From an uncultured Actinomycetota bacterium (GTDB taxonomy: Bacteria > Actinomycetota > Geothermincolia > Geothermincolales > RBG-13-55-18), in contig CAYWXM010000032.1 of assembly GCA_964462595.1 (NCBI GenBank), positions 22,465 through 86,464 on the forward strand: a stretch of DNA of 64,000 bases. Direction: 5' to 3'. Shown here in pieces: positions 1 to 64,000 of the stretch. A model generated the notes under the pieces. It was not told where the DNA came from. It saw nothing but the letters and a program-made list of their open reading frames with translations, and did not search any database. Numbering within the stretch: position 1 is the first letter of the stretch; the number at the start of each line of letters is the position of its first letter. Position numbers and translations under genes: made by a program.

Positions 1-181
1 CCGAAAGGGGCCGGGCCTCCACGGGCGCGGCCTCCGCCCACAGTCTGGCGTGGTATTCGGGGCAGGTGGCCCAGCCCGCGGCCAGGTCCCGGCGGATATG
101 CACGGCCACCAGCTCGCGCGAGTCGAAGACGCGGATGATCCCGTCCAGGCCTATGCAGAGAGACGTTTTGCTACCTGGCAT
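1..181 (-). CDS. Partial CDS (N-terminal 60 aa; gene continues off the left edge), hypothetical protein
   Basis: Minus-strand ATG at 181-179. Translation MPGSKTSLCIGLDGIIRVFDSRELVAVHIRRDLAAGW... runs in high-GC sequence to position 1 with no stop. The AT-rich island begins immediately at its start codon. Confidence 0.4.
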   Translation of the reverse strand, partial: MPGSKTSLCIGLDGIIRVFDSRELVAVHIRRDLAAGWATCPEYHARLWAEAAPVEARPLS

Positions 182-382
182 ATCGGTGAAATACATATCT
201 GTGATGACAGAATAAAGCAGAACGCTAGAAGGGATGGTTTCGAGCAATCACCGGAATACGAGCGATTCCTCGAACATGCTTTCTTTCACCTGGGACCCGC
301 CTTAAGTAATCTATGCCGACAATCCTCGGTTAAAAGAAACTTAGAACTAAGAATTGCCAAGAAGCTAGATAAACTAGACGCA

Positions 383-721
383 ATGCTGAACCCCAAGAAT
401 ATCTACATAGACGAAGATCACTTTCAGGATGCAATGGTACAGGCTAATGATGCCTGCAGCGAACTCGAAACCATGACAAGGCAAGGGAGTAACGGAGATA
501 TTTCGGCTCGTCTCCAAGACATTAAGATACGGCTTTCAAATATATCGGATAATCCTTGTTTTTTTGCTGACCTCATTGATGGAAGAAAAGTTATGTATAT
601 GGATCACAAGGCACTTATACAAGATCTGTGCAGAAGAATCCACCTATCGTCCGATAACGGTAATTTTTCTCAAAAAATAATCCGCAAGATGGTGTCACCC
701 TATCTGAAAAAGCAGGGCTGA
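383..721 (+). CDS. Hypothetical protein (first gene of the AT-rich island); start uncertain
   Basis: ORF track 50..721. The first ~45 codons are antisense to the native partial gene, so the earliest plausible start is ATG 383 (MLNPKNIYIDEDHF...). No recognisable domain. Confidence 0.3.
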   Translation: MLNPKNIYIDEDHFQDAMVQANDACSELETMTRQGSNGDISARLQDIKIRLSNISDNPCFFADLIDGRKVMYMDHKALIQDLCRRIHLSSDNGNFSQKIIRKMVSPYLKKQG

Positions 722-855
722 GTAACATTATTCTCTTTCTTGACAGCAAATATCCCTATATCGGAAAGCATGTTCTTTATAAGAGTATTAAAAATACTTA
801 ACATTCCTCCCCCGTGTGGTCGCCAGATTGATTGGGGTCAGATTCGAGTAATCAC

Positions 856-1749
856 CTAGTACCTAACCGGAGGGATAAATACCTGCTCCCTGTGCCACCT
901 TATGTAAAAAATATCCGGGCTTAGTTCCTTGCTATAGGGCTCCCTGATGGGCTTATCCTTGAACTCTAAAAACCATTCCCTGAAATGATGATATCCATAG
1001 AGTTCTGCCGAAACGAGGAGTCGAAGATCATCATCCAAACCTATCGCTCCTCTGTCCAAGGCTTTATGGTGCAGCGTGCATAAAGCCAGCCCGTTCTGCA
1101 CAATGTCTGGGCCGCCTGCTTGATGCCACTTAATATGCGCTGCCTCCAAGCCTAAATCGATATTGCCCAATCTTAGGTCGCAACCACAGACTGCACATCT
1201 ATGCTCATATGCGCGGATAACTTCATCGCGGAATCTAGGATCTCTCGTACTTATAAACCCAGTCTTTTCCAGAGAAAGGCCAATATCATTGATTATGTCT
1301 TCATGAAGGGAGGACGGAAAGTGAGCGTTTAGCAGCGATAGAGCTATCTCGGCACGGAAGTCTTTATTCTCCTTGAGGAAGTCGTATATTTCACTGGTGA
1401 AGCCACCCGTTGCTTTCTTTTCTAGCAACTCTGATCTCACAGGATTATTACTTCCTTTCCGAAAATCAATATCGCCCTCGTGTGCAACCTCCCATATGCC
1501 ATCATTCTGCAACCTCCAGAAGGGTTGTTCTGGATGCTGCGATTTCCTTTTTGGGCCATACCTATCCAATAGTTCTGTTAATAGCCCCTCTATTTCGGCA
1601 AAAGGTGCCAATCTTTCAAGCTGTTGTTCTATTCTCGCCAAAGCTATAAGAAGAAGGAGGGGTTTATGGGGAGCCCTTTCATCGCCTCTCTTCCAGATAT
1701 TTATCTGGGAGATCTTTTCCTTCAGCTCATCCTTTGAAATAGCGTACAT
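856..1749 (-). CDS. HNH endonuclease (HNH_2-type, CAVCG...AHIKW...LCTLHH) fused to an N-terminal ~190-aa putative modified-DNA reader domain; type IV restriction component
   Basis: C-terminal HRCAVCGCDL...AAHIKWHQAGGPDIVQNGLALCTLHHKALD is a classic HNH zinc-finger nuclease motif. The N-terminal domain (APHKPLLLLIALARIEQ...YGPKRKSQHPEQPFWRLQNDGIWEV) resembles the sensor domains of ScoMcrA/SprMcrA-like enzymes. It is co-oriented immediately downstream of the McrB/McrC-like genes. Confidence 0.8.
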   Translation of the reverse strand: MYAISKDELKEKISQINIWKRGDERAPHKPLLLLIALARIEQQLERLAPFAEIEGLLTELLDRYGPKRKSQHPEQPFWRLQNDGIWEVAHEGDIDFRKGSNNPVRSELLEKKATGGFTSEIYDFLKENKDFRAEIALSLLNAHFPSSLHEDIINDIGLSLEKTGFISTRDPRFRDEVIRAYEHRCAVCGCDLRLGNIDLGLEAAHIKWHQAGGPDIVQNGLALCTLHHKALDRGAIGLDDDLRLLVSAELYGYHHFREWFLEFKDKPIREPYSKELSPDIFYIRWHREQVFIPPVRY

Positions 1750-1826
1750 GTTTCTGTCATCCTGATTCTACAAAGCAGCCTTCCCGTATAAGTTTAGCAA
1801 ACTGGCCAATTTCATAGTGACACTTC

Positions 1827-4361
1827 CTAATCTTTTTCCTTATCAATACTTGACTTAGTTCGTTCACATACCTGTTTTATTGTCTGTTCCGCATTTGGTT
1901 GATACACATCACCTGAAGAAGCATGCCTGATCATAAAACCCGCACTGCCCTTGTATTGAACGATTACATCGCCAAGCACGAAAACCGCCCTGCCCCTTGG
2001 CTCATGTCCCTTCTTTTCTGCAGGCGTTCCTGGAACGATACTGAAATCCAAACCGGCCGCTTTTAATCCATCATAAAGACGCCATTCAGGCTCAGTTTCT
2101 AAAAATAGTCCTCTCAACTCTCTTGCTCTCTGTAGAGCAAGAAGTGATGTCCATCGATTACGTGAAAAGCGCACGCCTCTCCCATTTATACCCCGATTCT
2201 CAATAGATGGAGTAAGTTCCTTTATTTCGCCAAGATAGTAGACCACCTGGAGTTCATCCTCTTTTCTTCCAAGTGCCCACGGTGTTGAGATATCCTTGCG
2301 CCTTAAAACGTCGATTCTTTCAACTGGCGCACAATAGGCAACAGCTCCAGGTTTGCGCAGCGAAGCAGGTAAATATATTGCTAACCAGCGAGTCAGGAAC
2401 TGGAGTCTCTGTGTGTGGGTAAGAGGCGTATAATAGCGGCGCTCCTTCATTATCCAGTCCAAATGCACTTGTGCATCGGCTTTAAGGGTTCCTACCAATA
2501 CCACCTCTTTTGACGCCTCCCGCCATGAACGCAACTTCTCATATGTGACATGAGGTATGGCTCGTTCCGCAATAGACCAACCGCTTTGACGTAATATGCC
2601 CCTAAGCCATTCCTCTACATGATCCATTTCAGTTGGAAGGAACGGTAATGCACCTATACCCAACCTCTCTAGCGATTTCCACAACCTACTCTTAGTAAAT
2701 TCCCTATCTCTGTCCACGTATGGAAAAAGCGCTGCTCCTTCCACTACAGTTCTATTAAATCTATCCGATCGTGTTTCGTCATCATTTGTATCCTCGAGTA
2801 TCGCATCACGATAACGATGTAATACATTTATTGCATCTAGCGGTGGGCCTGGCGCTCCAAATTGTTCCAAATATTTCGCCGAATTATTAATCCTATATTT
2901 CGCGTCAAGGATGAGCCTAACCTCAGGCCATTCGGAATCATGCAAAGCGATTACTATATCGGGTTTCTGTGGAAGTACATAGCTATCGCCGGAAAATGTA
3001 GGGTTATAGATAACCTCGATGCTTCGTGATTCATCTATAACGAAAGGAATGCGTTGCGCTCGCCCTTTTTGCAGCTGCACCTGGATTCCATTCTGTTGAA
3101 CTTTTAATATGCGCTCTACCGGCACCCTTACGCCTAACACTTGAGCCAGCATCCTTACGATAGAAAGATAACACCAGTATTCATAAAGCGTGTGAATCTG
3201 TTTTAAAGAAAGTGACAAGCCGCCCCCACCAACCCTTAAGCCCAATCGTAGTTTAATGCAAGCGTGATAAGCTTCTCGATAGCCAGGTGCATTCTGCAGC
3301 TTCAGTGACACAAACCCTGGAGCCGGAAAACCCATAGCTGCTGCTATTGGCTCAATCGCCTCAAGCCTGCTGATTTGTTCTTTAAGGTTGCTTATTTCCT
3401 CTAGTGTATGGGCCCTCCTCGCAGGAATTTCAGCCCCTTCGGCAATTTCTACGCGCCTCTTCTCCTCTTCGTATATCTCAGCCAGTCTTTTTCTTACTTG
3501 TGCCAGTTGTGCCGCTATCCAACGGTGTTCCTGTGTGTCCAGCGTTGGCAGAGCGCGGTTTTCAGGAAGCTTGCTTCGCATGGCTAATCCATTTCGTGTA
3601 AGCACTCTTTGCCCAGCTCCCTTTCCTTGCATTACATAGCGAAAGACCGCTGCATCAGGCTTTCGCAAGCGTTCAAGTCTGGTCGGCAACCTCTCTCTCG
3701 AGAGTTCCCTCTGAGGATGCTTCTCGATATAGCGTAAACCGCGTTCAAGATCGCCCATAATATTGCGAAGCAATAACAACCATTCCAACCTTGTGGGAAT
3801 CGCTTCTCTTCTCGTGAAGCCCATTTGAAATGTTGATTGAAGATATTCAAGCACAAGCGCAGTAACGATGCCCTGAAGATCTGCAAGGATTGCTTCGTAA
3901 TCGGATGTATAGTCGAGTTTGCTTGGGAATACCTCTATCTCAAAATCGAATTCAGGCCTACCCCCTATTAAGACATTAAACAGGCTCCTTCCTATTTGTC
4001 CGCCGAAGTTTATTACCCCGTATAGTGCCCTTCCTTGATCATCTTTGCTTAAGTCTCTTACGATCAAAGGATCGCGATGTCTCATCTCTATCTTTTCTGA
4101 TACTTTGCTGCGCAGAAACACCTTATATTGGGTTTCTTCAAAGAGATGTGGGCCAATCTCGCTATCGACCATCTCCGAGACCTGAGGTTGGAAATTCTCA
4201 TTAAGCCTTTTTACGCTTATTTCTGCGCCGACTCTGCGCAGCTTAACCGATAACCTGCCTGGAATATTGCTCATTTCAATCGGAAGGCTATCCGGCAGCG
4301 TGGCTAGGCTGCTCCAAATCAGCAATGATCTGTCTGTTTCTATGCGGAATAGCTCACCCAT
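1827..4361 (-). CDS. McrC-like nuclease subunit (DUF2357 N-terminal region plus DUF524-like PD-(D/E)xK core) with a ~280-aa C-terminal extension of unknown function
   Basis: PD-(D/E)xK signature PDIVIALHD...EVRLILDAKYR. It starts 6 nt after the stop of the McrB-like gene (translational coupling). 844 aa is far longer than canonical McrC. Confidence 0.75.
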   Translation of the reverse strand: MGELFRIETDRSLLIWSSLATLPDSLPIEMSNIPGRLSVKLRRVGAEISVKRLNENFQPQVSEMVDSEIGPHLFEETQYKVFLRSKVSEKIEMRHRDPLIVRDLSKDDQGRALYGVINFGGQIGRSLFNVLIGGRPEFDFEIEVFPSKLDYTSDYEAILADLQGIVTALVLEYLQSTFQMGFTRREAIPTRLEWLLLLRNIMGDLERGLRYIEKHPQRELSRERLPTRLERLRKPDAAVFRYVMQGKGAGQRVLTRNGLAMRSKLPENRALPTLDTQEHRWIAAQLAQVRKRLAEIYEEEKRRVEIAEGAEIPARRAHTLEEISNLKEQISRLEAIEPIAAAMGFPAPGFVSLKLQNAPGYREAYHACIKLRLGLRVGGGGLSLSLKQIHTLYEYWCYLSIVRMLAQVLGVRVPVERILKVQQNGIQVQLQKGRAQRIPFVIDESRSIEVIYNPTFSGDSYVLPQKPDIVIALHDSEWPEVRLILDAKYRINNSAKYLEQFGAPGPPLDAINVLHRYRDAILEDTNDDETRSDRFNRTVVEGAALFPYVDRDREFTKSRLWKSLERLGIGALPFLPTEMDHVEEWLRGILRQSGWSIAERAIPHVTYEKLRSWREASKEVVLVGTLKADAQVHLDWIMKERRYYTPLTHTQRLQFLTRWLAIYLPASLRKPGAVAYCAPVERIDVLRRKDISTPWALGRKEDELQVVYYLGEIKELTPSIENRGINGRGVRFSRNRWTSLLALQRARELRGLFLETEPEWRLYDGLKAAGLDFSIVPGTPAEKKGHEPRGRAVFVLGDVIVQYKGSAGFMIRHASSGDVYQPNAEQTIKQVCERTKSSIDKEKD

Positions 4362-4367
4362 GGTTGT

Positions 4368-6188
4368 TCACAACCAGTACGAAGTGTAACCCTCCGAAAG
4401 CAACCGTTCTAGCATCAAGCAAAGTTTAGCAGCCAACCTTGGATACTGGCTGTCGACAATCGCTGATGGTCTCCCTGTGCTGTTCCAATCATTCAAGAAC
4501 TGACGCGCTTCATCTTCAAGCTTGAACGGCTCACCACCACTAGCCCATCCAAGCAGACCAAACACTACTCGGTTTATTGCTTCGCTGCCCCCTATTATTC
4601 TAGGCAATATCTTCATTTGTAGGACGAGGTCTAGCGGATCCACCCCGTTTCCTTCCAAATCTCTAAATGAATTAATAATCTCCATGCTGTGTAACAAGAA
4701 CAGAGCAACCTCATCCCTGGTCCTGTATCCAACCTGCAATTGTGCAGGAGACAATAGCCTGTTAATCGCCTGCAGAGCGGTAATGGCACGCTCAACCTCT
4801 GATCTCTCTTTCTCCTTAAGATCCCCTAAATCTGAAAGCATGATTGCACGCGGATACCAGAACCCTATAGGCCATGTAGTTGCTCTTACAGCCTCAGATT
4901 GTTGTGAATTCTCCCATTTATCAAGATAGATTTCAGATAGCTCAATCGTGAAAGCTCGGTCCAAGACTTTACGGCTGAACCCATGTGCGCTTTCATCCAT
5001 ATTAACTGTGCCTACCAGAGCCAAATTGGGTGGAATGACAACCTCCCCCCATTCGGCCTCCTCTTCCTTCAATGTCTGCCCGAGAAGCTGAATGCTTGCA
5101 TACCCACCATTCGTTTCTGGCCGGCGGTCTTCAATTCTACTTAGAACTTCAGCGAAATACTGCTCCACTCGCGCCAAATTCATTTCATCTATAATACAGA
5201 CCCAATAACGATCTCCATTCTCCATTGCCTCACGCGCTATCTCGAGCACCGGACCTGGGCGAAAATCTCCTTGGAGGTCTGTATAACCAAGTACATCTGA
5301 ACTGTCGGTCCAATCAGGCCTGACGGAGACTAGCCTACTTACGCCTGCCGTTGCATCAGCAACGAGTCTCGGTAGCTTGGATTTTCCTGTTCCAGTTATG
5401 CCGGCAAGGATTATAAATGGCTTGGTCCGAAGAGCAGTAATATACTGAGCAACCTGCCAGGGCTCGTAAATGAACCCACGATTATTAATGTAAGCGATAA
5501 GGTCCTCCAGGGATTGTTGTTTATCGAATCCAGGTTTTAGTGGTTCAACATCCTCGTCTTTAAAGCTTTCCACCGGCACCTCCAGCTGTCTTGATTCCAG
5601 ATACCCATCGTAAACATCTAGTAAGTAGTCAATATCCGCGATGATTTCTTCGTCTCGTGGCACCGAGCCTTTTTCGTATAGCTTATATGCAACCGTTGAA
5701 TACTCGTATTCCTTCCCCAAGCCTTTCGCAGCATGCAAAGAAATGCCGAAGTCTAACAGAAAGCCATTTGCTTCAGCATCAACACAGAATTCTTGGAGCT
5801 TTCGGGCGCGTTCTCTGAGGATTCTTCTAGCTTCTATGGTTCCGTGGGTTTTCTTTAGTGTCGTCACGCCCTGATTGAATGTCAGATATACGCCTCCCAT
5901 ATCCTCTTGAAACAAGAAGACTGGATATACTCCATTCTGAGTCGTCTTTGTCTCCCTTTCGTCCAAGAACGTAATCCACGGTATACTTGCCCAATTCCCT
6001 TGCCCCACGCTCCAATTCACTCGTAATGTGGGGCGGCTCTTTACCGAAGGGAGTTCAGATAATATTTCGCCGAGCTCTCTGAACTTCATCGAAACTGGCT
6101 GGCTTGAATTGAAAGCAGAGTTACTCCTGGATTCTAAATAATTTTGAAGAATCCATACGATGTCCTCGCTAATTCCCATCTCTTGCAA
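4368..6188 (-). CDS. mcrB: McrB-family GTPase: N-terminal MrcB_N/DUF3578-type DNA-binding domain plus AAA+ (AAA_5) motor
   Basis: N-terminus NWSVGQGNWASIPWITFLD (MrcB_N-like). Walker A ILAGITGTGKSKL, Walker B CIIDEMN. Strong RBS gaggagggg 7 nt before the ATG. Confidence 0.85.
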   Translation of the reverse strand: MQEMGISEDIVWILQNYLESRSNSAFNSSQPVSMKFRELGEILSELPSVKSRPTLRVNWSVGQGNWASIPWITFLDERETKTTQNGVYPVFLFQEDMGGVYLTFNQGVTTLKKTHGTIEARRILRERARKLQEFCVDAEANGFLLDFGISLHAAKGLGKEYEYSTVAYKLYEKGSVPRDEEIIADIDYLLDVYDGYLESRQLEVPVESFKDEDVEPLKPGFDKQQSLEDLIAYINNRGFIYEPWQVAQYITALRTKPFIILAGITGTGKSKLPRLVADATAGVSRLVSVRPDWTDSSDVLGYTDLQGDFRPGPVLEIAREAMENGDRYWVCIIDEMNLARVEQYFAEVLSRIEDRRPETNGGYASIQLLGQTLKEEEAEWGEVVIPPNLALVGTVNMDESAHGFSRKVLDRAFTIELSEIYLDKWENSQQSEAVRATTWPIGFWYPRAIMLSDLGDLKEKERSEVERAITALQAINRLLSPAQLQVGYRTRDEVALFLLHSMEIINSFRDLEGNGVDPLDLVLQMKILPRIIGGSEAINRVVFGLLGWASGGEPFKLEDEARQFLNDWNSTGRPSAIVDSQYPRLAAKLCLMLERLLSEGYTSYWL

Positions 6189-6402
6189 CCCCTCCTCATG
6201 ATATTTTTCTGGCAGCCCTGCTGATTACAATTCTATCATTCCTGCAATCGCATATTGGGGAGTCATGTGGAATGTGTAGGCGCTGACCTTTTGCTTAAAG
6301 ATTTAGCAACGCGCTTGGACCATTATCAACAAGGGCTCAATCATCGCTCGATTGAAGTATTACTTGTAACCACTTCGAGGCTGATATCTCTGAGGTGCGG
6401 GA

Positions 6403-7053
6403 ATGAGAATCGCGAAACAGACTGAAGACAGGATGGTGATCAAGGGCGATACCCGCCGGATAAAGAGGAACATCATATACGGCGCGATCATTGCCGCCGT
6501 CTTCATCGTCCCCATCATCATCTTTGCCTTCACGGAAAGCCTTAATATCACCAACATCACAGATATCATAAAAGGCCTCGTCTTCCCTGTTGTCGTCCTC
6601 GTTGGGGTATCTGCCGTTCTCTACAGGGAGAGCACTCGCGTCGTTATCGACAAGGCTAAGGACCGCCTGTCGGTCAAGTTACCTCTTAACAGGATTATAT
6701 CCGGGGCTTATCCACTCAAGGCCGTGAGCGAAGTAAGGCTCAGGCATCACGGTAATCCCTATTATTTCCCTAAGTTGAGCATTTTGCTGAATAACGATGA
6801 GGAGATCATTCTGAGCAGTGACGTGATGATTAGCATGCTCAAGCCGGGCTATCTATTCAAGGCGCCGCCCCTCTACGGGCATGTTATCAGGGAGCAGCAG
6901 CTTGCGATGGATATCGCCATATTCATGGGCGTTCCTTTTCGTGAGATAAAAGGCGGAGAGGTGACCTTCGGCCTGGACCAGGCGGACAAGGATGCGACCT
7001 GTTCGGAAGAAGCTGAAGAGAAGGAAGGGAAGGTTGACGATCAGGAAGGGTAA
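6403..7053 (+). CDS. Hypothetical membrane protein (two predicted TM helices, acidic C-terminal tail)
   Basis: Hydrophobic stretches IIYGAIIAAVFIVPIIIFAF and LVFPVVVLVGVSAVLY. C-terminus SEEAEEKEGKVDDQEG. No known domain. Confidence 0.5.
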   Translation: MRIAKQTEDRMVIKGDTRRIKRNIIYGAIIAAVFIVPIIIFAFTESLNITNITDIIKGLVFPVVVLVGVSAVLYRESTRVVIDKAKDRLSVKLPLNRIISGAYPLKAVSEVRLRHHGNPYYFPKLSILLNNDEEIILSSDVMISMLKPGYLFKAPPLYGHVIREQQLAMDIAIFMGVPFREIKGGEVTFGLDQADKDATCSEEAEEKEGKVDDQEG

Positions 7054-7538
7054 CGGAGTTCTCCATGCTCTTCTGGCAGATTGGATGGAGGTGCTGCCTC
7101 TCTGAATACTCGAGATGCTCAGAGATTCCTCAGTACATGAATATAACGATGTAGAGCACCGCCAAGCCACAGATGAGATTCAGTGACGCGACAACAGCGA
7201 GAGCCAAGCGCCAGCTTCTTTCAGTTTTCCTGTTTATTGCCCATACACCAGTGAAAATCAGAAGGAACAGATTTCTTCCAGGTGATTTCTTCTGGAACCT
7301 CTCATAGTTGGGTCGAATATAGAAGAAGACTATTGGCGCCACAACAACCATTAAAAGATTGCGACAATAGCAAGTATTATTCGGTCCGCGCTCATATTGT
7401 TATTCCTAAACGTTCGAGCAGCCAGCTTTTTCTCTTTTGCTGGTCCTCGCACATATCCCAATCAGAGGATCTCCATGGGGCGGGATGGTGATCAGAAGCC
7501 TCCTTAAATAGATTGGAGTTAAAATGTCTCCTAGCCTA

Positions 7539-7949
7539 CTAGGATGTTGGTATTTGTTTTTCCGCCCATGAGAAGAATCGTTCAACCCGTTTCATTATGT
7601 CAGTCGACTCCTTTGCGGTACAGCTACGTGCCTCATATTCAACTATGCCTTTGAGCCTAAGTATCGCCTGCATCTGCCTGGCAGCCTTTGAGGCTTCCTC
7701 GGAATCTACAGTCTCCTCTAAATAGCCATGGGCTTGGTTGTGATCCTGGCCGATAAAATATTCTCCAGCGTACCTGATAGTCACTGCATTTGCCATCAGG
7801 ATAACAGCATGAACGGCATTTGATACGGCTGCATCCCATAGGCTGGCATCATGTGATAATTCCATTGCCTTGCGAAACTGAAATGCCTTTTCCTTGAACT
7901 TCTTGGCCTCAGCCTGCGTAGCTTTAGCTGTTCTCTGCTTCCTCACCAA
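7539..7949 (-). CDS. HEPN domain protein (toxin of a HEPN/MNT pair)
   Basis: R-x6-H motif (RKAMELSH). Abuts the upstream MNT gene by 2 nt. Confidence 0.7.
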   Translation of the reverse strand: MVRKQRTAKATQAEAKKFKEKAFQFRKAMELSHDASLWDAAVSNAVHAVILMANAVTIRYAGEYFIGQDHNQAHGYLEETVDSEEASKAARQMQAILRLKGIVEYEARSCTAKESTDIMKRVERFFSWAEKQIPTS

Positions 7950-7951
7950 GG

Positions 7952-8554
7952 TTATTGCTCCTTTCCATAGAGGAGCTTCCCTTCTGAAAGGATTTCTCTG
8001 GCCAATGGGTGCTCTCTTTGCTTCAATCGCTCGAGCTCATCGCAGGTATACAAGAGAATGTTCGTCCCGATGCGGTAGAGCCTGTACGCCTCCCTCTCGT
8101 TTTCTGCGATGACTTCCTCCACCTTTTCCTTGTCTGTCCCAGCCTTCAGGATCAGCGCCAGGTCGATATCGCTTGCTGGTGTATCTTCACCGCGTGCCAC
8201 ACTGCCAAAAACGTAAACGCTGATGATACACTGCTTGATGCCTTTGCCCAGAATCCCAACGAGATCATCGAGCAAGCTGGCTTCTTTCTCGAAAAGTGGC
8301 CTTAACAAGTCCTTGTAAAGAACGGTATCATCAGGTATCTCATAGACAGAGCTTCTTCCGACTGTCTTGCGTGATATTGCGCCCATATCCGCCAACGAAT
8401 CCAGTGCCCTGATACAGGTTGCATGATTCATATCGAGCTCTCTTGCTATCCCCCTGCCAGTAATAACCCTGGATGGGAATAGAACCAAGTGCCTGAGAAT
8501 GCGCACATTGTTCTTGTTGTGGAAAATATCATTTAATGGATTGTTCGTTCTCAT
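7952..8554 (-). CDS. HTH (winged-helix) plus minimal nucleotidyltransferase (MNT) domain protein; cognate antitoxin of the HEPN gene
   Basis: Motif YVFGSVARGEDTPASDIDLALIL. Start chosen at the internal ATG (MRTNNPLND...) with GGGTGA 5 nt upstream. An AT-rich promoter-like tract lies upstream. Confidence 0.7.
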   Translation of the reverse strand: MRTNNPLNDIFHNKNNVRILRHLVLFPSRVITGRGIARELDMNHATCIRALDSLADMGAISRKTVGRSSVYEIPDDTVLYKDLLRPLFEKEASLLDDLVGILGKGIKQCIISVYVFGSVARGEDTPASDIDLALILKAGTDKEKVEEVIAENEREAYRLYRIGTNILLYTCDELERLKQREHPLAREILSEGKLLYGKEQ

Positions 8555-8675
8555 CAGATCACCCGTATAATATACTATACATATGTATAAATTATTATAC
8601 ATTTACAAACTGACGTTTTCAATGACCAAGAGAGTGAATATTTGGAGCAACCACGGGGGGCGAATGGTAATCGAG

Positions 8676-8753
8676 CTAGCCTTCCTTGTCGATTATTTCC
8701 TGTATTTTGTCTCTTAACGGTGTTATATATTCAATAATATCCCTGTCTCTCAT
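8676..8753 (-). pseudogene. Truncated HepT (DUF86/HEPN) toxin remnant, 25 codons
   Basis: Minus-strand ATG overlaps the stop of the upstream MntA gene in the classic ATGA arrangement. Translation MRDRDIIEYITPLRDKIQEIIDKEG* resembles HepT N-termini but stops after 25 aa. Confidence 0.45.
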
Positions 8754-9070
8754 ACCGTTACCAACTCACTCAAGATGTTCTTACCGATATGGGGCTTCAA
8801 GGCCTTCCTGGAAACCAGGTCTACTTTTGATCCGAGAACGTCCGAAAGATGGTCTTCAAGGTCAATGAACTTGAAAAACCCAATAGGTTCGGAGAATTCA
8901 ACAAGAATATCTATATCGCTTGCCTCAACCTGCTCCCCTCTTGCAAACGAGCCGAAGATCCCTATCTCCTTGACCTTGAATTTTTCTGCTAGAAATGGCT
9001 TCTGCTCCAGCAATTTCGCTTTTATATCCTCTACTCCACCCATCACAATCTCCATCCGTGTCATACCCAT
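8750..9070 (-). CDS. Nucleotidyltransferase MntA-like antitoxin
   Basis: Motif GIFGSFARGEQVEASDIDILVEF. Exact start uncertain (several in-frame Met; TATAAT directly upstream of the first). Confidence 0.8.
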   Translation of the reverse strand: MGMTRMEIVMGGVEDIKAKLLEQKPFLAEKFKVKEIGIFGSFARGEQVEASDIDILVEFSEPIGFFKFIDLEDHLSDVLGSKVDLVSRKALKPHIGKNILSELVTV

Positions 9071-9332
9071 CTATATGGTAAATTATAGCTTATGCTGATG
9101 ACCTTGACTTAACTGGACCGCAGGAGGAGCCCTGGTCGTTTTCATTCTCAGCCCTTCGTCTTTCACCTCTTTCGTGGTCTTTATCCCCTATCATGTCCTT
9201 CAGAAGATATCTCTTCTGATCCCAACTATCAACGCGCGCAAGCCTGCATTTCCCGATTAAAACCCTGCATTGCGCGATCAGTGATAGCATATATCAGAGA
9301 GAGCCAGAACCTGGGATTTGGAGGTGTTTGAA

Positions 9333-9773
9333 GTGGGCAAAAAGAAGCCGCTGAAAGTAGACATCGGCGAGCTGACAGCGGCAATGAACTACGGCAATTA
9401 TGATATGGAGTACTACCTGGACATGGATACGGGAGAAGTCATACCCATATGCGACGATTACAGGTGCATGGAGGAATTGGCGGAGGTCTTTGAGGCAATT
9501 GAAAACGAGTCGGAACGATATTTGTACATAGATAAGGTGGAATCCTGGGATGCCTACCGTGATATGGAAAGATTCATCTTAACCGTCAAGGACGAGAGGC
9601 TGAAGAAGCTTCTTATCGTGGCTATCGACGGGAAGGGCGCTTTCTCCCGTTTCAGGAAAGTCATCTGTGAGTACCCGGAAGAAAATGACCGGTGGTTTGC
9701 CTTGAAAAGCGAAAAGGACAAGCGGAGAGCACTGGAATTCCTCGACGCAATCGGTGTCGAGCCCGTTGAATAG
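9333..9773 (+). CDS. UPF0158-like hypothetical protein
   Basis: ORF track starts at TTG 9318. GTG 9333 has GGAGGTG 6 nt upstream. The sequence KKPLKVDIGELTAAMNY... resembles UPF0158 family proteins (from memory). Confidence 0.55.
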   Translation: MGKKKPLKVDIGELTAAMNYGNYDMEYYLDMDTGEVIPICDDYRCMEELAEVFEAIENESERYLYIDKVESWDAYRDMERFILTVKDERLKKLLIVAIDGKGAFSRFRKVICEYPEENDRWFALKSEKDKRRALEFLDAIGVEPVE

Positions 9774-9822
9774 TCGTGTGGCTGCACTACCCGGCGACAC
9801 TTTTCATCCATGCTTTTGTGAT

Positions 9823-9898
9823 TGTCAGCCCCCGGGGGCTGACAGAGTTGTCTTACTTTTTATGACTTATTCAGTCATGCTATAGTAAGACTTAGTCA
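9823..9898. promoter_or_regulatory. Terminator/operator region between the UPF0158-like gene and the RHH/PIN module
   Basis: Perfect 22-bp palindrome tgtcagcccccgggggctgaca at 9823-9844. Nested inverted repeats gtcttact/agtaagac and atgact/agtcat, with repeated AGTCAT half-sites, lie immediately upstream of the antitoxin gene. Confidence 0.45.
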
Positions 9899-9919
9899 TA
9901 CGCGCGAAGGGAGGGCGTG

Positions 9920-10177
9920 ATGTCAAGGACGACAAGGACCATCACCATATCTCTTCCACCCCGCCTGCACGAGGAAGTCGAAAGGCTGGCACGTGAAGAG
10001 AACAAGACCAAGAGCGAGCTGTTCAGGGACATGATCAAGGTATACGGGGATTACCTGGACGAGAAGCGCGTGCTGCGACTCAGGCGTTTGGGCAAGGAAA
10101 GCGCAAAGAAATACGATATCCGTTCCGAGGAAGACATCGTCAAGCTGGTACACGAAGCACGAGGCATAAAGGAATAG
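9920..10177 (+). CDS. Ribbon-helix-helix (CopG/VapB-like) antitoxin
   Basis: RTITISLPPRLHEEVERLAREENKTKSELFRDMI is an RHH fold signature. Its stop lies 2 nt before the PIN gene. Confidence 0.75.
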   Translation: MSRTTRTITISLPPRLHEEVERLAREENKTKSELFRDMIKVYGDYLDEKRVLRLRRLGKESAKKYDIRSEEDIVKLVHEARGIKE

Positions 10178-10179
10178 CC

Positions 10180-10575
10180 TTGCACCGCGTGGTCTTCGAT
10201 ACCAACGTGCTTATTTCAGCCTTTATCTTCGGGGGCAATCCCGAGAGGCTTTTCGACCTTGCCCGCTTCGGGGAACTACGGCTCATCGTCTCACCCGACA
10301 TTCTCATGGAGTTCGCCTACGTCATGAAAGAGAAGTTCGCTTGGGCAGAAGACGATATTGCGGAGGCGATAAAGGCGATCGGCTACTCGTCGGAACTGGT
10401 TAGAACCACGCAGAAGCTGAAGTTGGTCATAGATGACGCCGACAATCGCATCCTCGAGTGCGCGCTTGAGGGAAACGCTGATTTCATCGTCTCCGGCGAT
10501 CATCATCTCCTCGATGTTGGGAGATTCCAGGATGTAAGGATCGTGCGGCCCAAGGCATTTCTGAGATTCCTCTAG
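10180..10575 (+). CDS. PIN-domain toxin (VapC-like, TIGR00305-like family)
   Basis: VVFDTNVLISA...IVSGDHHLL acidic PIN motifs. TTG start with AAAGGAA 5 nt upstream. Confidence 0.8.
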   Translation: MHRVVFDTNVLISAFIFGGNPERLFDLARFGELRLIVSPDILMEFAYVMKEKFAWAEDDIAEAIKAIGYSSELVRTTQKLKLVIDDADNRILECALEGNADFIVSGDHHLLDVGRFQDVRIVRPKAFLRFL

Positions 10576-10674
10576 CCGGGGCGTTATCCCTCAGGTATTC
10601 GTTCATCTACGACTTGCCCTCTATGCCAGTGCTCGCAGGCAGGATGCCTGAAAGTGGCGCGATTGTGGCTTGCC

Positions 10675-12375
10675 CTACCTCCGGGGCGGGATATCGTCCA
10701 GGCCCAGCTGGCCCCCCGGGTTCATTATGCCGTGGGGGTCGAAGTGGCGTTTGAGCGCCCGCAGGACCTCCATCTGCTCCCTGCCCAGGTGCTGCTCCAT
10801 CCAGGGAGCGAGCAGGCGGCCGATGCCGTGGTGGTGGCTGGGGGTGCCCCCGTATTTCAGTATGTTGTCAATAATGCCGTTCTGGAACTCCACGTACTCG
10901 TCCACCTCCATGCGGGCCATGAATATGAAGTAGAGGTTGGTGCCGTGGGGGTAGAAGTGCGAGGCGTGGGTCATGCAGATGGTGCCCGGCCGGCTCTTTA
11001 TATATGCGCGCACCCCCTGGTGCAGGCGGTGCAGGTTGTCCCAGGTAACGCTGGTCTCCAGGGTGTCTAAAAAGATGCCGTAGTCGTTTAAGTCCTCGCG
11101 CATGAACGGCTCGGTGTAGCGGGTGTGCTCCCACATGCGCCCGGGATAGCCAGTCATGGGAAGGGCGCCGTGCTCCCGGGCGATGCGCTTGATGGTGCGC
11201 GCCACCAGCCGGGTGTACTCCCCGTCCCCCTCCACGTTGCCCAGGCACAGGCTGCGGCTCCCGGGCTTGTAGCCCAGGCGGGCCAGGCCGGCGTCAACGA
11301 ACCCCGGGACGCCGTAGAGCTTCAGGCCCCGGTCGGTCTCCTCGGGGTCGGAGATGCGGTAGATGGCGGGCAGGCCGGACTCGTGCTGCATGATCTCGCG
11401 GCTGGCGTCCACCGCGACCTCCCAGGTGGGGAACATGAAGCTGAAATAGCGCCGGTTCTCGGGCATAAAGCGGAATATCTTCATGTTCAGCTCGACCAGG
11501 ATGCCGAAGGCTCCCTCCGAGCCCTTGAAGATGTCGTTCACCTTTGGGCCGGTGGCCGTGGCCGGGTAGTCGAGGGTCTTTATGGTCCCCACCGGGGTCA
11601 CGTATTCCTGGCTGAAGACGAGGTCGCAGGCATCGCCGTAATAGGTGGAGGCCTGGCCCGAGCCCAGGGTCACCACCCAGCCCCCCACAGTGGAGTACTC
11701 GAAAGACTGGGGAAAATGCCCGTTGGTGTAACGGAGCTTGCAGCCGAAAAGCTCGGGTGCGTTGTTGAGGGCCTCCTCGTAGGCGGGGCCGAACATGCCC
11801 GGCTGCACTCGCGCGGTCTGGTTGAGCTCGTTTATCTCCAGCAGTTTGTTCATGTGCGTGCTCATCACCAGGGTGACGCCGCCCTTGTAGGGCCGGCAGC
11901 CGAAGTTCACCGACGAGCCGGCGCTGAAGACGGTTATGGGGATGCGCTCTGAGTCGCAGTAGCGCACGATCTCGCTGACGTCTTCCTTGTCGCGCGGGTG
12001 CACCACCACGTCCGCCACCTCGCGGATGACCCCCCGGCGCAGCTCCCATATCTCCTCCGAGGTCATGCCGGTGGCGTATTTCACGCGGCTGTAATCGTCC
12101 GTGGCCACGTTCTCTGATCCCACGATGCGGGCCAGGGCCTCGATGTGCGTGGGCGCGAGCCGCGGCGGGCGGCCCAGCACCACCGGCTCGTGGCCCTCGC
12201 TCTGCTTGGCTGAGAAGTCGGCCTTGCTCATGCCGAACTCCCGCATCATCATCTCCACCCAGGCGTCACTGGGGTGCTTGAAGCGGTGCGGCTCGCCGTA
12301 TTTCACGATGGAGCGGATGGTGCCGGGCTTCGGGGGCTGCTCCGCCCAGTCCGGCCTGAAACGCTTCAGCTTCAT
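10675..12375 (-). CDS. FAD-linked oxidase (PCMH/VAO-type FAD-binding domain; alkyl-DHAP-synthase/glycolate-oxidase-like)
   Basis: FAD-binding-4 type N-terminal half and conserved C-terminal HHHGIG motif. Confidence 0.8.
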   Translation of the reverse strand: MKLKRFRPDWAEQPPKPGTIRSIVKYGEPHRFKHPSDAWVEMMMREFGMSKADFSAKQSEGHEPVVLGRPPRLAPTHIEALARIVGSENVATDDYSRVKYATGMTSEEIWELRRGVIREVADVVVHPRDKEDVSEIVRYCDSERIPITVFSAGSSVNFGCRPYKGGVTLVMSTHMNKLLEINELNQTARVQPGMFGPAYEEALNNAPELFGCKLRYTNGHFPQSFEYSTVGGWVVTLGSGQASTYYGDACDLVFSQEYVTPVGTIKTLDYPATATGPKVNDIFKGSEGAFGILVELNMKIFRFMPENRRYFSFMFPTWEVAVDASREIMQHESGLPAIYRISDPEETDRGLKLYGVPGFVDAGLARLGYKPGSRSLCLGNVEGDGEYTRLVARTIKRIAREHGALPMTGYPGRMWEHTRYTEPFMREDLNDYGIFLDTLETSVTWDNLHRLHQGVRAYIKSRPGTICMTHASHFYPHGTNLYFIFMARMEVDEYVEFQNGIIDNILKYGGTPSHHHGIGRLLAPWMEQHLGREQMEVLRALKRHFDPHGIMNPGGQLGLDDIPPRR

Positions 12376-12450
12376 GGGAGGTCCTTTCCTGCAAGCAACC
12401 GGTATTTCCCGTATGAATCCTTACCCATATACTCTAACACAGTAAGCCGG

Positions 12451-12475
12451 GGGGTCAGGCCCGGAAATCGGCCAC
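12451..12475 (+). repeat. 25-bp repeat GGGGTCAGGCCCGGAAATCGGCCAC, copy 1
   Basis: Identical copy at 13646-13670. Related inverted copies in the tandem repeat at 39011-39098. Partial match at ~22775-22795. Confidence 0.85.
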
Positions 12476-12731
12476 GCTGATACGGCGTCCGTGCAGGGCG
12501 GCCTGGTAAAGTAACCGGGATTTCTGTGCGTCCAACTCCGCCAACGACTGGCTGGGCGGCAAGACCATCTTTCTCCCGGAAGGAGGTACCCTCACGCCGG
12601 CATGTGAAAAGAGTGAGCGCGGTGAAGACTTGCGTTGATGTGAATCGCTCCATGTTCGCATTTATGCGAAATTGGAAACGGCCGATACTACACGGGAACG
12701 GTCGATTGCCCGGAAGATGAAGGAGAAGAGG

Positions 12732-13640
12732 ATGCGTACCCGTAAGACATCACGTTACCTGGCGCTGATAGCGCTATTATCGGTCGTCGCGCTGCTGGTG
12801 CCCCTGGCGGCAGGCGGCTGTGGTTCGTCGGAACCGGAACCGGAGCCACAGGCCCAGCCGGTGGTCAAGAAGGTAGACCATATCACCATCAGCTGCGCCG
12901 ACCCCGCGGCGCTGTTCGAAACGCTCACCCGGACCCTGGGGCTGCCGGAGGCCTGGCCGCTCTCCTCCTACCCCGGGTTCACCACCGGGGGCACCTATTG
13001 CGGCAACGTGAACGTCGAGACGCTGCAGTTCGGCGACCCCGGGGACGCCTCGAGCGGGGCTCCGAATTTCACCTTTATCTACGGCATCGTGTTCGAGTCC
13101 TATCCTATCGCCGAAGTGATGGACGAATTCCGGCAGCGCGGCGCCGAGCCTGGCGATCCCGAGGACCAGATGCGGGAGATGAACGGGCAGCAGGTGAAGG
13201 TGTGGACCAACGTGACCCTGAACGGGCTGTGCAGCGAAGACTACATCGTCTACCTGTGCGAGTACACGCCGCAGATGGAGGAATCCCTGGAGCAGCGCGC
13301 CCAAGCCAACCCCGTGCCACTGGGGGGGATCGGGCTGATCGGGGTGAAGGAGATCGCCATCCTCAGCACGCAGACCGAACAGACGCGGGACCTTTGGAAG
13401 ACTGTCTTCGCCCCGGTGACCATGACCGACGACGGCGCGCTGTCCTTCGGCTCCGGCCCCGCCGTCCTCATAACCGACGGAGAAATGGACGTCATCGCGG
13501 GTCTGGTCCTCGAGGTGGAATCCCTGAAAGTAGCGGAGGAATTCCTCGCGCTGAACGGCCTGCTGGGTGAGGTCGGCGACGAAGAGATAAGCATCGATCC
13601 CGACAAGGTGCAGGGCCTGGACATCACCCTGGTCGAATAG
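12732..13640 (+). CDS. Lipoprotein, possibly VOC/glyoxalase-fold
   Basis: Signal peptide with lipobox LAAGGCGSS. AAGGAG RBS before ATG 12732. Flanked by identical 25-bp repeats. Confidence 0.7.
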   Translation: MRTRKTSRYLALIALLSVVALLVPLAAGGCGSSEPEPEPQAQPVVKKVDHITISCADPAALFETLTRTLGLPEAWPLSSYPGFTTGGTYCGNVNVETLQFGDPGDASSGAPNFTFIYGIVFESYPIAEVMDEFRQRGAEPGDPEDQMREMNGQQVKVWTNVTLNGLCSEDYIVYLCEYTPQMEESLEQRAQANPVPLGGIGLIGVKEIAILSTQTEQTRDLWKTVFAPVTMTDDGALSFGSGPAVLITDGEMDVIAGLVLEVESLKVAEEFLALNGLLGEVGDEEISIDPDKVQGLDITLVE

Positions 13641-13645
13641 GCCGA

Positions 13646-13670
13646 GGGGTCAGGCCCGGAAATCGGCCAC
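13646..13670 (+). repeat. 25-bp repeat GGGGTCAGGCCCGGAAATCGGCCAC, copy 2
   Basis: Begins 6 nt after the lipoprotein gene stop. Identical to copy 1. Confidence 0.85.
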
Positions 13671-13697
13671 TTTCTTTCGTCGGGGTGCCAAACCCTC

Positions 13698-16604
13698 CTA
13701 CACCCAGTTCAGCTCGCCGCTGAAGTCCCTGTCGTATATTAATTTCCCGTTCTCCTCGATGCTGGCCTTGACCTCGAAGTCACGCTGCGAGACCACCTGG
13801 CTGGCCTGGAAGAGGTAATCGCGCCCTTCCAGGGGGAACTCGGCCCTCCCGCTCGCCTCCAGCAGCGCCGAGTCCGGCTCCCCTTCGGTCACGCTGGCGT
13901 CGCAGGTGAGCTTCATGAGCATGGGCGATTTGAGGTGCGGCAGGGGAAGCTCGTATCCCACGCTCCAGTGCACGGTCACCCTGCCCGTCTCCGCGTCCCT
14001 GAGCACCCGGTACTCCCTTTCCTGTGGGTCCATCTGACCCTCGAACATGCCCAGGTCGGGCGCCGCCAGTTGCGGGTTTTTTTCGGGCAGCCCCGCCCCT
14101 TTTATCGCCGTTATCTCCAGCCTCTGCGCTTTCTCGGGCCCCATGTCCAGCTCGATATCCCCCTTATAGGGAAGGGGAAAGATGTAGGGGAAGTCGCTCA
14201 GCGATATGCTGACCCGGAGGCGGTGTCCGGCCTCCAGGCGGTAATCGGTGGGAAATAGCGTTACCGCCAGCACGTATTCCTGACCCGGCTGCGGTTTCTC
14301 GGGCCTCTCGTCGCCGTCCCTGTGGCTCATGCGCAACCACCCCCCGGTGATGAGCGTCGATCTACCGTCCGGGGTCACGTCGCACAGCCTCGCCCTTATG
14401 GCCGCATCGGGCATGGTGGTCGAGGCGGTAAGGGTGAGTACGGGCTCCCCCGCTATCTCCAGGGGCTCTGGCAGCGGCAGGGAATCGAAGGTCAGCGAAC
14501 GCTCGTCGTCCTCGCCCTGCTCGAGGGGATAGCCGAGGCCGAAGGGGAAGACCGCCACCAGCCCGGCCTTGACGCCCACCGCGGGGTCGTGTTCGTACAC
14601 CACGGTCTCCCCGTACTCGTCGGGCCTGTCGCCAAGGGTGCCGTCGCCGTGCAGGTAATAGACGACGGGCTGCGCGCCCGCCGGGGGCCATTCGTCCTCG
14701 TATTTCCAGTATCCCTTGCCCATCACGTAGACGGAAAGGGGCGGCTCCTCCTCGATCCCGTTGTCCTCTCCCTTGAGCCAGCGGTCGAACCACCTGATGC
14801 ACTCGCGCATGTAATCCACCGGCTCGTCCGTGCAGATGCTTGGGAAATAATGGGTCCAAGGCCCCATGAGCACTTTTCTGGGCCCCTGGACCTTGCCGTA
14901 CGCCTGCAGACCGTCGCGGTAGGAGAAACCCCTCCAGCCCTCCAGGATGTAGGTGGGAACCTTTATCCTGTCCACGGCGAAGTCGGTCTCTCTCCAGTAT
15001 TCGTCGTAGTCCACGTGTCGGGAAGGCTGCATGATGTATGGGACGTAGGCGTCCAGGCGCTTCTCCCACACCCTCCTCCAGTCCGGCCTGCCCTTCAGGT
15101 ACAGGGGAGGGAAGAGGTTGGTCAGGTTCATGAAATTGAGCCAGGTGCCGCAGACCCCCAGCATGTTGAAGGAGCCTCCGGGGAAGGCCAGGTTGCGGTA
15201 GAAGAACATGGGCGCCATGTCCGAGAACACCGCCTTCAGGCTGGGCGGGTTCTCCGCCGCCGCCTTAATCGCGCTCATCCCGCCGTACGACTCCCCCTCC
15301 ATGCCCACGTTGCCGTCGCACCATTTCTGGCGCGCGCACCACTCCACCAGCTCGTAGAGGTCCTCTCCCCTCAGGCCCTCGAAGGGGTCCCCGGAGATGC
15401 CCTCGGAGGCGCCGTGGCCCCGCAGGTCGGCCGCCACGAAGGCGTAACCGGCCTTGAGGAGATCGAGCCCCTCGAAGAGGGACATCCCCCCTCCCATGCC
15501 GTCTATCTGGTAGGGGAAGGCTGTGATCACCGCCGGCCATGGCCCTTTGCCCCGGGGAAGGAAGACGTTGGCGAAGAGGTCGACGCCGTCGCGCATGGTC
15601 ACCCGCTGGCCCCTCTTCGCCTTGACCATGTACAGGTAGGCGAGTTCCAGCTTGTCCAGGTCCACGGCCAGCTTGCTCCGGCCCGTCCTAAGCATATCCC
15701 GGTTGAGGAAGGCGATGAGCCGGTACTGCGCGCCGCGGGGAAGGGCGCCGAGCCTGGCCAGCATGCGGTTGCGGGACCCGGGCACGCAGACGACCCTGCC
15801 CCTGCGCAGGGCCTCCAGGGACTCCTCGACCACCTCCTGCGGCTGCATCCAGGGGAACTTGGAAAGCTCTTCCATGTCCACGTCCATCTTGTCGTGGAAA
15901 TGGGTATGGGTGAAACCCGGGCACAGCACCTGCACGCGCACTCCCGTGCCGAGAAGCTCCAGGTGCAGGGTCTCGGTCATGGCCACCAGGAAGGACTTGG
16001 TGGCGTTGTAGGTGACGGAGCCGGGGAAAGGGAACATGGCCAGCATCGAGGCCACGTTTATTATGTCTCCCCCGTGGCGGGCTTTCATCTGGGGAAGGGC
16101 GGCCCGCAAGAAGCGCATGCTGGCGATGTCGTGCACGGCGACGATATCCGTCTGGCTCTCTATATCCAGGTCGGCGAAGAAGCCTTCGGTGCAGTAACCG
16201 GCGTTGTTGACGAGCGTGGAAAGCCACTCCGCGGCCTCTATCCTCCTCTCCACCACGGCGACGTCCCCGGGATCGCTGAGGTCCGCGGTTATCGTCTCCA
16301 CCGCCACCCCGTGGCGGCTCCGCAGCTCCTCCGCAAGCGTTTCCAGCAGCTCCCCCTGCCTGTCCACCAGGATAAGGTCGCAGCCCTCGCCGGCCAGCCT
16401 GCGCGAGAAGGCCTCCCCTATGCCGCTGGCGGCGCCGGTGACCAGGGCTGTCCCTCCACGGGACGGCTCCTCCCCGGGAGCCCGAACAGAGCGGCGCGCG
16501 GCTACCGCCGCCCACGCTGCTGCGGCCGCAAGACCCAGCCACAACAGCCCCTTGCTCCCACCGGTACTGAAACGCCGCAGCTGGCCTCCAGGCTCAGAAC
16601 TCAT
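13698..16604 (-). CDS. Fusion protein: N-terminal TM/signal anchor plus short-chain dehydrogenase/reductase plus CocE/NonD-family (X-Pro dipeptidyl-peptidase S15-like) alpha/beta hydrolase
   Basis: SDR motif TALVTGAASGIGEAF...YNATK. The hydrolase half has GESYGG and GHGASEG motifs. 968 aa. Confidence 0.8.
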   Translation of the reverse strand: MSSEPGGQLRRFSTGGSKGLLWLGLAAAAAWAAVAARRSVRAPGEEPSRGGTALVTGAASGIGEAFSRRLAGEGCDLILVDRQGELLETLAEELRSRHGVAVETITADLSDPGDVAVVERRIEAAEWLSTLVNNAGYCTEGFFADLDIESQTDIVAVHDIASMRFLRAALPQMKARHGGDIINVASMLAMFPFPGSVTYNATKSFLVAMTETLHLELLGTGVRVQVLCPGFTHTHFHDKMDVDMEELSKFPWMQPQEVVEESLEALRRGRVVCVPGSRNRMLARLGALPRGAQYRLIAFLNRDMLRTGRSKLAVDLDKLELAYLYMVKAKRGQRVTMRDGVDLFANVFLPRGKGPWPAVITAFPYQIDGMGGGMSLFEGLDLLKAGYAFVAADLRGHGASEGISGDPFEGLRGEDLYELVEWCARQKWCDGNVGMEGESYGGMSAIKAAAENPPSLKAVFSDMAPMFFYRNLAFPGGSFNMLGVCGTWLNFMNLTNLFPPLYLKGRPDWRRVWEKRLDAYVPYIMQPSRHVDYDEYWRETDFAVDRIKVPTYILEGWRGFSYRDGLQAYGKVQGPRKVLMGPWTHYFPSICTDEPVDYMRECIRWFDRWLKGEDNGIEEEPPLSVYVMGKGYWKYEDEWPPAGAQPVVYYLHGDGTLGDRPDEYGETVVYEHDPAVGVKAGLVAVFPFGLGYPLEQGEDDERSLTFDSLPLPEPLEIAGEPVLTLTASTTMPDAAIRARLCDVTPDGRSTLITGGWLRMSHRDGDERPEKPQPGQEYVLAVTLFPTDYRLEAGHRLRVSISLSDFPYIFPLPYKGDIELDMGPEKAQRLEITAIKGAGLPEKNPQLAAPDLGMFEGQMDPQEREYRVLRDAETGRVTVHWSVGYELPLPHLKSPMLMKLTCDASVTEGEPDSALLEASGRAEFPLEGRDYLFQASQVVSQRDFEVKASIEENGKLIYDRDFSGELNWV

Positions 16605-17141
16605 CTCGATACACCTTTCCTTCCTCGTGATAACGGTACAGCAAATCGGCCCTTTGTCTTTCCTCGACCCCGATCGCCGTCAAACGCCTGGTAAGCTCCA
16701 GGAAATATCCATGTACAGCACCGCGACATCTTGGCTTATCGGGCAAGGTCTCCCTTATATACCTCCTGATGGAAAACCTACCCAACGGCGCGCGAGTTGA
16801 AACTCCCAGATCCTGGTTACTGCTTTTCCCGACAAATCCGCCAGCCATGCGGCAAGATGCTTCCCTCTTCGGTCCGGACAGGGTGGGCGCGAAGACCCCG
16901 TTTCACGGGGATGGCACAAAGGGCGTGCTTTCAGGTGGGGCTTTACGTTACTGATCTCGGCCCGGGGGAATACTATGTGCAGCGGATTTCGGCGTTAATG
17001 TGAGAGGCGCTCCCGCGCATAAAGCCGGAAGGGAAGCGCGCCGGTGCACGGCCTGGGCCTCGTCCGGCAAGGCGGGCACGACATTCCCGCCGCCGTCTTG
17101 CCGAACCTGTCGCATCGAGCGTTACCCACGGAGGTGATAGC

Positions 17142-17624
17142 ATGTCGAGGGAGAACAAGGTCCTGGGAGTAGGCGACAAGGCCCCGCATTTCGAGTTGAC
17201 CGACGCGGCCAGCGGAGAGGTGGTGAAGCTCTCCGACTTCGCGGGCCAGCCCATGATGATCTATTTCGGCCGGGGCACCTGGTGACCGCACTGCCGCGAG
17301 TATATGGGTCATATACAGGACATGTATCCGGAGCTCGAGAAGCGAGGGGTGAGGGTGCTGGTCGTCCTGGCCGAAAGGCTGCAGCACATCCGTGAATACC
17401 TCGAGGAGCATCCTTACCCCTTCCCCGTGCTTTCTGACATGTCACGCGAGGTGTCCAAGGAATACGGCGTTTACGTGCGGGTCAACTTCGAGTCGGTGCA
17501 CATCGCCCGCCCGTCCACCTTTATCCTCGACCCCGAGGGCATTATCAGGTACATCTTCGTAGCCAGCGTGCAGACGGAATACCCTGACGACTCCGGCATC
17601 TACGCGGTCATGGACGCCATGTAG
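17142..17624 (+). CDS. Peroxiredoxin/thioredoxin-fold protein with in-frame TGA (17283-17285) in a TW-U-PHC motif; candidate selenoprotein
   Basis: ATG 17142 with GGAGGTGA RBS. It reads MSRENKVLGVGDKAPHFELTD...MIYFGRGTW-TGA-PHCREYMGHIQDMYPE..., which is in-frame with ORF 17304..17624 (AhpC/TSA-like C-terminal half). Hairpin gtatatg-ggt-catatac at 17300-17316. Confidence 0.5.
17300..17316 (+). promoter_or_regulatory. Candidate bacterial SECIS-like hairpin (7-bp stem, GGU apical loop) 14 nt after the in-frame UGA
   Basis: Perfect inverted repeat gtatatg/catatac. The apical loop contains G and U, as in bSECIS elements. Confidence 0.4.
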
Positions 17625-17669
17625 GCGGCCGCTTCACGGGCGGCCGGGTATGCCGTCCGCGGCGGGACC

Positions 17670-19112
17670 TTACAGGCCTCCGATGGTCTCCACCAGCCTG
17701 GCGGTGGTGACCACCGGGCCGATGAGGCGGTCGAAGCGGGCCAGGGCAAGGTCGTGGTCCTCCCGGCTGGAGGTGGCGCAGGCGTCCGAGGCTACGATGG
17801 TAAAGAATCCCAGGTCCGATGCCTGGCGTACCGTGCTCTCCACGCAGAAGTCGGTGAGGAAACCGCTGACGATGAGGGTATCTATGCCCAGGTCGTTCAG
17901 ATACCTGCGCAGGGCGGTGCCCTCGAAGGCGCTCCAGCCCGGCTTCTCTATCACCAGCTCGCCCTCTGCGATGAAGGGCTTCAGCTCGTCGTAGATGTCG
18001 GTATCCCAGGTGCCGCCGAGAAAAGCGTCCGGCAGCGCGCCGTGGACGAGGTCCATCATCTTCGCGTCGAAAGTGCCGGGGAAGATATCCCCGCCCTCCG
18101 CCAGGCGGTTCTGCTTGATCCAGAAGACGCGGACGCCCTTCGCGCGGCAGGCCTCCAACAGCCTCTTCACGTTCTCCACCGCGCCGGTCTCCTTCGCCTG
18201 CTTCCAGGCGCCAACGAAGGCCAGGCTCCCCTCCTCGTGCAGGTTGTCGTTTTGTGCGTCCACCACCAGGAAGGCGGTCTTCCCCGCCTTGACGTAGGCG
18301 GGCCACTCCACGATATCGTTGAGGGAGATGCCCTTGCCCAGGCTCTCCCCCACCTGCTGCAGGTCGAAGGAACGCGGTTCCGTGGGCGGGGGCGGTACCT
18401 CGTATTCCTCCAGCAGAGCCAGAATGCCGCCGGTGTCGATCACCGGGCCGATGAGTCTTTCCAGCCGCTGCAAGCACTTGTCGTGCAGTTCCTGGCTCTC
18501 GGTGGCGCAGGCGTCGGAGACGGTGGCCGCGAGCAGGCCGCGGTCACAGGCCGAGCGCACCGTGGCCTCCACGCAGAAGTCCGTGAGCACACCGGTGACG
18601 ATGAGCGCCCGCGTGCCCAGGCTCTTCAGCAGCTTGTCCAGGTTGGTGCCCTCGAACATGCACGAGCCGTGCTTGCCCAGCACGATGTCGCGCCCGTCCA
18701 TGGCCTCGAGCAGCTCGTCGTAGATCTCCGTCTCCCAGGTGTCCTGCATGAAGGCGTTGGGGATGATGGTGCGGATGAGAGACAGCAGGTCGCCGTCGAA
18801 GGTGCCGGGGAAGACGTCCCTCCCGCCAGCCATGCGGTACTGCTTGGCCCAGATCACCGGGATGCCCCGCCCGCGGCAGGCGGCGATGACCCGCTTCATG
18901 TTGTCCACGGCCCCGTTCTCGCGCGCGTGCTTCCACACGTTCCAGAAAGACAGGGTACCCTTCTCGTCCAGGACGTCGTTCTGGGGGTCGATCACCAGCA
19001 ATGCCGCCGGGGCACGCTTGAAGTAGTCCTTCCAGCCCGCCAGCTCGTATAAGGAATATTTATCCAGTATCTCTCCGGGGTCCTTCATCCCCATGTCCTG
19101 CATTTCCGCCAT
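17670..19112 (-). CDS. Tandem-duplicated isochorismatase-family (cysteine hydrolase) protein
   Basis: Two homologous halves, each with the isochorismatase-family catalytic cysteine motif TGxxTDFCVE: LIVTGVLTDFCVEATV in the first half and LIVSGFLTDFCVESTV in the second. Confidence 0.85.
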   Translation of the reverse strand: MAEMQDMGMKDPGEILDKYSLYELAGWKDYFKRAPAALLVIDPQNDVLDEKGTLSFWNVWKHARENGAVDNMKRVIAACRGRGIPVIWAKQYRMAGGRDVFPGTFDGDLLSLIRTIIPNAFMQDTWETEIYDELLEAMDGRDIVLGKHGSCMFEGTNLDKLLKSLGTRALIVTGVLTDFCVEATVRSACDRGLLAATVSDACATESQELHDKCLQRLERLIGPVIDTGGILALLEEYEVPPPPTEPRSFDLQQVGESLGKGISLNDIVEWPAYVKAGKTAFLVVDAQNDNLHEEGSLAFVGAWKQAKETGAVENVKRLLEACRAKGVRVFWIKQNRLAEGGDIFPGTFDAKMMDLVHGALPDAFLGGTWDTDIYDELKPFIAEGELVIEKPGWSAFEGTALRRYLNDLGIDTLIVSGFLTDFCVESTVRQASDLGFFTIVASDACATSSREDHDLALARFDRLIGPVVTTARLVETIGGL

Positions 19113-19141
19113 CTTTCCTTCTCCCTTTCCTCGCTAGCCGC

Positions 19142-20446
19142 CTATTCCCCCTCCTCGTAAAGGCGCTCGAAATATTCTATCTTGTACTCGGAGCGCGGCA
19201 ACGTCCCGGGAGGTATCATCTCCACCACCGGGGTGAAGACCAGCTTCTCGCGCATGGTCTGCCTGATGCGTTCCGCCAGCCCCTGCAGGCTATCCTCCGG
19301 GAGGTCCTCGCCATGTTCTATCTTCAGCTCGAGGTTGGTGTCGATATACGGGCCGGGCTTGCGCAGCACGATGCGGAACTCGCCCGTGGTATCGGGCATG
19401 AAGGTGCAGATGACGTCCTTTACCGCGGAGGGGAAGACGTTCACCCCCTTGACCTTGAGCATGTCGTCGGTGCGCCCCAGCACGGAGAAGCGGAAAGAGG
19501 TGCGGCCGCAGGCACAGGGCGAGGTGAACACCCGCACCCAGTCGCGACAGCGGTAGCGCACCACCGGCGTCGCCTCGCGGTCGATGTGGGTATAGACTAT
19601 CTCCCCCTCCGCGCCGTCCTCCATCTCCACCGGCTCCAGGGTGGCGGGGTCCACCAGCTCAGCCAGGATGAGGCCCTGGCCGCAGAAGTGCATGCCCTCG
19701 CCCTCCCCGCACTCGCTGGCCATGTCCGCGGCCACGTCGGCCATGCCGTAGAAGCTGCGCGCCGTTATCCCCCATTCCTGCTCGATGCGGTGGCGGTCCT
19801 CCTCGGCCATGGCCTCGCCGGCCATGAAACCCTTCTGGAATCCGAGGTCGCGCGGGTCCATCTTCATCTGGCTCCTCGCGTACTCGGCCAGGAACACCGT
19901 GGCCGAGGGGGTGGCGAAGAGCACGGTGGGCTTGAGGTCCAGGACCAGCTGCATCAGCTTCTCCACCCCGGTGCTGCCCAGTGGGGCGGGGATGACGCAG
20001 AAGCCCATAGCCTCGGCGGACACCGCCTCCGAGAGGCCGCCCACGAAGAGGGTGAAGTTGGCTGGGTTGATGAAGGAATCTCCAGGGCGTATTCCTCCGC
20101 ACCAGGCATGCCGGGCGAAGAGCTCCTTCCAGTTGTCCGCGTCGCGTGCGGTGAGGGCCACGTAAATGGGCCTGCCGGTGGTTCCCGAGGTCCCCTGCAC
20201 GCGCACCACCGAGGTGAAGGGAGCGCAGAGGTGGGCGCCCAGGCCGCCGTCCTCGGCCTGCGTCTTGCGGATGTCGTCCTTGGTCATAAAGGGAAGCTTG
20301 TGGATATCGGCGGTGGTCTTAATGTCCGCGGGTTTCACGCCCGCCTCGTCGAACTTCCGCCTGTACAGCGTCGAGTTGTCGTAGATGTAATTGATCTGCC
20401 TGCGCAGCTTCCTGGAGTCCAGCTCGGCCAGCAGCGCCGCAGGCAT
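19142..20446 (-). CDS. Phenylacetate-CoA ligase (PaaK/F390 synthetase) family adenylate-forming enzyme
   Basis: TSGTTGRP AMP-binding motif and PaaK-like architecture. Start moved to ATG (MPAALLAEL...) with GAGGAAA RBS. The track's GTG 20500 is the alternative. Confidence 0.8.
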   Translation of the reverse strand: MPAALLAELDSRKLRRQINYIYDNSTLYRRKFDEAGVKPADIKTTADIHKLPFMTKDDIRKTQAEDGGLGAHLCAPFTSVVRVQGTSGTTGRPIYVALTARDADNWKELFARHAWCGGIRPGDSFINPANFTLFVGGLSEAVSAEAMGFCVIPAPLGSTGVEKLMQLVLDLKPTVLFATPSATVFLAEYARSQMKMDPRDLGFQKGFMAGEAMAEEDRHRIEQEWGITARSFYGMADVAADMASECGEGEGMHFCGQGLILAELVDPATLEPVEMEDGAEGEIVYTHIDREATPVVRYRCRDWVRVFTSPCACGRTSFRFSVLGRTDDMLKVKGVNVFPSAVKDVICTFMPDTTGEFRIVLRKPGPYIDTNLELKIEHGEDLPEDSLQGLAERIRQTMREKLVFTPVVEMIPPGTLPRSEYKIEYFERLYEEGE

Positions 20447-20522
20447 GGTCTCTATTTCCTCGTTCCAGTATTTCCTGCCCAGGTGGTTCACGGGATGCAC
20501 CCCCTTTACATGCCAGGCCGGG

Positions 20523-21383
20523 TCACAGCTGCAGCAATCGCCTCGCGTTCTCGCCCAGCCACTTGGCCTTCACTTCCTCCTTTATGGGAAGGTTCTTCAC
20601 GTCCTGCACCGCCTGCTCCAGGGGAAGCAGCGGCCAGGCGGTGGCGAAGAGCACCTTGTCCTGCAGAACGCTGTTGCCGTAATGGATCAGCGGCTCCCAG
20701 CCGGTGTGCTCCATCCCCATGTATTTCTGCCTTATGCCCGATATCTCTATGTAGACGTTGGGGTGCCTCCAGGCCACCGCCACCATCTCCATCACCCACG
20801 GCCACCCGGCGTGGCCGGCTACTATCTTCAGCTCGGGGAATCTCACCGCCACGCGGTCGAGGTGCAGGGGATGGCCGTACTCCATGGGGATCTGGCGCGA
20901 GAAGTTAAACGAGGTATGGATCCAGATGGGGATGTCCAGCTCCACGCACGTCTCGTAGATTGGATAATACCTCTCGTCGTCCGAGAACATGAGGTGTTCC
21001 CAGGGCGATATCATGGCCCCGCGCAGGCCCAGTTTCTCCACGTTCAGCCGCAGGCTCTCCACCGCGCCCGCACCCTTGTGCGGGTCCACCCCGGCGAAGC
21101 CCAGGAAACGCTCCGGGAAGGAACGCACCAGATCCACCACGATCTCGTTGGGGACCTTCTTGGCGAAGGTGGTCTCCTGGTCCTCGCCCAGCAGCACGGC
21201 GACGTCTATGCCCGCCGCATCCATCATGGCGATGAAGTCCTCGGGCTTGAAGTCGCTGATGTAGGCCTCCATGTCGGGGCTCATGGAGTAGATGTCGTAG
21301 TAGCCTGCGAGGTGGGGCATGGGCTCCAGCATACCGAGAAGGACGTCCCGGTGGGGTGGCGAAACGCATAAGTCTATTATCAT
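20523..21383 (-). CDS. Amidohydrolase-2 family (PF04909-like) metal-dependent hydrolase
   Basis: TIM-barrel amidohydrolase motifs (HTSFN, HAGWPW). Confidence 0.75.
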   Translation of the reverse strand: MIIDLCVSPPHRDVLLGMLEPMPHLAGYYDIYSMSPDMEAYISDFKPEDFIAMMDAAGIDVAVLLGEDQETTFAKKVPNEIVVDLVRSFPERFLGFAGVDPHKGAGAVESLRLNVEKLGLRGAMISPWEHLMFSDDERYYPIYETCVELDIPIWIHTSFNFSRQIPMEYGHPLHLDRVAVRFPELKIVAGHAGWPWVMEMVAVAWRHPNVYIEISGIRQKYMGMEHTGWEPLIHYGNSVLQDKVLFATAWPLLPLEQAVQDVKNLPIKEEVKAKWLGENARRLLQL

Positions 21384-21511
21384 AGTCCCTCGCCTGCCTT
21401 TCGGGAGATGACCCGCCAGCCGCCAGTCCTCTCCGGCCGCCGGCTTCCATGCTTAAGCATAACGCTTGCGGCAGGTTCACGGATCTCCCGCCTGACGCGA
21501 GAGGTCTACGC

Positions 21512-21542
21512 CCATGGCGGCGGCTTCTCGCCGCCGCCATGG
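21512..21542 (+). terminator. Strong GC hairpin (13-bp perfect stem, 5-nt loop) followed by a T-rich tract; possible terminator or structural element
   Basis: ccatggcggcggc-ttctc-gccgccgccatgg, then aaatcttctttctcc. Confidence 0.3.
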
Positions 21543-21656
21543 AAATCTTCTTTCTCCCGTCCTTTGTAAGAACGCTCCCGCTGGAGCCGCCCTTTCCCCG
21601 ACCGTCACCCTTTTCCAGACTCTCCGCCCCTTTTCCCGGAAAGCATTGAAAACAAC

Positions 21657-21674
21657 TGGGTGACCGGTCACCCA
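21657..21674. promoter_or_regulatory. Perfect 18-bp palindrome TGGGTGACCGGTCACCCA; candidate TetR-family operator
   Basis: Lies in the 530-bp gap between the TetR gene (ends 21912) and the start of the amidohydrolase/PaaK/isochorismatase operon (21383). Confidence 0.45.
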
Positions 21675-21911
21675 TATTATAACCGCTCCTTTTTTCCCGC
21701 GCAACCCCGGAAATGCCTCTGTCGCTTTTATCTACCGGGCCCCGAGAAAGGATGGTCGGGGTCCCGGCTGCAATGTATACATGCGATGATCCTCAAATGC
21801 ACACGGGGGCCTCAGGTGCACGTATGCACGGAAACGTACCTGTGGCCTTCGAGAGCATGTTCCACTGCAGGTCCGCAAGGGTCAACGGGATCTTTTAGAG
21901 ATGCCGCCGGC

Positions 21912-22547
21912 TCATCTTTTTGCCGTCAGCCCGCCCAGCATCATGTCCTGCAGGGGTTTATATACCTCGGCGGCGCTCCCCCACCCCTTGAGGAGCTGTT
22001 CGTAAAAGGCGATGGTCAATTCGTTCAAGCCCAGGAGCAGGAAAGCTGCCAGGCGCTTGTCGACCTTGCGGAAGATCTTCTTATCGATACACCGCTCCAC
22101 CAGTTCCTCCACCAGGTTGGCGTATTCCTCAAGGACCTCGGTGGCCGTGCCCACGAACTCGCGGTTACCCCCGAAGAAGGAGGATATCCACAGCTGGGCC
22201 AGCTCCTTGTGCTCCACCCCCAGCACTACGTCCAGCTCGAGGAGTTTCTTTAGCGCGTCCAAGGGGTCTTCTCCTGCTTCCACGATCTCCCTGGCTTTTG
22301 CCATCCACACCTCGTTGCTCTCGCGCAGGGCCTGGCTAAAAAGCTCAGCCTTACTCGGGAAATAGAGGTATATGGTCCCCTTGCCGATGCCGCTCTTCTC
22401 GGCGATGACGTTCACGTTGGCGCCCTTGTAACCCTTGCTCACGAACTCGCGGGCTGCTTCCTTGAGTATCCTGCGCCGTTTGTCCTCCTGGTTGACCCTG
22501 CTTCTCTCGGCCACGCTGCGCCCCTTCCCGTTTGTGATTATCGCCAT
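21912..22547 (-). CDS. TetR/AcrR family transcriptional regulator
   Basis: N-terminal HTH RILKEAAREFVSKGYKGANVNVIAEKSGIGKGTIYLYFPSK. Confidence 0.85.
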   Translation of the reverse strand: MAIITNGKGRSVAERSRVNQEDKRRRILKEAAREFVSKGYKGANVNVIAEKSGIGKGTIYLYFPSKAELFSQALRESNEVWMAKAREIVEAGEDPLDALKKLLELDVVLGVEHKELAQLWISSFFGGNREFVGTATEVLEEYANLVEELVERCIDKKIFRKVDKRLAAFLLLGLNELTIAFYEQLLKGWGSAAEVYKPLQDMMLGGLTAKR

Positions 22548-22837
22548 CGCCTCTAGGCAAGATTCTACTCCATGCCGCCGACGCTTTCACGCAAGGAGGC
22601 CTGGGGGCCAGGTATGGCTTCCGACCGAGCCGAGGGGGCCCTGCTTCCGGCATGGCAGTTATCATCAGGCCGGGAGGCTGGGGGAGTCAGGACTTGTCAT
22701 GCCGGTAGTGGTGCCCTTCTTCTCTCGAACGGTTATTCCGGCACGCAAGTCGCTGACCCCCAGGCCGGGCCGGGGTGTCAGGCCCGGCTTCGTAGGTGGC
22801 GACCCACGACGGGGTAACGAATATGTAAGCGGCTTTT

Positions 22838-24571
22838 TTAATTCTCGGGGATCTCCATGTCCTGCACCTGCTCCCGCAGCTCGCGCCTGAGCACCTTGCC
22901 CGCCTGGCTGGCGGGGATGGCCTCCACCGCCTTGAGCAGCCGTATCTTCTTGTAGGCGGCAAGCCTGGAGTTGGCGTATTCCAGCAATTCCTCTTCCGTC
23001 GCCCCGGCACCCGGCACCAGCTGCACGAAGGCGATGGGTATCTCCCCTTTGCGCTCGTCCTTCTTCCCCACCACCGCCGACTGGGCGACCGCGGGATGAT
23101 CGTTTATGACCTCCTCCAGTTCGCGGGGATAGACGTTGTAGCCCTTGTAGATGAGCATGTCCTTCTTGCGATCCACGATAAACAGGTAGCCGTCCTCGTC
23201 GAACTTGCCCACGTCGCCCGTCAGCAGCCAGCCGTCCTCTTTCAACATCACCGCCGTCTCCTCGGGGTTGTTCCAGAATCCCTTCATGAGCTGCGGGCCC
23301 CGCACGCAGACCTCGCCCGCCTCCCCGACATCCAGCTCCCTGCCGTAATCGTCCGGGTCCACGATCTTCACCTCGGTGTCCGCGACCGGCAGGCCCACCG
23401 AGCCCACTTTCATCGCTCCCCTCTCCGGGGGTGAGATGGAGACGATGGCCGTCGCCTCGGAGAGGCCGTAGGCCTCGCAGACCACGCCGGAGAATTTCCC
23501 CAGCAGCCTCTCCATGAGGTTCAGGGGTATGGGCGCTCCTCCCGAGGCAACCAGGCGGGTCTCCGACATATCTATCTCGGGATAGAGGGGATGCTCTACC
23601 ATGGGCACGAAGAGTTGGGGAGCTCCTCCGAAGCAGGTGGCGCGGTACTTGGGTATGGCCTGCAGGAATTCCTCGGGGTCGAAGCGCGGGAAGACCACCA
23701 GGGTGTTTCCGGCCATCAGCTGCATGTTGAGGAAACCGAAGGCCCCCATGGCGTGGAACCAGGGCGGCACAACCAGGGACATCTCCAGCCCGCGCCGGAA
23801 GGGATGGGCTTCGTCACTGTCACCCTCTTCCCTGGCCAGGCCTATGATACCGTCCGCGTAGGTGATCTGGCCGCCGGAGAACCAGTAGGAGAGCTGGCAG
23901 GAATTAACAATCGTGTTGTAGTGTGTGACCATTATCCCCTTGGGTGTCCCGGTAGTCCCGCCGGTGTAAGAGATGTGGGCCAGGTCCTCCCTGACGTTGA
24001 AGGCGATGTCCGGGGGCTCGGCGGGGTAGTCGCTCACCAGCGAGGTGAAATCGATCACTCCCTCGTCGAAGGCTCCCTTGGACAGCTTTTTCACCGCCGC
24101 GCTTATGGGCGGGTAACAGTCCGCAAGGCTTACCTCGATGGCCCTCTTTATGTTCGTCTCGGGGAAGATCTTGCTCGAGGCGGCCCAGAAGAGGTCCAGC
24201 CCGATAAATGTCTCCACCCCGGAGTCGACGAGCTGGAAAACCAGCTCCCGCTCGGAGAGCAGGGGGCTCACGGGCACGAATACCGCCCCCGCCTTCAGCA
24301 AGCCGTAGTAAGCGATGGCAAACTGGGGGGAGTTGAGCAGGTGAAGCGCTACCCTGTCACCTTTCGCCACCCCCAGGTCCGACAAGGCAGCGGCGAAGCG
24401 ATCGGAGAGGAGATCCAACTCCCTGTAGGTTACCTCCATACCGGCAAAGACGATGGCGTTGCGCTCCGGCCACTGCAGGGCCGCCGAGCGCACGATCTGG
24501 AAGACGGGCACCTCGGGGTAGTCGAGGTTTTTGGCCACACCCGCGGGCCAACGCTTGAAGTTCTTGTCCAT
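22838..24571 (-). CDS. AMP-dependent acyl-CoA synthetase/ligase
   Basis: YTGGTTGTPKG motif. Start set at ATG (MDKNFKRW...) preceded by AAGGAGGGGAG. The upstream extension in the track has no RBS. Confidence 0.85.
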   Translation of the reverse strand: MDKNFKRWPAGVAKNLDYPEVPVFQIVRSAALQWPERNAIVFAGMEVTYRELDLLSDRFAAALSDLGVAKGDRVALHLLNSPQFAIAYYGLLKAGAVFVPVSPLLSERELVFQLVDSGVETFIGLDLFWAASSKIFPETNIKRAIEVSLADCYPPISAAVKKLSKGAFDEGVIDFTSLVSDYPAEPPDIAFNVREDLAHISYTGGTTGTPKGIMVTHYNTIVNSCQLSYWFSGGQITYADGIIGLAREEGDSDEAHPFRRGLEMSLVVPPWFHAMGAFGFLNMQLMAGNTLVVFPRFDPEEFLQAIPKYRATCFGGAPQLFVPMVEHPLYPEIDMSETRLVASGGAPIPLNLMERLLGKFSGVVCEAYGLSEATAIVSISPPERGAMKVGSVGLPVADTEVKIVDPDDYGRELDVGEAGEVCVRGPQLMKGFWNNPEETAVMLKEDGWLLTGDVGKFDEDGYLFIVDRKKDMLIYKGYNVYPRELEEVINDHPAVAQSAVVGKKDERKGEIPIAFVQLVPGAGATEEELLEYANSRLAAYKKIRLLKAVEAIPASQAGKVLRRELREQVQDMEIPEN

Positions 24572-24879
24572 GATCTCCCCTCCTTGAAACCGGCTGCCGT
24601 GGATGAGCTGCGATGCGGAAACAACAAAGATACGTAAACGCAATAAGATGATTACCCAAGTAGCGCGCTTAACGCCAGTTGAATCTCTGAACGTGCCGCC
24701 GCAGGCCTGCCCGGGGTAAACGGCGTGGGGCTGGATCGCGTTGCGTTGACCTGCACCATCGTCCGGGGACGGCACGATATGAGATGTTTACACGAAGCCT
24801 GGACCCGGTGTCCCGCGTTCGCGGATGGTGGGGAGCACGGGCCGCTCGCCCGCGCCCTACGGAGGTTTACGTGGCTTTT

Positions 24880-25035
24880 CTACCTTTTCTTCTTGCCGTC
24901 TTTCTTGCCGTGGCCCCTCCACTTGTCTTTTTCTGATTTCTTCCAGTCGGAGATCAGGCCTTCCAGCCTGGGGTCTTTCCTCTGGCCGAACCTGTTGGGC
25001 CTATCGTCTTGACGAGCCTGCTCGTCGCTTTTCAT
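24880..25035 (-). CDS. Small basic protein, 51 aa (MKSDEQARQDDRPNRFGQRKDPRLEGLISDWKKSEKDKWRGHGKKDGKKKR)
   Basis: Not in the ORF track (<60 aa). GGAGAGGGGA RBS 5 nt upstream of the ATG. Downstream of the FKBP gene on the same strand. Confidence 0.3.
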   Translation of the reverse strand: MKSDEQARQDDRPNRFGQRKDPRLEGLISDWKKSEKDKWRGHGKKDGKKKR

Positions 25036-25078
25036 CTGATCCCCTCTCCCGTTCTGGCATTAATCGCCGGAGGCGGGC

Positions 25079-25516
25079 TTATGCGTCGCCTTCACGTACG
25101 TCCTTGATGGTCACTTCAAACCGTAGACTCATACCGGACAATGGATGGTTGAGGTCTATATTCACGTTCTCTTCATCCATGCCGATGATGAGGAAGTTGA
25201 TAACCCTGCCGTCATCCGTGCGCCCGGAATATGATGTGCCGACCTCGAGATCCGGGCCTCCCTGGAAACGATCCTTGGGCACCTGCTGCACCAGGCCGGG
25301 ATCCCTCAGGCCGTATGCTTCCTCGGGCTTTACCACTACTTCCTTGCTGTCTCCAGCCTCCATCCCTTCCAGTTCGCGCTCCAGCCCCGGAATAATAGTC
25401 CCCGCACCGAAGACGAAACCCAGCGGCTCGCCCTCGGGGCTCCTGTCGATGAGCACTCCATCCTCGTCGTAGAGCCGGTAGTCGAAGAAAACAGTCTTGT
25501 TCGGCCCTGCTTTCAT
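25079..25516 (-). CDS. FKBP-type peptidyl-prolyl cis-trans isomerase (SlyD-like)
   Basis: FKBP signature GFVFGAGTIIPGLERELEGM. Start at MKAGPNK... Confidence 0.75.
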   Translation of the reverse strand: MKAGPNKTVFFDYRLYDEDGVLIDRSPEGEPLGFVFGAGTIIPGLERELEGMEAGDSKEVVVKPEEAYGLRDPGLVQQVPKDRFQGGPDLEVGTSYSGRTDDGRVINFLIIGMDEENVNIDLNHPLSGMSLRFEVTIKDVREGDA

Positions 25517-25703
25517 CGCTTGCCCCCTTTCACTCCTTTTCCCGTCCCCTGCAAACAAAAGGCCCAGGCTTTAAAGGCTTGGGTCGTTCGACAACAGCTT
25601 TCCTGCAAACCTAAGATTACCTCTTTCCAACTATAACATATACGGTCTGCCGGTGCGTGTGGATAAGGCCTCGAGGAGGATGCTTGCTTTCCCGGGACGC
25701 GGG

Positions 25704-28700
25704 TCAAGGGTTCGGGCGATCCTGGAATATCACCTCCGCCGTTTCTCCTTCCCGCAGTTTCAGCAACTCGCCTCCGACCTCGATCTTGATCATCCAGGCG
25801 CCGCCGGAAAGGACATGCACCTTAAACGATTCTTTCGAGATGTCCAAGTCCAGCCACTGCCCGCGGTAGCGTACGAGCATGGAAAGCCCGTCCATGTCCT
25901 CGGGGAAAGCGGGGTTGAAGCGCAGCACGTCACCGCGGCATTCCAGCCCGGTATAGCCGCGCCCCAGCATGTCCACGCACCCGGCCATGGCCCCCAGGTG
26001 TATGCCCTCCGGCGTCGTCCCGCCCTGCACGTCTGCGAAATCGGTGAGCAGGGCTATGTTGAAAAGCTCCCACGACTGGCCACGGTCGCGCCTCGCCGCC
26101 ACCCAGGAGTGGATTATCCAGCTCAGGGAGGAACCGTTGGAGGTGCGGGCGAGGTAATAATCTATGTTGCGCGGGATTATCTCGGGATCGAAATCGTAGC
26201 CCAGTTGCCCGAAAAGGCCCCCCAGCTCCTCGGCGGAAAAGAGATAGAATAGCATGAGCACGTCCGCCTGCTTGGAGGCCTTGTAGCGGTTCGGCATGTC
26301 CCCCTCCGCCTCGAGTATGCGGTCCAGGCGCTGGATGTTGCCATACTTCCTGCGGTAACCCTCCCAGTCGAACTCCTCGAGTTTATCGTATCCCTCGAAC
26401 TGGCTGATGATGCCATCCGAATGGAAGACCACACGCATCTTGCGGCTTATCTCCCTCCACCTGTCTATCTCCGTATCCTGTATCTCGAGCTTCTCGCACA
26501 ATTCGTCCAGGTACTCCGGCGGCAGGATGTCGAGAAGGTCGAGCGCCCGGTTCATGACGAACACGACCATGATGTTGGTGTAGGAATTGTTGTCCAGGCC
26601 CGGGCTCTGCGAGCCCGGGTAGGCATCGTGATACTCGTCCGGTCCCATAACCCCCTTGATCTCGTACCTGTCGAGCCCCGCGTTGTATTCGGCGATGGAG
26701 GCCCAGAAGCGAGCGATCTCCAGGATCATCTCCGCTCCGTACCAGGAAAGGAATTCCAGGTCCCCGGTTACCTGGTAGTACTGCCAGATGTTGTAGACTA
26801 TGGCGGCGTTTATGTGCCGCTGCAGCTGGGAATTGTCCGGCAGCCAGTTCCCCGAAACGGGGTTCAGGTGGACCTGCTGTGTCTCCTCCCTGCCGTCGCT
26901 TCCGCTCTGCCAGGGGAACATCGCCCCCTTGTAACCGAGCCTCCTGGCGGCCTTCCTCGCCTCTCCCAGGCGGCGGTAGCGGTACATGAGCAGGGAGCGC
27001 GTTATCTGCGGGGTGCGGTAGTTGAGGAACGGGAAGATGATGAGCTCGTCCCAGAAGATATGCCCCCGGTAGGCCTCGCCGTGCCACCCCCTGGAGGGCA
27101 TGCCCACGTCTATGTCCATGGAATGCGTGCATGCGGTCTGCAGCATGTGGAACCTGTAAAGGCGCAATATCCTCTGGACGTAATGCTGCTCCGGGAGACT
27201 GAACAGCCGCAGGTCGACCTCAAACTTGTGCCAGAGGTGATCCCAGGCTACGGCGTGGGAGCGCAGCAGTCCCTGAAACCTGTCTGCCGCCGCGATCGCT
27301 TTCTCCGCGGCCTGCACGCAGTTGGAAATAGCGCTGTCCCGGGAATTGTATAGCGCCATCGTTTTCTCCACCACAACCTGAGAGCCCAGGGAGGCGTCCA
27401 GAAGGATATGCTGGGCGATATAGCCGGGTTCCTCCACCAGGCTACGCTTCACGGGCAGCGGCTCGCCATCACGAAACGCCCCGGTCCTGACGGCTTGGGC
27501 AACGCCTATCCTTGACTGGCTCGTGCGTACCTTGAGGAGGACGGTATCCTCGCCGATGAGTTTTGTCTCTACGGGCTCCAGGTGATTTCCGTTCAGGTTG
27601 AGGTACCTCTTCACGCCGCTGTTGGTCACCCTTCCGTCCAGGGCCGAGCGCAATTCCAGCGTCCCCGACCAGTTGAGGGGCTCTATCATCACTTCCATCG
27701 CCGCCAGGTGCATGTTGTCCATGCTGACGATGCGGCGGCTGTTCATCCTGGTCTCCCTCCCCTCCGCGTCCCGCCATTTCACGCGGCGGTGCATGACCCC
27801 CGTCTTCATGTGCAGTTCCTGCCGGTAGGAGAGTACCTCCGCGCTCTGCAGGTCGAACCATTCACCCCCCGCGACCCGCACGTCGAGGCGCAGCCAGTTA
27901 GGAAGATTTACCAGGTCCTCGTTCTCTATCATGCGGCCCGCTATCTCCGTCTTCAGGCGGTTGTAGCCGCCTGCCAGGTAGGTCCCGGGGTAATGGACGC
28001 CGTCGGCGAGGGATTCCGGTGCCGCTCCCCGGGTGGCGAAATAACCGTTTCCCAGGGTGCACAGCGCCTCCCTGAGCCCCTCCTCCTCGCTATCGTATCC
28101 ATCGTGCTCCAGCCACCAGGTGTTCTCCTCCTCCAATACGGAGGTGAGCCTGGCGATAAAGAGCTCGACCTCGTCGGGGGTCTCAAGCCTGTATTGCGCC
28201 TTGGTGCAGCGCGGGCCTTCTCCAACCACCACGGTGATTCCCCGGCCTTTCAGCGTCTCGAAGGCGTCCTCGTCGGTGATGTCGTCTCCCACGTAGAAGG
28301 GGACGAAACCGGGCTCCGCGATATCCAGTTCGTGCATGAACCATTCCACGGCCCTGCCTTTGTGCCAGTCGATGTCCGGCTGCAACTCGTAGACCTTCTT
28401 GCCCTCGGCCCTGCGAAACCCGGGGTATCGCCGGTGCGCGAGGCCTACTACTTCATCCACTTCCCCTACTTGTCCCTCGCTCACGTTGCGGTAATGGATA
28501 GCGATGGTGAACTTCTTGCGCTCCACCTGTGCTCCGGGAATGCCCGCCAGATGCCTTTCGAGATATGCCTGGGCACGGTCGAGCTCGTTCAGGAATCGTT
28601 CCGCCCCTTCGTTCTCCTTCCTGAACCCGTCGGGCCCGGCCATCTCGAAACCGTGGCTGCCCGAGTAATATATTTCCCCCACGTTTACCAGGGCCCTGAC

Positions 28701-29678
28701 ATCATCCAGCCCACGCCCGCTCACCACGGCCACGGTGCATTGGGACGCCAGGTCCCGGAGCGTACCGCGCGTTTTTTCGCGCAGCAAAGCGTCCTCGGGA
28801 CGGGATACTATGGGGGTAAGCGTGCCGTCGTAGTCCAGGAATACCGCCACCCGTCTACCCCTGATCCTGTCCTCGATCTCACCGAAGTTCTCGAGCGCGT
28901 TTCTGAGGTCCCGTATGCGTACCTCCACGTCGATCTCCGCCAGGTCCTTCACCACCAGGTCCGCCCCTCCCTGCAGCAGGGCTTCCTCCTGGTCCTGCCG
29001 GTCAACCCCGATGACCAGACTAAAACCGCCGGCTCGTCCCGCGCTCACGCCGGATATGGCGTCCTCGAGCACGACGCATCTTGAAGGATCCACCTCCAGG
29101 CGCCGTGCTGCCTCGAGGAACATGTCGGGATCGGGCTTTCCTTTCAGGTCCAGGCTCTCTATGTCCACGCCATCCACCTGGGCATCAAAAAGGTCCGCTA
29201 TGCGGGCAGCCTCCAGCACGTCAGTGCAATTCTTGCTGGAAGAGGCGATAGCGATGCGGTATCCACGGTTGCGAAGGTTCTTGATGAGTTCCACGGACGA
29301 TCTGAACGTCTCCACGCCGCGCGATTTCATCCTTTCGATGAACAGCCGGTCTTTGCGGTTGCCCAGGCCGCATACGCTCTCGGTCTCGGGCGAATCGTCA
29401 GGGGTTCCGTACGGTATATCTATGCTCCTGGCGTCGAGAAAGCTCTTCACCCCCGCATAGCGGGGCTTGCCATCGACGTATTTGCGATAGTCGCCCTCTA
29501 TGTCGAAAGGCTCGAACGCGCCACCGCCGGCTTTATTTTCCAGGTAATTGTCGAACATCTCTTTCCACGCCGCCGCGTGCAGCTTCGCCGTTTGCGTAAC
29601 CACGCCGTCCAGGTCGAAGATGAGCCCGTCATAATCGGCTCGGGAAATTATTACCGCGTATGTGTTTCCTTTTTTCAT
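25704..29678 (-). CDS. Trifunctional fusion: HAD-IA beta-phosphoglucomutase-like, trehalose-6-phosphate phosphatase (OtsB-like), and GH65 glycoside-hydrolase-family phosphorylase (1324 aa)
   Basis: HAD motif LIFDLDGVVT. Trehalose-phosphatase motif VAVFLDYDGTLTPIV. GH65 catalytic region in the C-terminal 750 aa. Confidence 0.85.
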   Translation of the reverse strand: MKKGNTYAVIISRADYDGLIFDLDGVVTQTAKLHAAAWKEMFDNYLENKAGGGAFEPFDIEGDYRKYVDGKPRYAGVKSFLDARSIDIPYGTPDDSPETESVCGLGNRKDRLFIERMKSRGVETFRSSVELIKNLRNRGYRIAIASSSKNCTDVLEAARIADLFDAQVDGVDIESLDLKGKPDPDMFLEAARRLEVDPSRCVVLEDAISGVSAGRAGGFSLVIGVDRQDQEEALLQGGADLVVKDLAEIDVEVRIRDLRNALENFGEIEDRIRGRRVAVFLDYDGTLTPIVSRPEDALLREKTRGTLRDLASQCTVAVVSGRGLDDVRALVNVGEIYYSGSHGFEMAGPDGFRKENEGAERFLNELDRAQAYLERHLAGIPGAQVERKKFTIAIHYRNVSEGQVGEVDEVVGLAHRRYPGFRRAEGKKVYELQPDIDWHKGRAVEWFMHELDIAEPGFVPFYVGDDITDEDAFETLKGRGITVVVGEGPRCTKAQYRLETPDEVELFIARLTSVLEEENTWWLEHDGYDSEEEGLREALCTLGNGYFATRGAAPESLADGVHYPGTYLAGGYNRLKTEIAGRMIENEDLVNLPNWLRLDVRVAGGEWFDLQSAEVLSYRQELHMKTGVMHRRVKWRDAEGRETRMNSRRIVSMDNMHLAAMEVMIEPLNWSGTLELRSALDGRVTNSGVKRYLNLNGNHLEPVETKLIGEDTVLLKVRTSQSRIGVAQAVRTGAFRDGEPLPVKRSLVEEPGYIAQHILLDASLGSQVVVEKTMALYNSRDSAISNCVQAAEKAIAAADRFQGLLRSHAVAWDHLWHKFEVDLRLFSLPEQHYVQRILRLYRFHMLQTACTHSMDIDVGMPSRGWHGEAYRGHIFWDELIIFPFLNYRTPQITRSLLMYRYRRLGEARKAARRLGYKGAMFPWQSGSDGREETQQVHLNPVSGNWLPDNSQLQRHINAAIVYNIWQYYQVTGDLEFLSWYGAEMILEIARFWASIAEYNAGLDRYEIKGVMGPDEYHDAYPGSQSPGLDNNSYTNIMVVFVMNRALDLLDILPPEYLDELCEKLEIQDTEIDRWREISRKMRVVFHSDGIISQFEGYDKLEEFDWEGYRRKYGNIQRLDRILEAEGDMPNRYKASKQADVLMLFYLFSAEELGGLFGQLGYDFDPEIIPRNIDYYLARTSNGSSLSWIIHSWVAARRDRGQSWELFNIALLTDFADVQGGTTPEGIHLGAMAGCVDMLGRGYTGLECRGDVLRFNPAFPEDMDGLSMLVRYRGQWLDLDISKESFKVHVLSGGAWMIKIEVGGELLKLREGETAEVIFQDRPNP

Positions 29679-29998
29679 GTTCCCTCTTGTCTATATTTCC
29701 TTTTCTCAAACCCTGACCGGCCCGCCAGTAGCATCGTACATACCCGCCCTGGAGCGATGCGGCACTAATTCCCTTACCCGGGCAAACTATTTCCCCGGCC
29801 TGTTGCCTTGATGCTTAAAACCATTCTACCGGACATCACGAACTCACTCCATTTTTCGCCGCCGGACCGTATAAAGCCTTCGAACCTGGCGGGCACATGC
29901 GCGTTCCAGGCGGCGTGCGGGCTCCGCGTCCCGGTCCCTGCGATTTAAGATAGAATGGTGAAAGGATCTGTCGGCAGTAACGGAGAGGGGGGATAGCC

Positions 29999-31717
29999 AT
30001 GCTGGACGTTCTCATCAAGCGCGGAAAGGTGGTCGACGGCACTGGAGCTGCGGCGAGGAAGGCGGACGTAGCGGTTAAGGACGGCAGGATCGCCGAGGTG
30101 GGCGACCTGCCTGAGGCCGAGGCGGAGAGAGTCATAGACGCCACGGGGAAGGTGGTCTCGCCGGGGTTTATCGACATCCACTCCCATAACGATATGTACG
30201 TGATCCGCGACGATTACGTGCAGCTCTTCGAGCCCTTCGTGAGGCAGGGCATCACCACCAGCGTGGTCTCCAACTGCGGGTGGTCGGTTGCCCCATGGCT
30301 GCCCGACAACTCCGAGCTGTTTCATTCCACCCTGCATTCCATGGGCGTTTCCGCGGACTTCAAGCCGCAGTGGGGAACGGTGAAGGAGTTCAACCAGTGG
30401 ATTCTCAGCCGCGGGCTTCCCATCAACTTCGTGCCCCTGTCGGCGCACGGCCCCTTGCGCATCGCGGTCATGGGCGACAACGCACGCTTCAGCACGGCGG
30501 AAGAGCTGGAGAAGATGAGGGCGCTGCTGCGCAAGGACATGGAGGACGGCTGCAGGGGCCTTTCCACCGGCCTCACCTACTTCCCGGGCATGTACGCACA
30601 CACCGACGAGCTGGTGGAGTTGGCCAAGGTTTTGCCCGAGTACGGCGGGCGCTACGTCTCCCACATACGCAGCCTCACCGGAACCTTCGCCAGAGCCGTG
30701 GAGGAGGCGGTGGAGATCGCGCGGCGCGGCGGCACCTCCCTGCAGGTGAGCCACTTCATGGCCATCCCGGACTTCGGCCGTATGGGAGACGCCGTCTACG
30801 AGCTGGTGGGAGTTTTCGAGAAGATAAACCGCTTCATCCCCATGCCGGGCATCCCTAACGCGCAGTTGAAGAAGGGCTACGAGGTGGTGGACCGCGCCCT
30901 GGAGGAGGGGTTGGACGTGGGCATGGACTTTATCCCCTACGTCATGGGCAACACCACCGTCACCCAGCTCTTCCCTCCCTGGGCGCTTATAGGCGGGACG
31001 GATGCCCTGCTGCGCCGCCTCGCCGACCCCGGCGAAAGAGCGAAGATACGCCACGACGTGGAGACGGTCAGGGACAGGTGGCCGCAGTGGGAGCCCGGCT
31101 CCTGGGCTACCAACTATATAGAGTGCCTGAGTTACAAGATGCTGTCCATCCTCTCCATAGGCAGCGACAAGAACAGTTACATGGAGGGGAAGCGGGTGGT
31201 CGACCTGGCCAAAGCCGCAGGCAAGGACGAGTTCGACTTCCTGGCCGACCTGGCTATCGAGGAGGAGGGGTCGGTAGGATTCCTCATGGGCATGCCTCCG
31301 AAACCATGGTCGGAGAAGGTATTCCTGCACGGCCAGGACCATCCCCAGCTCTCGGTGGGGGCGGACGTCCTCTTCCCCGAGAAAGGGCCGGCCCCCCAGA
31401 CGGCATACGGCACCTTCCCGCGCATCTTCGAGCATTACGTTAAGGATCTGGGCTACTACACGCTGGAAAACGCCGTGCATCGCTGCACCGGCCTGGCGGC
31501 CTCGCGTTACGGCCTGGAAGGTCGCGGGGTCCTGAAGGAGGGCGCGGCCGCGGACATCACGGTCTTCGATTTCGAGACCATCAAGGACAACTCCACCTAC
31601 GAGGACCCGCAGCAGTATCCCTCGGGCATCGACTACGTGCTCGTGAACGGGAAGGTGGTGCTGGAGACGGGCAGGTTCGACGCCGGCACGCTGGCAGGGG
31701 ACGTGCTGTCGCGATAG
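29999..31717 (+). CDS. N-acyl-D-amino-acid deacylase (D-aminoacylase) family amidohydrolase
   Basis: MLDVLIKRGKVVDGTG...GFIDIHSHND N-terminal metal-binding motif typical of the family. Confidence 0.85.
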   Translation: MLDVLIKRGKVVDGTGAAARKADVAVKDGRIAEVGDLPEAEAERVIDATGKVVSPGFIDIHSHNDMYVIRDDYVQLFEPFVRQGITTSVVSNCGWSVAPWLPDNSELFHSTLHSMGVSADFKPQWGTVKEFNQWILSRGLPINFVPLSAHGPLRIAVMGDNARFSTAEELEKMRALLRKDMEDGCRGLSTGLTYFPGMYAHTDELVELAKVLPEYGGRYVSHIRSLTGTFARAVEEAVEIARRGGTSLQVSHFMAIPDFGRMGDAVYELVGVFEKINRFIPMPGIPNAQLKKGYEVVDRALEEGLDVGMDFIPYVMGNTTVTQLFPPWALIGGTDALLRRLADPGERAKIRHDVETVRDRWPQWEPGSWATNYIECLSYKMLSILSIGSDKNSYMEGKRVVDLAKAAGKDEFDFLADLAIEEEGSVGFLMGMPPKPWSEKVFLHGQDHPQLSVGADVLFPEKGPAPQTAYGTFPRIFEHYVKDLGYYTLENAVHRCTGLAASRYGLEGRGVLKEGAAADITVFDFETIKDNSTYEDPQQYPSGIDYVLVNGKVVLETGRFDAGTLAGDVLSR

Positions 31718-31805
31718 GCAGTCCGGACAGTGAGCAGCCCCCCCGGGGTCGCGATCAACCCGGGTGGGCGGGCAGCTTGATCGGGCCGGCCCGCATAGCG
31801 GCGCT

Positions 31806-32300
31806 TTAAGGCTTGGATTCCAGGATCATCCTGCCCGCTATGCGTACCGCGAAACCCGCGGGTACGCGGCACTTACTGGAAGCCTCGGCGTTCGCGAACT
31901 CCTCCATCTGCACGGGGTCGGTGAGGTCGTAGTAACGCCCGAAAATGCGCTCCTGGACGCCGGCGCACATGCAGCTCCCGAATTCCTCCTCGAAAAGGCG
32001 GCAGAAACGGTGGGCCGCCTTCAGTGTGCGCAGGAAGGCGTCGTAATCATCAGGCTCGTAGCGGCCGAAGGCCAGCCCGAGCGCCATTACCGAGCCTATC
32101 ACCGCGCCGCAGGTCTCCCCCCTCAGGGCCACGCCCGGCATGGCGGTCGCCGCCTTGAGCACCTCGGCGTTGCCGAGTCCGAATTCTTCCTGCAGGGCAC
32201 GCAGCGTCCCCTGCGCGCAGCTCCCGTAGGCCTCGAGATAATCCCCCGCCTGCTTTTCCAGATGTTCCAGTATCTTCTCCGGGGACGGCTTCAGCCCCAT
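31806..32300 (-). CDS. C_GCAxxG_C_C family protein
   Basis: AYGSCAQGT...CGAVIG...CMCAG cysteine pattern. Start at MGLKPSPEKI. Confidence 0.7.
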   Translation of the reverse strand: MGLKPSPEKILEHLEKQAGDYLEAYGSCAQGTLRALQEEFGLGNAEVLKAATAMPGVALRGETCGAVIGSVMALGLAFGRYEPDDYDAFLRTLKAAHRFCRLFEEEFGSCMCAGVQERIFGRYYDLTDPVQMEEFANAEASSKCRVPAGFAVRIAGRMILESKP

Positions 32301-32302
32301 GG

Positions 32303-32821
32303 TCACTCCCCAAGCTCGATGCGGAAACGGCACACGCTGTCGCCCTTGGTGAGCAGCTTCGAGAACCCCTCCGTCTTGAACCGGGGGTTCAGTTCCTCCA
32401 GCATGCCGATCAGGGAGGCCTTGAGCATGACCTCGCACAGGTCCGGCTCCCGCGACCAGATGCGCGCCACCGGGCACGTCTTGAGCTCTTTTTCGAAGGC
32501 CTGCGGCGTGTTTTCGGCATAACCATCCCAGAAATTGGCAAACGTGTCGTCGATCCTGTCGTGTATCTTGGGCAGCCCCATGCAGTCCTCGAATTCCTCA
32601 GGCTTGGCTCCGGTGAGTTTCATCCACATGGCGGCGCCCTTCTTGCCGTCGCGGTAGTACTCCTCCTCGAGCCTGTCCACGAAGGCTTCGCCGCCGACCT
32701 CTTTTCCGACGCGGTAGAGCATGACCACCTGCCGCGCCAGCGCCTCCGTCCAGTTGCGGTAGCGCTTGCCCATCTCCTCCTCACTGACCGGGTATTTCTC
32801 GTATTCGGGCACTTCTGACAT
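32303..32821 (-). CDS. Hypothetical protein (translationally coupled to the downstream C_GCAxxG_C_C gene)
   Basis: Start at MSEVPEYEKY with GAAGGAAGG RBS. The stop abuts the next start. Confidence 0.55.
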   Translation of the reverse strand: MSEVPEYEKYPVSEEEMGKRYRNWTEALARQVVMLYRVGKEVGGEAFVDRLEEEYYRDGKKGAAMWMKLTGAKPEEFEDCMGLPKIHDRIDDTFANFWDGYAENTPQAFEKELKTCPVARIWSREPDLCEVMLKASLIGMLEELNPRFKTEGFSKLLTKGDSVCRFRIELGE

Positions 32822-32916
32822 CTCGATCACCTTCCTTCTCATCCGGGCCATCCGCCACTCTCCGAGGTCAAAGCCAGCTGGCTGGCCTTGCCTTATCATT
32901 CCCTATTTTAAATCTC

Positions 32917-34032
32917 TTACTCCGGCTGGGAGATCCTTTCCTTCAAGCGCAGGATCCTGGTAACGCGCCCCTCGATTTCGTCCTCCCCGATATCGCCTCC
33001 GCGCACCGCCTCCAGTACCGCGGTGTAGGCTGCCTGGACATCCCCCGCCTCGTGCCCCGAGATCAGCAACACGTCCACGCCGGCTTCGGCGGCGCGTACG
33101 ACCGTGATTCCCAGGCCGTAAGCCTCTTTCAGGACCTTGGTCGCCAGGTCATCGCTGACCACCAGGTAGTCTCCGCTCACCTTTTCCCTCAGCAGGTCGA
33201 TGCCCGCGGGGGAGAGTGTAAACGGCAGGTCCAGGTCCAGGTCGGAGTAGATGACGTTGGCGGTCATGACGAACTCCGGGCTCGCCGCCGCCGCCGCCTG
33301 GAACTGCGAGAACTCGGGCAGGCCCGGCACCACGGCGAGCTTTTCGTTCTCGGGGTCATAGGCGATCCCGCCGTAACCCGGGAAGTGCTTGGCGGTGGAG
33401 AAAACGCCTCCGTCGTGCTGGCCGGAGATTGCGCTCCTTCCCAGTTCGCCCACCTCCTGCACGCTTCCAGGGAAGGTGCGGCCGTAGCGGGTGAGAAAAT
33501 CCCCCTGCACGCCCATGTCCAGGACCGGGGCCAGGTTGAGGTTGATGCCCAATCCTTTGAGGCCTTGTGCGCGCGCAAAGCCCTGTTCGTATGCCTGGGC
33601 GGGATCCGTGATACTCGACTGGGAGATGCTGTCGTCAAGCCAGCTTATACGCACGATCTCCCCACCCTCCTGGTCTATGGCGACGAAGAGCGGCAGGCCC
33701 GTATCGGCGGTGGACAATTCCTCGAGGCCCGTTATCAGCTGCTCGAGCTGTTCCTCGGCCTCGATGTTCCTTCCAAAGAGGATCACGCCCCCGGGATGGA
33801 CGGAGTCGAAGAGCTGTTCGATCTCCGGGGTAACGGCCGTGCCCTCGAAACCGATCAGGAAAAGCTGGCCGACTTTCTGCTCTATGGTGAGGTTATCCTG
33901 GGGGCCGTTGGCGCCATTACCATTGCCGCCATCGCCGTCCTGCACGGCGCCGGCGCAGCCCGCGGCCGCCAGGCCCAAGGCCAGGAGAAGGACGATCGAG
34001 ACAGCCAGCTTAGTCCTGGACCGTTCCTTCAC
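32917..34032 (-). CDS. Glycoside hydrolase family 3 beta-N-acetylhexosaminidase-like lipoprotein
   Basis: GTG start with GAAGGAGG RBS. Lipobox LAAAGCAG. GH3 N-terminal domain motifs. Confidence 0.8.
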   Translation of the reverse strand: MKERSRTKLAVSIVLLLALGLAAAGCAGAVQDGDGGNGNGANGPQDNLTIEQKVGQLFLIGFEGTAVTPEIEQLFDSVHPGGVILFGRNIEAEEQLEQLITGLEELSTADTGLPLFVAIDQEGGEIVRISWLDDSISQSSITDPAQAYEQGFARAQGLKGLGINLNLAPVLDMGVQGDFLTRYGRTFPGSVQEVGELGRSAISGQHDGGVFSTAKHFPGYGGIAYDPENEKLAVVPGLPEFSQFQAAAAASPEFVMTANVIYSDLDLDLPFTLSPAGIDLLREKVSGDYLVVSDDLATKVLKEAYGLGITVVRAAEAGVDVLLISGHEAGDVQAAYTAVLEAVRGGDIGEDEIEGRVTRILRLKERISQPE

Positions 34033-34256
34033 ACTCAGCCTCCTTCGCTGTTCTCGCGGAGTATTTCTTGCGGAGCGTTATTAATTAGTAATTATATCTC
34101 GTTGTCTCGTCCCGTCCGAGGACTCCCGGCTCGGAGCGGCAGGTGAGGCGGGCAGCGAGAACGGGCTTACGCGGTGAGGGATGGTCGTCTGAGGTAAAGC
34201 ATAGGGCTGGCTTGCAGGCCGGCACGTTACCGGGACTCGCCCCCTTGCTTTTTTCA

Positions 34257-34913
34257 TCAGCTGAAGGAGGGGTTCTGCCAGAACATGTGATAGACCTTCA
34301 CCTGGCCCAGGTCCTCGATGCGCAGGGTATCGTAGCCGAGGCTTTCGTAGAAGGCCCGGTTCTTCTCGCTCCCGGTATTCAGGTACATGCCCGAGATCCC
34401 GGGGTTCTCCTCGACCAGGGACTGGGCTTTGCACATGAGTGCTTTCCCCGCGCCCCGCCCCTGGTGATCGGGGTGGACTCCCAGCGCCTCGAAGGTGAAG
34501 TAGGGCTCGATCAGCCCCTTGGGATGTTTCGCCGCCACCATGATGTGCAGGGAGCGCACGGGGCGACGCGCAAAAAGAAGCAGGATCTGGAGCAGGTCAG
34601 GCAATATCAGGGCCACCGAGCGCCGCTTGGAGATGCGGATGCGAGGGTCGCGCACAATGCCCGCGCCTATTACGTGGCCGTCTTCCACCGCCGCATAGAG
34701 AGGGCGGCCCGCCTCCATGTAAAGCTGAATAAATATGTCGTCGAAGATCGCCATACGGCGTATGGAACCGGGGTGCTTCATGTCCAGGTGATAGGCGGTG
34801 GTCTCCTCCGTCTTGAAGGCCTCCACCAACGCGACGGTCGCTTCCTCCTTGATCTCGGGCACAATAGCGACGACCTCTATCCCGGTTTTTTCAGCATCGT
34901 TGCCTTCAACCAT
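34257..34913 (-). CDS. GNAT family N-acetyltransferase
   Basis: HQGRGAGKALM acetyl-CoA binding motif. Confidence 0.8.
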   Translation of the reverse strand: MVEGNDAEKTGIEVVAIVPEIKEEATVALVEAFKTEETTAYHLDMKHPGSIRRMAIFDDIFIQLYMEAGRPLYAAVEDGHVIGAGIVRDPRIRISKRRSVALILPDLLQILLLFARRPVRSLHIMVAAKHPKGLIEPYFTFEALGVHPDHQGRGAGKALMCKAQSLVEENPGISGMYLNTGSEKNRAFYESLGYDTLRIEDLGQVKVYHMFWQNPSFS

Positions 34914-35239
34914 CGCCCCCCCTTTTTTTCAGTTTCCCTACGGCATCACATTTTACCATCATTGAGCCATGCTCTTATGTTTACGCGGCAAACCGCCTTC
35001 CCCTGCGCAAGCGCGCAAATGCGCGGGCGCCTGTCCGCGCGTTGCCATCGGGCGGATAAAGGCCGGACCGCGCGTTCGCCACGCGAAGCCCCGGGCCCCT
35101 TGTCGTTGAGCGTTAGCCGGCATGAGCCGGGTCATTTTTAGACCGGCATGGATGTGGGATGCTGTTATTGATAGGACTCATGGGTGTTGGGAGACGAGCC
35201 ATCGGTGTTTCTCGAAGTAGTGCATAAGCCGTCCTATCC

Positions 35240-36067
35240 CTATGACGCATGATGAGCATGCGCTACCTTGCCGTAAAACATCGAGATGGTGAAGAAGGCG
35301 TAGTAGCCTGGCACGTCCAGGATGAAGTCCTGCGAATCCGGCTCGCATAGGCGCTTATATTCCGCCCAGTCCTCGTCCGATACCTCGGGCTGCCGCTCGC
35401 CCCACAGCATCGGGAAGAGCGAGATAAGGGCCGTGCGTATGTCGTCGTCGAGGGGAGCGTAGGCGTCGCCTACGAAGGTCTGAGCCGTGCATTCCTTAAG
35501 ACCGGCCGCGCGAAACCAGCCCAGGGCGCGCAGGAAATTTGCTTCCGGTCTTGCCTCTCTTACGAAGGGCGCGTAAGACGAGCAGGTGGCGTTCAACCGC
35601 GCCTCCAGCAGCATATAGCCGGGGAGCATCTGCTGCGATGACCAAGCGAGGACGGCGACGGTGCCGCCCGGCACCACCACACGCTCCATCTCCTCCAGAA
35701 GGGGCAGGATATCGCCGGCTGGATACCCGGCACAATCCACGCTCCAGGTCCAGTCGAAAGAGTCATCGTCAAAGGGAAGGCGGGCGATATCGCCTTCCTG
35801 AAACGAGATGCGCTCGGACATGCCCGCTTGCGCCACGATCTTTTTCGCATGTTGCAGGAGCCCGGGAGATATATCGAGGCCGGTGACGTGCCCCGCGGGA
35901 CCCACCGCCTCCGCCAGCAACATGGCTTGCTGGCCGATGCCGCAACCGGCATCCAACCCCCGGCTTCCCCGCGGGAGCTGCAGCGCGCTTATGGCCTCGC
36001 GCAGGATCGGCTCCCTTATGGGGTTCATCTCCTCCAGGGCTCGTATGTAAGCTGCGGCATCGCGCAT
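35240..36067 (-). CDS. Class I SAM-dependent methyltransferase
   Basis: LDAGCGIGQQ motif I. Confidence 0.8.
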   Translation of the reverse strand: MRDAAAYIRALEEMNPIREPILREAISALQLPRGSRGLDAGCGIGQQAMLLAEAVGPAGHVTGLDISPGLLQHAKKIVAQAGMSERISFQEGDIARLPFDDDSFDWTWSVDCAGYPAGDILPLLEEMERVVVPGGTVAVLAWSSQQMLPGYMLLEARLNATCSSYAPFVREARPEANFLRALGWFRAAGLKECTAQTFVGDAYAPLDDDIRTALISLFPMLWGERQPEVSDEDWAEYKRLCEPDSQDFILDVPGYYAFFTISMFYGKVAHAHHAS

Positions 36068-36255
36068 TTCCCATCCCCTTTTGCAGACAGATCACTGCGG
36101 CCGGTCAGCCGGCTGAGGAGCCGCCGCCGCCGAAGCCTCCACCCGAGGAACCGCCCCCGAAGCCGCCGCCCCCGCTGAAGCTGCCGTGGAAACCGGATGA
36201 ACTGGACAAAGCGGGGGAATACCGGCCAGAAGCCGGGGCTGACCCCTCGGCCTCG

Positions 36256-37500
36256 CTAGTCCAGCAGGTTCTCCACGAAGTCGCGGATGCGCGTCTCCAC
36301 CTGGGTGCGGTCGTACCAGCGCGAGTCGGTGTGGTCGGCCTCGATGATCAGGGTCGGCTTGCTGGTGCGCTTGGTAAACTCCCTGGCGAGGTCGTACTGG
36401 CCCAGCGAGTAGGGCTTGCAGCTGCGGTTGGAGTGCATGACCATGCCGTCCACCGCGTAGCGCGTGGCCAGGCTCTCTATCTTGTCGGCCATCCTCTCCA
36501 GGTTGATGTTCAGATAGACCTCGGCGTATATCCTGGCCATGCTCTCAAGGGGCTTCTCCGCGTCCACGCCCTCGAAGGTCCAGGCGCTGGTGTAGGTGTC
36601 CGCCACCAGGCAGGTTTCCAGCTCCATGAATAAAGCACCCAGGTGGCGCATCTCGTACCACACCGGGATGTTGTCCCAGAGCAGGCGGTGCTTTTCGGAG
36701 GGCAGGATGCCGATGCCCTCCTCTATGCGCTGCTTCATCTCGTCCAGCAGCAACTGGTAGAAATCCACCACCTCCTGCGTGCCGCGCAGTGTGACGATGG
36801 GGGCCATGAGGATAAAAGCGTCAAAGCAGGTCATGGGCGCGGGCCGGTGCTCGCCGCAGGCGAGCACGTCCTTCCACAGGGCGGAGGCGAAAAGCGACTT
36901 GGCTGCCACCTCCATGAAGTGCTTCTCGTCGTAAGGTTTCCCGGTGATCTCTTCCAGGAAGCTCATGAATTCCTCCATCTGCCGCAGGGAATAATCGGCG
37001 GTGTGCTGGGGGAGTTCGCCCCGCACGAAGGGCGTGTCGTAGATGAACAGGGGCACGTCGAAGAAACGCGCCAGCTCCTCGTACCACTTGAAGACGGTAT
37101 CGCAGATATTGTTGCAGCAGACCAGGAAGGTGGGACGGGGCAGGCCGCCGATGGGCCCTCCCTTGGTGATGGCGCTGCCGATGTCGCCGCGCGCGTAGGA
37201 GCAGAGGTCGCGGGAGAAGCCGCGACCCTCGGCCACCTCGCACAGCTCCACGTTCATGTGCGCCGCGCCGCACATGGCGCCGTGGTTCTCGGGGTAGACG
37301 GGGATAACGTCGAAGGCGATGAGAGGCTCCACGGGACCGCCGCTGGTTATCCAGGCGATATGCCTGTCCGTGCCCTCCGCCGCCTTGGCCTCCATGTAGT
37401 ACTTGGTCATGAGGTCGCGCATGGCGGCGCCGGTCTTGATCTTGCGCCGTTCCTTGTCCGCCTGCTTGGCATCTTTTGCACCGCTGCCGTTGCCGTTCAT
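36256..37500 (-). CDS. 2-hydroxyacyl-CoA dehydratase family subunit (HgdB/BcrB-like)
   Basis: HGD-D family conserved cysteines. GGAGGGTGAG RBS. Confidence 0.75.
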   Translation of the reverse strand: MNGNGSGAKDAKQADKERRKIKTGAAMRDLMTKYYMEAKAAEGTDRHIAWITSGGPVEPLIAFDVIPVYPENHGAMCGAAHMNVELCEVAEGRGFSRDLCSYARGDIGSAITKGGPIGGLPRPTFLVCCNNICDTVFKWYEELARFFDVPLFIYDTPFVRGELPQHTADYSLRQMEEFMSFLEEITGKPYDEKHFMEVAAKSLFASALWKDVLACGEHRPAPMTCFDAFILMAPIVTLRGTQEVVDFYQLLLDEMKQRIEEGIGILPSEKHRLLWDNIPVWYEMRHLGALFMELETCLVADTYTSAWTFEGVDAEKPLESMARIYAEVYLNINLERMADKIESLATRYAVDGMVMHSNRSCKPYSLGQYDLAREFTKRTSKPTLIIEADHTDSRWYDRTQVETRIRDFVENLLD

Positions 37501-37523
37501 CTCACCCTCCTTAATTCAAGGGG

Positions 37524-37549
37524 TCAGGTCTTGTTTTTTGCATACTCCG
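37524..37549 (+). repeat. Copy of dispersed 26-bp repeat GGGGTCAGGTCTTGTTTTTTGCATAC
   Basis: Exact reverse-complement copy at 53529-53554. Related copy at 53436-53468. Confidence 0.8.
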
Positions 37550-37649
37550 GTATGTTCGCCGTTAATACCCATATGCTCGCTTACAAGCAGGGACTTTACC
37601 CAAGTTACCATATAATGGCATACAAGCATCAAAACATGGCCCCCTTGCC

Positions 37650-38783
37650 TTACACTCCGCTGATGGTCTCGATGAAAGCCTGCAGGCGGGTGCGGAGTTG
37701 ACCGCGCGAGAAGGATTGCAGCTCGTTCTCCAGCACCAGCGAGGGCACCTCGAGCTCTTCCATCAGCCGTCCCTTCATGTAAGGTATGTCGAAGAGGTGG
37801 GGCTCGCAGAAGGACTGCAGGAAGAAGACGACGCCCTTGGCGCCGCTGTCCCGCACCTGCCGCAGAAGGTGTTCCATGCGATCCTCGATGCTCTGTTGCT
37901 TGGCGGGGCAGTTCACCCTCCCCCACAAGCGCCTGGCCAGTGCCTCCTCGGGCGAATCCGCCTCGTCGACGTAGTTATCGAAGTAACGGTGGCCGCTGCA
38001 GAAGTCGTCGTCCACAACGTCCGCGCCCAGTTCGACGACGAGCTCCATGATGTCGGGGATGGTGCATACGCTGCCGCTCAGGAGGAGGGGCGTCCTGGCA
38101 TCGGCTTGCGGACTTCCCGCATCCAGCCCTTCCAGCAGCTCGTGCAGTAGCTCGTTGTGCTTCTCGCGGCGCATCCAGAACCCTGCGGTAATGACGGCGG
38201 TGGCGGACAGGCCGTCGATAACGCCATGGTTGGTTGCGCGCAACTTGTACAGGCGATCGGCCAGGCGCCGGTTGCGGTTGTAGACGTGTATGCTCTCGTT
38301 GAGGGCATCGTCCCAGATGTCCTCCCCCGTGTACTCCTCCACGCTGCGGCGGAAGCGTTTCACCTCCTCCACCACGAAGGGCAGGGAGGTATCCTCGCCC
38401 ATGCGGATGGGAAGCACCAGGTCTCCGTGGAAGGGGAAATTCGTGTTGCGGCGCCAGATGTCCGAGAGGCGCATCATGGTATCGCAGGTCTGCACGAAGA
38501 CCGCGCCTTCCAGGTAATCCAACTCGCCGGCGAGTGCCATGTCCAGGTCGGTGCGGGCAAGCGAGCAGCAATAGGTCTGGAGATATGCGTCAGAGTGTGT
38601 GAGAGAACGCACCGCGCCCATGAGGCGCACCGGAGTGAAGCCGGCTGCATGCAGGATCTCCTCCGGTGTGTAGGAACAGAACACTCCCATGGGTATCTCG
38701 CCTTCATCCCGGAGTTTCGCCATGTGCGGGTAGGGATCCCTCCATAATTCCAGGCTCTCGTCTATGATGGTCTGGACATCCAT
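37650..38783 (-). CDS. 2-hydroxyacyl-CoA dehydratase family subunit (HgdA/BcrC-like)
   Basis: HGD-D family. AAAGGAG RBS. Confidence 0.75.
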   Translation of the reverse strand: MDVQTIIDESLELWRDPYPHMAKLRDEGEIPMGVFCSYTPEEILHAAGFTPVRLMGAVRSLTHSDAYLQTYCCSLARTDLDMALAGELDYLEGAVFVQTCDTMMRLSDIWRRNTNFPFHGDLVLPIRMGEDTSLPFVVEEVKRFRRSVEEYTGEDIWDDALNESIHVYNRNRRLADRLYKLRATNHGVIDGLSATAVITAGFWMRREKHNELLHELLEGLDAGSPQADARTPLLLSGSVCTIPDIMELVVELGADVVDDDFCSGHRYFDNYVDEADSPEEALARRLWGRVNCPAKQQSIEDRMEHLLRQVRDSGAKGVVFFLQSFCEPHLFDIPYMKGRLMEELEVPSLVLENELQSFSRGQLRTRLQAFIETISGV

Positions 38784-39010
38784 GACGCTCCTTTCATACG
38801 CAGTGCCGTTCCCTCCGCCTTGAACGTTACATCTATTCTATCTATTGAAGGCACATATTACAGCATCAAGTGTCATTGCGAGGCGATGCTCACAGCGAAG
38901 CTGGCGCGAGCGGAACTAACGCAGGCGAGCGGCTCACGTCAATAACGGCGCGCCCGTAAAGCCGTTAACGCACGCATTTAACGAACGTATATAAGATCGG
39001 GACGGGGCTT

Positions 39011-39098
39011 ATATATACGCCCAGGCCGATTTCCGGGCGTGACCCCAAGGCCTATATATATACGCCCAGGCCGATTTCCGGGCGTGACCCCAAGGCCT
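39011..39098. repeat. Tandem direct repeat (2 x ~44 bp) tatatatacgcccaggccgatttccgggcgtgaccccaaggcc
   Basis: Each unit contains GGCCGATTTCCGGGCGTGACCCC. This is the reverse complement, with one mismatch, of the 25-mer at 12451 and 13646. Confidence 0.8.
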
Positions 39099-39109
39099 GG
39101 CAAGGCCGG

Positions 39110-39730
39110 TTAGTTGCCCTTCTTGCCGTTGCCGGCTCCGCCGCCGCCTCCAGGAGGAGCGGCGCCGGGTGGGTAGACCACGATAGCGGGGTCTGGGCAG
39201 GTGACGCAGGTGTTCTGGCAGGCTCCGCAACCCGTGCACTTCTCCGCGTTCACGTGGGGCCTGCCCCGGGAATCTATATCGATGGCCCCGTATGAGCAGC
39301 GCTCGTAGCATACCAGGCAGGCCTTGCCCTCGTTCCAGGCGATGCACTTGGAACGGTTTACCGCGGCCGTGCCGATGCGCACTTCATCATCGGCTGGCTC
39401 GCGTATCGCGCCTACCGGGCAGGCTTTCGCGCAAGCGCGGCCGCACAGCTCGAACTCGCACTTGCCCAGGGCGGGGTTGAGGCGAGGCGTCCACAGCTTG
39501 GCGGTGCCGAACTCCCTGCCCGCGGGCTCCAGGCAATTGGTAAGGCAGGCGCGCACGCATTCCCCGCAGCGCAGGCAGCGCGTGGCGAAAGCGGCTTCGT
39601 CCTGGGCTCCCGGCGGCCGCAGCAAAACGGAGCTGCCCTGGTCGCGCAGCAGGCCGTAGGCGAAAAGCGACGCGGTACCCGCCACTCCGATGGCCAGGAA
39701 ATCGCGGCGGCCTATCTTCAGATCTCGCAT
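39110..39730 (-). CDS. Tat-exported 4Fe-4S ferredoxin-type protein (NapG-like)
   Basis: Twin-arginine signal RRDFLAIGVAG. Multiple CxxCxxCxxxCP motifs. GGAGGAGG RBS. Confidence 0.8.
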   Translation of the reverse strand: MRDLKIGRRDFLAIGVAGTASLFAYGLLRDQGSSVLLRPPGAQDEAAFATRCLRCGECVRACLTNCLEPAGREFGTAKLWTPRLNPALGKCEFELCGRACAKACPVGAIREPADDEVRIGTAAVNRSKCIAWNEGKACLVCYERCSYGAIDIDSRGRPHVNAEKCTGCGACQNTCVTCPDPAIVVYPPGAAPPGGGGGAGNGKKGN

Positions 39731-40626
39731 ACTATCGCCTCCTCCGGGGTATCCTGCCCCCGCGGAGCTTTACCGGAGGCGAGCACCGCCGCCCCCATGA
39801 CTCGCAGCGACAGCGCTCCCACCTCGGGGCACGCGGCAACGCATTCTCCACACAGCGCGCAGTCGGCCATGAACAGACGGCCTGTCTTCCTGCTGTCCGC
39901 TACCTCGGTGATGCCGAAGGGGCAGGCGCAGACGCACTTGCCGCAGTGGGTGCAGGCGGCTTCGTCCTTTACCAGGGCCAAGGGGCTGGCCTTAGCGGGA
40001 AGGCGGGACCCGGCCATGCCCACCAGGGAGAGGGCGGCTCCCAAGGGGCACATCTCCTGGCACCAGAAGCGCGGCCCCACCACCACCGCCAGCACCGCCA
40101 GGGCGATAAAAAAGAATGGCACGCTGCCGAGGAGGACGGTGACCACCGCGCGATTGGCGATCACCAGCGGGTCGAAGATCCAGATCGCGTTTATGCCCAG
40201 CGCGAAAAGCAGTACGAGTATCCCCAGAAACACGTATTTGAGCCGGATGCGGCGGTCGCCAGCTCCTATGGTCCTGCCGAAGATATCCCTGGGGCGAAGG
40301 CGGGACAGCTTCCTTGCGCGCCTGTTCTCCAGCGAGGGCAGCATCTCGAAGGCGGAGCCCAGGGGGCAGATCCAGCCGCAGAAGAGGCGGCCGCTGAACA
40401 GGGTCAATCCCAGCAGTATCCAGGCGGGAAGCAGGTAGAGCCAGAGCCCGCTCTCCCACGCCGCCGTTATCCCCGCCAGCGGGTCCACGCGCAGGAAGAG
40501 GTTCTCGTCCAGCTTGGCGCTGGGCGGATAAGCCGCAGCCCATACCGTGACGACGAAAAGCGCCATGAAAGCTGTCTGCACGGCACGGCGCAGCCAGTGT
40601 ACGGCGCGGCGTCGGTCCTTTTTCAT
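39718..40626 (-). CDS. NapH/MauN-like integral-membrane iron-sulfur protein
   Basis: TM helices plus CGWICP and CxxCxxCxxxCP motifs. GGAGGTGA RBS. Confidence 0.8.
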   Translation of the reverse strand: MKKDRRRAVHWLRRAVQTAFMALFVVTVWAAAYPPSAKLDENLFLRVDPLAGITAAWESGLWLYLLPAWILLGLTLFSGRLFCGWICPLGSAFEMLPSLENRRARKLSRLRPRDIFGRTIGAGDRRIRLKYVFLGILVLLFALGINAIWIFDPLVIANRAVVTVLLGSVPFFFIALAVLAVVVGPRFWCQEMCPLGAALSLVGMAGSRLPAKASPLALVKDEAACTHCGKCVCACPFGITEVADSRKTGRLFMADCALCGECVAACPEVGALSLRVMGAAVLASGKAPRGQDTPEEAIVCEI

Positions 40627-41609
40627 GCGCTCACCTCCACCATTCCCAGGGAGGCGAAGTCGGTGGTGCCCACGCCGAGCTGCTCTCCGTAGGCCAGGTA
40701 GCCTATGCTCGACGGCGCCACCCCGAACAGCGAACAGCAGTAGGAATCGATGGCCACGGGGTCGGTGCCGATCACGATCTGCCCCGGGCTGGATACCGTG
40801 CCCGGTCCCCCGGGGCCGCGGTCCAGTAGGATGTTGGTGGCATCGCTTACGATCAGCGCCGGCCTGACCGCCGTGTTTATCTCGGCGATGGCCTTATGCA
40901 GATCTATGTTGTGAAAATTCCCCATGGTCTGGGTGATGCCGATGAAGTTCTTCATGGCCATAGACAGCCCGGCCCCGCTGTGGTGCTTGACCTTGGGCAT
41001 GTTCACGATGACGTCGGCCGCGAAGATCTCCTCCAGGATGCCCGCGGAGGGAAGAGCGGTGGCCCCGGGAATCTGCACGATGCGCGCGGGCCCGGGCTTT
41101 CTCACCGCGTAAACGACCACCTCGGCCCCCGCCGCCCTGGCCGCCGCCCCTATGCCGTTCCTGTCCAGGGTCTGGTCGGGGAGGTCCTGCAGGATGTGGT
41201 CGAAGACGGTCACCCCAGATGCGCCCGCCGCCAGGAACCGGCGCACTGCCTCGCCCACCAGCTCCGGGTTGGTGGTGGTGGCGTCCTCGGGGGGCCGCGC
41301 GAAGGCGGCGTTGACCTTGATGAGCACTTTCTTGCCGGCGAGGCCCAGGGCCGCCACGCCACCCCATGCCTCCAGGCCCTTGCGCAGCATAAGCGCGGGG
41401 TCGGAGCCCTTGACCACCACCAGCCCGGGCGCAGGCGCCGCTGCGGGTTCGGGAGCCGGGATGTCCTCAGTAGATGCTGCCGGGCCCTCGTCCACGGGGC
41501 ATGTATCGCCGGCGTTGCTGCCGCAGCCGGGTATGGTAGCCGCCAGATAAACGGCACCCAGGGCGGCTGCCGCGCTTCCCGCCTTACCCAGGAATTTCCT
41601 TCTGTCCAT
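40623..41609 (-). CDS. DUF362 domain protein with Tat signal and lipobox
   Basis: MDRRKFLGKAGSAAAALG...IPGCGS. Start chosen at the ATG preceding the RR motif (the track's GTG 41627 is the alternative). Confidence 0.7.
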   Translation of the reverse strand: MDRRKFLGKAGSAAAALGAVYLAATIPGCGSNAGDTCPVDEGPAASTEDIPAPEPAAAPAPGLVVVKGSDPALMLRKGLEAWGGVAALGLAGKKVLIKVNAAFARPPEDATTTNPELVGEAVRRFLAAGASGVTVFDHILQDLPDQTLDRNGIGAAARAAGAEVVVYAVRKPGPARIVQIPGATALPSAGILEEIFAADVIVNMPKVKHHSGAGLSMAMKNFIGITQTMGNFHNIDLHKAIAEINTAVRPALIVSDATNILLDRGPGGPGTVSSPGQIVIGTDPVAIDSYCCSLFGVAPSSIGYLAYGEQLGVGTTDFASLGMVEVSA

Positions 41610-41689
41610 CTCCTGCAAATAGATCACTCCTTGCGCCGATTATCGCATCCGCGGTTCCGCATGTCCTTGACGTGCGTCACCGCCGCTCC

Positions 41690-41845
41690 CATTCCCGAAT
41701 ATTCGTTTTCTGTTGTATATACGCCGGCGAAGCCTTTATTGTTCGCCCGCAAGGAGTGATCGATATGATATGCGTCATTTTGGTAAGCGGGGTCGTATTT
41801 GTCCGCCCGCCACTCGTGGTGGATATTATTCGCGTAATATCTCGC
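41690..41845. promoter_or_regulatory. Promoter/operator region with AT-rich palindromes and ~38-bp imperfect direct repeats
   Basis: Palindromes are cgaatattcg at 41696-41705 and gatatta-ttcgcg-taatatc at 41822-41841. The direct repeats are tattgttcgcccgc... and tatttgtccgcccgc.... The region is upstream of the DUF362/NapH/NapG-like operon. Confidence 0.4.
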
Positions 41846-41890
41846 TTCACCGAAATCACGCGCTTTACCGCGACTTTAACCGGGGCTCGT

Positions 41891-42256
41891 TCAGGCATCG
41901 ACCACGCGTTTTATCGCGTTCACCAGCTCATCCGATACGCTCATCTTGTTGATATATCCCGCGGCTCCCGCTTCGATGGCGCGGGCAGCGAACAGCTTCT
42001 CGTCGTGAACGCTCAGGATCAGCACGGGTATCTCCGGGTACAAGCCCTTCACATCTTTCAAGACTTCCAGGCCGCTGCGGTCGGGCATGGTGATGTCGAG
42101 GATGATGACGTCCGGCGTCCTGGAATCCAACAGCCGCATCAATTCCCGCCATGTGGCCGCCTGGCCGGTCACGCGTATGTCGCTCTCTTCGGCGAGCATT
42201 TCTTCCAGGCTCTGCCTTACGACGGGATTGTCATCGAGTACGAACACCCCGATCAT
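41891..42256 (-). CDS. Stand-alone response-regulator receiver domain protein (NarL/LuxR-type REC without output domain)
   Basis: VLDDNPVVR...DVIILDITMPDRSG...LILSVHDE receiver motifs. 121 aa. Confidence 0.8.
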   Translation of the reverse strand: MIGVFVLDDNPVVRQSLEEMLAEESDIRVTGQAATWRELMRLLDSRTPDVIILDITMPDRSGLEVLKDVKGLYPEIPVLILSVHDEKLFAARAIEAGAAGYINKMSVSDELVNAIKRVVDA

Positions 42257-42682
42257 ATGCTGGCCCTCCGCTCCCGTCGACAGTGCCTTGCGTCCACGCG
42301 CCCCCCTCCGACCTCTACAGCGGCATTCGTACCGCCACCGCGCCGCCTTTCTTCTCAGAAGCTATTATTCCCACCTCGCCCCCCGAATTTCCCCATGTAT
42401 TCGCGCATGAAGGCGAAGGACAGGGGGTCGGCCCGTTGCAGGTCTTCCTGGCTTATGCCGTCACAGCGAGGAGGAACGGGCGATGCGGCAATCGTGCCAC
42501 CAAATTGTCATTGCGAGGAGCTGTAGGCGTCGAAGCAATCCCTTTTCAGCCATACCTGGTGTCAGATAGAGGAGATCGCTTCGCTGGCGATGAGAGGCGC
42601 TCGAGGCCCTCAGGCTCCGCGGTGGGTCAGCGCGCCCTTCCAGGCCCCGCCGGTTAAGCGCTCCTTTCCGGACCTCGCCGGG

Positions 42683-44017
42683 TCAGCGCAACGCCTCGGT
42701 GGCGGCCTCGATGCCGCTGCGCAGTGAGCCCTCCACGCAGGATATGAGGTACATATATTCCCCTGCCAGGTACAGTCCTTTCACGTCGCGGTAGTTGTTC
42801 TTGCGCATGTTGTGGATGGCCCTGGCCTGCCCGGGCGGGTCGAGGCAGATAGCCTCGTCCCAGCGCACCGCCTCGGTGATGTAGGGCTCGTCGGGCATGG
42901 TGGGGACGATCATCTGCAGGTCCTTGATCATCATCCTTTTCAGCTCCTCCAGGGGCAGTTCGTTGAGCTCCTTCGCGCGGCGCCCCCAGGTCAGGCTGTG
43001 CACCAGCCCTGCGCCGGGGGGTGAGAAGTAGGGCGACTTGCCGCCCGCATCGGCGAAGCCCGGCTGCATGGAGCCCTCGTTGCGGGAGAAGGTGACGGCG
43101 TACCATCCCTGGGGCAGGAGCCTCTCCTTGAGAGCGAAGATGAAGTGGATGCACGAGCTGTAGGTTACCGTCTCCAGTGGCTTGCGCAGGGTGTCGGGCA
43201 GGTCGGGGATGAGGTGCATGGCGGTAGTGGCGGTGGTGGCGCAGATGACCGCGGCGGCGTCCAGGAACCCCTCCGGCGTCTCTACCCCCTTCACCTTCCC
43301 GCCGTCGATGACCACCTTGTTCACGGGGGTGGAGAGGCGGATGGAGTCCTTGCATTCCTCGTAGAGGGCGGCGGGAAGTGAGCCGATGCCCTTCTTCAGG
43401 AACTTCAATCCCGGCATCAGCCCCATGAGCAGCGCCAGGACGTGCGCCGCCCCCACCTGGTCGGGCTCGCCCAGGGTGAGGGACGCGGTCATGGGCTGGA
43501 ACACGTAGTCCAGGGCCACCTGGCCGCCGTAACGCAGGACGTATTCCTCGATGCTGATATCGCTGAGGTCCAGGACCGGTTCGGGGTCCATGCTCTCGAA
43601 GTCGAAATCCTTCCGCCGCCTGAGCATGTGGTAGCCGACCTTGGCCATCTGGGGATAGCCCTTCCAGGGAAGTCCGCGGAACCTGACGATGTCGCGCCAG
43701 TGCTTTGCAGCTTCCCTGGGATTGATGGTTGCCGGGATGGGGTAGAGCTTGCCGTCCCTCCACATGGCTCCCATGAAATCGAAGCTCTTCACGGCGTCCT
43801 CCATGCCCAGCTCGTCGCAGAGCCGGAAGGTGGTGGTGCAGAGGTCGGCGGAGAACTGCGCCCCCAGTTCGAACTGGTAGCCCTCCTTCTGGTAGCCCCG
43901 CGCGCGGCCTCCCGCCACGTTCCTCTCCTCCAGGCACAGGACGTCCACGCCTTTCTTGCGCAATTCGTAGGTGGCCGCCAGCCCCGCCGGCCCAGCTCCG
44001 ATGACGATGACTTTCAT
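42683..44017 (-). CDS. FAD-dependent amine-oxidase-fold oxidoreductase (protoporphyrinogen-oxidase/phytoene-desaturase-like)
   Basis: MKVIVIGAGPAGLAATYEL...GGRA dinucleotide-binding motif. GGGAGGTAG RBS. Confidence 0.8.
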   Translation of the reverse strand: MKVIVIGAGPAGLAATYELRKKGVDVLCLEERNVAGGRARGYQKEGYQFELGAQFSADLCTTTFRLCDELGMEDAVKSFDFMGAMWRDGKLYPIPATINPREAAKHWRDIVRFRGLPWKGYPQMAKVGYHMLRRRKDFDFESMDPEPVLDLSDISIEEYVLRYGGQVALDYVFQPMTASLTLGEPDQVGAAHVLALLMGLMPGLKFLKKGIGSLPAALYEECKDSIRLSTPVNKVVIDGGKVKGVETPEGFLDAAAVICATTATTAMHLIPDLPDTLRKPLETVTYSSCIHFIFALKERLLPQGWYAVTFSRNEGSMQPGFADAGGKSPYFSPPGAGLVHSLTWGRRAKELNELPLEELKRMMIKDLQMIVPTMPDEPYITEAVRWDEAICLDPPGQARAIHNMRKNNYRDVKGLYLAGEYMYLISCVEGSLRSGIEAATEALR

Positions 44018-44035
44018 TTATCTACCTCCCTGGGG

Positions 44036-45133
44036 TCATATCCTCCCGTAGCCGCTCACATTGACCATGAAAGCTTTGCGCATCAGGAAGCGGTTGAAAA
44101 GAGGCATGAGGGGGAGGACGGCATGCATGGGATACTTCAACACGAGGTCCTGCGGGCTGCGATTCAATATGCGCTTGGCCGCCAGCAGCGGGTAGAAGGT
44201 CCGGTTGATGCGCCGGAACTCGTCGTAAGCCCCCGCCGGGTCGCTGTAGGCGCGCGCCGCGATCTTGCCCGATATGAAGGCGCCGTGCATGCCGAAGAAG
44301 AGCACGGGGTCCATCATCCCGGCCAGGGTACCGGCCAGGATAAGGTCGCCATGGAAGAGCCTGGGGTTGCTGAAACTGGCTATGGGCGCCCCCGCCGCTC
44401 CTCCCTTGGCCCCGCCCCCCAGGGGATAGAACCTCTTGAAGGGATAGCCGTCCTCCAGGGTGGCCGACTCGGCGAACTTCTCCATCTCCCACTTCGCCAC
44501 CGGCCGCTCGCGGTTGAAGATGAGGGCGAAGGCGATGCCGTTAACGGAACAGGTAAAGGCGTAGTCAGGCGTGTAATCGTCGAAGCAGAAGGAGACGCGG
44601 GCTTCCTGCCAGGGCACCCGGCACTTGGCGAAATAGCCGTAGAGGGACTTATAGGGCACGTTGGCCGCCTCGAAGCCGTCGGCGTGCAGGCCGGTGGCCA
44701 TGATGCTCCCCCGCGGCAGCTCGCGTACCTGCTTGTCCGTGATGATGGGCTGATCGAACTCGAACTTGACCCCCTCCTCCACGGCGATACGGTAGAGGTA
44801 ATGGTCCATGGAAGACGCCCGCGGCCCCCGCTCGATCATCCACAAGTCGATATTGGAGGGGAATCTCTGCTTGTAGCGTTTGCCGAATGCCCCGATAATC
44901 CCGTCGTCTATGCGCACCATCGCCGGCTTGAGATCGATGCTCACATAACGGGACATGGCGTCGGCGTCCATGGGCGTACCATGTGGCGAGGGGTTGTAGA
45001 CGGCCAGCCCCCCCACGCGCTTGCCCTTCTCCAGCACGATGACCTCGTGGCCCTCGCGCGCCAGGTTGATGGCGGCGATAAGCCCCGCCAAGCCGGCTCC
45101 CACTACGTGTACCGGACCCTTGTACTTGACCAT
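44036..45133 (-). CDS. FAD-dependent oxidoreductase, geranylgeranyl-reductase-like paralog A
   Basis: GxGxxG N-terminus. GGR-like C-terminal motif region ILAGTLAGMMDPVLFFGMHGAFISGKIAA, where the canonical GDAAG is replaced by GTLAG. Confidence 0.8.
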   Translation of the reverse strand: MVKYKGPVHVVGAGLAGLIAAINLAREGHEVIVLEKGKRVGGLAVYNPSPHGTPMDADAMSRYVSIDLKPAMVRIDDGIIGAFGKRYKQRFPSNIDLWMIERGPRASSMDHYLYRIAVEEGVKFEFDQPIITDKQVRELPRGSIMATGLHADGFEAANVPYKSLYGYFAKCRVPWQEARVSFCFDDYTPDYAFTCSVNGIAFALIFNRERPVAKWEMEKFAESATLEDGYPFKRFYPLGGGAKGGAAGAPIASFSNPRLFHGDLILAGTLAGMMDPVLFFGMHGAFISGKIAARAYSDPAGAYDEFRRINRTFYPLLAAKRILNRSPQDLVLKYPMHAVLPLMPLFNRFLMRKAFMVNVSGYGRI

Positions 45134-45142
45134 CATGCCCTC

Positions 45143-46267
45143 CTAAACGCCGATATATCTGGAATATTTATCCATTTGCTTGAGGAGCTTGTACCCAGGG
45201 ATCATGTTGGCCAGCAGTGCTCCCTGTATCCTGCCCATAGGCTCGTACCTCGACACGTCGCTTATCAGCCTCTTGAGCGCGACCCCCCGCATGAACTCCG
45301 GTGCGTAGTTGATGGCCACGCGGCGGAAAAACCACATGTTGTTGAAGCTGCGGTTGCATACCTCGAACATCTCCTGCGCGGTCGCCTTGTCCTCCAGGGC
45401 TATGGCCGCTATCTTGCCCGAGACCATGGCGCCGTGGCACCCGAAGTAGGTGCCGGGATCCTGGGCCCCCGCCAGCTTCCCCGCCAGTATCTTGTCCCCC
45501 TTGAACAGGCGCGGCTGGTTGGGGTAGCGGGATGCGAAATAACCCCTCTCCGGCCACCAGGTCTTGAACTCCACCCCTTCCGTCTCTTTGATCTGCCTTT
45601 CCCATATATCGCGGTGTTCCTTGCCCACGGGGCGGCGGGCGAAGAACAACCCGGCCACCACGCCGTTGGAGGAGGGAAGGTAGCAGTAATCGCGGGTGTA
45701 GTGGTCGAAATAGACCGAGACCCGCGAGGCCTGCGACGGCACTCCGTGGGGCCTGTACTTTCCGCTGAGCACGTAACCGTAAGCGGTCTCGCGGGGTATG
45801 CCCAGGGCGTCGAAGGCCTCTATGTAGGGGCCCGTGGCCACGATGGTGTTGGGCGGGAACTGGGCCAGGTCCTTCTGGGTCACAACGGGATTCCCCCACT
45901 CGAAGGTCACCCCCATGTCCGCGGCGACGTCGGCGAGGTAGCGGTCGATAGCCGTGCGGCGCGGCCCCCTTTCCACGTTATGCATCTTTGATTGAGCGGG
46001 GTCAAGCGCGCACAGCTTGCCGAAGGCATAGACGTTGAAGCTCTCGCAGGGCCTCACCTGGGGCTCCCCTATGCGTACGCCCAGGAAGCGCGACATCAGC
46101 TCGCAATCGAAGGGGGTCGTGTCCACGAAAGGATGCGCCCCCGGCATGCCGCCCGCGCGGTTGTACTTATCCACGCAGTGCACCTCGTAGCCCATCTTGC
46201 GCGCCGCGATGGCCGCGCACAGGCCGGAGAGCCCCGCCCCGACTATGTTTACTTTTTTCTCAGCCAT
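45143..46267 (-). CDS. FAD-dependent oxidoreductase, GGR-like paralog B
   Basis: Start at MAEKKVNIVGAGLSGL with AAGGAG RBS. C-terminal motif ILAGKLAGAQDPGTYFGCHGAMVSGKIAA. Confidence 0.8.
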   Translation of the reverse strand: MAEKKVNIVGAGLSGLCAAIAARKMGYEVHCVDKYNRAGGMPGAHPFVDTTPFDCELMSRFLGVRIGEPQVRPCESFNVYAFGKLCALDPAQSKMHNVERGPRRTAIDRYLADVAADMGVTFEWGNPVVTQKDLAQFPPNTIVATGPYIEAFDALGIPRETAYGYVLSGKYRPHGVPSQASRVSVYFDHYTRDYCYLPSSNGVVAGLFFARRPVGKEHRDIWERQIKETEGVEFKTWWPERGYFASRYPNQPRLFKGDKILAGKLAGAQDPGTYFGCHGAMVSGKIAAIALEDKATAQEMFEVCNRSFNNMWFFRRVAINYAPEFMRGVALKRLISDVSRYEPMGRIQGALLANMIPGYKLLKQMDKYSRYIGV

Positions 46268-46473
46268 TTGCGCTCCTTCACTATCGGTTATCCGGGAGAC
46301 CGGGCCGGTACTGTATAGAGGAACCCCCTGCTTCACCGCTACCCTTTAACCGTCCTCCACCATGTTCTTCCCGTCTCCATCCGTTTCCCCGTGCATGCCC
46401 CGCGCGCGAGGCCGCGGTGTCTTGTCCGCCATAGCCTCTTTCCCGTCCGGCCGCAAATCGAAATCGACGCCGC

Positions 46474-47535
46474 CTAGTAACGGCCGAAGCCGGGCAGGGA
46501 TTTAAGGGCCACGTCTATCGCCGGTTGCAGCAAGCGTGGCTGCTTCACATACATGCCGAAACCAAGCCTCAGCCCCAGGTTGCGCAACACGTGGGGCTGG
46601 GCATCGAAAAACTTTTTATACAGCCAGGAGTACTTGCGCGCGGACGTAAAGGCGCGGAAGAGCCTCCAGGCCCTTTCCCTGTCGTCCACGGCCATGGCCG
46701 CTATCTTTCCCGAGACCAGGGAGCTCTGCACCCCGAAGAGGAAGAAGGGGTCCTGCATTCCTGCCAGCGTGCCCGCCAGGATCTTTTCGCCGGCATAGAG
46801 GCAGGGGTCGCTGATCTTCCTCGTCGCCACCACGCCCTCGTGGGGCAGCCACTGCTCGAATTCAATTCCCTCCCACTCCCGCAGCTGGCGGTCCCATTCG
46901 TCGCGCAGGGAAGACCTGACCGGCCTGCCGTCGAAGGCCAGAGCGAAGGCCACGCCGTTCACGTTGGCGCAGTAGTTGTAATACCTGGTGCAGCGGTCGA
47001 AGAAACCCATGATGCGGGGCGGGCCTTCGTGGCGCGTCTTCCCGATGAAACCGTAGACGTCAACGTACGGGCGCCTCAGGGCCAGGAAGGGTTCGACGTG
47101 AAGGCCGGTGGCCACGATGGTGTTGGGGGGCAATTGGGCGAAGTCCCCCTGGGAATCGCAGGAGACCCCGAACTCGAACTCCACGCCCGAGGCGAGCGCC
47201 TTTTCGTACAGCAGGGTATCGATAGAGGTGGAGCGGGAGCCCCTTTCCACGGAGTGGAGGTAGAGCTGCCGGCCGGGGACGACGTGGGGTTTGCCGTAGA
47301 CGTAGATGGGGAATTCCTCCGTAGGAGTCACGTAGGGTGGCTGCAGCTCTATGCCGATCAACCTCCCCAGCCTCTCCGGATCCATGGGCGTGACGTCCAC
47401 GGCTGGACGGATATAGGGATCGCCGCCGATGCGTTCGAACTTCTCGAGTACTTTGACCTGGTGGCCGGCCGCCGCGCAGTTTACCGCCGCCACCAGGCCC
47501 GCCAGGCCCGCTCCCACGATGGTGACTTCCGCCAT
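46474..47535 (-). CDS. FAD-dependent oxidoreductase, GGR-like paralog C
   Basis: MAEVTIVGAGLAGL. C-terminal motif ILAGTLAGMQDPFFLFGVQSSLVSGKIAA. Confidence 0.8.
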   Translation of the reverse strand: MAEVTIVGAGLAGLVAAVNCAAAGHQVKVLEKFERIGGDPYIRPAVDVTPMDPERLGRLIGIELQPPYVTPTEEFPIYVYGKPHVVPGRQLYLHSVERGSRSTSIDTLLYEKALASGVEFEFGVSCDSQGDFAQLPPNTIVATGLHVEPFLALRRPYVDVYGFIGKTRHEGPPRIMGFFDRCTRYYNYCANVNGVAFALAFDGRPVRSSLRDEWDRQLREWEGIEFEQWLPHEGVVATRKISDPCLYAGEKILAGTLAGMQDPFFLFGVQSSLVSGKIAAMAVDDRERAWRLFRAFTSARKYSWLYKKFFDAQPHVLRNLGLRLGFGMYVKQPRLLQPAIDVALKSLPGFGRY

Positions 47536-47832
47536 TTTTCCCCCTTCGCGTCCCGCCCCTGCCTCGTGAACATTCCGCGCGACACGGGTTGCGCCGCCCG
47601 CCGGTCCCTGCGGCCGGCGGGCGACATCTAAACCCAGAATCGCCGTTTTCCGGCTCCCCGGGATGAGGTCCGGCCTGCGGCTTGTCCGCGCGCCGCAGTC
47701 TCCGTTATCCCCTCTTCCCGGATCCCGCCGATACTCTATCGCATCACCTCCTCGGCTCCCAGCCGGCGATGAGGCCGGCTTATCCGGATAGAAAACCGTT
47801 ATCGAACCCCGTACGAGCTCTCCGCTCCTCTC

Positions 47833-49476
47833 TTACAGGGTGAGCTTCTTGTTTAAACCGGTGTCGTAATCCCACCTGCGGGCGGCGATATTGTTGGGGT
47901 CCACCGCCTTCTTGAAGCCCACCATAGCGTCCGTGAAGGCCGCGGCATTAGGCATGGCCAGGGTCATGAGGTCATCCAGGGTGGGCATCCCCTCCGGCAG
48001 CGGCAGGGCCATGCCCTTGTTGAGGGGTATGGCGCCTGCAGCCAGGACCAGGCCCTCGCCCAGGATACCGGCCATCATGGCGCGCATATAGGTCATGAAC
48101 ATGCGCATGTTGTCGTCCTTGTCGCCCTGGTTGGAATAGAGGTCGTATTCCATGTACGCCGAGCGCCCCATGTGGTACGGCTGCAGGTAGGTGGAGGCGT
48201 CATCCGGCGGCAGGTTGTCCTCGGTGTGCCCGGCCTGGTTGGTGGTCTCCACGCGCATCCTGCGTTCCGCCTGCAGGAAGTTGTCCAGGTGGCCGATGAG
48301 GGCCCCGATTAGGAAAGACCCGCGCACGCGCATCACGCGCACGGTGACGTTGAAGAACTTCTGCCAGCGCTCGAGGTTTACGCTGCGCAGGTCGCCCACC
48401 AGGTCCTCCATGGCCTCCACGGGCAGGAACTCCCAGGTGGGGTCGATATCCAGGATGACTTTCTTGAACACCTCGGCCTTGAGCATGGCCTCCTCCATGG
48501 TCGTGCCGGCGAAGATGGAGAAGAGGTTGTTGCGCGGGAAGGAACCCGCCAGCGCGCTGGCGTGCTTGTTGGTCTCGGCCACGAAGATGCCGAAGAAGGA
48601 GTTCTGCATGTGGGCCAGCTCCAGGGTGAGGTTCTCGTTGGCCACCTTGTAGAGGACCTCGATCACGCATTCCAGGTCGTCCTTCTCATAAGCTGGGAAT
48701 ATCTGGAATATATTCTCGGCCTCGGGGTAAATGCGCAGGGTCATCTCGGTCACCGTGCCCAGCTGCCCGTAGGCGTAGCGGAAGAGCGAGGCCATGTCCG
48801 GTCCCGGCCCGGGCACGTGCGCCTTCACCGCGCCGTATGCGGCGGGCCCGGTCTTGAGGATGGTGCCGTCGGGCATGACCATGGTCATGTCGACGATGTT
48901 GTCGATACCGAAACCGTACTTCGACGCCAGGGTATTGATGTTGCAGAAGGCGTGGTTGGAGATAACCCCGGCCGTGGCCGCCGTCGAGGGGTTGAGCACT
49001 CGGCACCCCACCTTCTGGGCTTCCACCTGGGCCACGAGGTAATTGATCCCGGGCTGGATGATCATGTAGCAGTTCTCGCCGTCCACCTCCAGCACCTCGT
49101 CCATGCGCCTGAGGTCCATGATGATGCCGCCGAAGAGGGGGATGTGCAATCCCATGGTGGTGAGGCCGGTGCCCATGGGGATCACGTCCACCTCGCATTC
49201 GTTGGCGACGCGGTAGACCTCGGCCACGTCCTCGGTGGTCTTGGGCAAGACCACGAGATGAGGGTAGCTGGCGGGCAGCGGCCCCTGGTCACGGGAATAG
49301 CCTATGAGGATCACCGGGTCGTCTGTCACCCATTGCTCGCCCAGTATGCCGGCGAGCATCTCCTTGGCCCGGGCCACTCCCTCGGGCTTGTTGTGCCGGG
49401 GCTCCGCCTCGTGCTGCATGATGATACCGGAGATCCGCCTGTCCTTGATGTCCTTGGCGATATCCTTGGTCCACAT
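47833..49476 (-). CDS. FAD-linked oxidase (PCMH/VAO-type FAD-binding domain)
   Basis: FAD_binding_4-like N-terminal half. AAGGAGGTG RBS. Start 4 nt after the CCG-protein stop. Confidence 0.8.
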   Translation of the reverse strand: MWTKDIAKDIKDRRISGIIMQHEAEPRHNKPEGVARAKEMLAGILGEQWVTDDPVILIGYSRDQGPLPASYPHLVVLPKTTEDVAEVYRVANECEVDVIPMGTGLTTMGLHIPLFGGIIMDLRRMDEVLEVDGENCYMIIQPGINYLVAQVEAQKVGCRVLNPSTAATAGVISNHAFCNINTLASKYGFGIDNIVDMTMVMPDGTILKTGPAAYGAVKAHVPGPGPDMASLFRYAYGQLGTVTEMTLRIYPEAENIFQIFPAYEKDDLECVIEVLYKVANENLTLELAHMQNSFFGIFVAETNKHASALAGSFPRNNLFSIFAGTTMEEAMLKAEVFKKVILDIDPTWEFLPVEAMEDLVGDLRSVNLERWQKFFNVTVRVMRVRGSFLIGALIGHLDNFLQAERRMRVETTNQAGHTEDNLPPDDASTYLQPYHMGRSAYMEYDLYSNQGDKDDNMRMFMTYMRAMMAGILGEGLVLAAGAIPLNKGMALPLPEGMPTLDDLMTLAMPNAAAFTDAMVGFKKAVDPNNIAARRWDYDTGLNKKLTL

Positions 49477-49480
49477 ACCC

Positions 49481-50701
49481 CTACACCTCCTTGCCCAGGG
49501 ACGCGAGTAAGACCTCGGCCAGGTCGTACACCTTCATCTTGCTCCCCGCGGCCTCCACCGCCTGGCCCAGCATCTGCACGCAGTAGGGGCAGCTGGTGAC
49601 GATGGCCTCCGCGCCCGTCCATTCCGCCTCGAAGAGCCTCTCCTTCGCCGTCGCCAGGGCGTAATCCGGGAAGGCGTAGCGCACGCCGCCCCCGCCGCCG
49701 CAGCAGAAGGAATTGAAGGTGGCGCGGGGGAACTCCAGGAGTTCCAGCCCCGGTATCGCCCGGAGGACCTTGCGCGGGGCCTCGTATATGTCGAAGCGCC
49801 GACCCAGCTTGCATGGGTCGTGATAGACGGCTTTTATGGCTACTTCCTTCTCTGGCGTCAGCTGGTTCTTCTTGAGCAGCCGGGAGAGGAGCTGGCTTAT
49901 CTGATATACCTTGATGGAGGGGTCCAGCTCGCGCGCGTACTCCTCCTTGAACACCCAGGCCGCGTGGGTATCTGGCGTGACGATCGTATTAACCCCCAGC
50001 GAGTTGAAGGTCTCGATGTTGGCGGCGGCATAATCCTCGAAGAAGTCGCGGTCGCCCAGCATGAGCATGAGCGCGCCGTCGCTTATCTCTTCCGCCCCCA
50101 GTATGCCCACGTCCAGGCCCGCGTCCAGGAGCACCTGGGCCGCGGCGCGCGCCGCGTGGCGCAGGGAAGGGTCGCTGGTATAGGCGTCTCCGGCGTAGAA
50201 GAGCACCTCTGCCTTCTCCTCGGGCAGCTTCTTCAGGGCCAGCCCCTCGGCCCAGTCGCCGCGCTTGCTCCTGTCCATGCCGAAGGGGTTGTCGTTGGCC
50301 TCCAGGCTCTCGAACAGCGGCGCGTGCTCTGGCATGGGGCCCCATCCCTCGCGTACCGCCTTCTCGCGCATGAGCTCGAAGACGCGGGTGGGGTGGAGCT
50401 GTTTCACCTCGTAGCACTGCTCCTGACACGAAGAGCACAGCATGCAGGTGTAGAGTATGTGCCGCATGGAATCGCTGGGCTCTATCTCGTTGATGTGCAG
50501 TCCGCGGGCTATCTCCATCTTGCCGGAGGCGTAATAGGCATCCCAGCGGAAATAGGAACCGGAGGGGCAATTGCGCCAGAAACGCGACTCGGGGCAGTAC
50601 TGCACGTGCACCCCCTGGCATATCTTGCACTTGGTGCAGATGAAATAGTCCTGCTGCAGCTCGTGCAGCACCTCCCTGGGAGCGGTTATCTTCTTCTTCA
50701 T
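49481..50701 (-). CDS. (Fe-S)-binding protein with two CCG domains (GlcF/HdrD-like)
   Basis: CxxCxxCxxxCP ferredoxin motifs near the N-terminus. CCG-domain signatures (CCG...C) in the C-terminal half. Confidence 0.85.
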   Translation of the reverse strand: MKKKITAPREVLHELQQDYFICTKCKICQGVHVQYCPESRFWRNCPSGSYFRWDAYYASGKMEIARGLHINEIEPSDSMRHILYTCMLCSSCQEQCYEVKQLHPTRVFELMREKAVREGWGPMPEHAPLFESLEANDNPFGMDRSKRGDWAEGLALKKLPEEKAEVLFYAGDAYTSDPSLRHAARAAAQVLLDAGLDVGILGAEEISDGALMLMLGDRDFFEDYAAANIETFNSLGVNTIVTPDTHAAWVFKEEYARELDPSIKVYQISQLLSRLLKKNQLTPEKEVAIKAVYHDPCKLGRRFDIYEAPRKVLRAIPGLELLEFPRATFNSFCCGGGGGVRYAFPDYALATAKERLFEAEWTGAEAIVTSCPYCVQMLGQAVEAAGSKMKVYDLAEVLLASLGKEV

Positions 50702-50704
50702 CTT

Positions 50705-52102
50705 CTACACCCCCTCCAGAAGCTGATCCGGGTTCATGAGGCCGTCGGGGTCAACGATGCCCTTGAAAGTCTTGAGCACCTTGATGAAACCTTCGTTTAC
50801 CCTGTCGTAGACCATCTTCGCCGCCTCGCCACTGGGGCGGTCGATGAAGCTGCCCTCGTCGAGCAGCTTGCCGTAGGCCGCGCGGCAGATATCCGCCGCC
50901 TTTGCCGACTCCGCCTCGTCCGCGGGATCGAAGTAGAGGTCGCTCTCGCAGTAGCAGGAGGCTCCGAAATACACCGGGATCACCACCTGCCCTACCTCCT
51001 CCGCCGCGTAGCCCCTGGACTGCGCGGCATCGCGCACCGCAGCCAGCAGGCCGGGGGCGCGCTTGTAGAAATCGTAGTGCTCGATAAAGCTGGTGCGTCC
51101 GCGCATGTAATCGCGGTCGAATACGTACCAGGGCTCGAGGAATTTCTCGTCCATCATTCCCGTCAGCTCGCCGTCCACTTCTTTGGCGCCCAATGCCTCG
51201 GCGTCAGCGCGCACGTATTTCTCCCACATGTCCACCAGTTCCGTGCGATGCTCGATGCTCACGGCCGTGGTCCAGGCGGGTAATCTATCCCGCAGCGCAT
51301 CGGCCGCGGCCGCGTCCCGGGAAAGAAGCACGGAAAGATAGCGCGAGTTGGCGGTCACGCACTCGAAGCAGTGCTCGTCGCGGTTTATCTTGTAGGCGAG
51401 CTTCGCCGCGGGCTCGAGGTCGTCGAAACCGAAGAGCAGCACCCGGCGGGTCTCCCGTATGGGGTAGATATACACGATACCGTAGAACGGTATGCCGAAG
51501 ATGTCCTCCGACGCCCCGAAAAAGAGGGAGAACTGCGGCCCCTGGTCCTCGCGGAAGTCGGCGATGCCCTCTGCGGTCATCTGCTGGGAGCCGGATACCC
51601 AGATGCGGCCGTCCGAGAGTATGGCGTGGAAGATGGACAGGTTGGGGAAACGGTATACCGCATTGCCGTTCAGTACGTCGCGGTCCAGGTAGGAACGGAG
51701 CACGGAGCGCGATGTGGCGTTGGCGGGCATGAGCACCTTGCAGCCGACCTTCAGGCATTCCTCGCGCAGTTGCTCGTAGGTGACGCCGGCGAAGATATGC
51801 CCCATTAGATTGCGCCGGTCCACTTCCTTGATGGCGTTCATGCGCGAGAGGTCCAGCAGCAACCCTTTCCTGGAGGCGAGAGAATTATCCATTTTTTCCC
51901 TGCGCACCGAGAACAGGGGCAGCCTGGCCCTGTTGGCCGCGTCAGCCACTTCCGCCAGTTCGTACTCGTCTGCCGGCTTCACCAGCACCAGGCCGGTGTC
52001 CTTCACCGGGTCCGCGAAGTAGCCGGCCACCGCCGCGGCACCCGTCCTGACGTTGTCCTTCCCCACGAACTCCGCGATTTCCTCGACTATACCCGCCGCC
52101 AT
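50705..52102 (-). CDS. FAD-binding oxidoreductase (GlcD/D-lactate-dehydrogenase-like)
   Basis: FAD-linked oxidase architecture. Its stop is 3 nt before the start of the CCG-protein gene. Confidence 0.75.
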   Translation of the reverse strand: MAAGIVEEIAEFVGKDNVRTGAAAVAGYFADPVKDTGLVLVKPADEYELAEVADAANRARLPLFSVRREKMDNSLASRKGLLLDLSRMNAIKEVDRRNLMGHIFAGVTYEQLREECLKVGCKVLMPANATSRSVLRSYLDRDVLNGNAVYRFPNLSIFHAILSDGRIWVSGSQQMTAEGIADFREDQGPQFSLFFGASEDIFGIPFYGIVYIYPIRETRRVLLFGFDDLEPAAKLAYKINRDEHCFECVTANSRYLSVLLSRDAAAADALRDRLPAWTTAVSIEHRTELVDMWEKYVRADAEALGAKEVDGELTGMMDEKFLEPWYVFDRDYMRGRTSFIEHYDFYKRAPGLLAAVRDAAQSRGYAAEEVGQVVIPVYFGASCYCESDLYFDPADEAESAKAADICRAAYGKLLDEGSFIDRPSGEAAKMVYDRVNEGFIKVLKTFKGIVDPDGLMNPDQLLEGV

Positions 52103-52234
52103 CGACCTACCTCCTTGCCGTTAAGACCTGGGCCGATCCACGCTGTGGATGTATCCCATCTCCCAGCTTTATAAAGTCCCCATTTGCATACATTCGCGAG
52201 ATGTTATATATGTTATTCTGAACGACTGGTCAGT

Positions 52235-52270
52235 CACAACCGAGTCAATTATATTTCCGACCCGGTTGAG
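52235..52270. promoter_or_regulatory. Imperfect inverted repeat cacaaccgagtc-N12-gacccggttgag in a divergent promoter region
   Basis: Lies between the divergently transcribed GlcD-like operon and GGR-like paralog D, in an AT-rich 270-bp gap. Confidence 0.3.
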
Positions 52271-52369
52271 TGTCAAGGCGTCCGGGCAGGGAAACAGTAG
52301 CGTTTAGCCAGGTAAAAAGGCTATAATACATTTTCGACATAAAGTCAGAAAAGTGTAAGGAGGGATATA

Positions 52370-53443
52370 ATGGCTGAGGTGACCATCGTTGGGGGAGGGC
52401 TGGCGGGCATGACTGCCGCCATCAACCTTGGCAGGCGCGGGCATGACGTGGTTGTGCTGGAGCGCGAGGAGCGAGCGGGAGGTTCACCCCTCTACCACCC
52501 ATCCGGGCAGGGTACCCCCCTGCGCCTCGATGCGATGCGCGCCTACATAGGCTTCGACATCTCGCCGGGCATAGAGCCGATACGCGAGATGAGCGAGATA
52601 GCGGGGGGCAAGGAGATTCTCATCGACCCCTCGCTCATCAACTCATATTTCTTCGAGCGCGGGCCGAGGTCGACCAGCCTCGACAGTTACCTTTACGAAC
52701 TGGCAGGCGAGGCCGGAGTAGAGGTCCGCTTCGGGTCTCCCGTCACATCCCAGGAGGACATGGCCCAACTGCCCCCCAACACCATCGTGGCTACCGGCCT
52801 GCACTTCGAGGGGTTCGACGCCCTGAGGCTGCCCTATCTCACCTCGCACCACTTCACCCATAAAGGCACCTGCGATCCCGACCTCAACTACGTGCACATG
52901 TTCCACGACACCTTCACCAGCGATTACGGCTACACGTCAGCTTTCCGCGGCATCCGCTACGTGCACCTCTTCAATCGCAGGAAGCCGATATCGCTTGCCG
53001 ACCGGGAGCGCTTCGCGGAACGCGTGGCGGCCTTTGACGGCTTCGAGGTTCCGGAATGGAACGAGTTCACCTTTCCCGTGCCTGCCGCCTGCCTGAGGAC
53101 CCCGCGCATATACGTGGGCAGCAAGATCCTGGCCGGCACCCTGGCCGGGGCCATGGATCCCGTGGCATTCTTCGGGCTGCACGGAGCCCTGGTCTCGGGG
53201 AAGATAGCGGCCCTGGCCGTCGAGGACAAGGAGCGCGCCTGGCGCGAGTTCCGCAGGTGCGTTTCCTCATTCCCCACCGCTTACATCCTCTCGCGCCTGA
53301 AGGAAATGCAACCGCTCCCCTTGAGCGTGTTGGGCTTCCGAATCGCATTCCAGAACTTCAGCCGCCTGAAGCTGGTACAGAAGATGATGCAGGTGGGCCT
53401 GCCAGGATACAAATGCCTGAGCGTGCAGGGGGTCAGGTCTTGA
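52370..53443 (+). CDS. FAD-dependent oxidoreductase, GGR-like paralog D
   Basis: AAGGAGGG RBS. MAEVTIVGGGLAGM. C-terminal motif ILAGTLAGAMDPVAFFGLHGALVSGKIAA. Confidence 0.8.
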   Translation: MAEVTIVGGGLAGMTAAINLGRRGHDVVVLEREERAGGSPLYHPSGQGTPLRLDAMRAYIGFDISPGIEPIREMSEIAGGKEILIDPSLINSYFFERGPRSTSLDSYLYELAGEAGVEVRFGSPVTSQEDMAQLPPNTIVATGLHFEGFDALRLPYLTSHHFTHKGTCDPDLNYVHMFHDTFTSDYGYTSAFRGIRYVHLFNRRKPISLADRERFAERVAAFDGFEVPEWNEFTFPVPAACLRTPRIYVGSKILAGTLAGAMDPVAFFGLHGALVSGKIAALAVEDKERAWREFRRCVSSFPTAYILSRLKEMQPLPLSVLGFRIAFQNFSRLKLVQKMMQVGLPGYKCLSVQGVRS

Positions 53444-53554
53444 TTGTTGCATTTTATGCATCGACAAAGCTGATGACTTCCCTGCTCGCAAAGGGTGTAT
53501 ATGGGATATTTTACTAATAGATACCAGGGTATGCAAAAAACAAGACCTGACCCC
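53436..53554. repeat. Inverted pair of the GGGGTCAGGTCTTG... repeat forming a potential ~120-nt stem-loop (14-bp perfect terminal stem)
   Basis: 53436-53468 ggggtcaggtcttgattgttgcattttatgcat and 53529-53554 gtatgcaaaaaacaagacctgacccc. The stop codon of paralog D lies inside the left arm. Confidence 0.75.
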
Positions 53555-53581
53555 ATAGACGCATAGGTGGAGGTGTGAGAA

Positions 53582-55084
53582 ATGGCTGGAGATAACAGGA
53601 AGGTCATCGTCATCGGTTCCGGGCCCGGGGGTACCAGCGTCGCGGCGCTGCTGCAGGCACGTGGCTGGAGCGTAACCCTTCTGGACCGCAACGAGTTCTA
53701 CGGCGGCAAGTGCTGGTCTTTCACGCGCGACGGTTACGTGGTCGACTCCGGGGTGCATATGTTCTCCATGGGCGCGTCAGGCCAGTTCGGAGACGTCAAC
53801 CGCATGGTGCGTGGCGACCTGGAATGGCTGACCGCCAATCCCAGCGAGCATCTGCTGCTGGGCGGAAAATACCGGCTCAACCTGTACCAGAGCCTGACCG
53901 ACCCCCGCGGGGCGCTGTCTAACTTGCGCGCTAACATGCTCATCGCCAAGGACCGTGCCAAGGGCATGCTATCGGGCGGGGAAACAAGGAAGAACCTCGA
54001 CGCAGAGGTCTACCGCGCCTCGAAAAAGAACTCCCCCTTGGAGACCCTGCGCGCGGTGGCCAAGATAGCTCTCCTCAACCCCTCCTACCTCGCGGAGCTG
54101 GACGAGATAACCATGCAGGAGTTCATGCACCGTATTATCGATGACTGGACCCCGCTGCAGGGCATCGCCGCCCTCTCCATGCTCCTCACCGTGGTCCCCT
54201 ACGAGGAGGTGAGCGCGGGCGAGTTCCTGTGGTGCTTCGCCAACGCCTTCCGCAAGCAGACCCTGGGGGTCCCCCGCGGCGGCTCGCGCGAGATACCGGG
54301 CGCGTTCATGCGCGCCTTCCAGCGGGACGGAGGGGAGATGCGCCTGGGCTGCGAGGTGGCGCGCATCATCGTGCGCGACGGCAAGGCGCGCGGGGTGTTT
54401 ACCGTCGGCGGGGAGCAGATTGACGCGGACCTGGTCATCTCAAGCGCCGGCATCAAGCGCACCCTGGAGATGGCCGGGGAGGAGAATTTCCCGCCGGAAT
54501 ACGTCTCTTACGTGAAGGGGCTCAAGTATTCCCGTTCCTTCATAACCACCAAGTACGGCCTGGACAGGAGGGTGGTGGACCTTCCCGCACCGGGCTTCTT
54601 CAACATCCCCAAAGTCAACCCGGACCACATGTTCGACTATATCGAGGAGGGCGGGGTGCCCGAGGATCCCTTCCTCTTCACCCCCTTCCCCTCCGAGTGG
54701 GACCCCTACGCGGCCCCGCCCGGCAAGCAGCTCATCCTCTGCGGGGTACCTGGTCCCATCGAGGTCAACAAGGAGAACGTGGCGCAATGCGAGCGCATCC
54801 TGGACCGCGCCGAGGAGAGGCTGCTCGAGATATTCCCCCAGATCTCGAACCATATCGAGTGGAAGATGCGCACCCACATCGCGCACACCGCCTTCATCAC
54901 CGGTAAACCCACGGGCGAGTGCATCGGCCTGGCCCAGTGCGTCGGCCAGACAGGGGTGCACAAGCCCACGCCCTGGACGCCGGTTAAGGACCTGTGGCTG
55001 GTGGGAACGGACGCCGGGGCCCGCGGCGTGGGGACGGAGCAGGCTGCCGGGAGCGCCATATACGTGACCAACCTGCTGGGTTGA
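53582..55084 (+). CDS. Phytoene-desaturase (CrtI) family FAD-dependent oxidoreductase
   Basis: KVIVIGSGPGGTSVAALL...GG N-terminal motif and CrtI-like length. GGAGGTG RBS. Confidence 0.85.
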   Translation: MAGDNRKVIVIGSGPGGTSVAALLQARGWSVTLLDRNEFYGGKCWSFTRDGYVVDSGVHMFSMGASGQFGDVNRMVRGDLEWLTANPSEHLLLGGKYRLNLYQSLTDPRGALSNLRANMLIAKDRAKGMLSGGETRKNLDAEVYRASKKNSPLETLRAVAKIALLNPSYLAELDEITMQEFMHRIIDDWTPLQGIAALSMLLTVVPYEEVSAGEFLWCFANAFRKQTLGVPRGGSREIPGAFMRAFQRDGGEMRLGCEVARIIVRDGKARGVFTVGGEQIDADLVISSAGIKRTLEMAGEENFPPEYVSYVKGLKYSRSFITTKYGLDRRVVDLPAPGFFNIPKVNPDHMFDYIEEGGVPEDPFLFTPFPSEWDPYAAPPGKQLILCGVPGPIEVNKENVAQCERILDRAEERLLEIFPQISNHIEWKMRTHIAHTAFITGKPTGECIGLAQCVGQTGVHKPTPWTPVKDLWLVGTDAGARGVGTEQAAGSAIYVTNLLG

Positions 55085-55268
55085 TGAGTCGTTATCAATC
55101 GCAGTGTAATCGCCGCGTGGATTCGGCGTTATACTTATCGTAAGCCGGCAAATGCGGCGCGCCCGGAGCGCAACCGTTCATAGTATAGCGATTCGATCGT
55201 CAAAGATACGGGTATATATACTAACGGTGGGTCTTACGAAAAGAGGAAGCAAAGAACAGGGAGGGCAG

Positions 55269-56354
55269 GTGAAATACCGCCGCTGCAAGGTGTGCGGCGT
55301 CCCCCGGCGCATAGGGAACGTACATCATTGGATGAACAACGGCACCATCGTCAATGCGCGCGTGCCCAGTATCCGGCAAGTGTTCATGGAGGCCGATTTC
55401 CTGCCGGAACTCCGGCAGCTTATCTCTGACGGCCTGGGGTTTCCCGTCAACCGTATCTTCTACGAGGCCGAGCGCAACTCGGTACGCATAACCGTGGAGG
55501 CCTTCCTGCAGGGTCCCCTGCTGAGGATCGCCTCGCGCATCCCCATCTTCCGCAGGGCGGCGGTGCATTACTTCAATAACCTGGCATGGCAGACGGGCAC
55601 CGCAAATTCCAGGACGGTGGGATATCGCTCCGGCAAATACGGGCTGGCGCTGATGCATAACCCCTTCGACCTCGACCTCATGGCCGCGGTGGTGGTGGGG
55701 GCCTTCGAGGCCCTGGAGAGGAGGCCTTTCCGCTCTTTCTGGAAAAAAGAAAACGGCGCTTACCTGCTGCGGGTGGAGGCAGCGGACAAGCCGGAGCTGT
55801 CGGGGCGCCTCGAAGTGGAAAGGGAAGTGCTGAAGGAGGGGAACCTGCGCCTGCATTCCTGCCCGTGTTGCGGATTGCCCCTTGAGTTGAGCCATATGGA
55901 ATGGTGCGAGGAGGAAGGGATCATCATCGACCGCCGGCGCGGCATCCGCATGATCAACCTGGACGGATACACCCCGCGCCTGGTCAACCGGGAACTGGTG
56001 AGGGAGCTGGGCGAGTCCGTGATCCCCATCATCATCGACGCCAAGCGCGAATATACCCTCAAGATGCTCGAGGACCTCGGGGTGCGACCAGGGGTGGAAG
56101 GGGAGATGCGGCAGGAGCTGCTCGACGATATGCTATCGCTCCTGCCCCTCTACGGTTGGGGCATGGCCACGGAAACGGAGTACCTGCCCGGCAGCACCCT
56201 GAGGGTGTGGGTGGACAATCCCCTGGACGAGTACCTCATCGCGGGCAGGCTCGCGGCTTTCTACGAGACCGCCGAGGGTAAACGGGCGCGGGTGGAGTGG
56301 AGAGAGGCCGGGTCCTCCAGCATCACCTATATACTGGCCCCCGCCCGGGAATAA
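55269..56354 (+). CDS. Hypothetical protein with N-terminal CxxC and central CPCC cysteine clusters
   Basis: GTG start preceded by GGGAGGG (track ORF 55152..56354). No recognisable domain. Confidence 0.45.
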   Translation: MKYRRCKVCGVPRRIGNVHHWMNNGTIVNARVPSIRQVFMEADFLPELRQLISDGLGFPVNRIFYEAERNSVRITVEAFLQGPLLRIASRIPIFRRAAVHYFNNLAWQTGTANSRTVGYRSGKYGLALMHNPFDLDLMAAVVVGAFEALERRPFRSFWKKENGAYLLRVEAADKPELSGRLEVEREVLKEGNLRLHSCPCCGLPLELSHMEWCEEEGIIIDRRRGIRMINLDGYTPRLVNRELVRELGESVIPIIIDAKREYTLKMLEDLGVRPGVEGEMRQELLDDMLSLLPLYGWGMATETEYLPGSTLRVWVDNPLDEYLIAGRLAAFYETAEGKRARVEWREAGSSSITYILAPARE

Positions 56355-56376
56355 GTCCGTACGGGTCAGCCCGCCT

Positions 56377-58197
56377 TCATATCTCCAGTTTCGCGGATGG
56401 CACGCGACCCTCGGGATCCAGGCCGGAAAGCTCGTATATCTCGGCGAGCATCCTTTCCATGTTGGGCACCGAGCCGGCGTTTACCCCCTCCTCTGTCGGG
56501 GTCAGGGCCTTGGGGGGCAGGACGTCGTCGTCGCGCCCTGAGCCGCGCAGGTTGAGGATGTGCCGCTTGAGGTACCAGATGCGCCAGCCGCACTCCATCA
56601 GTTCGTCCAGGGTCCAGTCAAAACCAGTGGCGGCGCGCATCATATCCACCTGGTCTTCCAGGGAGAGGAAGGCGCCGATGAACTCGCACATGCACAGCGA
56701 GTTGAAGAGCTGCCCTACGGCCAGGCATTTCCAGGTTATACCGGCCTTGCCCTTGCTGGTCATGCCCCTGTAAGGACCCTTGAGGCCTATCTCGGGCCAG
56801 GAGCCCATGCCCCCCTCCACCAGCAGGTTGACGGAGTTGAGGTGACAGGCGCCGCGGGTGCCCATCACGTAACCCAGCCCGTAACCGTGGAAGCCGCGCG
56901 GGTCGTGGGCGGGAAAATCCATGCCGCGCACGGTGACCGCGAGCTCCGGCGCACCCAGCTCCGTGGCCAGCGCGAGCGAACCCTGGGCCATACTCTCTCC
57001 GAAACCCTCGCGGGCCGCGGTGAGCCGGATAGCCTCCAGGGCCGCCTCCATGTTCCCCCAGGAAAAATCCAGGCCGGTGCGGTCCTGCCCCGCTATGCCC
57101 TTCTCCTGGGCCTCCATGAGCACCGCGATTATCGATCCCATGGCGATAGTATCCATGCCCAGGCGGTTGCAGAGGTCGTTGGCTTTAGCCACCGCTTCCA
57201 GGCTGGGGTTCATGAGGTTGGTGCCCATCATGCACACCGTCTCGTACTCCGGACCGGCGTGCTCGTGCATGGCATAAGGGCCTTCGTCCACCTTTACCAC
57301 GCGCTTGCAGCGTACGGGGCAAGCGTAGCAGCCTATTATCTTCACCAGGATGTTGTCGTTGTAATAGAAGGAATTCAGGGTATCGAGGGAATCGATCCAC
57401 TCGCCCACGCTCCAGTTCTTCACCGGCACGTCGCCCGAGAACATGCCGGTGTCCAGGGCTCCGTTGGTCCCCAGCTCGTGCAGGGTACCGGCGAGGATGT
57501 GGCCCTTGAGCTTTTCCGCAAGTCGCTTGCTGATATCCCTGGCCGCTTCCGGGTCCGCATAGCCCATCTTGCCGCCACCGCGCACCGCCACCGCCTTAAG
57601 GTTCTTCGAGCCCCTCACCGCCCCCAGGCCGCAGCGTCCGGCGACGCTTCCGATCTCGTTTACTATGGCCGCGAAGCGCACCCCGTTCTCCCCCGCGGGC
57701 CCGATCTGCATGGTGCGCACGGCACCCCCGTCACCCTTGAGTTCCCCCTGCAGGCGCTCGTCGGTCTCGTAGGCGTCCAGGCCCCACAGGTGGGAGGCGT
57801 CCCGGATCTCCGCCTTTTCTCCGTCCAGCCAGAAATACACCGGCCCCGCCGCCTTGCCGATGAACACGATGCCGTCGTACCCGGCCTGCTTCACGCTCGC
57901 CCCGAACGAGCCCACGACGTTGCACTCCCCCCACAGGCCGTTCAGGGGAGACATGGCCACCACCGAGGACCTGCCGCTGCCGGGAAAGCTGCTTCCGGTC
58001 AGGGGGCCATCCATGAACATTAGGGGATTATCGGGCGAGAGGGGATCCACCAGGGGGTCCATCTCCTTGATAAAAAGATAGGCGGCAAGACCGGTGCCGC
58101 CGACATACTTGCGGTACAGCTCCTCCTCGAGTTCCTTCACCATTACCGTTCCGGTGCCCATGTCGACATGGAGATAACGCGCGGCAAAACCTTTCAT
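56377..58197 (-). CDS. aor: Aldehyde:ferredoxin oxidoreductase (tungsten-containing AOR family)
   Basis: AOR N-terminal domain. GGGAGGA RBS. 606 aa. Confidence 0.9.
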   Translation of the reverse strand: MKGFAARYLHVDMGTGTVMVKELEEELYRKYVGGTGLAAYLFIKEMDPLVDPLSPDNPLMFMDGPLTGSSFPGSGRSSVVAMSPLNGLWGECNVVGSFGASVKQAGYDGIVFIGKAAGPVYFWLDGEKAEIRDASHLWGLDAYETDERLQGELKGDGGAVRTMQIGPAGENGVRFAAIVNEIGSVAGRCGLGAVRGSKNLKAVAVRGGGKMGYADPEAARDISKRLAEKLKGHILAGTLHELGTNGALDTGMFSGDVPVKNWSVGEWIDSLDTLNSFYYNDNILVKIIGCYACPVRCKRVVKVDEGPYAMHEHAGPEYETVCMMGTNLMNPSLEAVAKANDLCNRLGMDTIAMGSIIAVLMEAQEKGIAGQDRTGLDFSWGNMEAALEAIRLTAAREGFGESMAQGSLALATELGAPELAVTVRGMDFPAHDPRGFHGYGLGYVMGTRGACHLNSVNLLVEGGMGSWPEIGLKGPYRGMTSKGKAGITWKCLAVGQLFNSLCMCEFIGAFLSLEDQVDMMRAATGFDWTLDELMECGWRIWYLKRHILNLRGSGRDDDVLPPKALTPTEEGVNAGSVPNMERMLAEIYELSGLDPEGRVPSAKLEI

Positions 58198-58315
58198 GCT
58201 TTTCCTCCCACTACAGGCTGATTACCCTTCACCCAGGGTCCTTCTCCACGGGCCGTCGCGGCCACGTGTCCCCGTTCCTCTGTCTCCCCCTGCCTCCCCG
58301 CCTTACCGCAAGCCT

Positions 58316-59176
58316 TCAGGCCCCCGGCCTATCGCTGGCCGGGGGCCTGACGCCCCAGACATAGACACAAGGCAGTATATCGCGGTAGGAAGGTTTGAGT
58401 GACTGCGCGGCCAGCCGCCGCGCCACCCTCCTGATCTCATCTTCGGACGCACCGTGCCCGCGCCAGCAGGCCGCCAGGCTGAACTCGCCGGGCAGACCGC
58501 TTTCGAACTCCTCCAGGGCTTCCTCCTCGCCAGCGAAGGGGCGGGTCACATCCGCGTGCCAGGTGAACGAGTCCACATCCTCGAAACCCGCCTCGACGAC
58601 GGCCTTCACGAGATCCGTGCGCTCGAACGAGTATGCCGGGTGCTGCCTTTCCAGGATCTGGCGCAGCTTTGCCCAGAGATAGGCCTCGTCTCCCCAATCG
58701 AGGGTCAGTTCCTCCTCCAGGAGAACCGGCTCGAAGATTGACAGTACGCCCCCGGGGCGCAATACGCGCGCGGCCTCCCGCAGTACGCTCGAGAGGTCCG
58801 GCATGTAGCTCAACACCGACCTCGCCACCACCGCGTCAACCGCGCCCACGTCCAGTGGCACGCTGGATATATCGGCCCGCAATGTGCGCAGATTGCCGAG
58901 ACCCATCTTCCCGGCCCTGTCCATCAGCTTATCCAGCGCCTCCGGGCTGGAGTCCACCGCGAACACCAGCCCCTCCGGCCCCACCAACCGGGCCGCTTCG
59001 AGTGATAGAAACCCCATGCCGCATCCCAGGTCCAGCACCCGGGAACCAGCCTTCAGACCGGCCTTGTGCACGACGCGGTCCCTCACCTGCGAACGAAGTA
59101 TACGCAGCTGGCGGTCGCCCGCGGCTCCCTCGCCGTCCGCTTCATCCAACCACTTAGCCCAGATGTCTGCCGGCAA
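58316..59176 (-). CDS. Class I SAM-dependent methyltransferase
   Basis: VLDLGCGMGFLS motif I. Confidence 0.8.
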   Translation of the reverse strand: MPADIWAKWLDEADGEGAAGDRQLRILRSQVRDRVVHKAGLKAGSRVLDLGCGMGFLSLEAARLVGPEGLVFAVDSSPEALDKLMDRAGKMGLGNLRTLRADISSVPLDVGAVDAVVARSVLSYMPDLSSVLREAARVLRPGGVLSIFEPVLLEEELTLDWGDEAYLWAKLRQILERQHPAYSFERTDLVKAVVEAGFEDVDSFTWHADVTRPFAGEEEALEEFESGLPGEFSLAACWRGHGASEDEIRRVARRLAAQSLKPSYRDILPCVYVWGVRPPASDRPGA

Positions 59177-59185
59177 TGCTGCGGG

Positions 59186-59620
59186 TCAGTCCTCCTCTTC
59201 CTCCTCGATGATCAGGTCCTCCAGGCCCTTCTCCTCGAGAAGTCCTGTATAGATATCGTAGGCAGGCTTGATCACGGGTAGCATCTTGAGCAGTTTCGGC
59301 ACCGAGCCCTCGGCCTGGATCTCCCCGCTGGAAAGGGCTCCCAGCAGGTTGAGCTGCCCGCACCAGAAAACGTGTGCCGTATCCAGTTCCATGGACAGGG
59401 TCGCATCGGGCTCCAGCTCCTCGGGCGGCCCGCCGGGATATACCTTTACCTCATCTCCCCTGCAATCGATCCAGTATTCACCCACCGGGTTGACGTAGGC
59501 GAACTTGACCAGCAGGTTGGAATCCAGGGCCTTCTGCCGGATGGCATCGTCCTTCATCAAGGTATCGAACACCGCCACCAGCAGGTCGTAGAACACCTGG
59601 ATATCTTCGAAATACGGCAT
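59186..59620 (-). CDS. SCP2 sterol/lipid-carrier domain protein
   Basis: SCP2-like fold sequence with acidic C-terminal tail. GAGGAGGAG RBS. Confidence 0.7.
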   Translation of the reverse strand: MPYFEDIQVFYDLLVAVFDTLMKDDAIRQKALDSNLLVKFAYVNPVGEYWIDCRGDEVKVYPGGPPEELEPDATLSMELDTAHVFWCGQLNLLGALSSGEIQAEGSVPKLLKMLPVIKPAYDIYTGLLEEKGLEDLIIEEEEED

Positions 59621-60033
59621 ATCGCTCCTCCTCTCAGGGTTATCACCATCACGCTATATCCTTTATCTCCACAAGCATCCTGCTTGAATCATCCATCCCC
59701 TTGTTCGCGCCGGGGAGAGGATGGTGCAAGGGCCCTCCGATGCTTCTCTTTCGTCCTAGGAGGGGTTTTATTGGACCTTTACCCGGAAGGCCCTTCACCA
59801 AACTTCTTACCGCCCCGTTTTCCCGCATGGCCGGCAGGCCACGCCAATACGGCTTGGCTTTCGGGGGGCCGGGAACGGTAAAAAACCCTGATATGCAAAA
59901 AGGGGATAAAAGAAAACGTGCCTTGCGGCGCGCGGACGAGGATAAATTAACACGGCGCCAGCCGGTATGTCAATGGACCGGGCCCGCAACGCTGCCGTCG
60001 AGAAAGGAATCCCCCGACCTGGCAGCTTCGGCC

Positions 60034-60768
60034 TTACCGCCGGGGATCGGGTGCTGGCTCCGGGCCGGGAAAGAGGCCGAGCAGGGCCGGCGGGTCGGGA
60101 ATCCAGTAATCGGGCTTCTCCGCCAGCAGCACCTCGCGCTCAAACGGGCCCCATGCCACGGCCCCCGCCAGCACCCCCGAGGCATGGGCGCAGCGCAGGT
60201 CGTAGGGGCTGTCGCCGATGAAAGTAGCCTTTTCGGGCGATGCTCCCAGCCTCCGCAGCGCCTCGAACACGGGCTCGGGATCGGGTTTATGCCTCGTGGT
60301 GTCGTTGGCGGTGATCACCACCTCGAAAAAGGGATCGAGGCGAAAGAACTTCAGGTCGGGACCTGCGCTCGACATACGCTTGGAGGTCACCAGGCCCAGG
60401 CTGTATCCCCTCTCCACCAGCCCGGCAAGCGCCTGCCCGATGCCGGGGAACTCCCGTGCCAGCTCGTCGTGATACCGGTCATAGACTCGCTGGTATAGAT
60501 AGAATATCTCCTCCGCCCGCTCCGGATCGATATCCCTTGCCTGCAGATGCAGGGGCCTCCCTATCTCGGCGAGGATCTGCGCTTCGCTGCGCGGCGGCAG
60601 GCCGAGGATGCGCAGGGTCTCCTGGAAGCAGAAGACGATGAGCTGGATGGTATCGGCCAGTGTGCCGTCGAGATCGAAAAGTATGTAACGTATGCCACCA
60701 AGCCCGGCGAACCCGTGTTCTTCGGCAACCGTATTATCTTCGTTGGCTATATTTTCGCTCACTTCCAC
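60034..60768 (-). CDS. HAD-family hydrolase (phosphatase)
   Basis: ILFDLDGTLADT motif I. Start codon (GTG) uncertain. Confidence 0.7.
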   Translation of the reverse strand: MEVSENIANEDNTVAEEHGFAGLGGIRYILFDLDGTLADTIQLIVFCFQETLRILGLPPRSEAQILAEIGRPLHLQARDIDPERAEEIFYLYQRVYDRYHDELAREFPGIGQALAGLVERGYSLGLVTSKRMSSAGPDLKFFRLDPFFEVVITANDTTRHKPDPEPVFEALRRLGASPEKATFIGDSPYDLRCAHASGVLAGAVAWGPFEREVLLAEKPDYWIPDPPALLGLFPGPEPAPDPRR

Positions 60769-60859
60769 GTCCCGTCAGATAACCGTCCCGGATCCCGCGG
60801 ATGCAGGCAGGAGCTGGGTCCGGTACGTTCCGGATACACGAGGGCCGCGAAAGACGCCA

Positions 60860-61489
60860 TCAAGATGCCTGGCGAAGGTGATAGGTGTCGTTGACCAGCG
60901 TGACCATGGATGTTTCCGGTATCCCACCGTCAAAATACCTGACGCAGGAGATGGAGGCCAGGTCTATCTGCAGGCGGAACATATCGTCCATGTCCATCTT
61001 GAGCGCCTCGCAGAGGATGCCGCGGATGGGGCCTCCATGGGCTACGACGAGCACCTGTTCCTCCCCTTTATGGCGGGAAGTTATCTCGCGGATAGAGGAC
61101 ATGACCCTTTCCTTGACCGCGTTGAAGTCCTCTCCACCCGGAATGTTCACCTGGGAGGGGTTGCGCATCCAGCGCTCCACCCTTTCGCTGTCCTCCTGGA
61201 AGAGTTTCGCGACAAACTGGCCATCCCACTCCCCCATGTCCACTTCCATCAGGCCCTGCACGGCCTCTACCTCCAGGCCGTGCTCCTCCGCCACGGGACT
61301 GGCCGTCTCCAGGCAGCGCCTCAAGGGGCTGCAATAGACGGCGTTCAGCATCGTGCCGCTAAAGAAGTCCTTCACGCGCGCGGCCTGTTGGTGACCATTA
61401 TCGTTGAGGCCCACATCCAGGCGACCCAGCAGGCGGTGCTGGACGTGGTAATCGGTCTCGCCATGCCTTAAAAGAAATACTGTTCCCAT
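60860..61489 (-). CDS. Histidine phosphatase family protein (phosphoglycerate-mutase-like)
   Basis: LLRHGETDYH catalytic RHG motif. Confidence 0.8.
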   Translation of the reverse strand: MGTVFLLRHGETDYHVQHRLLGRLDVGLNDNGHQQAARVKDFFSGTMLNAVYCSPLRRCLETASPVAEEHGLEVEAVQGLMEVDMGEWDGQFVAKLFQEDSERVERWMRNPSQVNIPGGEDFNAVKERVMSSIREITSRHKGEEQVLVVAHGGPIRGILCEALKMDMDDMFRLQIDLASISCVRYFDGGIPETSMVTLVNDTYHLRQAS

Positions 61490-61614
61490 GTTTCCTCATT
61501 CTATCCGTGTAAGCCGGCAGGTGGCAATGACGCCCGCCCCGGCGTGGGACCCTGGTTCCCTCGAGATGCCTTCCCAACCTGACGGACCGCGGACGCTATC
61601 GCGCGTTCCCATGT

Positions 61615-62202
61615 CTATAAAGCCTCCCCGGAGTATCCATGCTCGTAACTCTCCAGCGAAGGAGAACGGCCGCATACCAGGAACCCGGCTAGGGTACGCG
61701 CGTTCTTCACCCCCAGGTAGCGAAGGGATGCGCAAAGAAGCGCCACCCCCGCGAGCTCGCTGGTCCAGAAAAGCGGATCGCCCAGGTATTCCCGGATCTG
61801 TTCCAGGATGCTTCCGGTGGACGGATGCCTCTCGAAAGGCCCCAAAGCCGGCCAGTAGGCGGTGGCGGGCTCGATCCATATGCGGTCCAGCACCAGGTGG
61901 CTGGCTACCCCGCAGGCCAGGAGCAGGATGCGGCTGTCTCCTCGCCGCCTCCACTCGTATGTCCCGGCGACGAAGAGGAGTATCGACAGGGCGATGGTGT
62001 GGGTGAAGATACGGCCGTTCTCGAAGTAGGGCTTGAAGAGTACCTGGCCCACCGTCTTATCTACCAGGTCCGGCAGCACCGCCCCGGCGAGCAGCCATCT
62101 GAAGTCGGGGGCCTTATGCGCGAAACCCCGTTTCTCTCCCCAGCAGCCCGCCACCAGTGCAGCGGGCGCTACGGTAAATCCGAGATGGGCGGCGAGGAAC
62201 AC
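61615..62202 (-). CDS. Membrane-bound metal-dependent hydrolase (YdjM/DUF457-like)
   Basis: Multiple TM segments with conserved His/Asp (HLVLDR). Confidence 0.6.
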   Translation of the reverse strand: MFLAAHLGFTVAPAALVAGCWGEKRGFAHKAPDFRWLLAGAVLPDLVDKTVGQVLFKPYFENGRIFTHTIALSILLFVAGTYEWRRRGDSRILLLACGVASHLVLDRIWIEPATAYWPALGPFERHPSTGSILEQIREYLGDPLFWTSELAGVALLCASLRYLGVKNARTLAGFLVCGRSPSLESYEHGYSGEAL

Positions 62203-62205
62203 GCT

Positions 62206-62760
62206 TTATGCCTCCGGCTCCACCGTGTCCACGGGGAAGAGGGCCGGCTGTCCCTCCTCGGGCTCGGCCTTCTTGCGCTGAGACCTGCGCCGGGTGAGCG
62301 CGCTGTCATCAAGGGCCTGGTTGGCCAGGCCGTCCGCCTCGGCGTTTTCCTCGCGGGGGATATAGGCAATATCCCATTCCCTGTAGCGGCGCAGCATGGA
62401 CAACACCTGGGCGTTCGGGCTGAAAAGCGTCTTCTCCCTGACGCGGTATTCCCCTTTGACCTGCTTCGCCATAAGCTCGCTGTCGGTATATACGCGCAAC
62501 CTGTCCACCTCGAAAACCGAGAGCATCCGCAATGCATGTACCAGCGCCGTGTATTCGGCGTAATTGTTGGTGGTTTCGCCGATGGTCTCGCCGAACGCGG
62601 CGACCCTCTTTCCCTGCCGGGTCAATACCACCACCCCTATGGCGGCGGGCCCGGGGTTCCCGCGCGCGGCCCCGTCCACGTAGACGTGCAGCTCGTCGAA
62701 ACGCCTCGCGCCTTGAAAGGCGGGCTCCACCACGCTCCTCTTGTTCTTTCTCTTCTCCAA
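62206..62760 (-). CDS. rnhA: Ribonuclease HI
   Basis: YVDGAARGNPGPAAIGVV...YTDSE RNase H catalytic motifs. Confidence 0.85.
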   Translation of the reverse strand: MEKRKNKRSVVEPAFQGARRFDELHVYVDGAARGNPGPAAIGVVVLTRQGKRVAAFGETIGETTNNYAEYTALVHALRMLSVFEVDRLRVYTDSELMAKQVKGEYRVREKTLFSPNAQVLSMLRRYREWDIAYIPREENAEADGLANQALDDSALTRRRSQRKKAEPEEGQPALFPVDTVEPEA

Positions 62761-62803
62761 TCTCCACCGCCTCGTCCGGGCCCGGGTCCCCTGGCCGTCC
62801 CCT

Positions 62804-63511
62804 CTATTTCATCAGTATGCGGCCGCAGTTGGTGCAGGTAAACACGCCGTCAGATTTCAGAAAGCGATCGTATTCGATCCCGGGAAGCTCTACCCGGCAT
62901 CCCTGGCACACGCCGTCTATCACCTTCACCACCGCCAGGTTGTGCTTGCTCTTGAGCAGCCCGTCATAGAGCTCCAGCAGCTCTTCGTCAAGCTGGGAGC
63001 GCAGCTCGCTACGCTTATTCTCCAGCTCGGCGACCTCCGCCATGATCTCCGCTATATCCCCCTCGAGCACTGCTCTTTTCTCTTCTATCTCAGCCTGCAG
63101 CCGTTTTCGCCTCGATTGCATCTCCTCGAACTCGGCCTTGTCGGCATCCTGGCGCTCCATCTCCTCCAGCAACTCGGTTTCCAGCTCGTCCTTCTTCTTC
63201 TTCAGCGAGCGCACCTCGGCTTCCAGCCCGCGCAGCTCTTTCTGGTTGGTGACCTTGCCGTCGTAGAGCTTGCTTTCCTCGCGGCTAAGCTTCTCCTCCA
63301 GGGCTCGCACCCTGTCTTCCATCCCGCGCTGGTCCTTGAGCAACCTCTGCAGGGAAGCGGAAGCATCCTCTATCCCATCGGCCATCTCCACGTCTTTCTG
63401 TTCGAGCTCCTCGAGTTCCTTTTTCCCGGCGTGTTTTTCCTCCCGGCTGCGCAACTCCGAGATGCTGGTATCCAGTTCCTGAACCTGATATAAAGCCTCA
63501 AGCTGATTCAC
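62804..63511 (-). CDS. Zinc-ribbon/coiled-coil protein (COG1579 family, usually paired with Nif3)
   Basis: Long coiled coil, then CQGCRVELP...CTNCGRIL zinc ribbon. Confidence 0.8.
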   Translation of the reverse strand: MNQLEALYQVQELDTSISELRSREEKHAGKKELEELEQKDVEMADGIEDASASLQRLLKDQRGMEDRVRALEEKLSREESKLYDGKVTNQKELRGLEAEVRSLKKKKDELETELLEEMERQDADKAEFEEMQSRRKRLQAEIEEKRAVLEGDIAEIMAEVAELENKRSELRSQLDEELLELYDGLLKSKHNLAVVKVIDGVCQGCRVELPGIEYDRFLKSDGVFTCTNCGRILMK

Positions 63512-64000
63512 TTGGCACCTCCGGCGACCCAGGGATCCGTATGCTCTTCCGAGACGGTTATCTCCACCTCCAGGCCCGCCTCTCGCGCCCTTTCGTCCAG
63601 CAAGGACGCGAGGTGGGGCACCACCGGCCTCTCGGTCTGATAGTGACCCGCGTCTATGATGGCAAGGCCTGACTCGACCGCCTCCTTCGCCTCATGATAA
63701 CCGACATCTCCGGTTATCAGCACCTGTGCGCCCGCACCGAGTGCCGCCACGGCCAGTTTGGCCCCGCTTCCACCGCAGACGGCGACTCTGCTCACCGCCG
63801 TGGCGGGATCGCCGGCCATGCGCAGCGGGGGATCGCCCAGCAGCGTGCGGCACCTGCGGGCCAGTTCACCCAGGCTCATTGGAGCGCGAAGGTCACCCAC
63901 CATGCCCAGGCCGGCCCCGGATATGCTGTAGGTGCGATAGAGATCGTAGACCGGCTTTTCATAGGGATGGCTGTAGAGCAGGGCTTTCAATGCCTGTGCG
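63508..64000 (-). CDS. Nif3-family dinuclear metal-centre protein, C-terminal part (gene continues past the right edge)
   Basis: ITGDVGYHEAKEA...IIDAGHYQTE motifs. The ORF is open to the window end. It overlaps the downstream zinc-ribbon gene by 4 nt. Confidence 0.8.
   Translation of the reverse strand, partial: AQALKALLYSHPYEKPVYDLYRTYSISGAGLGMVGDLRAPMSLGELARRCRTLLGDPPLRMAGDPATAVSRVAVCGGSGAKLAVAALGAGAQVLITGDVGYHEAKEAVESGLAIIDAGHYQTERPVVPHLASLLDERAREAGLEVEITVSEEHTDPWVAGGAK

Follow-up and report, generated by a model that had tools for sequence, protein, structure and literature searches.

The low-GC DNA at positions 158–10,657 of the analyzed 64-kb stretch (the window) is the right-hand two-thirds of a hypervariable accessory tract of approximately 17 kb, carried by an uncultured Actinomycetota host of about 63% GC. 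Its gene cluster is genuine but ordinary: a low-GC group of anti-phage restriction and toxin–antitoxin genes in a GC-rich actinomycetotal genome. We propose that the tract, which is scarred by insertion sequences (IS) and begins where the gene for a native FAD-linked oxidase ends, was probably built stepwise and not acquired in a single insertion.

The abrupt compositional block of the original prediction is real. Mean GC is 0.466 ± 0.023 over positions 200–10,200 (1-kb windows, n = 10) and 0.625 ± 0.021 over the remaining 11–64 kb (1-kb windows, n = 53), where the minimum native window has 0.572; the two differ by about 16 GC points (z ≈ −7.5). The GC content at third codon positions (GC3) ranges from 0.42 to 0.70 in the block genes, against 0.83–0.94 in the flanking native genes, and falls into three strata (0.42–0.48, 0.49–0.55, and 0.65–0.70). 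However, the block is not a discrete 10.4-kb unit, as the window edge cuts through the tract. In contig L001, which extends the window leftward, the GC-rich patch that had been taken for a return to host composition is only about 650 bp long and is followed by about 6 kb more of low-GC DNA outside the window. This portion encodes TetR, HydA, HydB, and AcxG (hydantoinase/acetone-carboxylase-like); the GC3 of the TetR gene is 0.41, giving a range of 0.41–0.70 for the whole tract. The tract runs from the FAD-oxidase stop codon (10,657–10,677) to a BKACE gene of native GC outside the window, its far-left border being the 23-bp spacer ahead of that gene (L001 18190–18214).

A metagenome assembly chimera, with the DNA of a low-GC organism joined to a high-GC contig, would account for such a composition difference in a metagenomic source, yet it is extremely improbable. 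Six contigs, which come from different samples and were built with different assemblers (JGI 3300077522, 3300001335, and 3300001533; Logan SRR2986055, SRR1179181, and SRR1179191), carry the same sequence with both junctions at 99.97–100% identity, and the junctions are therefore not assembly artefacts. The independent relative L119 also links toxin–antitoxin cassettes to the FAD-oxidase gene.

According to the original prediction, the island had entered a native gene precisely at its start codon. A minus-strand ATG at 181–179 does open a frame into GC-rich DNA, and the GC shift lies within about 30 bp of it. Nevertheless, a discrete 10.4-kb defense island inserted at this codon is very improbable. 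The GC-rich ORF is not a native gene but a 3′ piece of istA from an IS21-family element (1–154, minus strand), comprising the last ~57 IstA codons and continuing past the left edge of the window, with an IstB head behind it. The 1–154 ORF shows 48% identity to IstA C-terminal ends in more than 1600 enterobacterial plasmids (tblastn, E = 1e-10). The 89-aa ORF at the left edge is 46% identical over 63 aa to contig L073 (tblastn, E = 1.6e-15), where the match is the last 54 IstA residues and an overlapping IstB follows immediately. The next ORF, outside the window, resembles IstB N-terminal positions 1–54 (NCBIfam, E = 9e-4), and beyond it lies an ISNCY transposase stub, for a total of about 650 bp of IS debris. 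The resumption of low GC 650 bp further left also argues against insertion at the ATG.

The junction itself can be placed at 149–157, where minus-strand IstA homology stops and the homology of a truncated plus-strand GHKL-family ORF starts. The IstA-like codons ('IGLDGIIRVFD...') extend to 152–154, the GHKL-family consensus 'ERRFATWHIGEIH' begins at codon 158–160, and at this point GC drops from 0.69 to 0.44. As read from the sequence, 149–157 appears to be a recombination or deletion scar. IS21-family elements are typically about 2–2.5 kb long. The IS21 remnant passes from the IstA C-terminal tail directly to the IstB N-terminus, as at an intact istA/istB junction, but only the last ~57 IstA and first ~55 IstB residues are present; the 350–400 bp or so that are left have neither ends nor catalytic domains. 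No second IS21 copy was found within the 64-kb window. Neither an IS end nor a target-site duplication could be identified, and we therefore infer an IS-mediated step from the truncations.

The ORF to the right of the junction (158–721, plus strand; GC3 0.43) is a 5′-truncated pseudogene of the GHKL (HATPase_c_3)-type ATPase family, of which the C-terminal ~188 residues remain. Bases 158–181 already belong to this foreign ORF: the family homology opens at 'ERRFATWH', a consensus that codons 158–181 fit on the plus strand, in further conflict with an insertion at the ATG. The ATG at 181–179 lies antisense within the truncated gene and is a fortuitous start codon. Seven homologues with 30–35% identity all carry at least 45 additional conserved N-terminal residues ('MRGIRVRxGNIEVGDE...') that are missing here. 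In contig L132, the homologue comes after and overlaps a HATPase_c_3 ORF, and a DndB-family gene adjoins.

The gene calls of the original prediction proved essentially right in Pfam, NCBIfam, and PADLOC searches, covering the McrB- and McrC-like proteins, the SBD-HNH enzyme, the HEPN protein with its winged-helix (wHTH) nucleotidyltransferase, MntA, and the RHH-PIN pair. The SBD-HNH gene (856–1749, minus strand) encodes a type IV restriction endonuclease predicted to be phosphorothioated-DNA-dependent (ScoMcrA/SprMcrA-like). It scores 359.6 bits against NCBIfam NF045808 ('phosphorothioated DNA-binding restriction endonuclease'; cut-off 180), carries Pfam HNH_2 (1.2e-10) and the precomputed PF26340 DNA-SBD_ScoMcrA domain, and matches HNH and mREase_IV in PADLOC. 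Residues 14–159 match the sulfur-binding domains of ScoMcrA (5ZMM/5ZMO) and SprMcrA (7CC9) by sequence. The N-terminal sulfur-binding and C-terminal HNH domains are shared with both enzymes, but the 297-aa protein is of the short SBD-HNH type and lacks the SRA domain present in ScoMcrA (PMC6224610, PMC7470945). It would cleave phosphorothioated DNA.

The SBD-HNH gene is separate from the McrBC operon, lying 77 bp downstream of it. The McrB-like protein (4368–6188, minus strand) combines an EcoKMcrB-type N-terminal DNA-binding (ADAM/MrcB_N) domain with an AAA+ GTPase (Pfam MrcB_N 2.2e-44, AAA_5; PADLOC PDC-M26A, 2.7e-42). Both domains match E. coli McrB in a PDB sequence search, the N-domain through 3SSC and 8IK4. 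Its Walker A (GITGTGKS), Walker B (IIDEMN), and signature (N-M-D-E, aligned to the 'NTAD' of E. coli McrB) motifs place it in the branch with the NxD signature. The McrC-like nuclease subunit (1827–4361, minus strand; 844 aa) is encoded directly downstream, after a 6-bp gap, and contains DUF2357 (3.6e-48) and PDDEXK_7 (4.3e-39). Its domain order is an Ig-like N-terminal β-sandwich, DUF2357 with a coiled-coil hairpin, a PD-(D/E)xK nuclease with an intact catalytic motif ('PD...LDAKY'), and a C-terminal PUA-like (YTH/EVE/ASCH-like) domain. AF2 models have pLDDT values of 79.5 and 79.3. The top Foldseek match of the whole protein is the YdjA-YdiS model 9a5m, and its C-terminal domain matches 2p5d, YTHDF2 (probability 0.99), VcaM4I, ASCH, and the S. 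marinus McrB N-domain. The McrC-like protein has 485 homologues at full length. The pair thus has the sequence hallmarks of McrBC: AAA+ motifs, an N-terminal DNA-binding domain, and McrC DUF2357 plus PD-(D/E)xK downstream.

The closest counterparts are the NxD-branch McrBC systems outside the CoCoNuTs (Bell et al. 2024, PMC11090510). They share an McrB made of ADAM/MrcB_N and an AAA+ GTPase with N-x-D followed by E; an McrC in which DUF2357 and PD-DxK are accompanied by further fused domains, among them an Ig-like one at the N-terminus, a coiled-coil insert, and one resembling the EVE superfamily; and a single operon with McrB upstream. Unlike those systems, no methyltransferase or two-component genes adjoin here. 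Assignment to the CoCoNuT subclass itself was rejected, as McrB has an ADAM domain and not a long coiled-coil at its N-terminus and there is no overlapping nuclease. Only the NxD signature is shared with CoCoNuTs (PMC11090510); the operon has no tandem nuclease, HEPN or otherwise, joined to it by fusion or overlap, and its own nuclease motif is intact. NxD-type McrB GTPases are so far without biochemical characterization (PMC11090510), and the E. coli-type ADAM domain, NxD GTPase, and PUA-like McrC tail form a combination not previously characterized. We suggest that hexamers of the McrB-like ADAM-NxD GTPase, stimulated by the McrC-like subunit, may cleave base-modified invading DNA jointly with it. 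The McrB–McrC pair also occurs in other Actinobacteria MAG defense islands (65–74% aa identity), again with a lower GC than the host, and in the unrelated contig L134, McrC (78% aa) is linked to SBD-HNH (83% aa).

The toxin–antitoxin genes lie on the other side of the McrB-like gene. A HEPN-domain protein of the PF05168 type (7539–7949, minus strand; Pfam HEPN 4.1e-6) is the downstream partner, after a 2-bp gap, of a winged-helix protein with a minimal nucleotidyltransferase (7952–8602, minus strand; Pfam Polbeta, NTP_transf_2, and weak MarR_2; PADLOC PDC-M05A, 2.8e-23), the true start of which is likely at 8554 ('MRTNNPL'). The 'GSVARGEDTPASDIDL' motif is read directly in the sequence of the latter, and the adjacent GSx10DxD nucleotidyltransferase and HEPN genes qualify as a HEPN-MNT pair. 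By sequence inspection, no clear Rx4-6H motif is present in the expected C-terminal helix of the HEPN protein; PF05168-type HEPN domains frequently lack it. The pair differs from known HEPN-MNT and HepT-MntA pairs in that its HEPN domain is of the PF05168 type and not DUF86, and the partner has an extra winged-helix domain. An intact, orphan antitoxin-like MntA-type minimal nucleotidyltransferase (8750–9070, minus strand; Pfam NTP_transf_2 2.1e-16, Polbeta 7.6e-15; PADLOC PDC-S09, 1.3e-29) follows. A HepT-MntA (type VII) pair was rejected for this gene: DUF86 HepT with Rx4HxY is absent, and mntA, in contrast to its paired relatives, has no intact toxin but just a 25-codon ORF stub after it (8676–8753, minus strand; 'MRDRDIIEYITPLRDKIQEIIDKEG' followed by a stop in six-frame translation), the ATG of which overlaps the mntA stop (ATGA). 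What the original prediction took for a decayed HepT remnant is this stub, which occupies the slot expected for a hepT toxin gene; Pfam gives no match for so short a peptide, and it is possibly, though unproven, a HepT remnant. An RHH antitoxin (9917–10177; Pfam RHH_1 1.7e-7) and a PIN_3 toxin (10180–10575; 3.1e-22, profile positions 1–115 of 115), both on the plus strand with GC3 of 0.69–0.70, are separated by 2 bp and show the VapBC-like order, antitoxin upstream. As in known HEPN-MNT, HepT-MntA, and VapBC-like pairs, the genes are small neighbors with 2-bp gaps, and the nucleotidyltransferase GSxxRG...DxD is present. These modules may help to stabilize the region or may mediate abortive infection.

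The cargo is not exclusively of the defense type, as had been claimed, since no defense role could be assigned to the UPF0158 gene or to either of two membrane ORFs. A predicted membrane protein of 216 aa (6403–7053, plus strand) is divergent from McrB, has a GC3 of 0.67 unlike the adjacent McrBC genes, and has no above-threshold match in Pfam, NCBIfam, or PADLOC. The UPF0158-family gene (9318–9773, plus strand; Pfam UPF0158 1.4e-18) has no PADLOC match and is missing from the matching cassette array of L119. In L007, the closest relative, the FAD-oxidase stop codon is immediately followed, on the same strand, by an ORF of 88 aa, to which a small membrane protein of 73 aa in the window (7130–7351, minus strand) is 44% identical (E = 1e-22). 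Judging from this position, the 73-aa gene is probably an old resident of the locus.

The original prediction located the right edge correctly, but this edge is the end, at the stop codon, of the native gene for the FAD-linked oxidase, and the rise in GC is gradual, starting at about 9,300. This flank marker outside the island (10675–12375, minus strand; Pfam FAD_binding_4 and FAD-oxidase_C; GC3 0.91) has 87–91% aa identity in uncultured Actinomycetota MAGs. Nucleotide homology ends at window positions 10674–10676 for L074, L007, and L008 and at 10657 for L009, which puts the right-hand limit of the variable region at 10657–10677. Three near relatives, L008, L074, and L009, have unrelated genes of native composition after the FAD-oxidase stop codon and none of the genes of the tract there, in support of a compositionally foreign defense cluster. 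An alignment of the relatives' downstream sequences revealed no common motif past the stop codon. No relative with synteny on both flanks was found; far-side synteny is not conserved in the relatives, and therefore no empty site can be reconstructed.

By the original prediction's own standard, related genomes with these genes at or near this locus would count against it, and L119 is in part such a genome, for the toxin–antitoxin genes only. Window positions 9881–10573 are 84% identical in nucleotides to L119 2714–3406 (RHH 93% aa, PIN 75% aa). The wHTH-to-HEPN segment has 75–77% nucleotide identity, and the HEPN protein is 87% identical (aa) to the HEPN part of an L119 fusion protein. The L119 cassettes (GC3 0.67–0.80) sit, without McrBC or HNH genes, between an isochorismatase-family gene (88.7% nucleotide identity to window 17670–19141) and the FAD-oxidase start (87.8%). 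They are thus upstream of the FAD oxidase and those of the window downstream, on the opposite side, so the shared cassettes could reflect within-clade exchange and not common ancestry at the locus.

A single arrival of the ~17-kb island, from the FAD-oxidase stop to the BKACE start, with IS21/ISNCY insertion and local decay afterwards, would explain why low GC is unbroken except for the 650-bp IS patch, why both outer borders are sharp, and why the GC3 of TetR is so close to the 0.42–0.48 of the McrBC block. We nevertheless regard it as unlikely. The spread of GC3 within the tract, the presence in L119 of RHH-PIN and wHTH/HEPN beside the same FAD oxidase without McrBC/HNH, the L007 positional homologue of the 73-aa gene, and the several truncated genes argue against one insertion, and McrBC and HNH form their own block elsewhere, without toxin–antitoxin genes. 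We therefore favor stepwise assembly. The older layer would comprise the 73-aa membrane gene and the RHH-PIN and wHTH-nucleotidyltransferase/HEPN cassettes, which have intermediate GC3 (0.49–0.70) and homologues beside the same FAD oxidase in relatives. MntA, with the possible hepT stub, and UPF0158 would form another layer, lying between these cassettes. The most foreign layer (GC3 0.42–0.48) would be the McrB–McrC and SBD-HNH type IV restriction block together with the GHKL-ATPase gene. An IS21-family element may later have rearranged or deleted DNA at 149–157, cutting off the GHKL gene, and since shrunk to the istA-tail/istB-head fragment, abutted by the ISNCY stub. Past this debris lies the further low-GC TetR and hydantoinase/acetone-carboxylase-like cassette. 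Defense and toxin–antitoxin genes often have a GC below that of their host, which makes differences in GC3 an imperfect clock, and the order of events was derived from GC3 and from two contigs of limited length: L119, with 5 kb in all, and L007, with 1.4 kb past the FAD oxidase.

The absence of an integrase, tRNA, and flanking direct repeat, as originally reported, held in ORF domain searches, with ARAGORN, and in a repeat search. No integrase or recombinase domain is present in any ORF of 1–10,620, where the only transposition genes are the IS21/ISNCY fragments at or past the left edge; the 64-kb window contains no tRNA or tmRNA; no flanking direct or inverted repeats exceed chance, with no repeat pairing the two edges; and Rfam gives no match. 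Of the features of an integrase-mediated island, the tract shows deviant composition and lacks the integrase, tRNA/tmRNA, and att repeats. Conversely, it holds the two or more independent systems expected of a defense island, a concept reportedly set out by Makarova and co-workers in 2011, with the McrBC-like pair, SBD-HNH, wHTH-nucleotidyltransferase/HEPN, MntA, and RHH-PIN within 10 kb. The hsd-mrr-mcrBC region of E. coli K-12 is a hypervariable example of the 'immigration control' type. As in islands of this type, restriction and toxin–antitoxin modules share one chromosomal site with a GC under that of the host, without integrase, tRNA, or direct repeat, and the content varies among near relatives while the flank stays fixed. 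The tract differs from them in its added metabolic cassette (TetR and hydantoinase/acetone-carboxylase-like genes), in its IS21/ISNCY scars and truncated genes, and in its host, an uncultured Actinomycetota lineage.

The region is a mosaic, partly decayed tract of defence and accessory genes at a hypervariable site. The original prediction of an AT-rich defence island was correct with respect to composition: ten 1-kb windows across 200-10,200 have a mean GC of 0.466 (sd 0.023), compared with 0.625 (sd 0.021, minimum 0.572) across 53 windows spanning 11-64 kb, and the low-GC block departs from the rest of the window by z≈-7.5 in 1-kb GC. The GC content at the third codon position (GC3) divides the genes more clearly than 1-kb GC, with values of 0.91 for the native FAD-linked oxidase and 0.84 for a native neighbour gene. 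Within the block, GC3 is 0.42 for the McrC-like gene, 0.43 for a GHKL-family remnant, 0.47 for the McrB-like gene, 0.48 for the SBD-HNH gene, 0.49 for HEPN, 0.53 for MntA, 0.54 for a 73-aa ORF, 0.55 for the wHTH-nucleotidyltransferase, 0.65 for UPF0158, 0.67 for a 216-aa membrane ORF, 0.69 for RHH and 0.70 for PIN. This spread indicates that the block is foreign-looking yet layered in composition. An assembly artefact is ruled out, since six contigs, which differ in sample and assembler, repeat the block sequence at 99.97-100% identity; the source samples include JGI 3300077522, 3300001335 and 3300001533.

The parent contig was reached by an exact-protein look-up, and a longer copy of the region (L001), which continues leftward beyond the window, was taken from a 97.5-kb JGI contig. 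L001 is reversed, its coordinates being 11,750 minus those of the window. The GC-rich patch that includes window positions 1-160 is only about 650 bp long (L001 ~11,590-12,250), and to its left the GC content returns to 0.35-0.50. The low-GC genes there are a TetR gene (L001 12523-13245, GC3 0.41), hydantoinase A and B-like genes (L001 13369-17722, GC3 0.53-0.57) and an acetone-carboxylase-gamma-like gene (L001 17738-18190, GC3 0.53), followed by a BKACE gene with a GC3 of 0.94. The change from 0.53 to 0.94 takes place over a 23-bp same-strand spacer (L001 18190-18214), some 6.4 kb to the left of where the window starts. Because the low-GC genes continue past the insertion-sequence debris to BKACE, the tract measures about 17 kb and the window holds its right-hand two-thirds. 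A second hydantoinase A, of native GC and 45% identical to the low-GC one, lies beyond BKACE, and the TetR-HydA-HydB-AcxG group looks like a xenologous cassette parked beside a native paralogous cluster.

The GC-rich patch consists of the remains of two insertion sequences. The minus-strand ORF at the left edge, which ends in '...VPEYHARLWAEAAPVEARPLSVYEEVSC' followed by its stop, shares 48% identity (E 1e-10) with the very C-terminal end of IS21-family IstA on more than 1600 plasmids; its counterpart in a plasmid locus with IS21 (L073) ends in '...VPEYHATLWQQVSQVEHRPLSAYEELL' and is overlapped by IstB. The following L001 ORF (76 aa) corresponds to IstB profile positions 1-54 (NCBIfam, E 9e-4) and to positions 3-46 of Pfam IstB_IS21, and an 82-aa ORF on the opposite strand resembles the first 46 residues of ISNCY-family transposases. 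These identities came from protein-level searches; blastn against plasmids gave no DNA-level match for the fragment, and the window contains no second copy of it.

On the other side of the junction, the plus-strand ORF ending at 721 belongs to a small uncharacterised family with the conserved core 'FTERRFATWHIGEIH...NARRDGFEQ'. The window counterpart, 'AYAERRFATWHIGEIH', places the start of the family homology at codon 158-160. All seven homologues have at least 45 additional conserved N-terminal residues, which are missing in the window, so that 158-721 is a 5'-truncated pseudogene. In one contig (L132), the homologue continues upstream into a HATPase_c_3 (GHKL) ORF next to a DndB-family gene. 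This full-length relative (L132 792-6175, ENA ERZ25039602) is split by a frameshift in that assembly and adjoins a 624-aa DndB-family gene and radical-SAM fragments, a neighbourhood that hints at a DNA-modification-linked system. The left junction lies at 149-157. A truncated GHKL gene abuts a truncated istA here, which indicates that an IS-associated deletion or rearrangement has occurred at this point at least once. The proposed insertion exactly at the start codon of a native gene is refuted: the GC-rich ORF is the IS21 IstA tail, and the ATG at 181-179 runs antisense to foreign coding sequence. The seeming start-codon insertion is a product of the window edge and of an IS remnant with a fortuitously high GC content. 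Overall, the composition and annotation in the original prediction stand, and its boundary and insertion do not.

The gene calls within the window agree with domain, NCBIfam and PADLOC matches. On the minus strand are an HNH_2 protein (SBD-HNH, 856-1749), a DUF2357 and PDDEXK_7 protein (McrC-like, 1827-4361), a protein with the Pfam domains MrcB_N and AAA_5 (McrB-like, 4368-6188), 6 bp upstream of the McrC-like gene, HEPN (7539-7949), a wHTH-nucleotidyltransferase 2 bp from it (7952-8602) and MntA (8750-9070). UPF0158 (9318-9773) is on the plus strand and is followed by RHH (9917-10177) and PIN_3 (10180-10575). PADLOC models matched the HNH protein (HNH/mREase_IV), McrB (PDC-M26A), the wHTH-nucleotidyltransferase (PDC-M05A) and MntA (PDC-S09). 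The cargo had been described as purely defensive; this holds for the restriction and toxin-antitoxin genes, but the membrane ORFs at 6403-7053 and 7130-7351 and UPF0158 carry no defence assignment. The suggested decayed HepT corresponds to a stub of 25 codons, its ATG overlapping the stop codon of mntA; no Pfam match confirms its identity. As expected from the first inspection, the tRNA scan of the window found no tRNA, and no repeats pairing the two island edges were found. An Rfam scan of 1-12,500 at E≤1 returned no family, and promoter and terminator counts were at or below the shuffled expectation.

The right edge was compared with relatives carrying the same FAD oxidase. MAGs of uncultured Actinomycetota encode it at 87-91% amino-acid identity, and a Candidatus Geothermincolia MAG at 80%. 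L074 (MTKY01), L007 (CAYPZH01) and L008 (JAQVFR01) lose nucleotide homology to the window at 10,674-10,676, and L009 loses it at 10,657; in all four the break is at the FAD-oxidase stop codon or just beyond it, and no common motif follows. Native-GC genes, a HerA-like ATPase among them, lie downstream in L008 and L074; in L009 the corresponding DNA holds a series of unrelated ORFs, again of native GC. In L007, whose FAD oxidase is 91% identical (aa), the stop codon is followed directly, on the same strand, by an 88-aa membrane ORF with 44% identity (E 1e-22) to window 7130-7351, and then by a TetR gene. The latter is not an orthologue of the L001 TetR, the similarity being that of a generic HTH (32% over 87 aa). 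Since each relative differs downstream of the FAD oxidase, the site is hypervariable. An empty-site search with the FAD oxidase as query covered 185,579 species genomes and JGI metagenomes. It recovered close relatives, each with a different downstream synteny, and no empty site could be reconstructed. BKACE and hydantoinase genes never occurred near the FAD oxidase in these collections. L007 also has its own low-GC patch (9000-9600, GC 0.42-0.51) just upstream of the FAD-oxidase start, so that within the clade AT-rich DNA is drawn to either side of the gene.

The toxin-antitoxin end of the tract reappears in a 5-kb metagenome contig (L119, MTKY01048861.1). It carries, in order, an isochorismatase-family gene (88.7% nt to window 17670-19141), a rubrerythrin gene, PIN and RHH (84% nt to window 9881-10573), an in-frame wHTH~HEPN fusion (75-77% nt to window 8271-8604 and 7548-7910) and the FAD-oxidase start (87.8% nt). 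The fusion (L119 3514-4218) is a 234-aa protein in which the winged-helix N-terminus is joined to HEPN and the nucleotidyltransferase domain is deleted. The cassettes, with a GC3 of 0.67-0.80, keep the order and orientation seen in the window, yet they lie upstream of the FAD oxidase rather than downstream, and MntA and UPF0158 (window 8605-9880) are missing from the array. The presence of RHH-PIN and wHTH~HEPN in L119 indicates that this end belongs to the accessory pool of the clade and is not a unique recent import.

The restriction block has a different set of relatives. The HNH protein matches NCBIfam NF045808, 'phosphorothioated DNA-binding restriction endonuclease', with 359.6 bits (cut-off 180), and over residues 14-159 it matches the sulfur-binding domains whose structures were solved for ScoMcrA and SprMcrA (PMC6224610, PMC7470945). 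The McrC-like protein has 485 homologues, which among the matches listed show near full-length coverage and are mostly about 800-850 aa long. The closest of known taxonomic origin (65-66% aa) are in Actinobacteria MAG contigs, where the same two-gene unit, made up of McrB (603 aa) and McrC (~840 aa), sits within other defence islands and is likewise lower in GC than the host. After the closest overall (78% aa, contig L134) come a BglII-like gene and then an SBD-HNH 83% identical to that of the window, a linkage indicating that McrBC and SBD-HNH co-travel and that their pairing is recurrent. The intervening BglII-like endonuclease gene is of very low GC (L134 54-4290, Logan SRR17165148). A plasmid or phage vehicle was considered and dropped: the collections searched held no close copy of the McrC-like gene, with best identities of 35% (plasmid) and 26% (phage).

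McrB matches E. coli McrB in the 5mC-binding N-domain and the AAA+ domain, with the motifs GITGTGKS, IIDEMN and N-M-D-E. The last (residues 396-399, window 5001-5012, minus strand) is the shortened NxD signature, compared with NxxD in E. coli McrB. According to Bell et al. (PMC11090510), NxD marks a large branch of McrBC, biochemically still uncharacterised, in which the McrC partners carry elaborate decorations. The shared NxD motif brought CoCoNuT systems into consideration, but membership is rejected on architecture: the McrB lacks a coiled-coil, no tandem nuclease accompanies it, and the nuclease motif has been retained.

The AF2 model of McrC (pLDDT 79.5) has four parts: an Ig-like N-terminal sandwich (~145 residues), a helical DUF2357 with a coiled-coil hairpin (277-334), a PD-DxK core with an intact PD...DAK motif, and an extra C-terminal region (residues ~620-844, window 1830-2500, minus strand) conserved in this McrC family. 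The best PDB match of the whole model is a YdjA-YdiS model; these two proteins are the McrBC-like subunits of BsuMI. Modelled alone (pLDDT 79.3), the C-terminal region matches only PUA-like modified-base readers, with weak E-values and a coherent set: MJECL36 (2p5d; E 3.5e-3, at full match probability), the YTH domains of YTHDF2 (near-certain by the same measure), VcaM4I, ASCH, PH1033 and the S. marinus McrB N-domain. We thus predict a PUA-like (YTH/EVE/ASCH-like) fold for this extension, the PUA-like domain itself corresponding to residues 620-770.

Following established McrBC biology (PMC6624300, PMC7680126), McrB hexamers would bind modified DNA via the ADAM domain, GTP hydrolysis would be stimulated by the DUF2357 stalk of McrC, and the DNA would then be cut by the PD-DxK domains. 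The PUA-like tail may supply a second modified-base reader. The SBD-HNH enzyme would recognise phosphorothioate sulfur and nick or cleave nearby DNA, and the toxin-antitoxin modules would probably serve region stabilisation or abortive infection.

These observations could be combined in a joint reading, which we offer tentatively and consider rather unlikely. The 3' end of the FAD-oxidase gene would be a lineage-specific, integrase-independent hotspot that shuffles small defence and toxin-antitoxin cassettes, even across the anchor gene (L119 versus the window); McrB (ADAM, NxD), McrC (PUA-like tail) and SBD-HNH would form a co-travelling dual type IV cassette reading both base and backbone phosphorothioate modification; and the 23-bp GC3 switch by BKACE would mark a xenologous hydantoinase/acetone-carboxylase cassette beside its native paralogue.

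Nothing in the locus would surprise a defence-system specialist, and its main value is one of correction and caution. It contributes one more defence region without an integrase, probably built up in steps, from a poorly studied Actinomycetota lineage. It also presents an intact NxD-branch McrBC, with an E. coli-type ADAM on McrB, a predicted PUA-like reader on McrC and a linked phosphorothioate-dependent HNH enzyme, and these are reasonable candidates for work on NxD GTPases or on the joint sensing of base and backbone modifications.

A defence island in an Actinobacteria MAG (L128 1-12526, GCA_014360645.1) also has the N-M-D-E motif, in each of its three McrB-like genes, which encode an EVE-fused, an unfused and an ADAM-fused GTPase. 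These stand in a row with two McrC-like genes, and the island includes an MmeI/Eco57I-like enzyme.

Follow-up and report, generated by a model that had tools for sequence, protein, structure and literature searches.

An in-frame TGA followed by a conserved hairpin in a putative AhpC/TSA-fold selenoprotein gene of uncultured Actinomycetota

What does a TGA codon mean when it lies within the active-site motif of a redox protein gene? It could end translation, it could be a lesion, or it could encode selenocysteine (Sec). The question is raised by a locus in a 64-kb stretch of DNA from an uncultured Actinomycetota bacterium, which was analyzed as a whole and is called the window below. A first-pass annotation, which used only the sequence of the window, had proposed a selenoprotein gene here. 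Our analysis strongly favors this answer: 17142-17624 on the forward strand is very probably one intact gene that encodes a cytoplasmic oxidoreductase of 160 residues with a thioredoxin fold, and its UGA-48 is most likely read as Sec.

The features of the locus are listed in Table 1. The start codon, the ribosome-binding site, and the TGA within a GRGTW-U-PHC motif all lie where the first-pass annotation had placed them, and the read-through frame of 160 codons is continuous with the downstream open reading frame, as it had also stated. The TGA is the single interruption between the ATG and the stop codon (TAG, 17622-17624), and its context on translation is IYFGRGTW-stop-PHCREY. The Pfam AhpC-TSA profile aligned over its full length (1-124/124) straight across the TGA (E = 3.5e-34), and a Redoxin (PF08534) match also spans this codon (E = 7.5e-27). 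GGAGG or GGAGGT was also found upstream of the start codon in the related loci L001-L005, L007, and L008.

Table 1. Features of the putative selenoprotein gene and their positions in the window
Feature	Position	Strand	Remarks
Putative selenoprotein gene, 160 codons + TAG	17142..17624	+	Probable Sec at codon 48; AhpC/TSA-fold "Prx-like" thiol:disulfide oxidoreductase
Shine-Dalgarno-like GGAGGTGA	17131..17138	+	3 nt before ATG; GGAGG core 6 nt from ATG
In-frame TGA, putative Sec codon (U48)	17283..17285	+	Opens the W-U-P-H-C redox motif
TGC = Cys51, presumed resolving residue of UxxC	17292..17294	+	Alignment to 2cx3 BCP and 3c71 ResA
Bacterial SECIS core (predicted)	17300..17316	+	Stem 17300-17306/17310-17316, GGU loop 17307-17309, within codons 53-58 (E-Y-M-G-H-I)
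C-terminal fragment of ~100-108 aa, the gene callers' truncated "peroxiredoxin"	17304..17624	+	No separate gene

In a coding-signal scan of the 64-kb window, the TGA at codon 48 was the sole TGA with genuine coding signal on both sides. Two other TGA candidates from the same scan were antisense to real genes. TGA is the ordinary stop codon of 16 of the 38 window genes and the commonest stop there; therefore, the genetic code is not reassigned, and a genome-wide reassignment of TGA was ruled out. The gene stands alone at its locus. A consensus scan for promoters and terminators around the gene found none, and comparison of the loci gave no conserved neighbor or partner gene, the contexts being different in every locus compared.

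The read-through product was assigned to a family by profile searches. PF00578 (AhpC-TSA) scored 117.9 bits against a cut-off of 26 with the full profile covered, and AhpC-TSA_2 (PF13911) scored 30.1 bits against a cut-off of 27. None of the curated NCBIfam models, including the selenoprotein-aware ones, reached its cut-off for the window protein. ResA ranked first (71 bits vs 170) and BCP second (64.7 vs 140), both below cut-off, and further scores were obtained with SelL_rel_redox (50.1 vs 120), PrxU (46.6 vs 270), DsbE (29.9 vs 123), WAxxUGC_long (24.9 vs 300), and redoxin_TUGYCR (22.6 vs 100). The best sequence matches among solved structures were the ResA proteins of B. subtilis and B. 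anthracis (E 2.7e-14 and 1.7e-13, respectively). In the ResA CxxC, the first Cys aligns with U48 and the second with C51, and P124 is the cis-Pro.

The fold was examined with an AlphaFold model built on a Cys form, P0001, which is 59-62 % identical to the window protein and served as its proxy. The model had a pLDDT of 90.9. Its nearest folds were those of BCP/PrxQ (TM 0.85, rmsd 1.6 Å to S. solfataricus Bcp4), compared to a TM of 0.64-0.69 with ResA. When the sequence is aligned to BCP, C51 takes the column of the peroxidatic Cys and U48 that of the conserved Thr/Ser in the PxxxT/SxxC motif of peroxiredoxins (Prx). The column of the catalytic Arg holds P124, and the invariant R123 adjoins it, one residue off. 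The N-terminus (MSRENKVLGVGDK...) is hydrophilic, without a signal peptide or membrane anchor. The model suggests that the window protein is a PrxQ/BCP-like scaffold with a ResA/TlpA-like W-C/U-x-x-C center. The first-pass description as AhpC/TSA-like is supported by the full Pfam match, but its other half, peroxiredoxin, does not hold in the canonical sense since the Prx PxxxT/SxxC motif is absent and the center is a ResA-like W-U-x-x-C. By PF00578 and the UxxC motif, the protein appears to match the "Prx-like thiol:disulfide oxidoreductase" selenoproteins, whose prototype is WP_010940744.1.

Searched against the protein collection, the read-through product had relatives of two kinds, full-length Cys proteins and short ones. 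The full-length relatives (~23) are ~160 aa long, with one extended to 208 aa, have the motif GTWCPTC, and are 50-62 % identical to the query. The short relatives (~45) are 88-112 aa long, most of them 105-108 aa, and at 59-73 % identity they are closer than the full-length ones. They mostly begin at a Met six codons past the window TGA, and a few begin further downstream. The Cys homologues align a Cys exactly at the TGA, where the first reading of the sequence had expected the CxxC of a thioredoxin fold.

Codon 48 was then compared across 69 orthologous loci, comprising the window and 68 loci fetched from species-representative genomes and metagenomes. It is TGA in 48 of the 69 loci and TGC or TGT in the other 21. 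The TGA forms make up 40 distinct sequences from independent assemblies (MAGs and metagenomes) and have amino-acid identities of 47-73 %. They include eight Actinomycetota MAGs, two of which are named Candidatus Solincola (class Candidatus Geothermincolia), and QZKE01, JABLXL01 (GCA_013178005.1), JACIXB01, JAFGDU01, JAQVFR01, JACVJD01, JACVJF01, CAYPZH01, and the JGI contig Ga0643564_0000067 are among the carriers. The orthologues can be aligned collinearly over residues 1-160. The 47 codons that precede the TGA are likewise collinear across the TGA forms; they are conserved and differ by many synonymous changes, and frameshifts or further stops are absent from these forms. pN/pS was 0.38 upstream of the TGA (codons 2-47) and 0.33 in a 60-codon block downstream, with pS at ~0.6, which is near saturation. 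Both flanks of the TGA are under purifying selection. W-U-P-x-C is nearly invariant across the TGA forms; Cys51 is replaced by A, S, or T (motif U-P-N-A/S/T) in five of these loci (L099, L100, L101, L106, and L110).

The second conserved element is a perfect 7-bp hairpin, GTATATG-GGT-CATATAC, which starts 14 nt past the TGA and has its loop 21 nt past it. The first-pass annotation had located it exactly. Each of the 40 distinct TGA forms has the hairpin at the same place; in the main Cys clade, this site is taken by an unrelated sequence (AAGTGGATGAGCGAGATC). Synonymous sites are frozen in four of the five hairpin codons (Y-M-G-H-I; Fisher p 1e-15 to 1e-29). TAT is used in 41/41 cases in the hairpin compared to 84/271 elsewhere in the same genes, and the corresponding counts are 33/34 and 37/403 for GGT, 37/39 and 25/103 for CAT, and 40/40 and 57/352 for ATA. 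These are rare A/T-ending codons, set in a GC3 background of ~0.8-0.9, and the flanking Arg, Pro, Gly, and His codons vary freely.

RNAalifold, unprompted, gave the identical hairpin as the consensus structure, and 99.6 % of the cells in the hairpin alignment are paired. A compensatory change from an A-U to a G-C pair (GUAUGUG...CACAUAC) was found in L002, L004, and L052, and G-U wobble changes at two pairs were found in L078 and L099. The loop is GGU, GUC (six distinct sequences), or GGC. Strict covariation is thin: a change on both sides was seen in only one pair, a count that 56 of 500 shuffles also reached. Therefore, the RNA argument rests mainly on the conservation of synonymous sites. 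A conserved lower SECIS stem was found neither in the RNAalifold consensus nor by folding of the window sequence.

Seen in the single sequence, the hairpin is only moderate evidence for something other than chance. Shuffled sequences fold as well as the 60 nt past the UGA (z = +0.62), and the frequency in the window of perfect hairpins with a stem of 7 bp or more and a G-first loop is 0.00054 per nt, which corresponds to ~0.012 expected per SECIS zone after a TGA. The comparative data, on the other hand, put the TGA and the hairpin together far beyond chance. The bSECIS model, as given in PMC13188914, has a loop of 3-9 nt, an upper stem of 4-16 bp, a G in loop positions 1-2, and a distance of 16-37 nt between the UGA and the loop, along with an MFE of -7.5 kcal/mol or lower. 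The hairpin, with a G-first loop of 3 nt (GGU), a stem of 7 bp, and a spacing of 21 nt, lies within this geometry. This fit and its occurrence in all the distinct TGA forms bear out the earlier suggestion that it is compatible with a bacterial SECIS. Counted from the UGA, 43 nt gave an MFE of -8.6 kcal/mol and 53 nt one of -10.4 kcal/mol, and the hairpin is part of both MFE structures; at 63 nt, a competing fold wins. The hairpin on its own is weak, with values of -3.7 kcal/mol (17-mer) and -5.3 kcal/mol (27 nt). It would be even weaker in hot springs, from which some of the samples come.

From this combination of features, we infer that SelB binds the hairpin and that Sec is inserted at UGA-48. 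Another possible explanation is that the UGA is read through without Sec, with a suppressor, a near-cognate tRNA, or a tRNA with a UCA anticodon inserting Cys, Trp, or another residue and the hairpin acting as a generic stimulator. The short and AU-rich nature of the hairpin would suit such a stimulator, and the Sec machinery of this lineage was not located in the local neighborhoods that were scanned. In the window, no tRNA-Sec was detected with ARAGORN or Rfam, and Pfam scans of 39 window genes gave no SelA, SelB, or SelD. The selA, selB, selD, and tRNA-Sec genes were likewise missing from 1.44-1.59 Mb of related loci (ARAGORN, motif, and tblastn searches), which are local neighborhoods and uninformative for whole genomes, and from ~6 kb and ~10 kb beyond the two window ends (~16 kb of public contigs, again local sequence). 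For comparison, a Candidatus Solincola MAG has a size of ~2.8 Mb. Since only local neighborhoods were covered, the absence of sel genes is uninformative rather than negative. A SelA profile made from the E. coli (8uzw) and A. aeolicus (3w1h) proteins was also searched against the protein collection, and essentially all of the 120 matches listed were from Enterobacteriaceae.

Further selenoprotein genes were sought with an in-frame TGA coding scan of 412 kb of flanking sequence, which found the target in 16 loci and gave no other credible hit. One candidate, L003:19863, was rejected as a second selenoprotein because it is an ordinary stop between two same-frame genes. Selenium is not mentioned in PMC12917137 or PMC7325909, which deal with Candidatus Solincola and related Actinomycetota, and the text of BSepDB gave no match for Actinomycetota or Prx-like.

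Several findings speak against read-through without Sec. The recoded site is the nucleophilic Cys of a CxxC motif and is Cys in the homologues, which is the signature of a Sec/Cys pair. The geometry of the hairpin, its G-first loop, and the 21-nt spacing fit the model of a SelB-dependent bSECIS. A general suppressor would be costly where TGA is the commonest ordinary stop, as it is in the window. Also, Sec decoding has been documented in other Actinomycetota, according to published work and a table of HGT events. Because the sel genes and tRNA-Sec were not located, we leave a small probability for read-through without Sec, and consider it improbable.

It is less probable still that the locus holds a split gene, in which a 47-residue peptide ends at the TGA and translation restarts at ATG 17304 to give a 106-residue protein without a redox motif. 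This ATG lies six codons past the TGA and is what annotation pipelines call. In a collection of ~15 billion proteins, every TGA form that was retrieved is entered either as a 47-49-aa orphan or as a truncated protein of 88-112 aa named "peroxiredoxin" or "redoxin", and in annotated contigs the gene is split into a 47-49-aa ORF and a 100-108-aa ORF. However, the ATG is not conserved as a start codon, as it is replaced by GTG in L002, L004, and L052 and by ATA, which is not a start codon, in L078. It has no Shine-Dalgarno motif before it and sits within the 5' arm of the conserved hairpin. In a split gene, the thioredoxin fold would be severed right at the active site; W-U-P-x-C, however, is nearly invariant, and the Cys homologues are single polypeptides. 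The call at 17304 is better explained as a systematic annotation error, which is corrected here: the gene is cut in two in every public annotation examined.

The weakest alternative is that the TGA is a lesion in a former Cys codon, either in a pseudogene with a nonsense mutation or through an error of sequencing or assembly. It can point to TGA being one substitution from TGC/TGT, to the existence of Cys forms, and to the truncated gene calls. It is excluded, along with a strain-specific lesion, by the conservation of the TGA and both coding flanks across independent and diverged loci, which show near-saturated synonymous change and lack frameshifts or extra stops. The hairpin, too, goes with the TGA forms, being absent or degraded in the Cys forms. 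The divergence of the TGA forms also excludes their being one clonal contaminant. The first-pass annotation had itself preferred Sec over a pseudogene, and the 48 TGA loci, the pN/pS values, and the Cys aligned at the TGA favor the same choice. It had also looked to orthologues for a stop or frameshift lacking conserved sequence downstream; the stop in the orthologues is always TGA and is followed by conserved coding sequence and the same hairpin.

With UGA-48 read as Sec, the protein and its mRNA could work as follows. The 17-nt hairpin in the coding sequence, GUAUAUG-GGU-CAUAUAC, would be the bacterial SECIS and would recruit SelB-GTP-Sec-tRNA(Sec) to a ribosome with the UGA in its A site, so that Sec is delivered at UGA-48. 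The nucleophile would be Sec48, which is exposed as the N-terminal member of the UxxC in W-U-P-H-C; it would attack an oxidized substrate, which may be a disulfide or else a peroxide or sulfenic acid. Cys51 would then resolve this intermediate by forming a selenenylsulfide with Sec48, which a thioredoxin-type reductant would reduce. The five TGA-form loci that kept Sec and lost Cys51 argue that Sec rather than Cys51 is the essential catalytic residue.

The Cys forms offer some hints about the evolution of the gene. P0001 (L135), the form used for the structural model, is a Cys form near the TGA clade and comes from the MAGs JACVIY01 and JACVIZ01. Its codon 48 is TGT, which is one step from TGA, and the sequence that follows, GTATATGGCCCATCTGC (GTATATG-GCC-CATCTGC), looks like a decaying relic of the hairpin. 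The TGT together with the decayed hairpin suggests that the hairpin is kept only together with TGA, and across the loci it appears to be maintained only where TGA is. A rough NJ tree has the U-P-N-x clade as its first branch and joins the Cys clade to the main U-P-H-C clade as a sister group; this rooting, by distant outgroups, is not robust. Both TGA clades carry the same hairpin, which suggests that Sec and the SECIS arose once. Under the NJ rooting, weak as it is, the Cys clade would be a Sec-to-Cys reversion, with P0001 as an independent second case. Sec-to-Cys reversion is rare in bacteria according to a 2026 review.

These observations can be joined into one reading, which we offer tentatively and consider rather unlikely to hold in all its parts. 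The gene would belong to an uncatalogued, lineage-wide subfamily in the Actinomycetota clade that contains Candidatus Solincola. Sec and an unusually small, AU-rich SECIS of 17 nt with a nearly invariant sequence would be ancestral in it, the Cys forms would be secondary reversions, and the U-P-N-A/S/T forms would use a one-selenol mechanism. If this were true, P0001 would be a reversion caught in the act, and the near absence of covariation would mean that the SelB of this lineage reads the sequence of the stem besides its shape.

Sec at UGA-48 would imply Sec decoding in an anaerobic lineage of Actinomycetota that includes Candidatus Solincola. The compact 17-nt SECIS, along with its natural variants (A-U to G-C, GGU to GUC, and G-C to G-U), would be convenient for work on SelB-SECIS recognition. 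The matched hairpin relic in the putative Cys revertant would, in the same way, be convenient for studies of Sec/Cys exchange.

The Prx-like UxxC proteins rank with the most frequent selenoproteins predicted in bacteria. The gene described here is of a well-known kind and changes no concept; what it adds is a distinct subfamily of uncultured Actinomycetota. In CDD, cd02970 (PRX_like2) comprises CxxC proteins in which the second Cys corresponds to the Prx peroxidatic Cys, and this agrees with the alignment of C51. Prx-like thiol:disulfide oxidoreductase selenoproteins with PF00578 and a UxxC or UxxU motif are listed by Kryukov and Gladyshev (2004), as tabulated in PMC13188914, and the "Prx-like 1" family of the GOS selenoproteome is pfam00578 with UxxC (PMC2398784). 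The window protein resembles the Prx-like selenoproteins in its AhpC-TSA domain, its UxxC motif with Sec first, its Cys homologues, and a predicted SECIS directly downstream within the coding sequence. What sets it apart is a characteristic signature (GRGTW-U-PHC ... YGVYVRVNFES ... ARP) and a predicted SECIS of its own that hardly varies. The subfamily occurs in uncultured Actinomycetota akin to Candidatus Solincola, of the class Candidatus Geothermincolia, and the L099-L110 subclade of the family has U-P-N-A/S/T, a UxxS-type motif.

The likenesses to other thioredoxin-fold proteins are divided between two groups. With ResA, TlpA, and CcmG (PDB 1st9, 3c71, and 4nmu), the window protein shares the G-T-W-C-x-x-C in register and the cis-Pro at P124. 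In contrast to the extracytoplasmic ResA and TlpA, it has no signal peptide or anchor, and compared to ResA it has ~10 extra residues (VRVNFESVHIA). BCP/PrxQ (PDB 3hjp, 2cx3, and 5epf) are closest in overall fold, as the model of P0001 was nearer to BCP than to ResA, and C51 takes the position of their peroxidatic Cys. Unlike Prx, the window protein lacks PxxxT/SxxC, with Sec at the T/S position and R44 at the Pro position (-7). PrxU has Sec in place of the peroxidatic Cys (TxxU), whereas here Sec would occupy the preceding position (UxxC).

The predicted SECIS can be compared with that of E. coli fdhF. Both are short stem-loops in the coding sequence 3' of the UGA, with a G-first loop within 16-37 nt. 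In the consensus, and in most of the variants as well, the tetranucleotide across the loop is GGUC, the exceptions being L099 and L100 (GGCU), and the minimal fdhF SECIS also contains GGUC. Unlike that of fdhF, the stem at this locus is made only of A-U pairs, save for two terminal G-C pairs, and it does without a bulged U and a conserved lower stem.

The stem of the putative SECIS hairpin (17300-17316) was found to be conserved in its sequence itself, beyond mere pairing, in the window and at all orthologous loci with TGA at codon 48. It is nearly all A-U, in contrast to a host genome of about 60 % GC, and at 37 °C the calculated stability of the 17-mer hairpin comes to only -3.7 kcal/mol. 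Hot springs are among the source samples.

The divergent neighbor upstream of the redoxin selenoprotein gene is the 968-aa adh_short/S15/PepX_C fusion gene, as seen in the table. On the 3' side of the orthologue, a tRNA-Lys(CTT) gene was found in three MAGs, at a distance of 86 nt in L001 (L001:7792-7868) and about 3-4 kb in L003 (L003:13429-13505) and L004 (L004:11175-11251). This tRNA gene is absent from the 64-kb window, a further sign that the neighborhood of the selenoprotein gene is fluid.

Another in-frame TGA, at L003:19863, has coding signal on either side and was rejected as a selenoprotein candidate. It is an ordinary stop that separates a membrane-protein gene from a same-frame AIG2/GGCT-like gene (VFVYGTLKPG).

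Elsewhere in the window, 856-10575 is a defense and toxin-antitoxin island with GC3 below that of the remainder. Seven FAD/NAD(P)-binding (amine-oxidase/DAO-like) oxidoreductase paralogues are densely clustered around GlcD/E/F-like genes at 42683-55084, and the Pfam match of several of them is confined to the N-terminal dinucleotide-binding motif. Genes marking anaerobic metabolism lie on the minus strand at 36256-41627 and 56377-58197: two HGD-D subunits (2-hydroxyacyl-CoA dehydratase/benzoyl-CoA reductase-type), two polyferredoxins, DUF362 and a tungsten-type aldehyde:ferredoxin oxidoreductase.

Features of the window (Pfam is the source of the gene labels within 856-10575)
Feature	Position	Strand	Label source
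ScoMcrA-like sulfur-binding domain + HNH nuclease	856-1749	-	Pfam
McrC-like DUF2357/PDDEXK_7	1827-4361	-	Pfam
McrB-like MrcB_N/AAA_5	4368-6188	-	Pfam
HEPN, paired with next	7539-7949	-	Pfam
Nucleotidyltransferase, paired with HEPN	7952-8602	-	Pfam
Second nucleotidyltransferase	8750-9070	-	Pfam
RHH, paired with PIN	9920-10177	+	Pfam
PIN, paired with RHH	10180-10575	+	Pfam
adh_short (short-chain dehydrogenase) + S15 X-Pro dipeptidyl-peptidase/CocE-like hydrolase + PepX_C fusion, 968 aa	13698-16604	-	
HAD phosphatase + trehalose-phosphatase + complete GH65 phosphorylase (N, central, C domains) fusion, 1324 aa	25704-29678	-	
FAD_binding_4, GlcD/E/F-like	47833-49476		
CCG domain, GlcD/E/F-like	49481-50701		
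FAD_binding_4, GlcD/E/F-like	50705-52102		

P0001, a Cys-form orthologue near the TGA clade (L135:3001-3510 and L136:453-962, from MAGs JACVIY01 and JACVIZ01), carries TGT where Sec would be encoded, and its hairpin, GTATATGGCCCATCTGC, has partly decayed; this looks like a relic of Sec-to-Cys reversion. The genes upstream of it (AFOR, a methyltransferase and a 143-aa ORF) have the same order as in window 56377-59620, and the redoxin gene is, therefore, differently placed in L135 and L136 than in the window.

A subclade of the same family (L099, L100, L101, L106 and L110) keeps TGA and the hairpin, with U-P-N-A/S/T replacing U-P-H-C about 141 nt into each match, e.g., at L099:10142. The hairpin of L099 and L100 has G-U in place of the closing G-C pair and a GGC loop. 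With the resolving Cys gone, the predicted products of this subclade are one-selenol variants of the UxxS type.

Follow-up and report, generated by a model that had tools for sequence, protein, structure and literature searches.

Positions 42683–59620 of the window, the whole 64,000-nucleotide stretch of DNA analysed here, hold a conserved cluster of about 17 kb from an uncultured anaerobic actinobacterium of the class Geothermincolia. The 13 genes that a preliminary description had listed are all confirmed, coordinates included, and nine of them encode flavoproteins. Four are paralogues: A (44036–45136, 366 residues), B (45143–46267, 374 residues) and C (46474–47535, 353 residues) on the minus strand, and D (52370–53443, 357 residues) on the plus strand. 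The coordinates of B follow the gene callers' start at 46267; its open reading frame extends to 46336 with a GTG start. As described earlier, these are genuine paralogues within 17 kb, sharing 36–42% pairwise identity over their full length (38% between A and D, 42% between B and C; BLASTP E-values of 1e-55 to 1e-85), far above chance level. The common motif ILAG(T/K)LAG..DP..FFG.HGA.VSGKIAA, with the variant AGKLAG in B, is likewise real.

In a profile alignment this motif falls on MLVGDAARLIDPITGGGIANAIVSGMYAA of the geranylgeranyl reductase (GGR) from Thermoplasma (PDB 3oz2). At the position of the aspartate in the GD motif, 95 family members mostly carry threonine (61), serine (17) or alanine (8), and none has aspartate. 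The alignment with 3oz2 places no equivalent of the active-site cysteine (Cys47) in the family, and the YxWxFP motif of GGR is missing from it as well. Since these hallmark motifs are absent, the paralogues are not GGR members, and the label of 'GGR-like reductases' holds for the fold but not for membership. They in fact fall outside characterised families: no Pfam or NCBIfam model matches them past the N-terminal Rossmann motif, a PDB search with their sequences returned N-terminal Rossmann matches only, and TIGR02032 scores 24–43 bits against a cutoff of 158.8. The family is rare (some 130 representatives at E ≤ 1e-30 in a set of 1.84 billion proteins) and, although related to the enzymes behind the hydrogenation of isoprenoid lipid tails, undescribed. 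Paralogue D was chosen for structure modelling, and its confident AF2 model (pLDDT 92.9) shows the GGR/PHBH fold. The top solved Foldseek match is the Thermoplasma GGR Ta0516 (3oz2, E = 5e-16), the Sulfolobus GGR 3atq also matches (TMq 0.68), and hhalign aligns 260 columns with 3oz2 (E = 7.8e-5).

Three further minus-strand genes are proposed to form an electron-transfer module. The first (47833–49476) encodes a VAO/GlcD-type flavoprotein of 547 residues (FAD_binding_4, 79 bits), presumed to be the catalytic subunit of a dehydrogenase. Its FAD domain alone aligns with D-lactate dehydrogenase (D-LDH), glycolate oxidase and VAO/PCMH enzymes, and its 139 relatives all come from one Actinomycetota lineage, that of the host. 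The second (49481–50701) encodes an iron-sulfur protein of 406 residues with Fer4 and CCG domains (CCG, 73.9 bits). It carries two CxxCxxC...C motifs, one complete CCG motif (C297, C333, C334, C371, C374) and no transmembrane segment; the TfrB model reaches 151 bits, which is under its cutoff, and the best PDB match is the mycobacterial EtfD 9ojn (126.7 bits). It is a soluble protein, a homologue of the soluble part of EtfD, HdrD and TfrB. The third (50705–52102) encodes a degenerate VAO-type paralogue of 465 residues, 23% identical to the 547-residue protein over 441 residues, in which the glycine-rich FAD loop is missing (SVRREK in place of GTGLTT). This protein is probably a flavin-free partner subunit with a GlcE-like role; at locus L014 both VAO-type proteins are joined into a single protein of 980 residues. 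The divergent intergenic region at 52103–52369 has promoter-like matches on both strands, a perfect TTGACA-17-TATAAT on the minus strand (52276–52248) towards these three genes and a weaker match on the plus strand (52227–52255) towards paralogue D. It contains no Rfam element.

Two genes encode further flavoproteins of the amine-oxidase fold. One (42683–44017, minus strand) specifies a PPOX-like protein of 444 residues that matches Pfam Amino_oxidase over its full length (167 bits) and stays under the cutoffs for PPOX, HpnE and PRK07233. Its gene is accessory to the cluster: a counterpart occurs in L009, L005 has a different amine oxidase of 509 residues instead, and L004 has none. The other (53582–55084, plus strand) specifies a CrtI-family protein of 500 residues, which aligns over its full length with TIGR02734 (92.6 bits, cutoff 238); its nearest solved structures are the uncharacterised archaeal oxidoreductases 3ka7 and 3nrn and the CrtD-like desaturase 4rep. 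It is followed by a lineage-specific, cysteine-rich protein of 361 residues (55269–56354, plus strand) with no assigned function and no Pfam or NCBIfam family, present in the closest relatives only (L001 and L009). The remaining genes lie on the minus strand. A tungsten-type aldehyde:ferredoxin oxidoreductase (AOR) of 606 residues (56377–58197; AFOR_N 245 bits, AFOR_C 356 bits) is a frequent accessory gene, present in L006, L007 and L013 and missing from L004 and L005. A class-I SAM-dependent methyltransferase of 286 residues (58316–59176; Methyltransf_31/25/11) is kept in L004–L007 and L013. Last comes an SCP2-like lipid-binding protein of 144 residues (59186–59620) with a borderline Pfam SCP2 score (19.9 bits against 21.3). 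Many of its orthologues carry PF02036, and all its PDB profile matches are SCP2 domains. Only 75 homologues were found among 5.8 billion proteins; they share contigs with the paralogues, and the protein is confined to cluster-bearing genomes.

The earlier proposal of a conserved gene neighbourhood was borne out. Across Geothermincolia genomes paralogues A–D, both VAO-type genes and those for the CCG protein, CrtI-like protein, methyltransferase and SCP2-like protein are syntenic, at 50–90% identity (the lower end being approximate). The paralogues fall into four ancient orthogroups: A occurs in L004 and L006–L009 (57–87% identity) and C in L004–L009, B is duplicated in L006 and L007, and D has the CrtI-like gene as its partner in L005–L009, L013 and the distant L015. 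More generally, a family member and a CrtI-like enzyme occur together in these same loci and in L094. Family members accompany the VAO-type and CCG genes, in part with the loop-less VAO paralogue, in Geothermincolia, fen Actinomycetota (L010 and L011) and an unclassified bacterium (L014).

In several lineages, including Ca. Saccharimonadaceae, more distant family members are fused C-terminally to a UbiA prenyltransferase or to GT21 plus UbiA. A tandem array in Ca. Syntrophoarchaeum opens with three canonical GGRs that have GDAAG and continues with a family member in fourth place; a GT21 and UbiA pair lies 6 kb away. UbiA-family enzymes and GGR-type reductases pair up in the chlorophyll, tocopherol, menaquinone (MenA/MenJ) and archaeal lipid pathways. 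A Fer4 protein of 365 residues adjoins members in L014 and L093 (33% identity between the two), and a ferredoxin does so in L012; in Methanosarcina, GGR requires a dedicated ferredoxin (the pair MA1484/MA1485). Neighbours in other lineages also have a lipid flavour: KASIII/OleA-like and OleD/HpnA-like proteins, acyltransferases, MMPL/DUF1302/DUF1329 proteins, and a set of CoA ligase, Ltp2-type thiolase, ChsH2 and MaoC.

Taken together, the cluster probably modifies a long lipid chain. Our tentative preference is for an iron-sulfur-driven redox tailoring, most likely the hydrogenation of C=C bonds, of a chain that is most likely isoprenoid. In this scheme a soluble or peripheral multi-flavoenzyme system would most likely reduce, step by step, a long hydrophobic chain, most likely polyprenyl, of a lipid held by the SCP2-like protein. 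The reductases would be the four GGR-fold paralogues, with distinct positional specificities or as a hetero-oligomer, and the CrtI-like protein (with the PPOX-like one where present) might desaturate, isomerise or saturate positions out of their reach. Electrons would enter through a GlcDEF-like module, in which the VAO-type protein and its flavin-free paralogue oxidise a donor, for example an alcohol or a 2-hydroxy acid, and would reach the reductases by way of the EtfD/HdrD-like protein, with its two cubane clusters and one noncubane CCG cluster. AOR may add an aldehyde/ferredoxin link in some genomes, and the methyltransferase would act on the product.

The homology of the CCG protein to EtfD, whose CCG cluster accepts electrons from a flavoprotein, speaks for hydrogenation. 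The isoprenoid or lipid system envisaged in the preliminary description gains indirect support from the UbiA fusions, the archaeal GGR array, the co-distributed SCP2-like protein and the lipid-flavoured contexts, but neither the window nor any Geothermincolia locus encodes a prenyltransferase, polyprenyl synthase or phytoene/squalene synthase, which counts against the hydrogenation reading. So do the missing GGR hallmarks and the Foldseek scores of group-A monooxygenases, nearly equal to those of GGR with the paralogue D model. The model of the 547-residue protein, poor as it is (pLDDT 62.6, with no usable substrate domain), matches D-LDH, a 2-hydroxy-acid dehydrogenase, on a par with 4-phenol and 4-alkylphenol oxidases, and the methyltransferase is not diagnostic for substrate: it resembles UbiE and ArsM under every equivalog cutoff, with RebM and MitM as nearest solved structures. 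Both weigh against hydrogenation as well. Finally, L012 and L014, whose members are by BLAST identity the nearest non-fused relatives of the window paralogues, and L094 place the family among CoA ligases, thiolases and hydratases. These contexts look catabolic and might point to acyl-CoA instead of prenyl substrates, again at the expense of hydrogenation.

Such contexts make a catabolic system the strongest alternative, though we consider it rather unlikely. The cluster would ready an exogenous unsaturated, branched lipid, such as phytol, another isoprenoid alcohol or acid, or a carotenoid or steroid/hopanoid side chain, for anaerobic degradation, with β-oxidation encoded elsewhere. The VAO-type enzyme would act on the alcohol and AOR take the aldehyde to the acid, while the GGR-fold and CrtI-like proteins eliminate double bonds or move them and SCP2 serves as carrier; in eukaryotes, SCP2/SCPx takes part in the oxidation of branched-chain (phytanic and pristanic) acids. 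The Desulfobacteraceae member (L012) is flanked by HGD-D, a CoA ligase, an SCPx-type thiolase and an SDR. Locus L094 contains an Ltp2-like thiolase, two ChsH2-DUF35 proteins, MaoC, two CrtI-like enzymes, a thioesterase and a CoA ligase, and L014 contains a PaaK-like ligase and DUF1329 uptake-type lipoproteins. AOR lies within the cluster in four loci, and an HGD-D pair and CoA ligases occur elsewhere in the window. However, conservation of the core does not extend to AOR and the HGD-D genes, and CoA ligase, hydratase and thiolase are all missing from it in Geothermincolia. Housekeeping genes surround that core, and its vertical conservation spans the class, which fits a constitutive cell function, and a conserved methyltransferase would be unusual for catabolism.

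A second alternative, which we regard as improbable, is the tailoring of a respiratory quinone: the paralogues could be functional analogues of MenJ that saturate particular isoprene units in the side chain of a menaquinone-type molecule, with a UbiE-like methyltransferase acting on the ring and the EtfD-like CCG protein exchanging electrons with the quinone pool. Actinomycetota commonly have partly saturated menaquinones, MK-n(H2–H8). The cluster methyltransferase and a second one at 35240–36067 resemble UbiE/MenG (46–77 bits), but the methyltransferase scores lie far under the cutoffs and the cluster enzyme has ArsM-like best matches. EtfD, the best solved relative of the CCG protein, is an ETF:menaquinone oxidoreductase, yet the membrane haem domain that ties it to quinone is absent here. 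The family does include UbiA (MenA-type) fusions, but the fused domains resemble archaeal and chlorophyll-synthase-type prenyltransferases rather than MenA, and men or mqn genes were not found nearby. Least probable of all is an anaerobic aromatic or phenolic metabolism, in which the PCMH/VAO-type enzyme hydroxylates an alkylphenol, AOR oxidises the aldehyde and the PHBH-fold proteins act on ring compounds: the 547-residue enzyme does match D-LDH and the group of pinoresinol hydroxylase, PCMH, VAO and eugenol oxidase about equally well, the paralogue D model also matches aromatic hydroxylases, and the window holds AOR, BCR/HGD-type genes, a PaaK-like ligase and Amidohydro_2, but hydroxylation by PHBH-type enzymes depends on O2, the paralogues lack the DG/GD motifs of these enzymes, the window's aromatic-type genes are not conserved beside the core, and the scheme has no place for the UbiA fusions, the archaeal GGR array or the SCP2 partner.

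Among known systems, archaeal GGR (digeranylgeranylglycerophospholipid reductase; 3oz2, 3atq) shares with the paralogues the two-domain FAD fold, the N-terminal GxGxxG, the DP...G...SG..AA block after the GD position, iron-sulfur partners encoded alongside and, in other lineages, the link to UbiA. It differs in its hallmark motifs, in being one enzyme rather than four fixed paralogues, and in its electron partner, a simple ferredoxin instead of a CCG protein and a VAO-type pair. MenJ, the mycobacterial menaquinone side-chain reductase, is likewise an actinomycetotal flavoprotein of the GGR superfamily; its substrate is a prenylated cofactor, in which it saturates one isoprene unit. Likened to the paralogues by literature description only, it is a canonical family member encoded by a single gene with no VAO, CCG or SCP2 partners. 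The CrtI-like protein shares the amine-oxidase fold with the CrtI/CrtD/CrtISO family, but falls below the family cutoff, has its nearest solved relatives 3ka7 and 3nrn in non-carotenogenic anaerobic archaea, and has no phytoene synthase gene nearby.

For the module, GlcDEF glycolate oxidase and other 2-hydroxy-acid dehydrogenases follow the same three-gene plan of a VAO-type flavoprotein, a second VAO-type subunit and a Fe-S/CCG subunit. The cluster proteins nevertheless score far under the equivalog cutoffs (GlcD 80 against 568 bits, GlcF 29 against 333 bits), FAD-oxidase_C is undetected in the 547-residue protein, the second VAO-type subunit has lost its FAD loop, and only one of two CCG motifs is intact. 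With EtfD (Rv0338c family) and the TfrB/HdrD type the CCG protein shares two [4Fe-4S] motifs, the noncubane CCG motif and electron exchange with a flavoprotein. It differs from EtfD in having no membrane or haem domain and no linear [3Fe-4S] site, because its first CCG domain is without cysteines, and the partner flavoproteins of all three are unlike those of the cluster. TfrAB still sets a precedent for a CCG protein that feeds a flavoprotein C=C reductase.

The cluster is built around four flavoproteins: paralogues A, B and C on the minus strand (44036-45136, 45143-46267 and 46474-47535) and paralogue D on the plus strand (52370-53443). All genes named in the preliminary description are found in the window, and the four proteins are paralogous as claimed, with 36–42% identity over their full length and pairwise E-values of 1e-55 to 1e-85. 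For the second of them the gene callers place the start at 46267, while the longer reading frame first proposed begins with a GTG at 46336. The motif ILAG(T/K)LAG..DP..FFG.HGA.VSGKIAA quoted for them is confirmed and conserved. Taken together, the cluster appears to represent a branch of flavoproteins with the fold of geranylgeranyl reductases (GGR) and PHBH that lacks the aspartate of the GD motif and is joined by an unprecedented set of partners. There is a good case that it is both new and coherent; its function is read from genomic context.

The earlier label of GGR-like holds for the fold, but not for the GGR family as defined. An AlphaFold2 model of paralogue D, built on an alignment of 26 sequences, reached a pLDDT of 92.9 and a pTM of 0.92. 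Its best solved match in Foldseek is the Thermoplasma GGR Ta0516 (3oz2, E 5e-16), and the highest query TM-score, 0.68, belongs to the Sulfolobus GGR 3atq. Group-A flavin monooxygenases follow closely in score, so that the fold can be called GGR/PHBH but does not settle the chemistry on its own. At the sequence level, the four paralogues score 43.2, 32.2, 24.3 and 34.8 bits against TIGR02032 (GG-red-SF), below its cutoff of 158.8. Matches from Pfam, NCBIfam and PDB sequence profiles are confined to the first ~40 residues, the dinucleotide-binding (Rossmann) motif, where the N-terminal GxGxxG is present and VGxGLxG is invariant. The match to PF01494, the PHBH-type group A flavoprotein monooxygenases, likewise covers only residues 2-45, at or under the cutoff and short of a full-length FAD_binding_3 domain.

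In GGRs the aspartate of the GD motif (GDAAG/R) contacts the ribityl chain of FAD, and a conserved cysteine, Cys47 in the Thermoplasma enzyme, lies beside the flavin. When the family profile was compared with the exact 3oz2 sequence using hhalign, 260 columns were aligned (E 7.8e-5, probability 61.5%). GDAAR of 3oz2 falls on GTLAG of the family, and the DP...G...SG..AA block that follows is retained. Among 95 family representatives the position of the aspartate is occupied by threonine in 61, serine in 17, alanine in 8 and lysine in 1, and by aspartate in none. In regions where alignment confidence is low, no counterpart was found for Cys47, which is replaced by a conserved YHPS..GTP, or for YxWxFP (YIWVFP in 3oz2), opposite which stands NGI.FAH.F. 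The DG and GDAAH motifs of the PHBH type are absent too, there being no GD aspartate in the paralogues. Given the missing GGR motifs and the low model scores, the paralogues are relatives of GGR by fold and lie outside the family as defined. A role as O2-dependent hydroxylases was rejected on the grounds of these motifs and of a gene content that appears anaerobic.

The family is rare. When 1.84 billion representative proteins were searched exhaustively with an HMM, 129 matched at E<=1e-30 and 428 at E<=1e-10. In source records, members carry unspecific labels such as 'FAD-dependent oxidoreductase' or 'NAD(P)-binding protein'. A literature search found no description of the family, of its fusions to UbiA prenyltransferases discussed below, or of the cluster.

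Is the neighbourhood itself conserved? The preliminary description had proposed looking for the gene set in other genomes, and gene tables combined with a tblastn map show the same arrangement in seven loci at 50–90% identity. On one strand, paralogues A, B and C (with extra copies of B or A in some loci) are followed by a 547-residue FAD_binding_4 protein (VAO, 47833-49476(-) in the window), a 406-residue Fe-S/CCG protein (49481-50701(-)) and a second, very divergent FAD_binding_4 protein of 465 residues (VAO2, 50705-52102(-)). On the other strand lie D and a CrtI-like gene, then a methyltransferase and an SCP2-like gene. This synteny rejects a chance juxtaposition. In a rough neighbour-joining tree the paralogues form four orthogroups, each with at least one gene per genome, and the fourfold duplication is therefore older than the sampled diversity. 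Smaller versions of the set persist in more distant genomes: two loci from fen Actinomycetota (L010 and L011) retain two members together with VAO and the CCG protein, an unclassified bacterium (L014) retains a member, a fused VAO2-VAO protein, the CCG protein and a CrtI-like protein, and a further locus (L015) a member and a CrtI-like protein. The divergent intergenic region of the window holds a perfect sigma-70-type promoter match, TTGACA-17-TATAAT (52248-52276(-)), and near it an inverted repeat, GACTG-GT-CAGTC, is seen at about 52225-52236. No riboswitch or other Rfam element was found between 34 and 61 kb of the window.

Among the partners, the CrtI-family protein (500 aa) aligns over its full length to TIGR02734 (residues 8-493 to positions 1-482 of 504) with 92.6 bits, under the cutoff of 238.1. 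AOR is a clear assignment, both of its domains scoring over the cutoff (PF02730, 245 bits; PF01314, 356.5 bits), while the protein stays under that of the PRK09849 equivalog; it occurs in some of the seven loci. The PPOX/amine-oxidase-fold protein (444 aa) is likewise present in some and replaced in others. The class-I SAM methyltransferase of the cluster resembles ArsM, UbiE, RebM and MitM, all under cutoff and none diagnostic. The SCP2-like protein (144 aa) reaches 19.9 bits against PF02036 (gathering score 21.3), a match that many of its orthologues carry precomputed, and all six of its PDB profile matches are SCP2 domains, though at E 0.15-0.57. A search of 5.8 billion proteins detected only 75 homologues, on contigs that also carry the paralogues. 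A 361-residue Cys-rich protein is limited to the closest relatives; it was considered as the counterpart of a 365-residue Fer4 partner seen elsewhere (L014, L093) and discarded, the two showing no similarity.

The strongest substrate clue is the fusion of family members to UbiA. Several lineages encode ~610-residue proteins with a UbiA prenyltransferase as the N-terminal half and the family domain as the C-terminal half, and in Ca. Saccharimonadaceae and others ~1000-residue GT21-UbiA-flavoprotein fusions occur, with the family domain last. These fusions adjoin KASIII/OleA-like, OleD/HpnA-like and radical-SAM genes. At two loci (L088, 4915-11908; L090, 7856-13066) they belong to a cluster that recurs and also encodes a KASIII/OleA-like condensing enzyme, either an OleD/HpnA-like reductase or a radical-SAM protein, and an FtsX/ABC transporter. 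Present in Saccharimonadaceae, this cluster may constitute an undescribed glycolipid pathway. In Ca. Syntrophoarchaeum sp. GoM_oil (L095, 4485-9020) a tandem array consists of three canonical GGRs, which carry GDAAG and a YxWxF-type motif, followed by one member without the aspartate. An unfused GT21 and UbiA pair, the same two domains that are fused to the family in bacteria, lies 6 kb downstream (14926-17020). Together, the UbiA fusions and the archaeal array with canonical GGRs suggest, indirectly, that the paralogues may hydrogenate prenyl double bonds. What counts against a prenyl substrate is that neither the window nor any Geothermincolia locus contains a prenyltransferase or polyprenyl synthase.

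Other members are found in different company. In L093 and L014 they adjoin a conserved 365-residue ferredoxin-domain protein along with PlsC-type acyltransferase, MMPL, DUF1302 and DUF1329 genes. A member from Desulfobacteraceae (L012) neighbours a CoA ligase, an SCPx-type thiolase, an SDR, HGD-D and a ferredoxin, and another (L094) an Ltp2-like thiolase, two ChsH2-DUF35 proteins, MaoC, two CrtI-like enzymes, a thioesterase and a CoA ligase. All the contexts, those of the fusions and of the archaeal array included, concern long hydrophobic chains; several point specifically to prenyl chains, and Fe-S partners recur.

Our tentative reading, the foremost of those considered, is that the cluster carries out an Fe-S-driven redox tailoring, most likely a stepwise hydrogenation, of a long lipid chain, most likely an isoprenoid, on an SCP2-like carrier. 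The carrier would hold the chain and the four paralogues would be the reductases, with the CrtI-like and PPOX-like enzymes as auxiliary desaturase, isomerase or saturase enzymes and the methyltransferase as a finishing enzyme. The VAO/VAO2/CCG trio would be the electron-input dehydrogenase. The same chemistry might instead serve catabolism of phytol-, isoprenoid-acid- or steroid-side-chain-type substrates, a somewhat fainter possibility to which AOR and the contexts of L012, L014 and L094 lend weight, whereas the core is free of beta-oxidation genes and behaves as a vertically inherited housekeeping locus. A bolder form of the hydrogenation reading makes the aspartate-less proteins a new class of Fe-S-dependent polyprenyl reductases. 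Geothermincolia would then have four specialised copies linked to an electron input of their own, of the GlcDEF/HdrD-like type, and to an SCP2 carrier, and the whole would bring about complete saturation, and methylation, of an isoprenoid chain; this we regard as doubtful. Less probable still is that the set saturates the side chain of menaquinone and methylates the molecule. Aromatic or alkylphenol metabolism is the least credible and accounts neither for the fusions to UbiA nor for the GGR array of the archaeon or the SCP2 partner.

The host is most closely related, judged by the nearest named relatives of the window proteins, to Candidatus Solincola tengchongensis, Ca. Geothermincola primus/secundus and 'Geothermincolia bacterium' MAGs (Actinomycetota, class Ca. 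Geothermincolia), and AOR, HGD-D proteins and many Fe-S proteins suggest an anaerobic lifestyle. Proteins identical to those of the window occur on metagenomic contigs of up to 132 kb. GC content is mostly 60–65% across the window. Positions 1-10000, with 46–47%, hold a defence-type island of McrBC-like genes (MrcB_N/AAA_5 with DUF2357/PDDEXK_7), HEPN and nucleotidyltransferase pairs and PIN/RHH toxin-antitoxin genes, which was probably acquired horizontally. Also outside the cluster, a complete VAO-type gene (10675-12375(-), 566 aa, FAD_binding_4 and FAD-oxidase_C) adjoins a 968-residue SDR/peptidase_S15 fusion protein. The flavoenzyme run is followed immediately downstream, on its own strand, by three genes (39110-41627(-)) for a ferredoxin resembling NapG, a membrane polyferredoxin (Fer4_5) resembling NapH and a DUF362 protein. 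The first and the last carry twin-arginine signals (GRRDFL and DRRKFL, respectively), and the three look like an extracytoplasmic redox module. Further along, at 35240-38783(-), lie a second UbiE-like methyltransferase and two HGD-D subunits (HadB-/BcrB-like, under cutoff) separated by a 37-residue reading frame; within 10 kb no activator ATPase was found. The family member from Desulfobacteraceae (L012), too, has an HGD-D gene beside it. Extending the cluster through this same-strand region (35240-42256, which also includes a response regulator) was not adopted because these genes, the NapGH-like and DUF362 trio among them, are missing beside the core in two loci from other genomes (L004 and L005).

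What would follow if the hydrogenation reading is true? The GGR superfamily would gain an unmodelled branch that binds or uses FAD without the canonical aspartate, and lipid C=C reductases another electron supply, a VAO-type pair with a CCG protein in place of ferredoxin or NAD(P)H. It would also hint at lipid or cofactor chemistry not yet known in uncultured anaerobic Actinomycetota (Geothermincolia) and, by way of the fusions to UbiA, also in Saccharimonadaceae and further lineages. Under the reading as a new reductase class, a deep-branching anaerobic actinobacterial lineage would use an enzyme machine not recognised before to make saturated isoprenoid lipids or cofactors, archaeal-type or otherwise unknown. 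Since saturated isoprenoids serve as biomarkers and are relevant to the 'lipid divide' between bacteria and archaea, a bacterial source would matter to geochemists. GGR-type enzymes are in use for making tailored isoprenoids, a purpose that a set of four paralogues specialised by position would serve well. A catabolic cluster would be one of few candidate routes for anaerobic isoprenoid breakdown.

The electron module can be compared with known systems. VAO and VAO2 are paralogous (23% identity over 441 aa) and fused into one protein in L014. VAO2 no longer has the Gly-rich FAD loop, with SVRREK in place of the GTGLTT of VAO, and is probably a flavin-free partner or pseudo-enzyme subunit. For VAO only 139 relatives were detected. 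Its AlphaFold2 model is poor in the substrate domain (pLDDT 62.6) and D-lactate dehydrogenase ties in Foldseek with VAO/PCMH (the 4-alkylphenol oxidase group), so that the fold is uninformative on the substrate. The CCG protein is soluble and carries two cubane motifs and one complete CCG motif (C297/C333/C334/C371/C374). Its best NCBIfam model, under cutoff, is TfrB, a CCG subunit feeding a flavoprotein C=C reductase and thus a precedent. Among solved structures, its best match is mycobacterial EtfD in its soluble part (9ojn, 126.7 bits), where electrons from a flavoprotein are carried by two [4Fe-4S] domains and two CCG domains (PMC13083937); in contrast, the first CCG domain of the window protein is without cysteines. 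Compared with the glycolate oxidase GlcDEF, the trio falls short of every equivalog threshold (GlcD 80.5 against a cutoff of 567.9 bits, GlcF 28.6 against 333 bits), FAD-oxidase_C is not found in VAO and one CCG motif is intact instead of two; the three-subunit architecture alone is shared.
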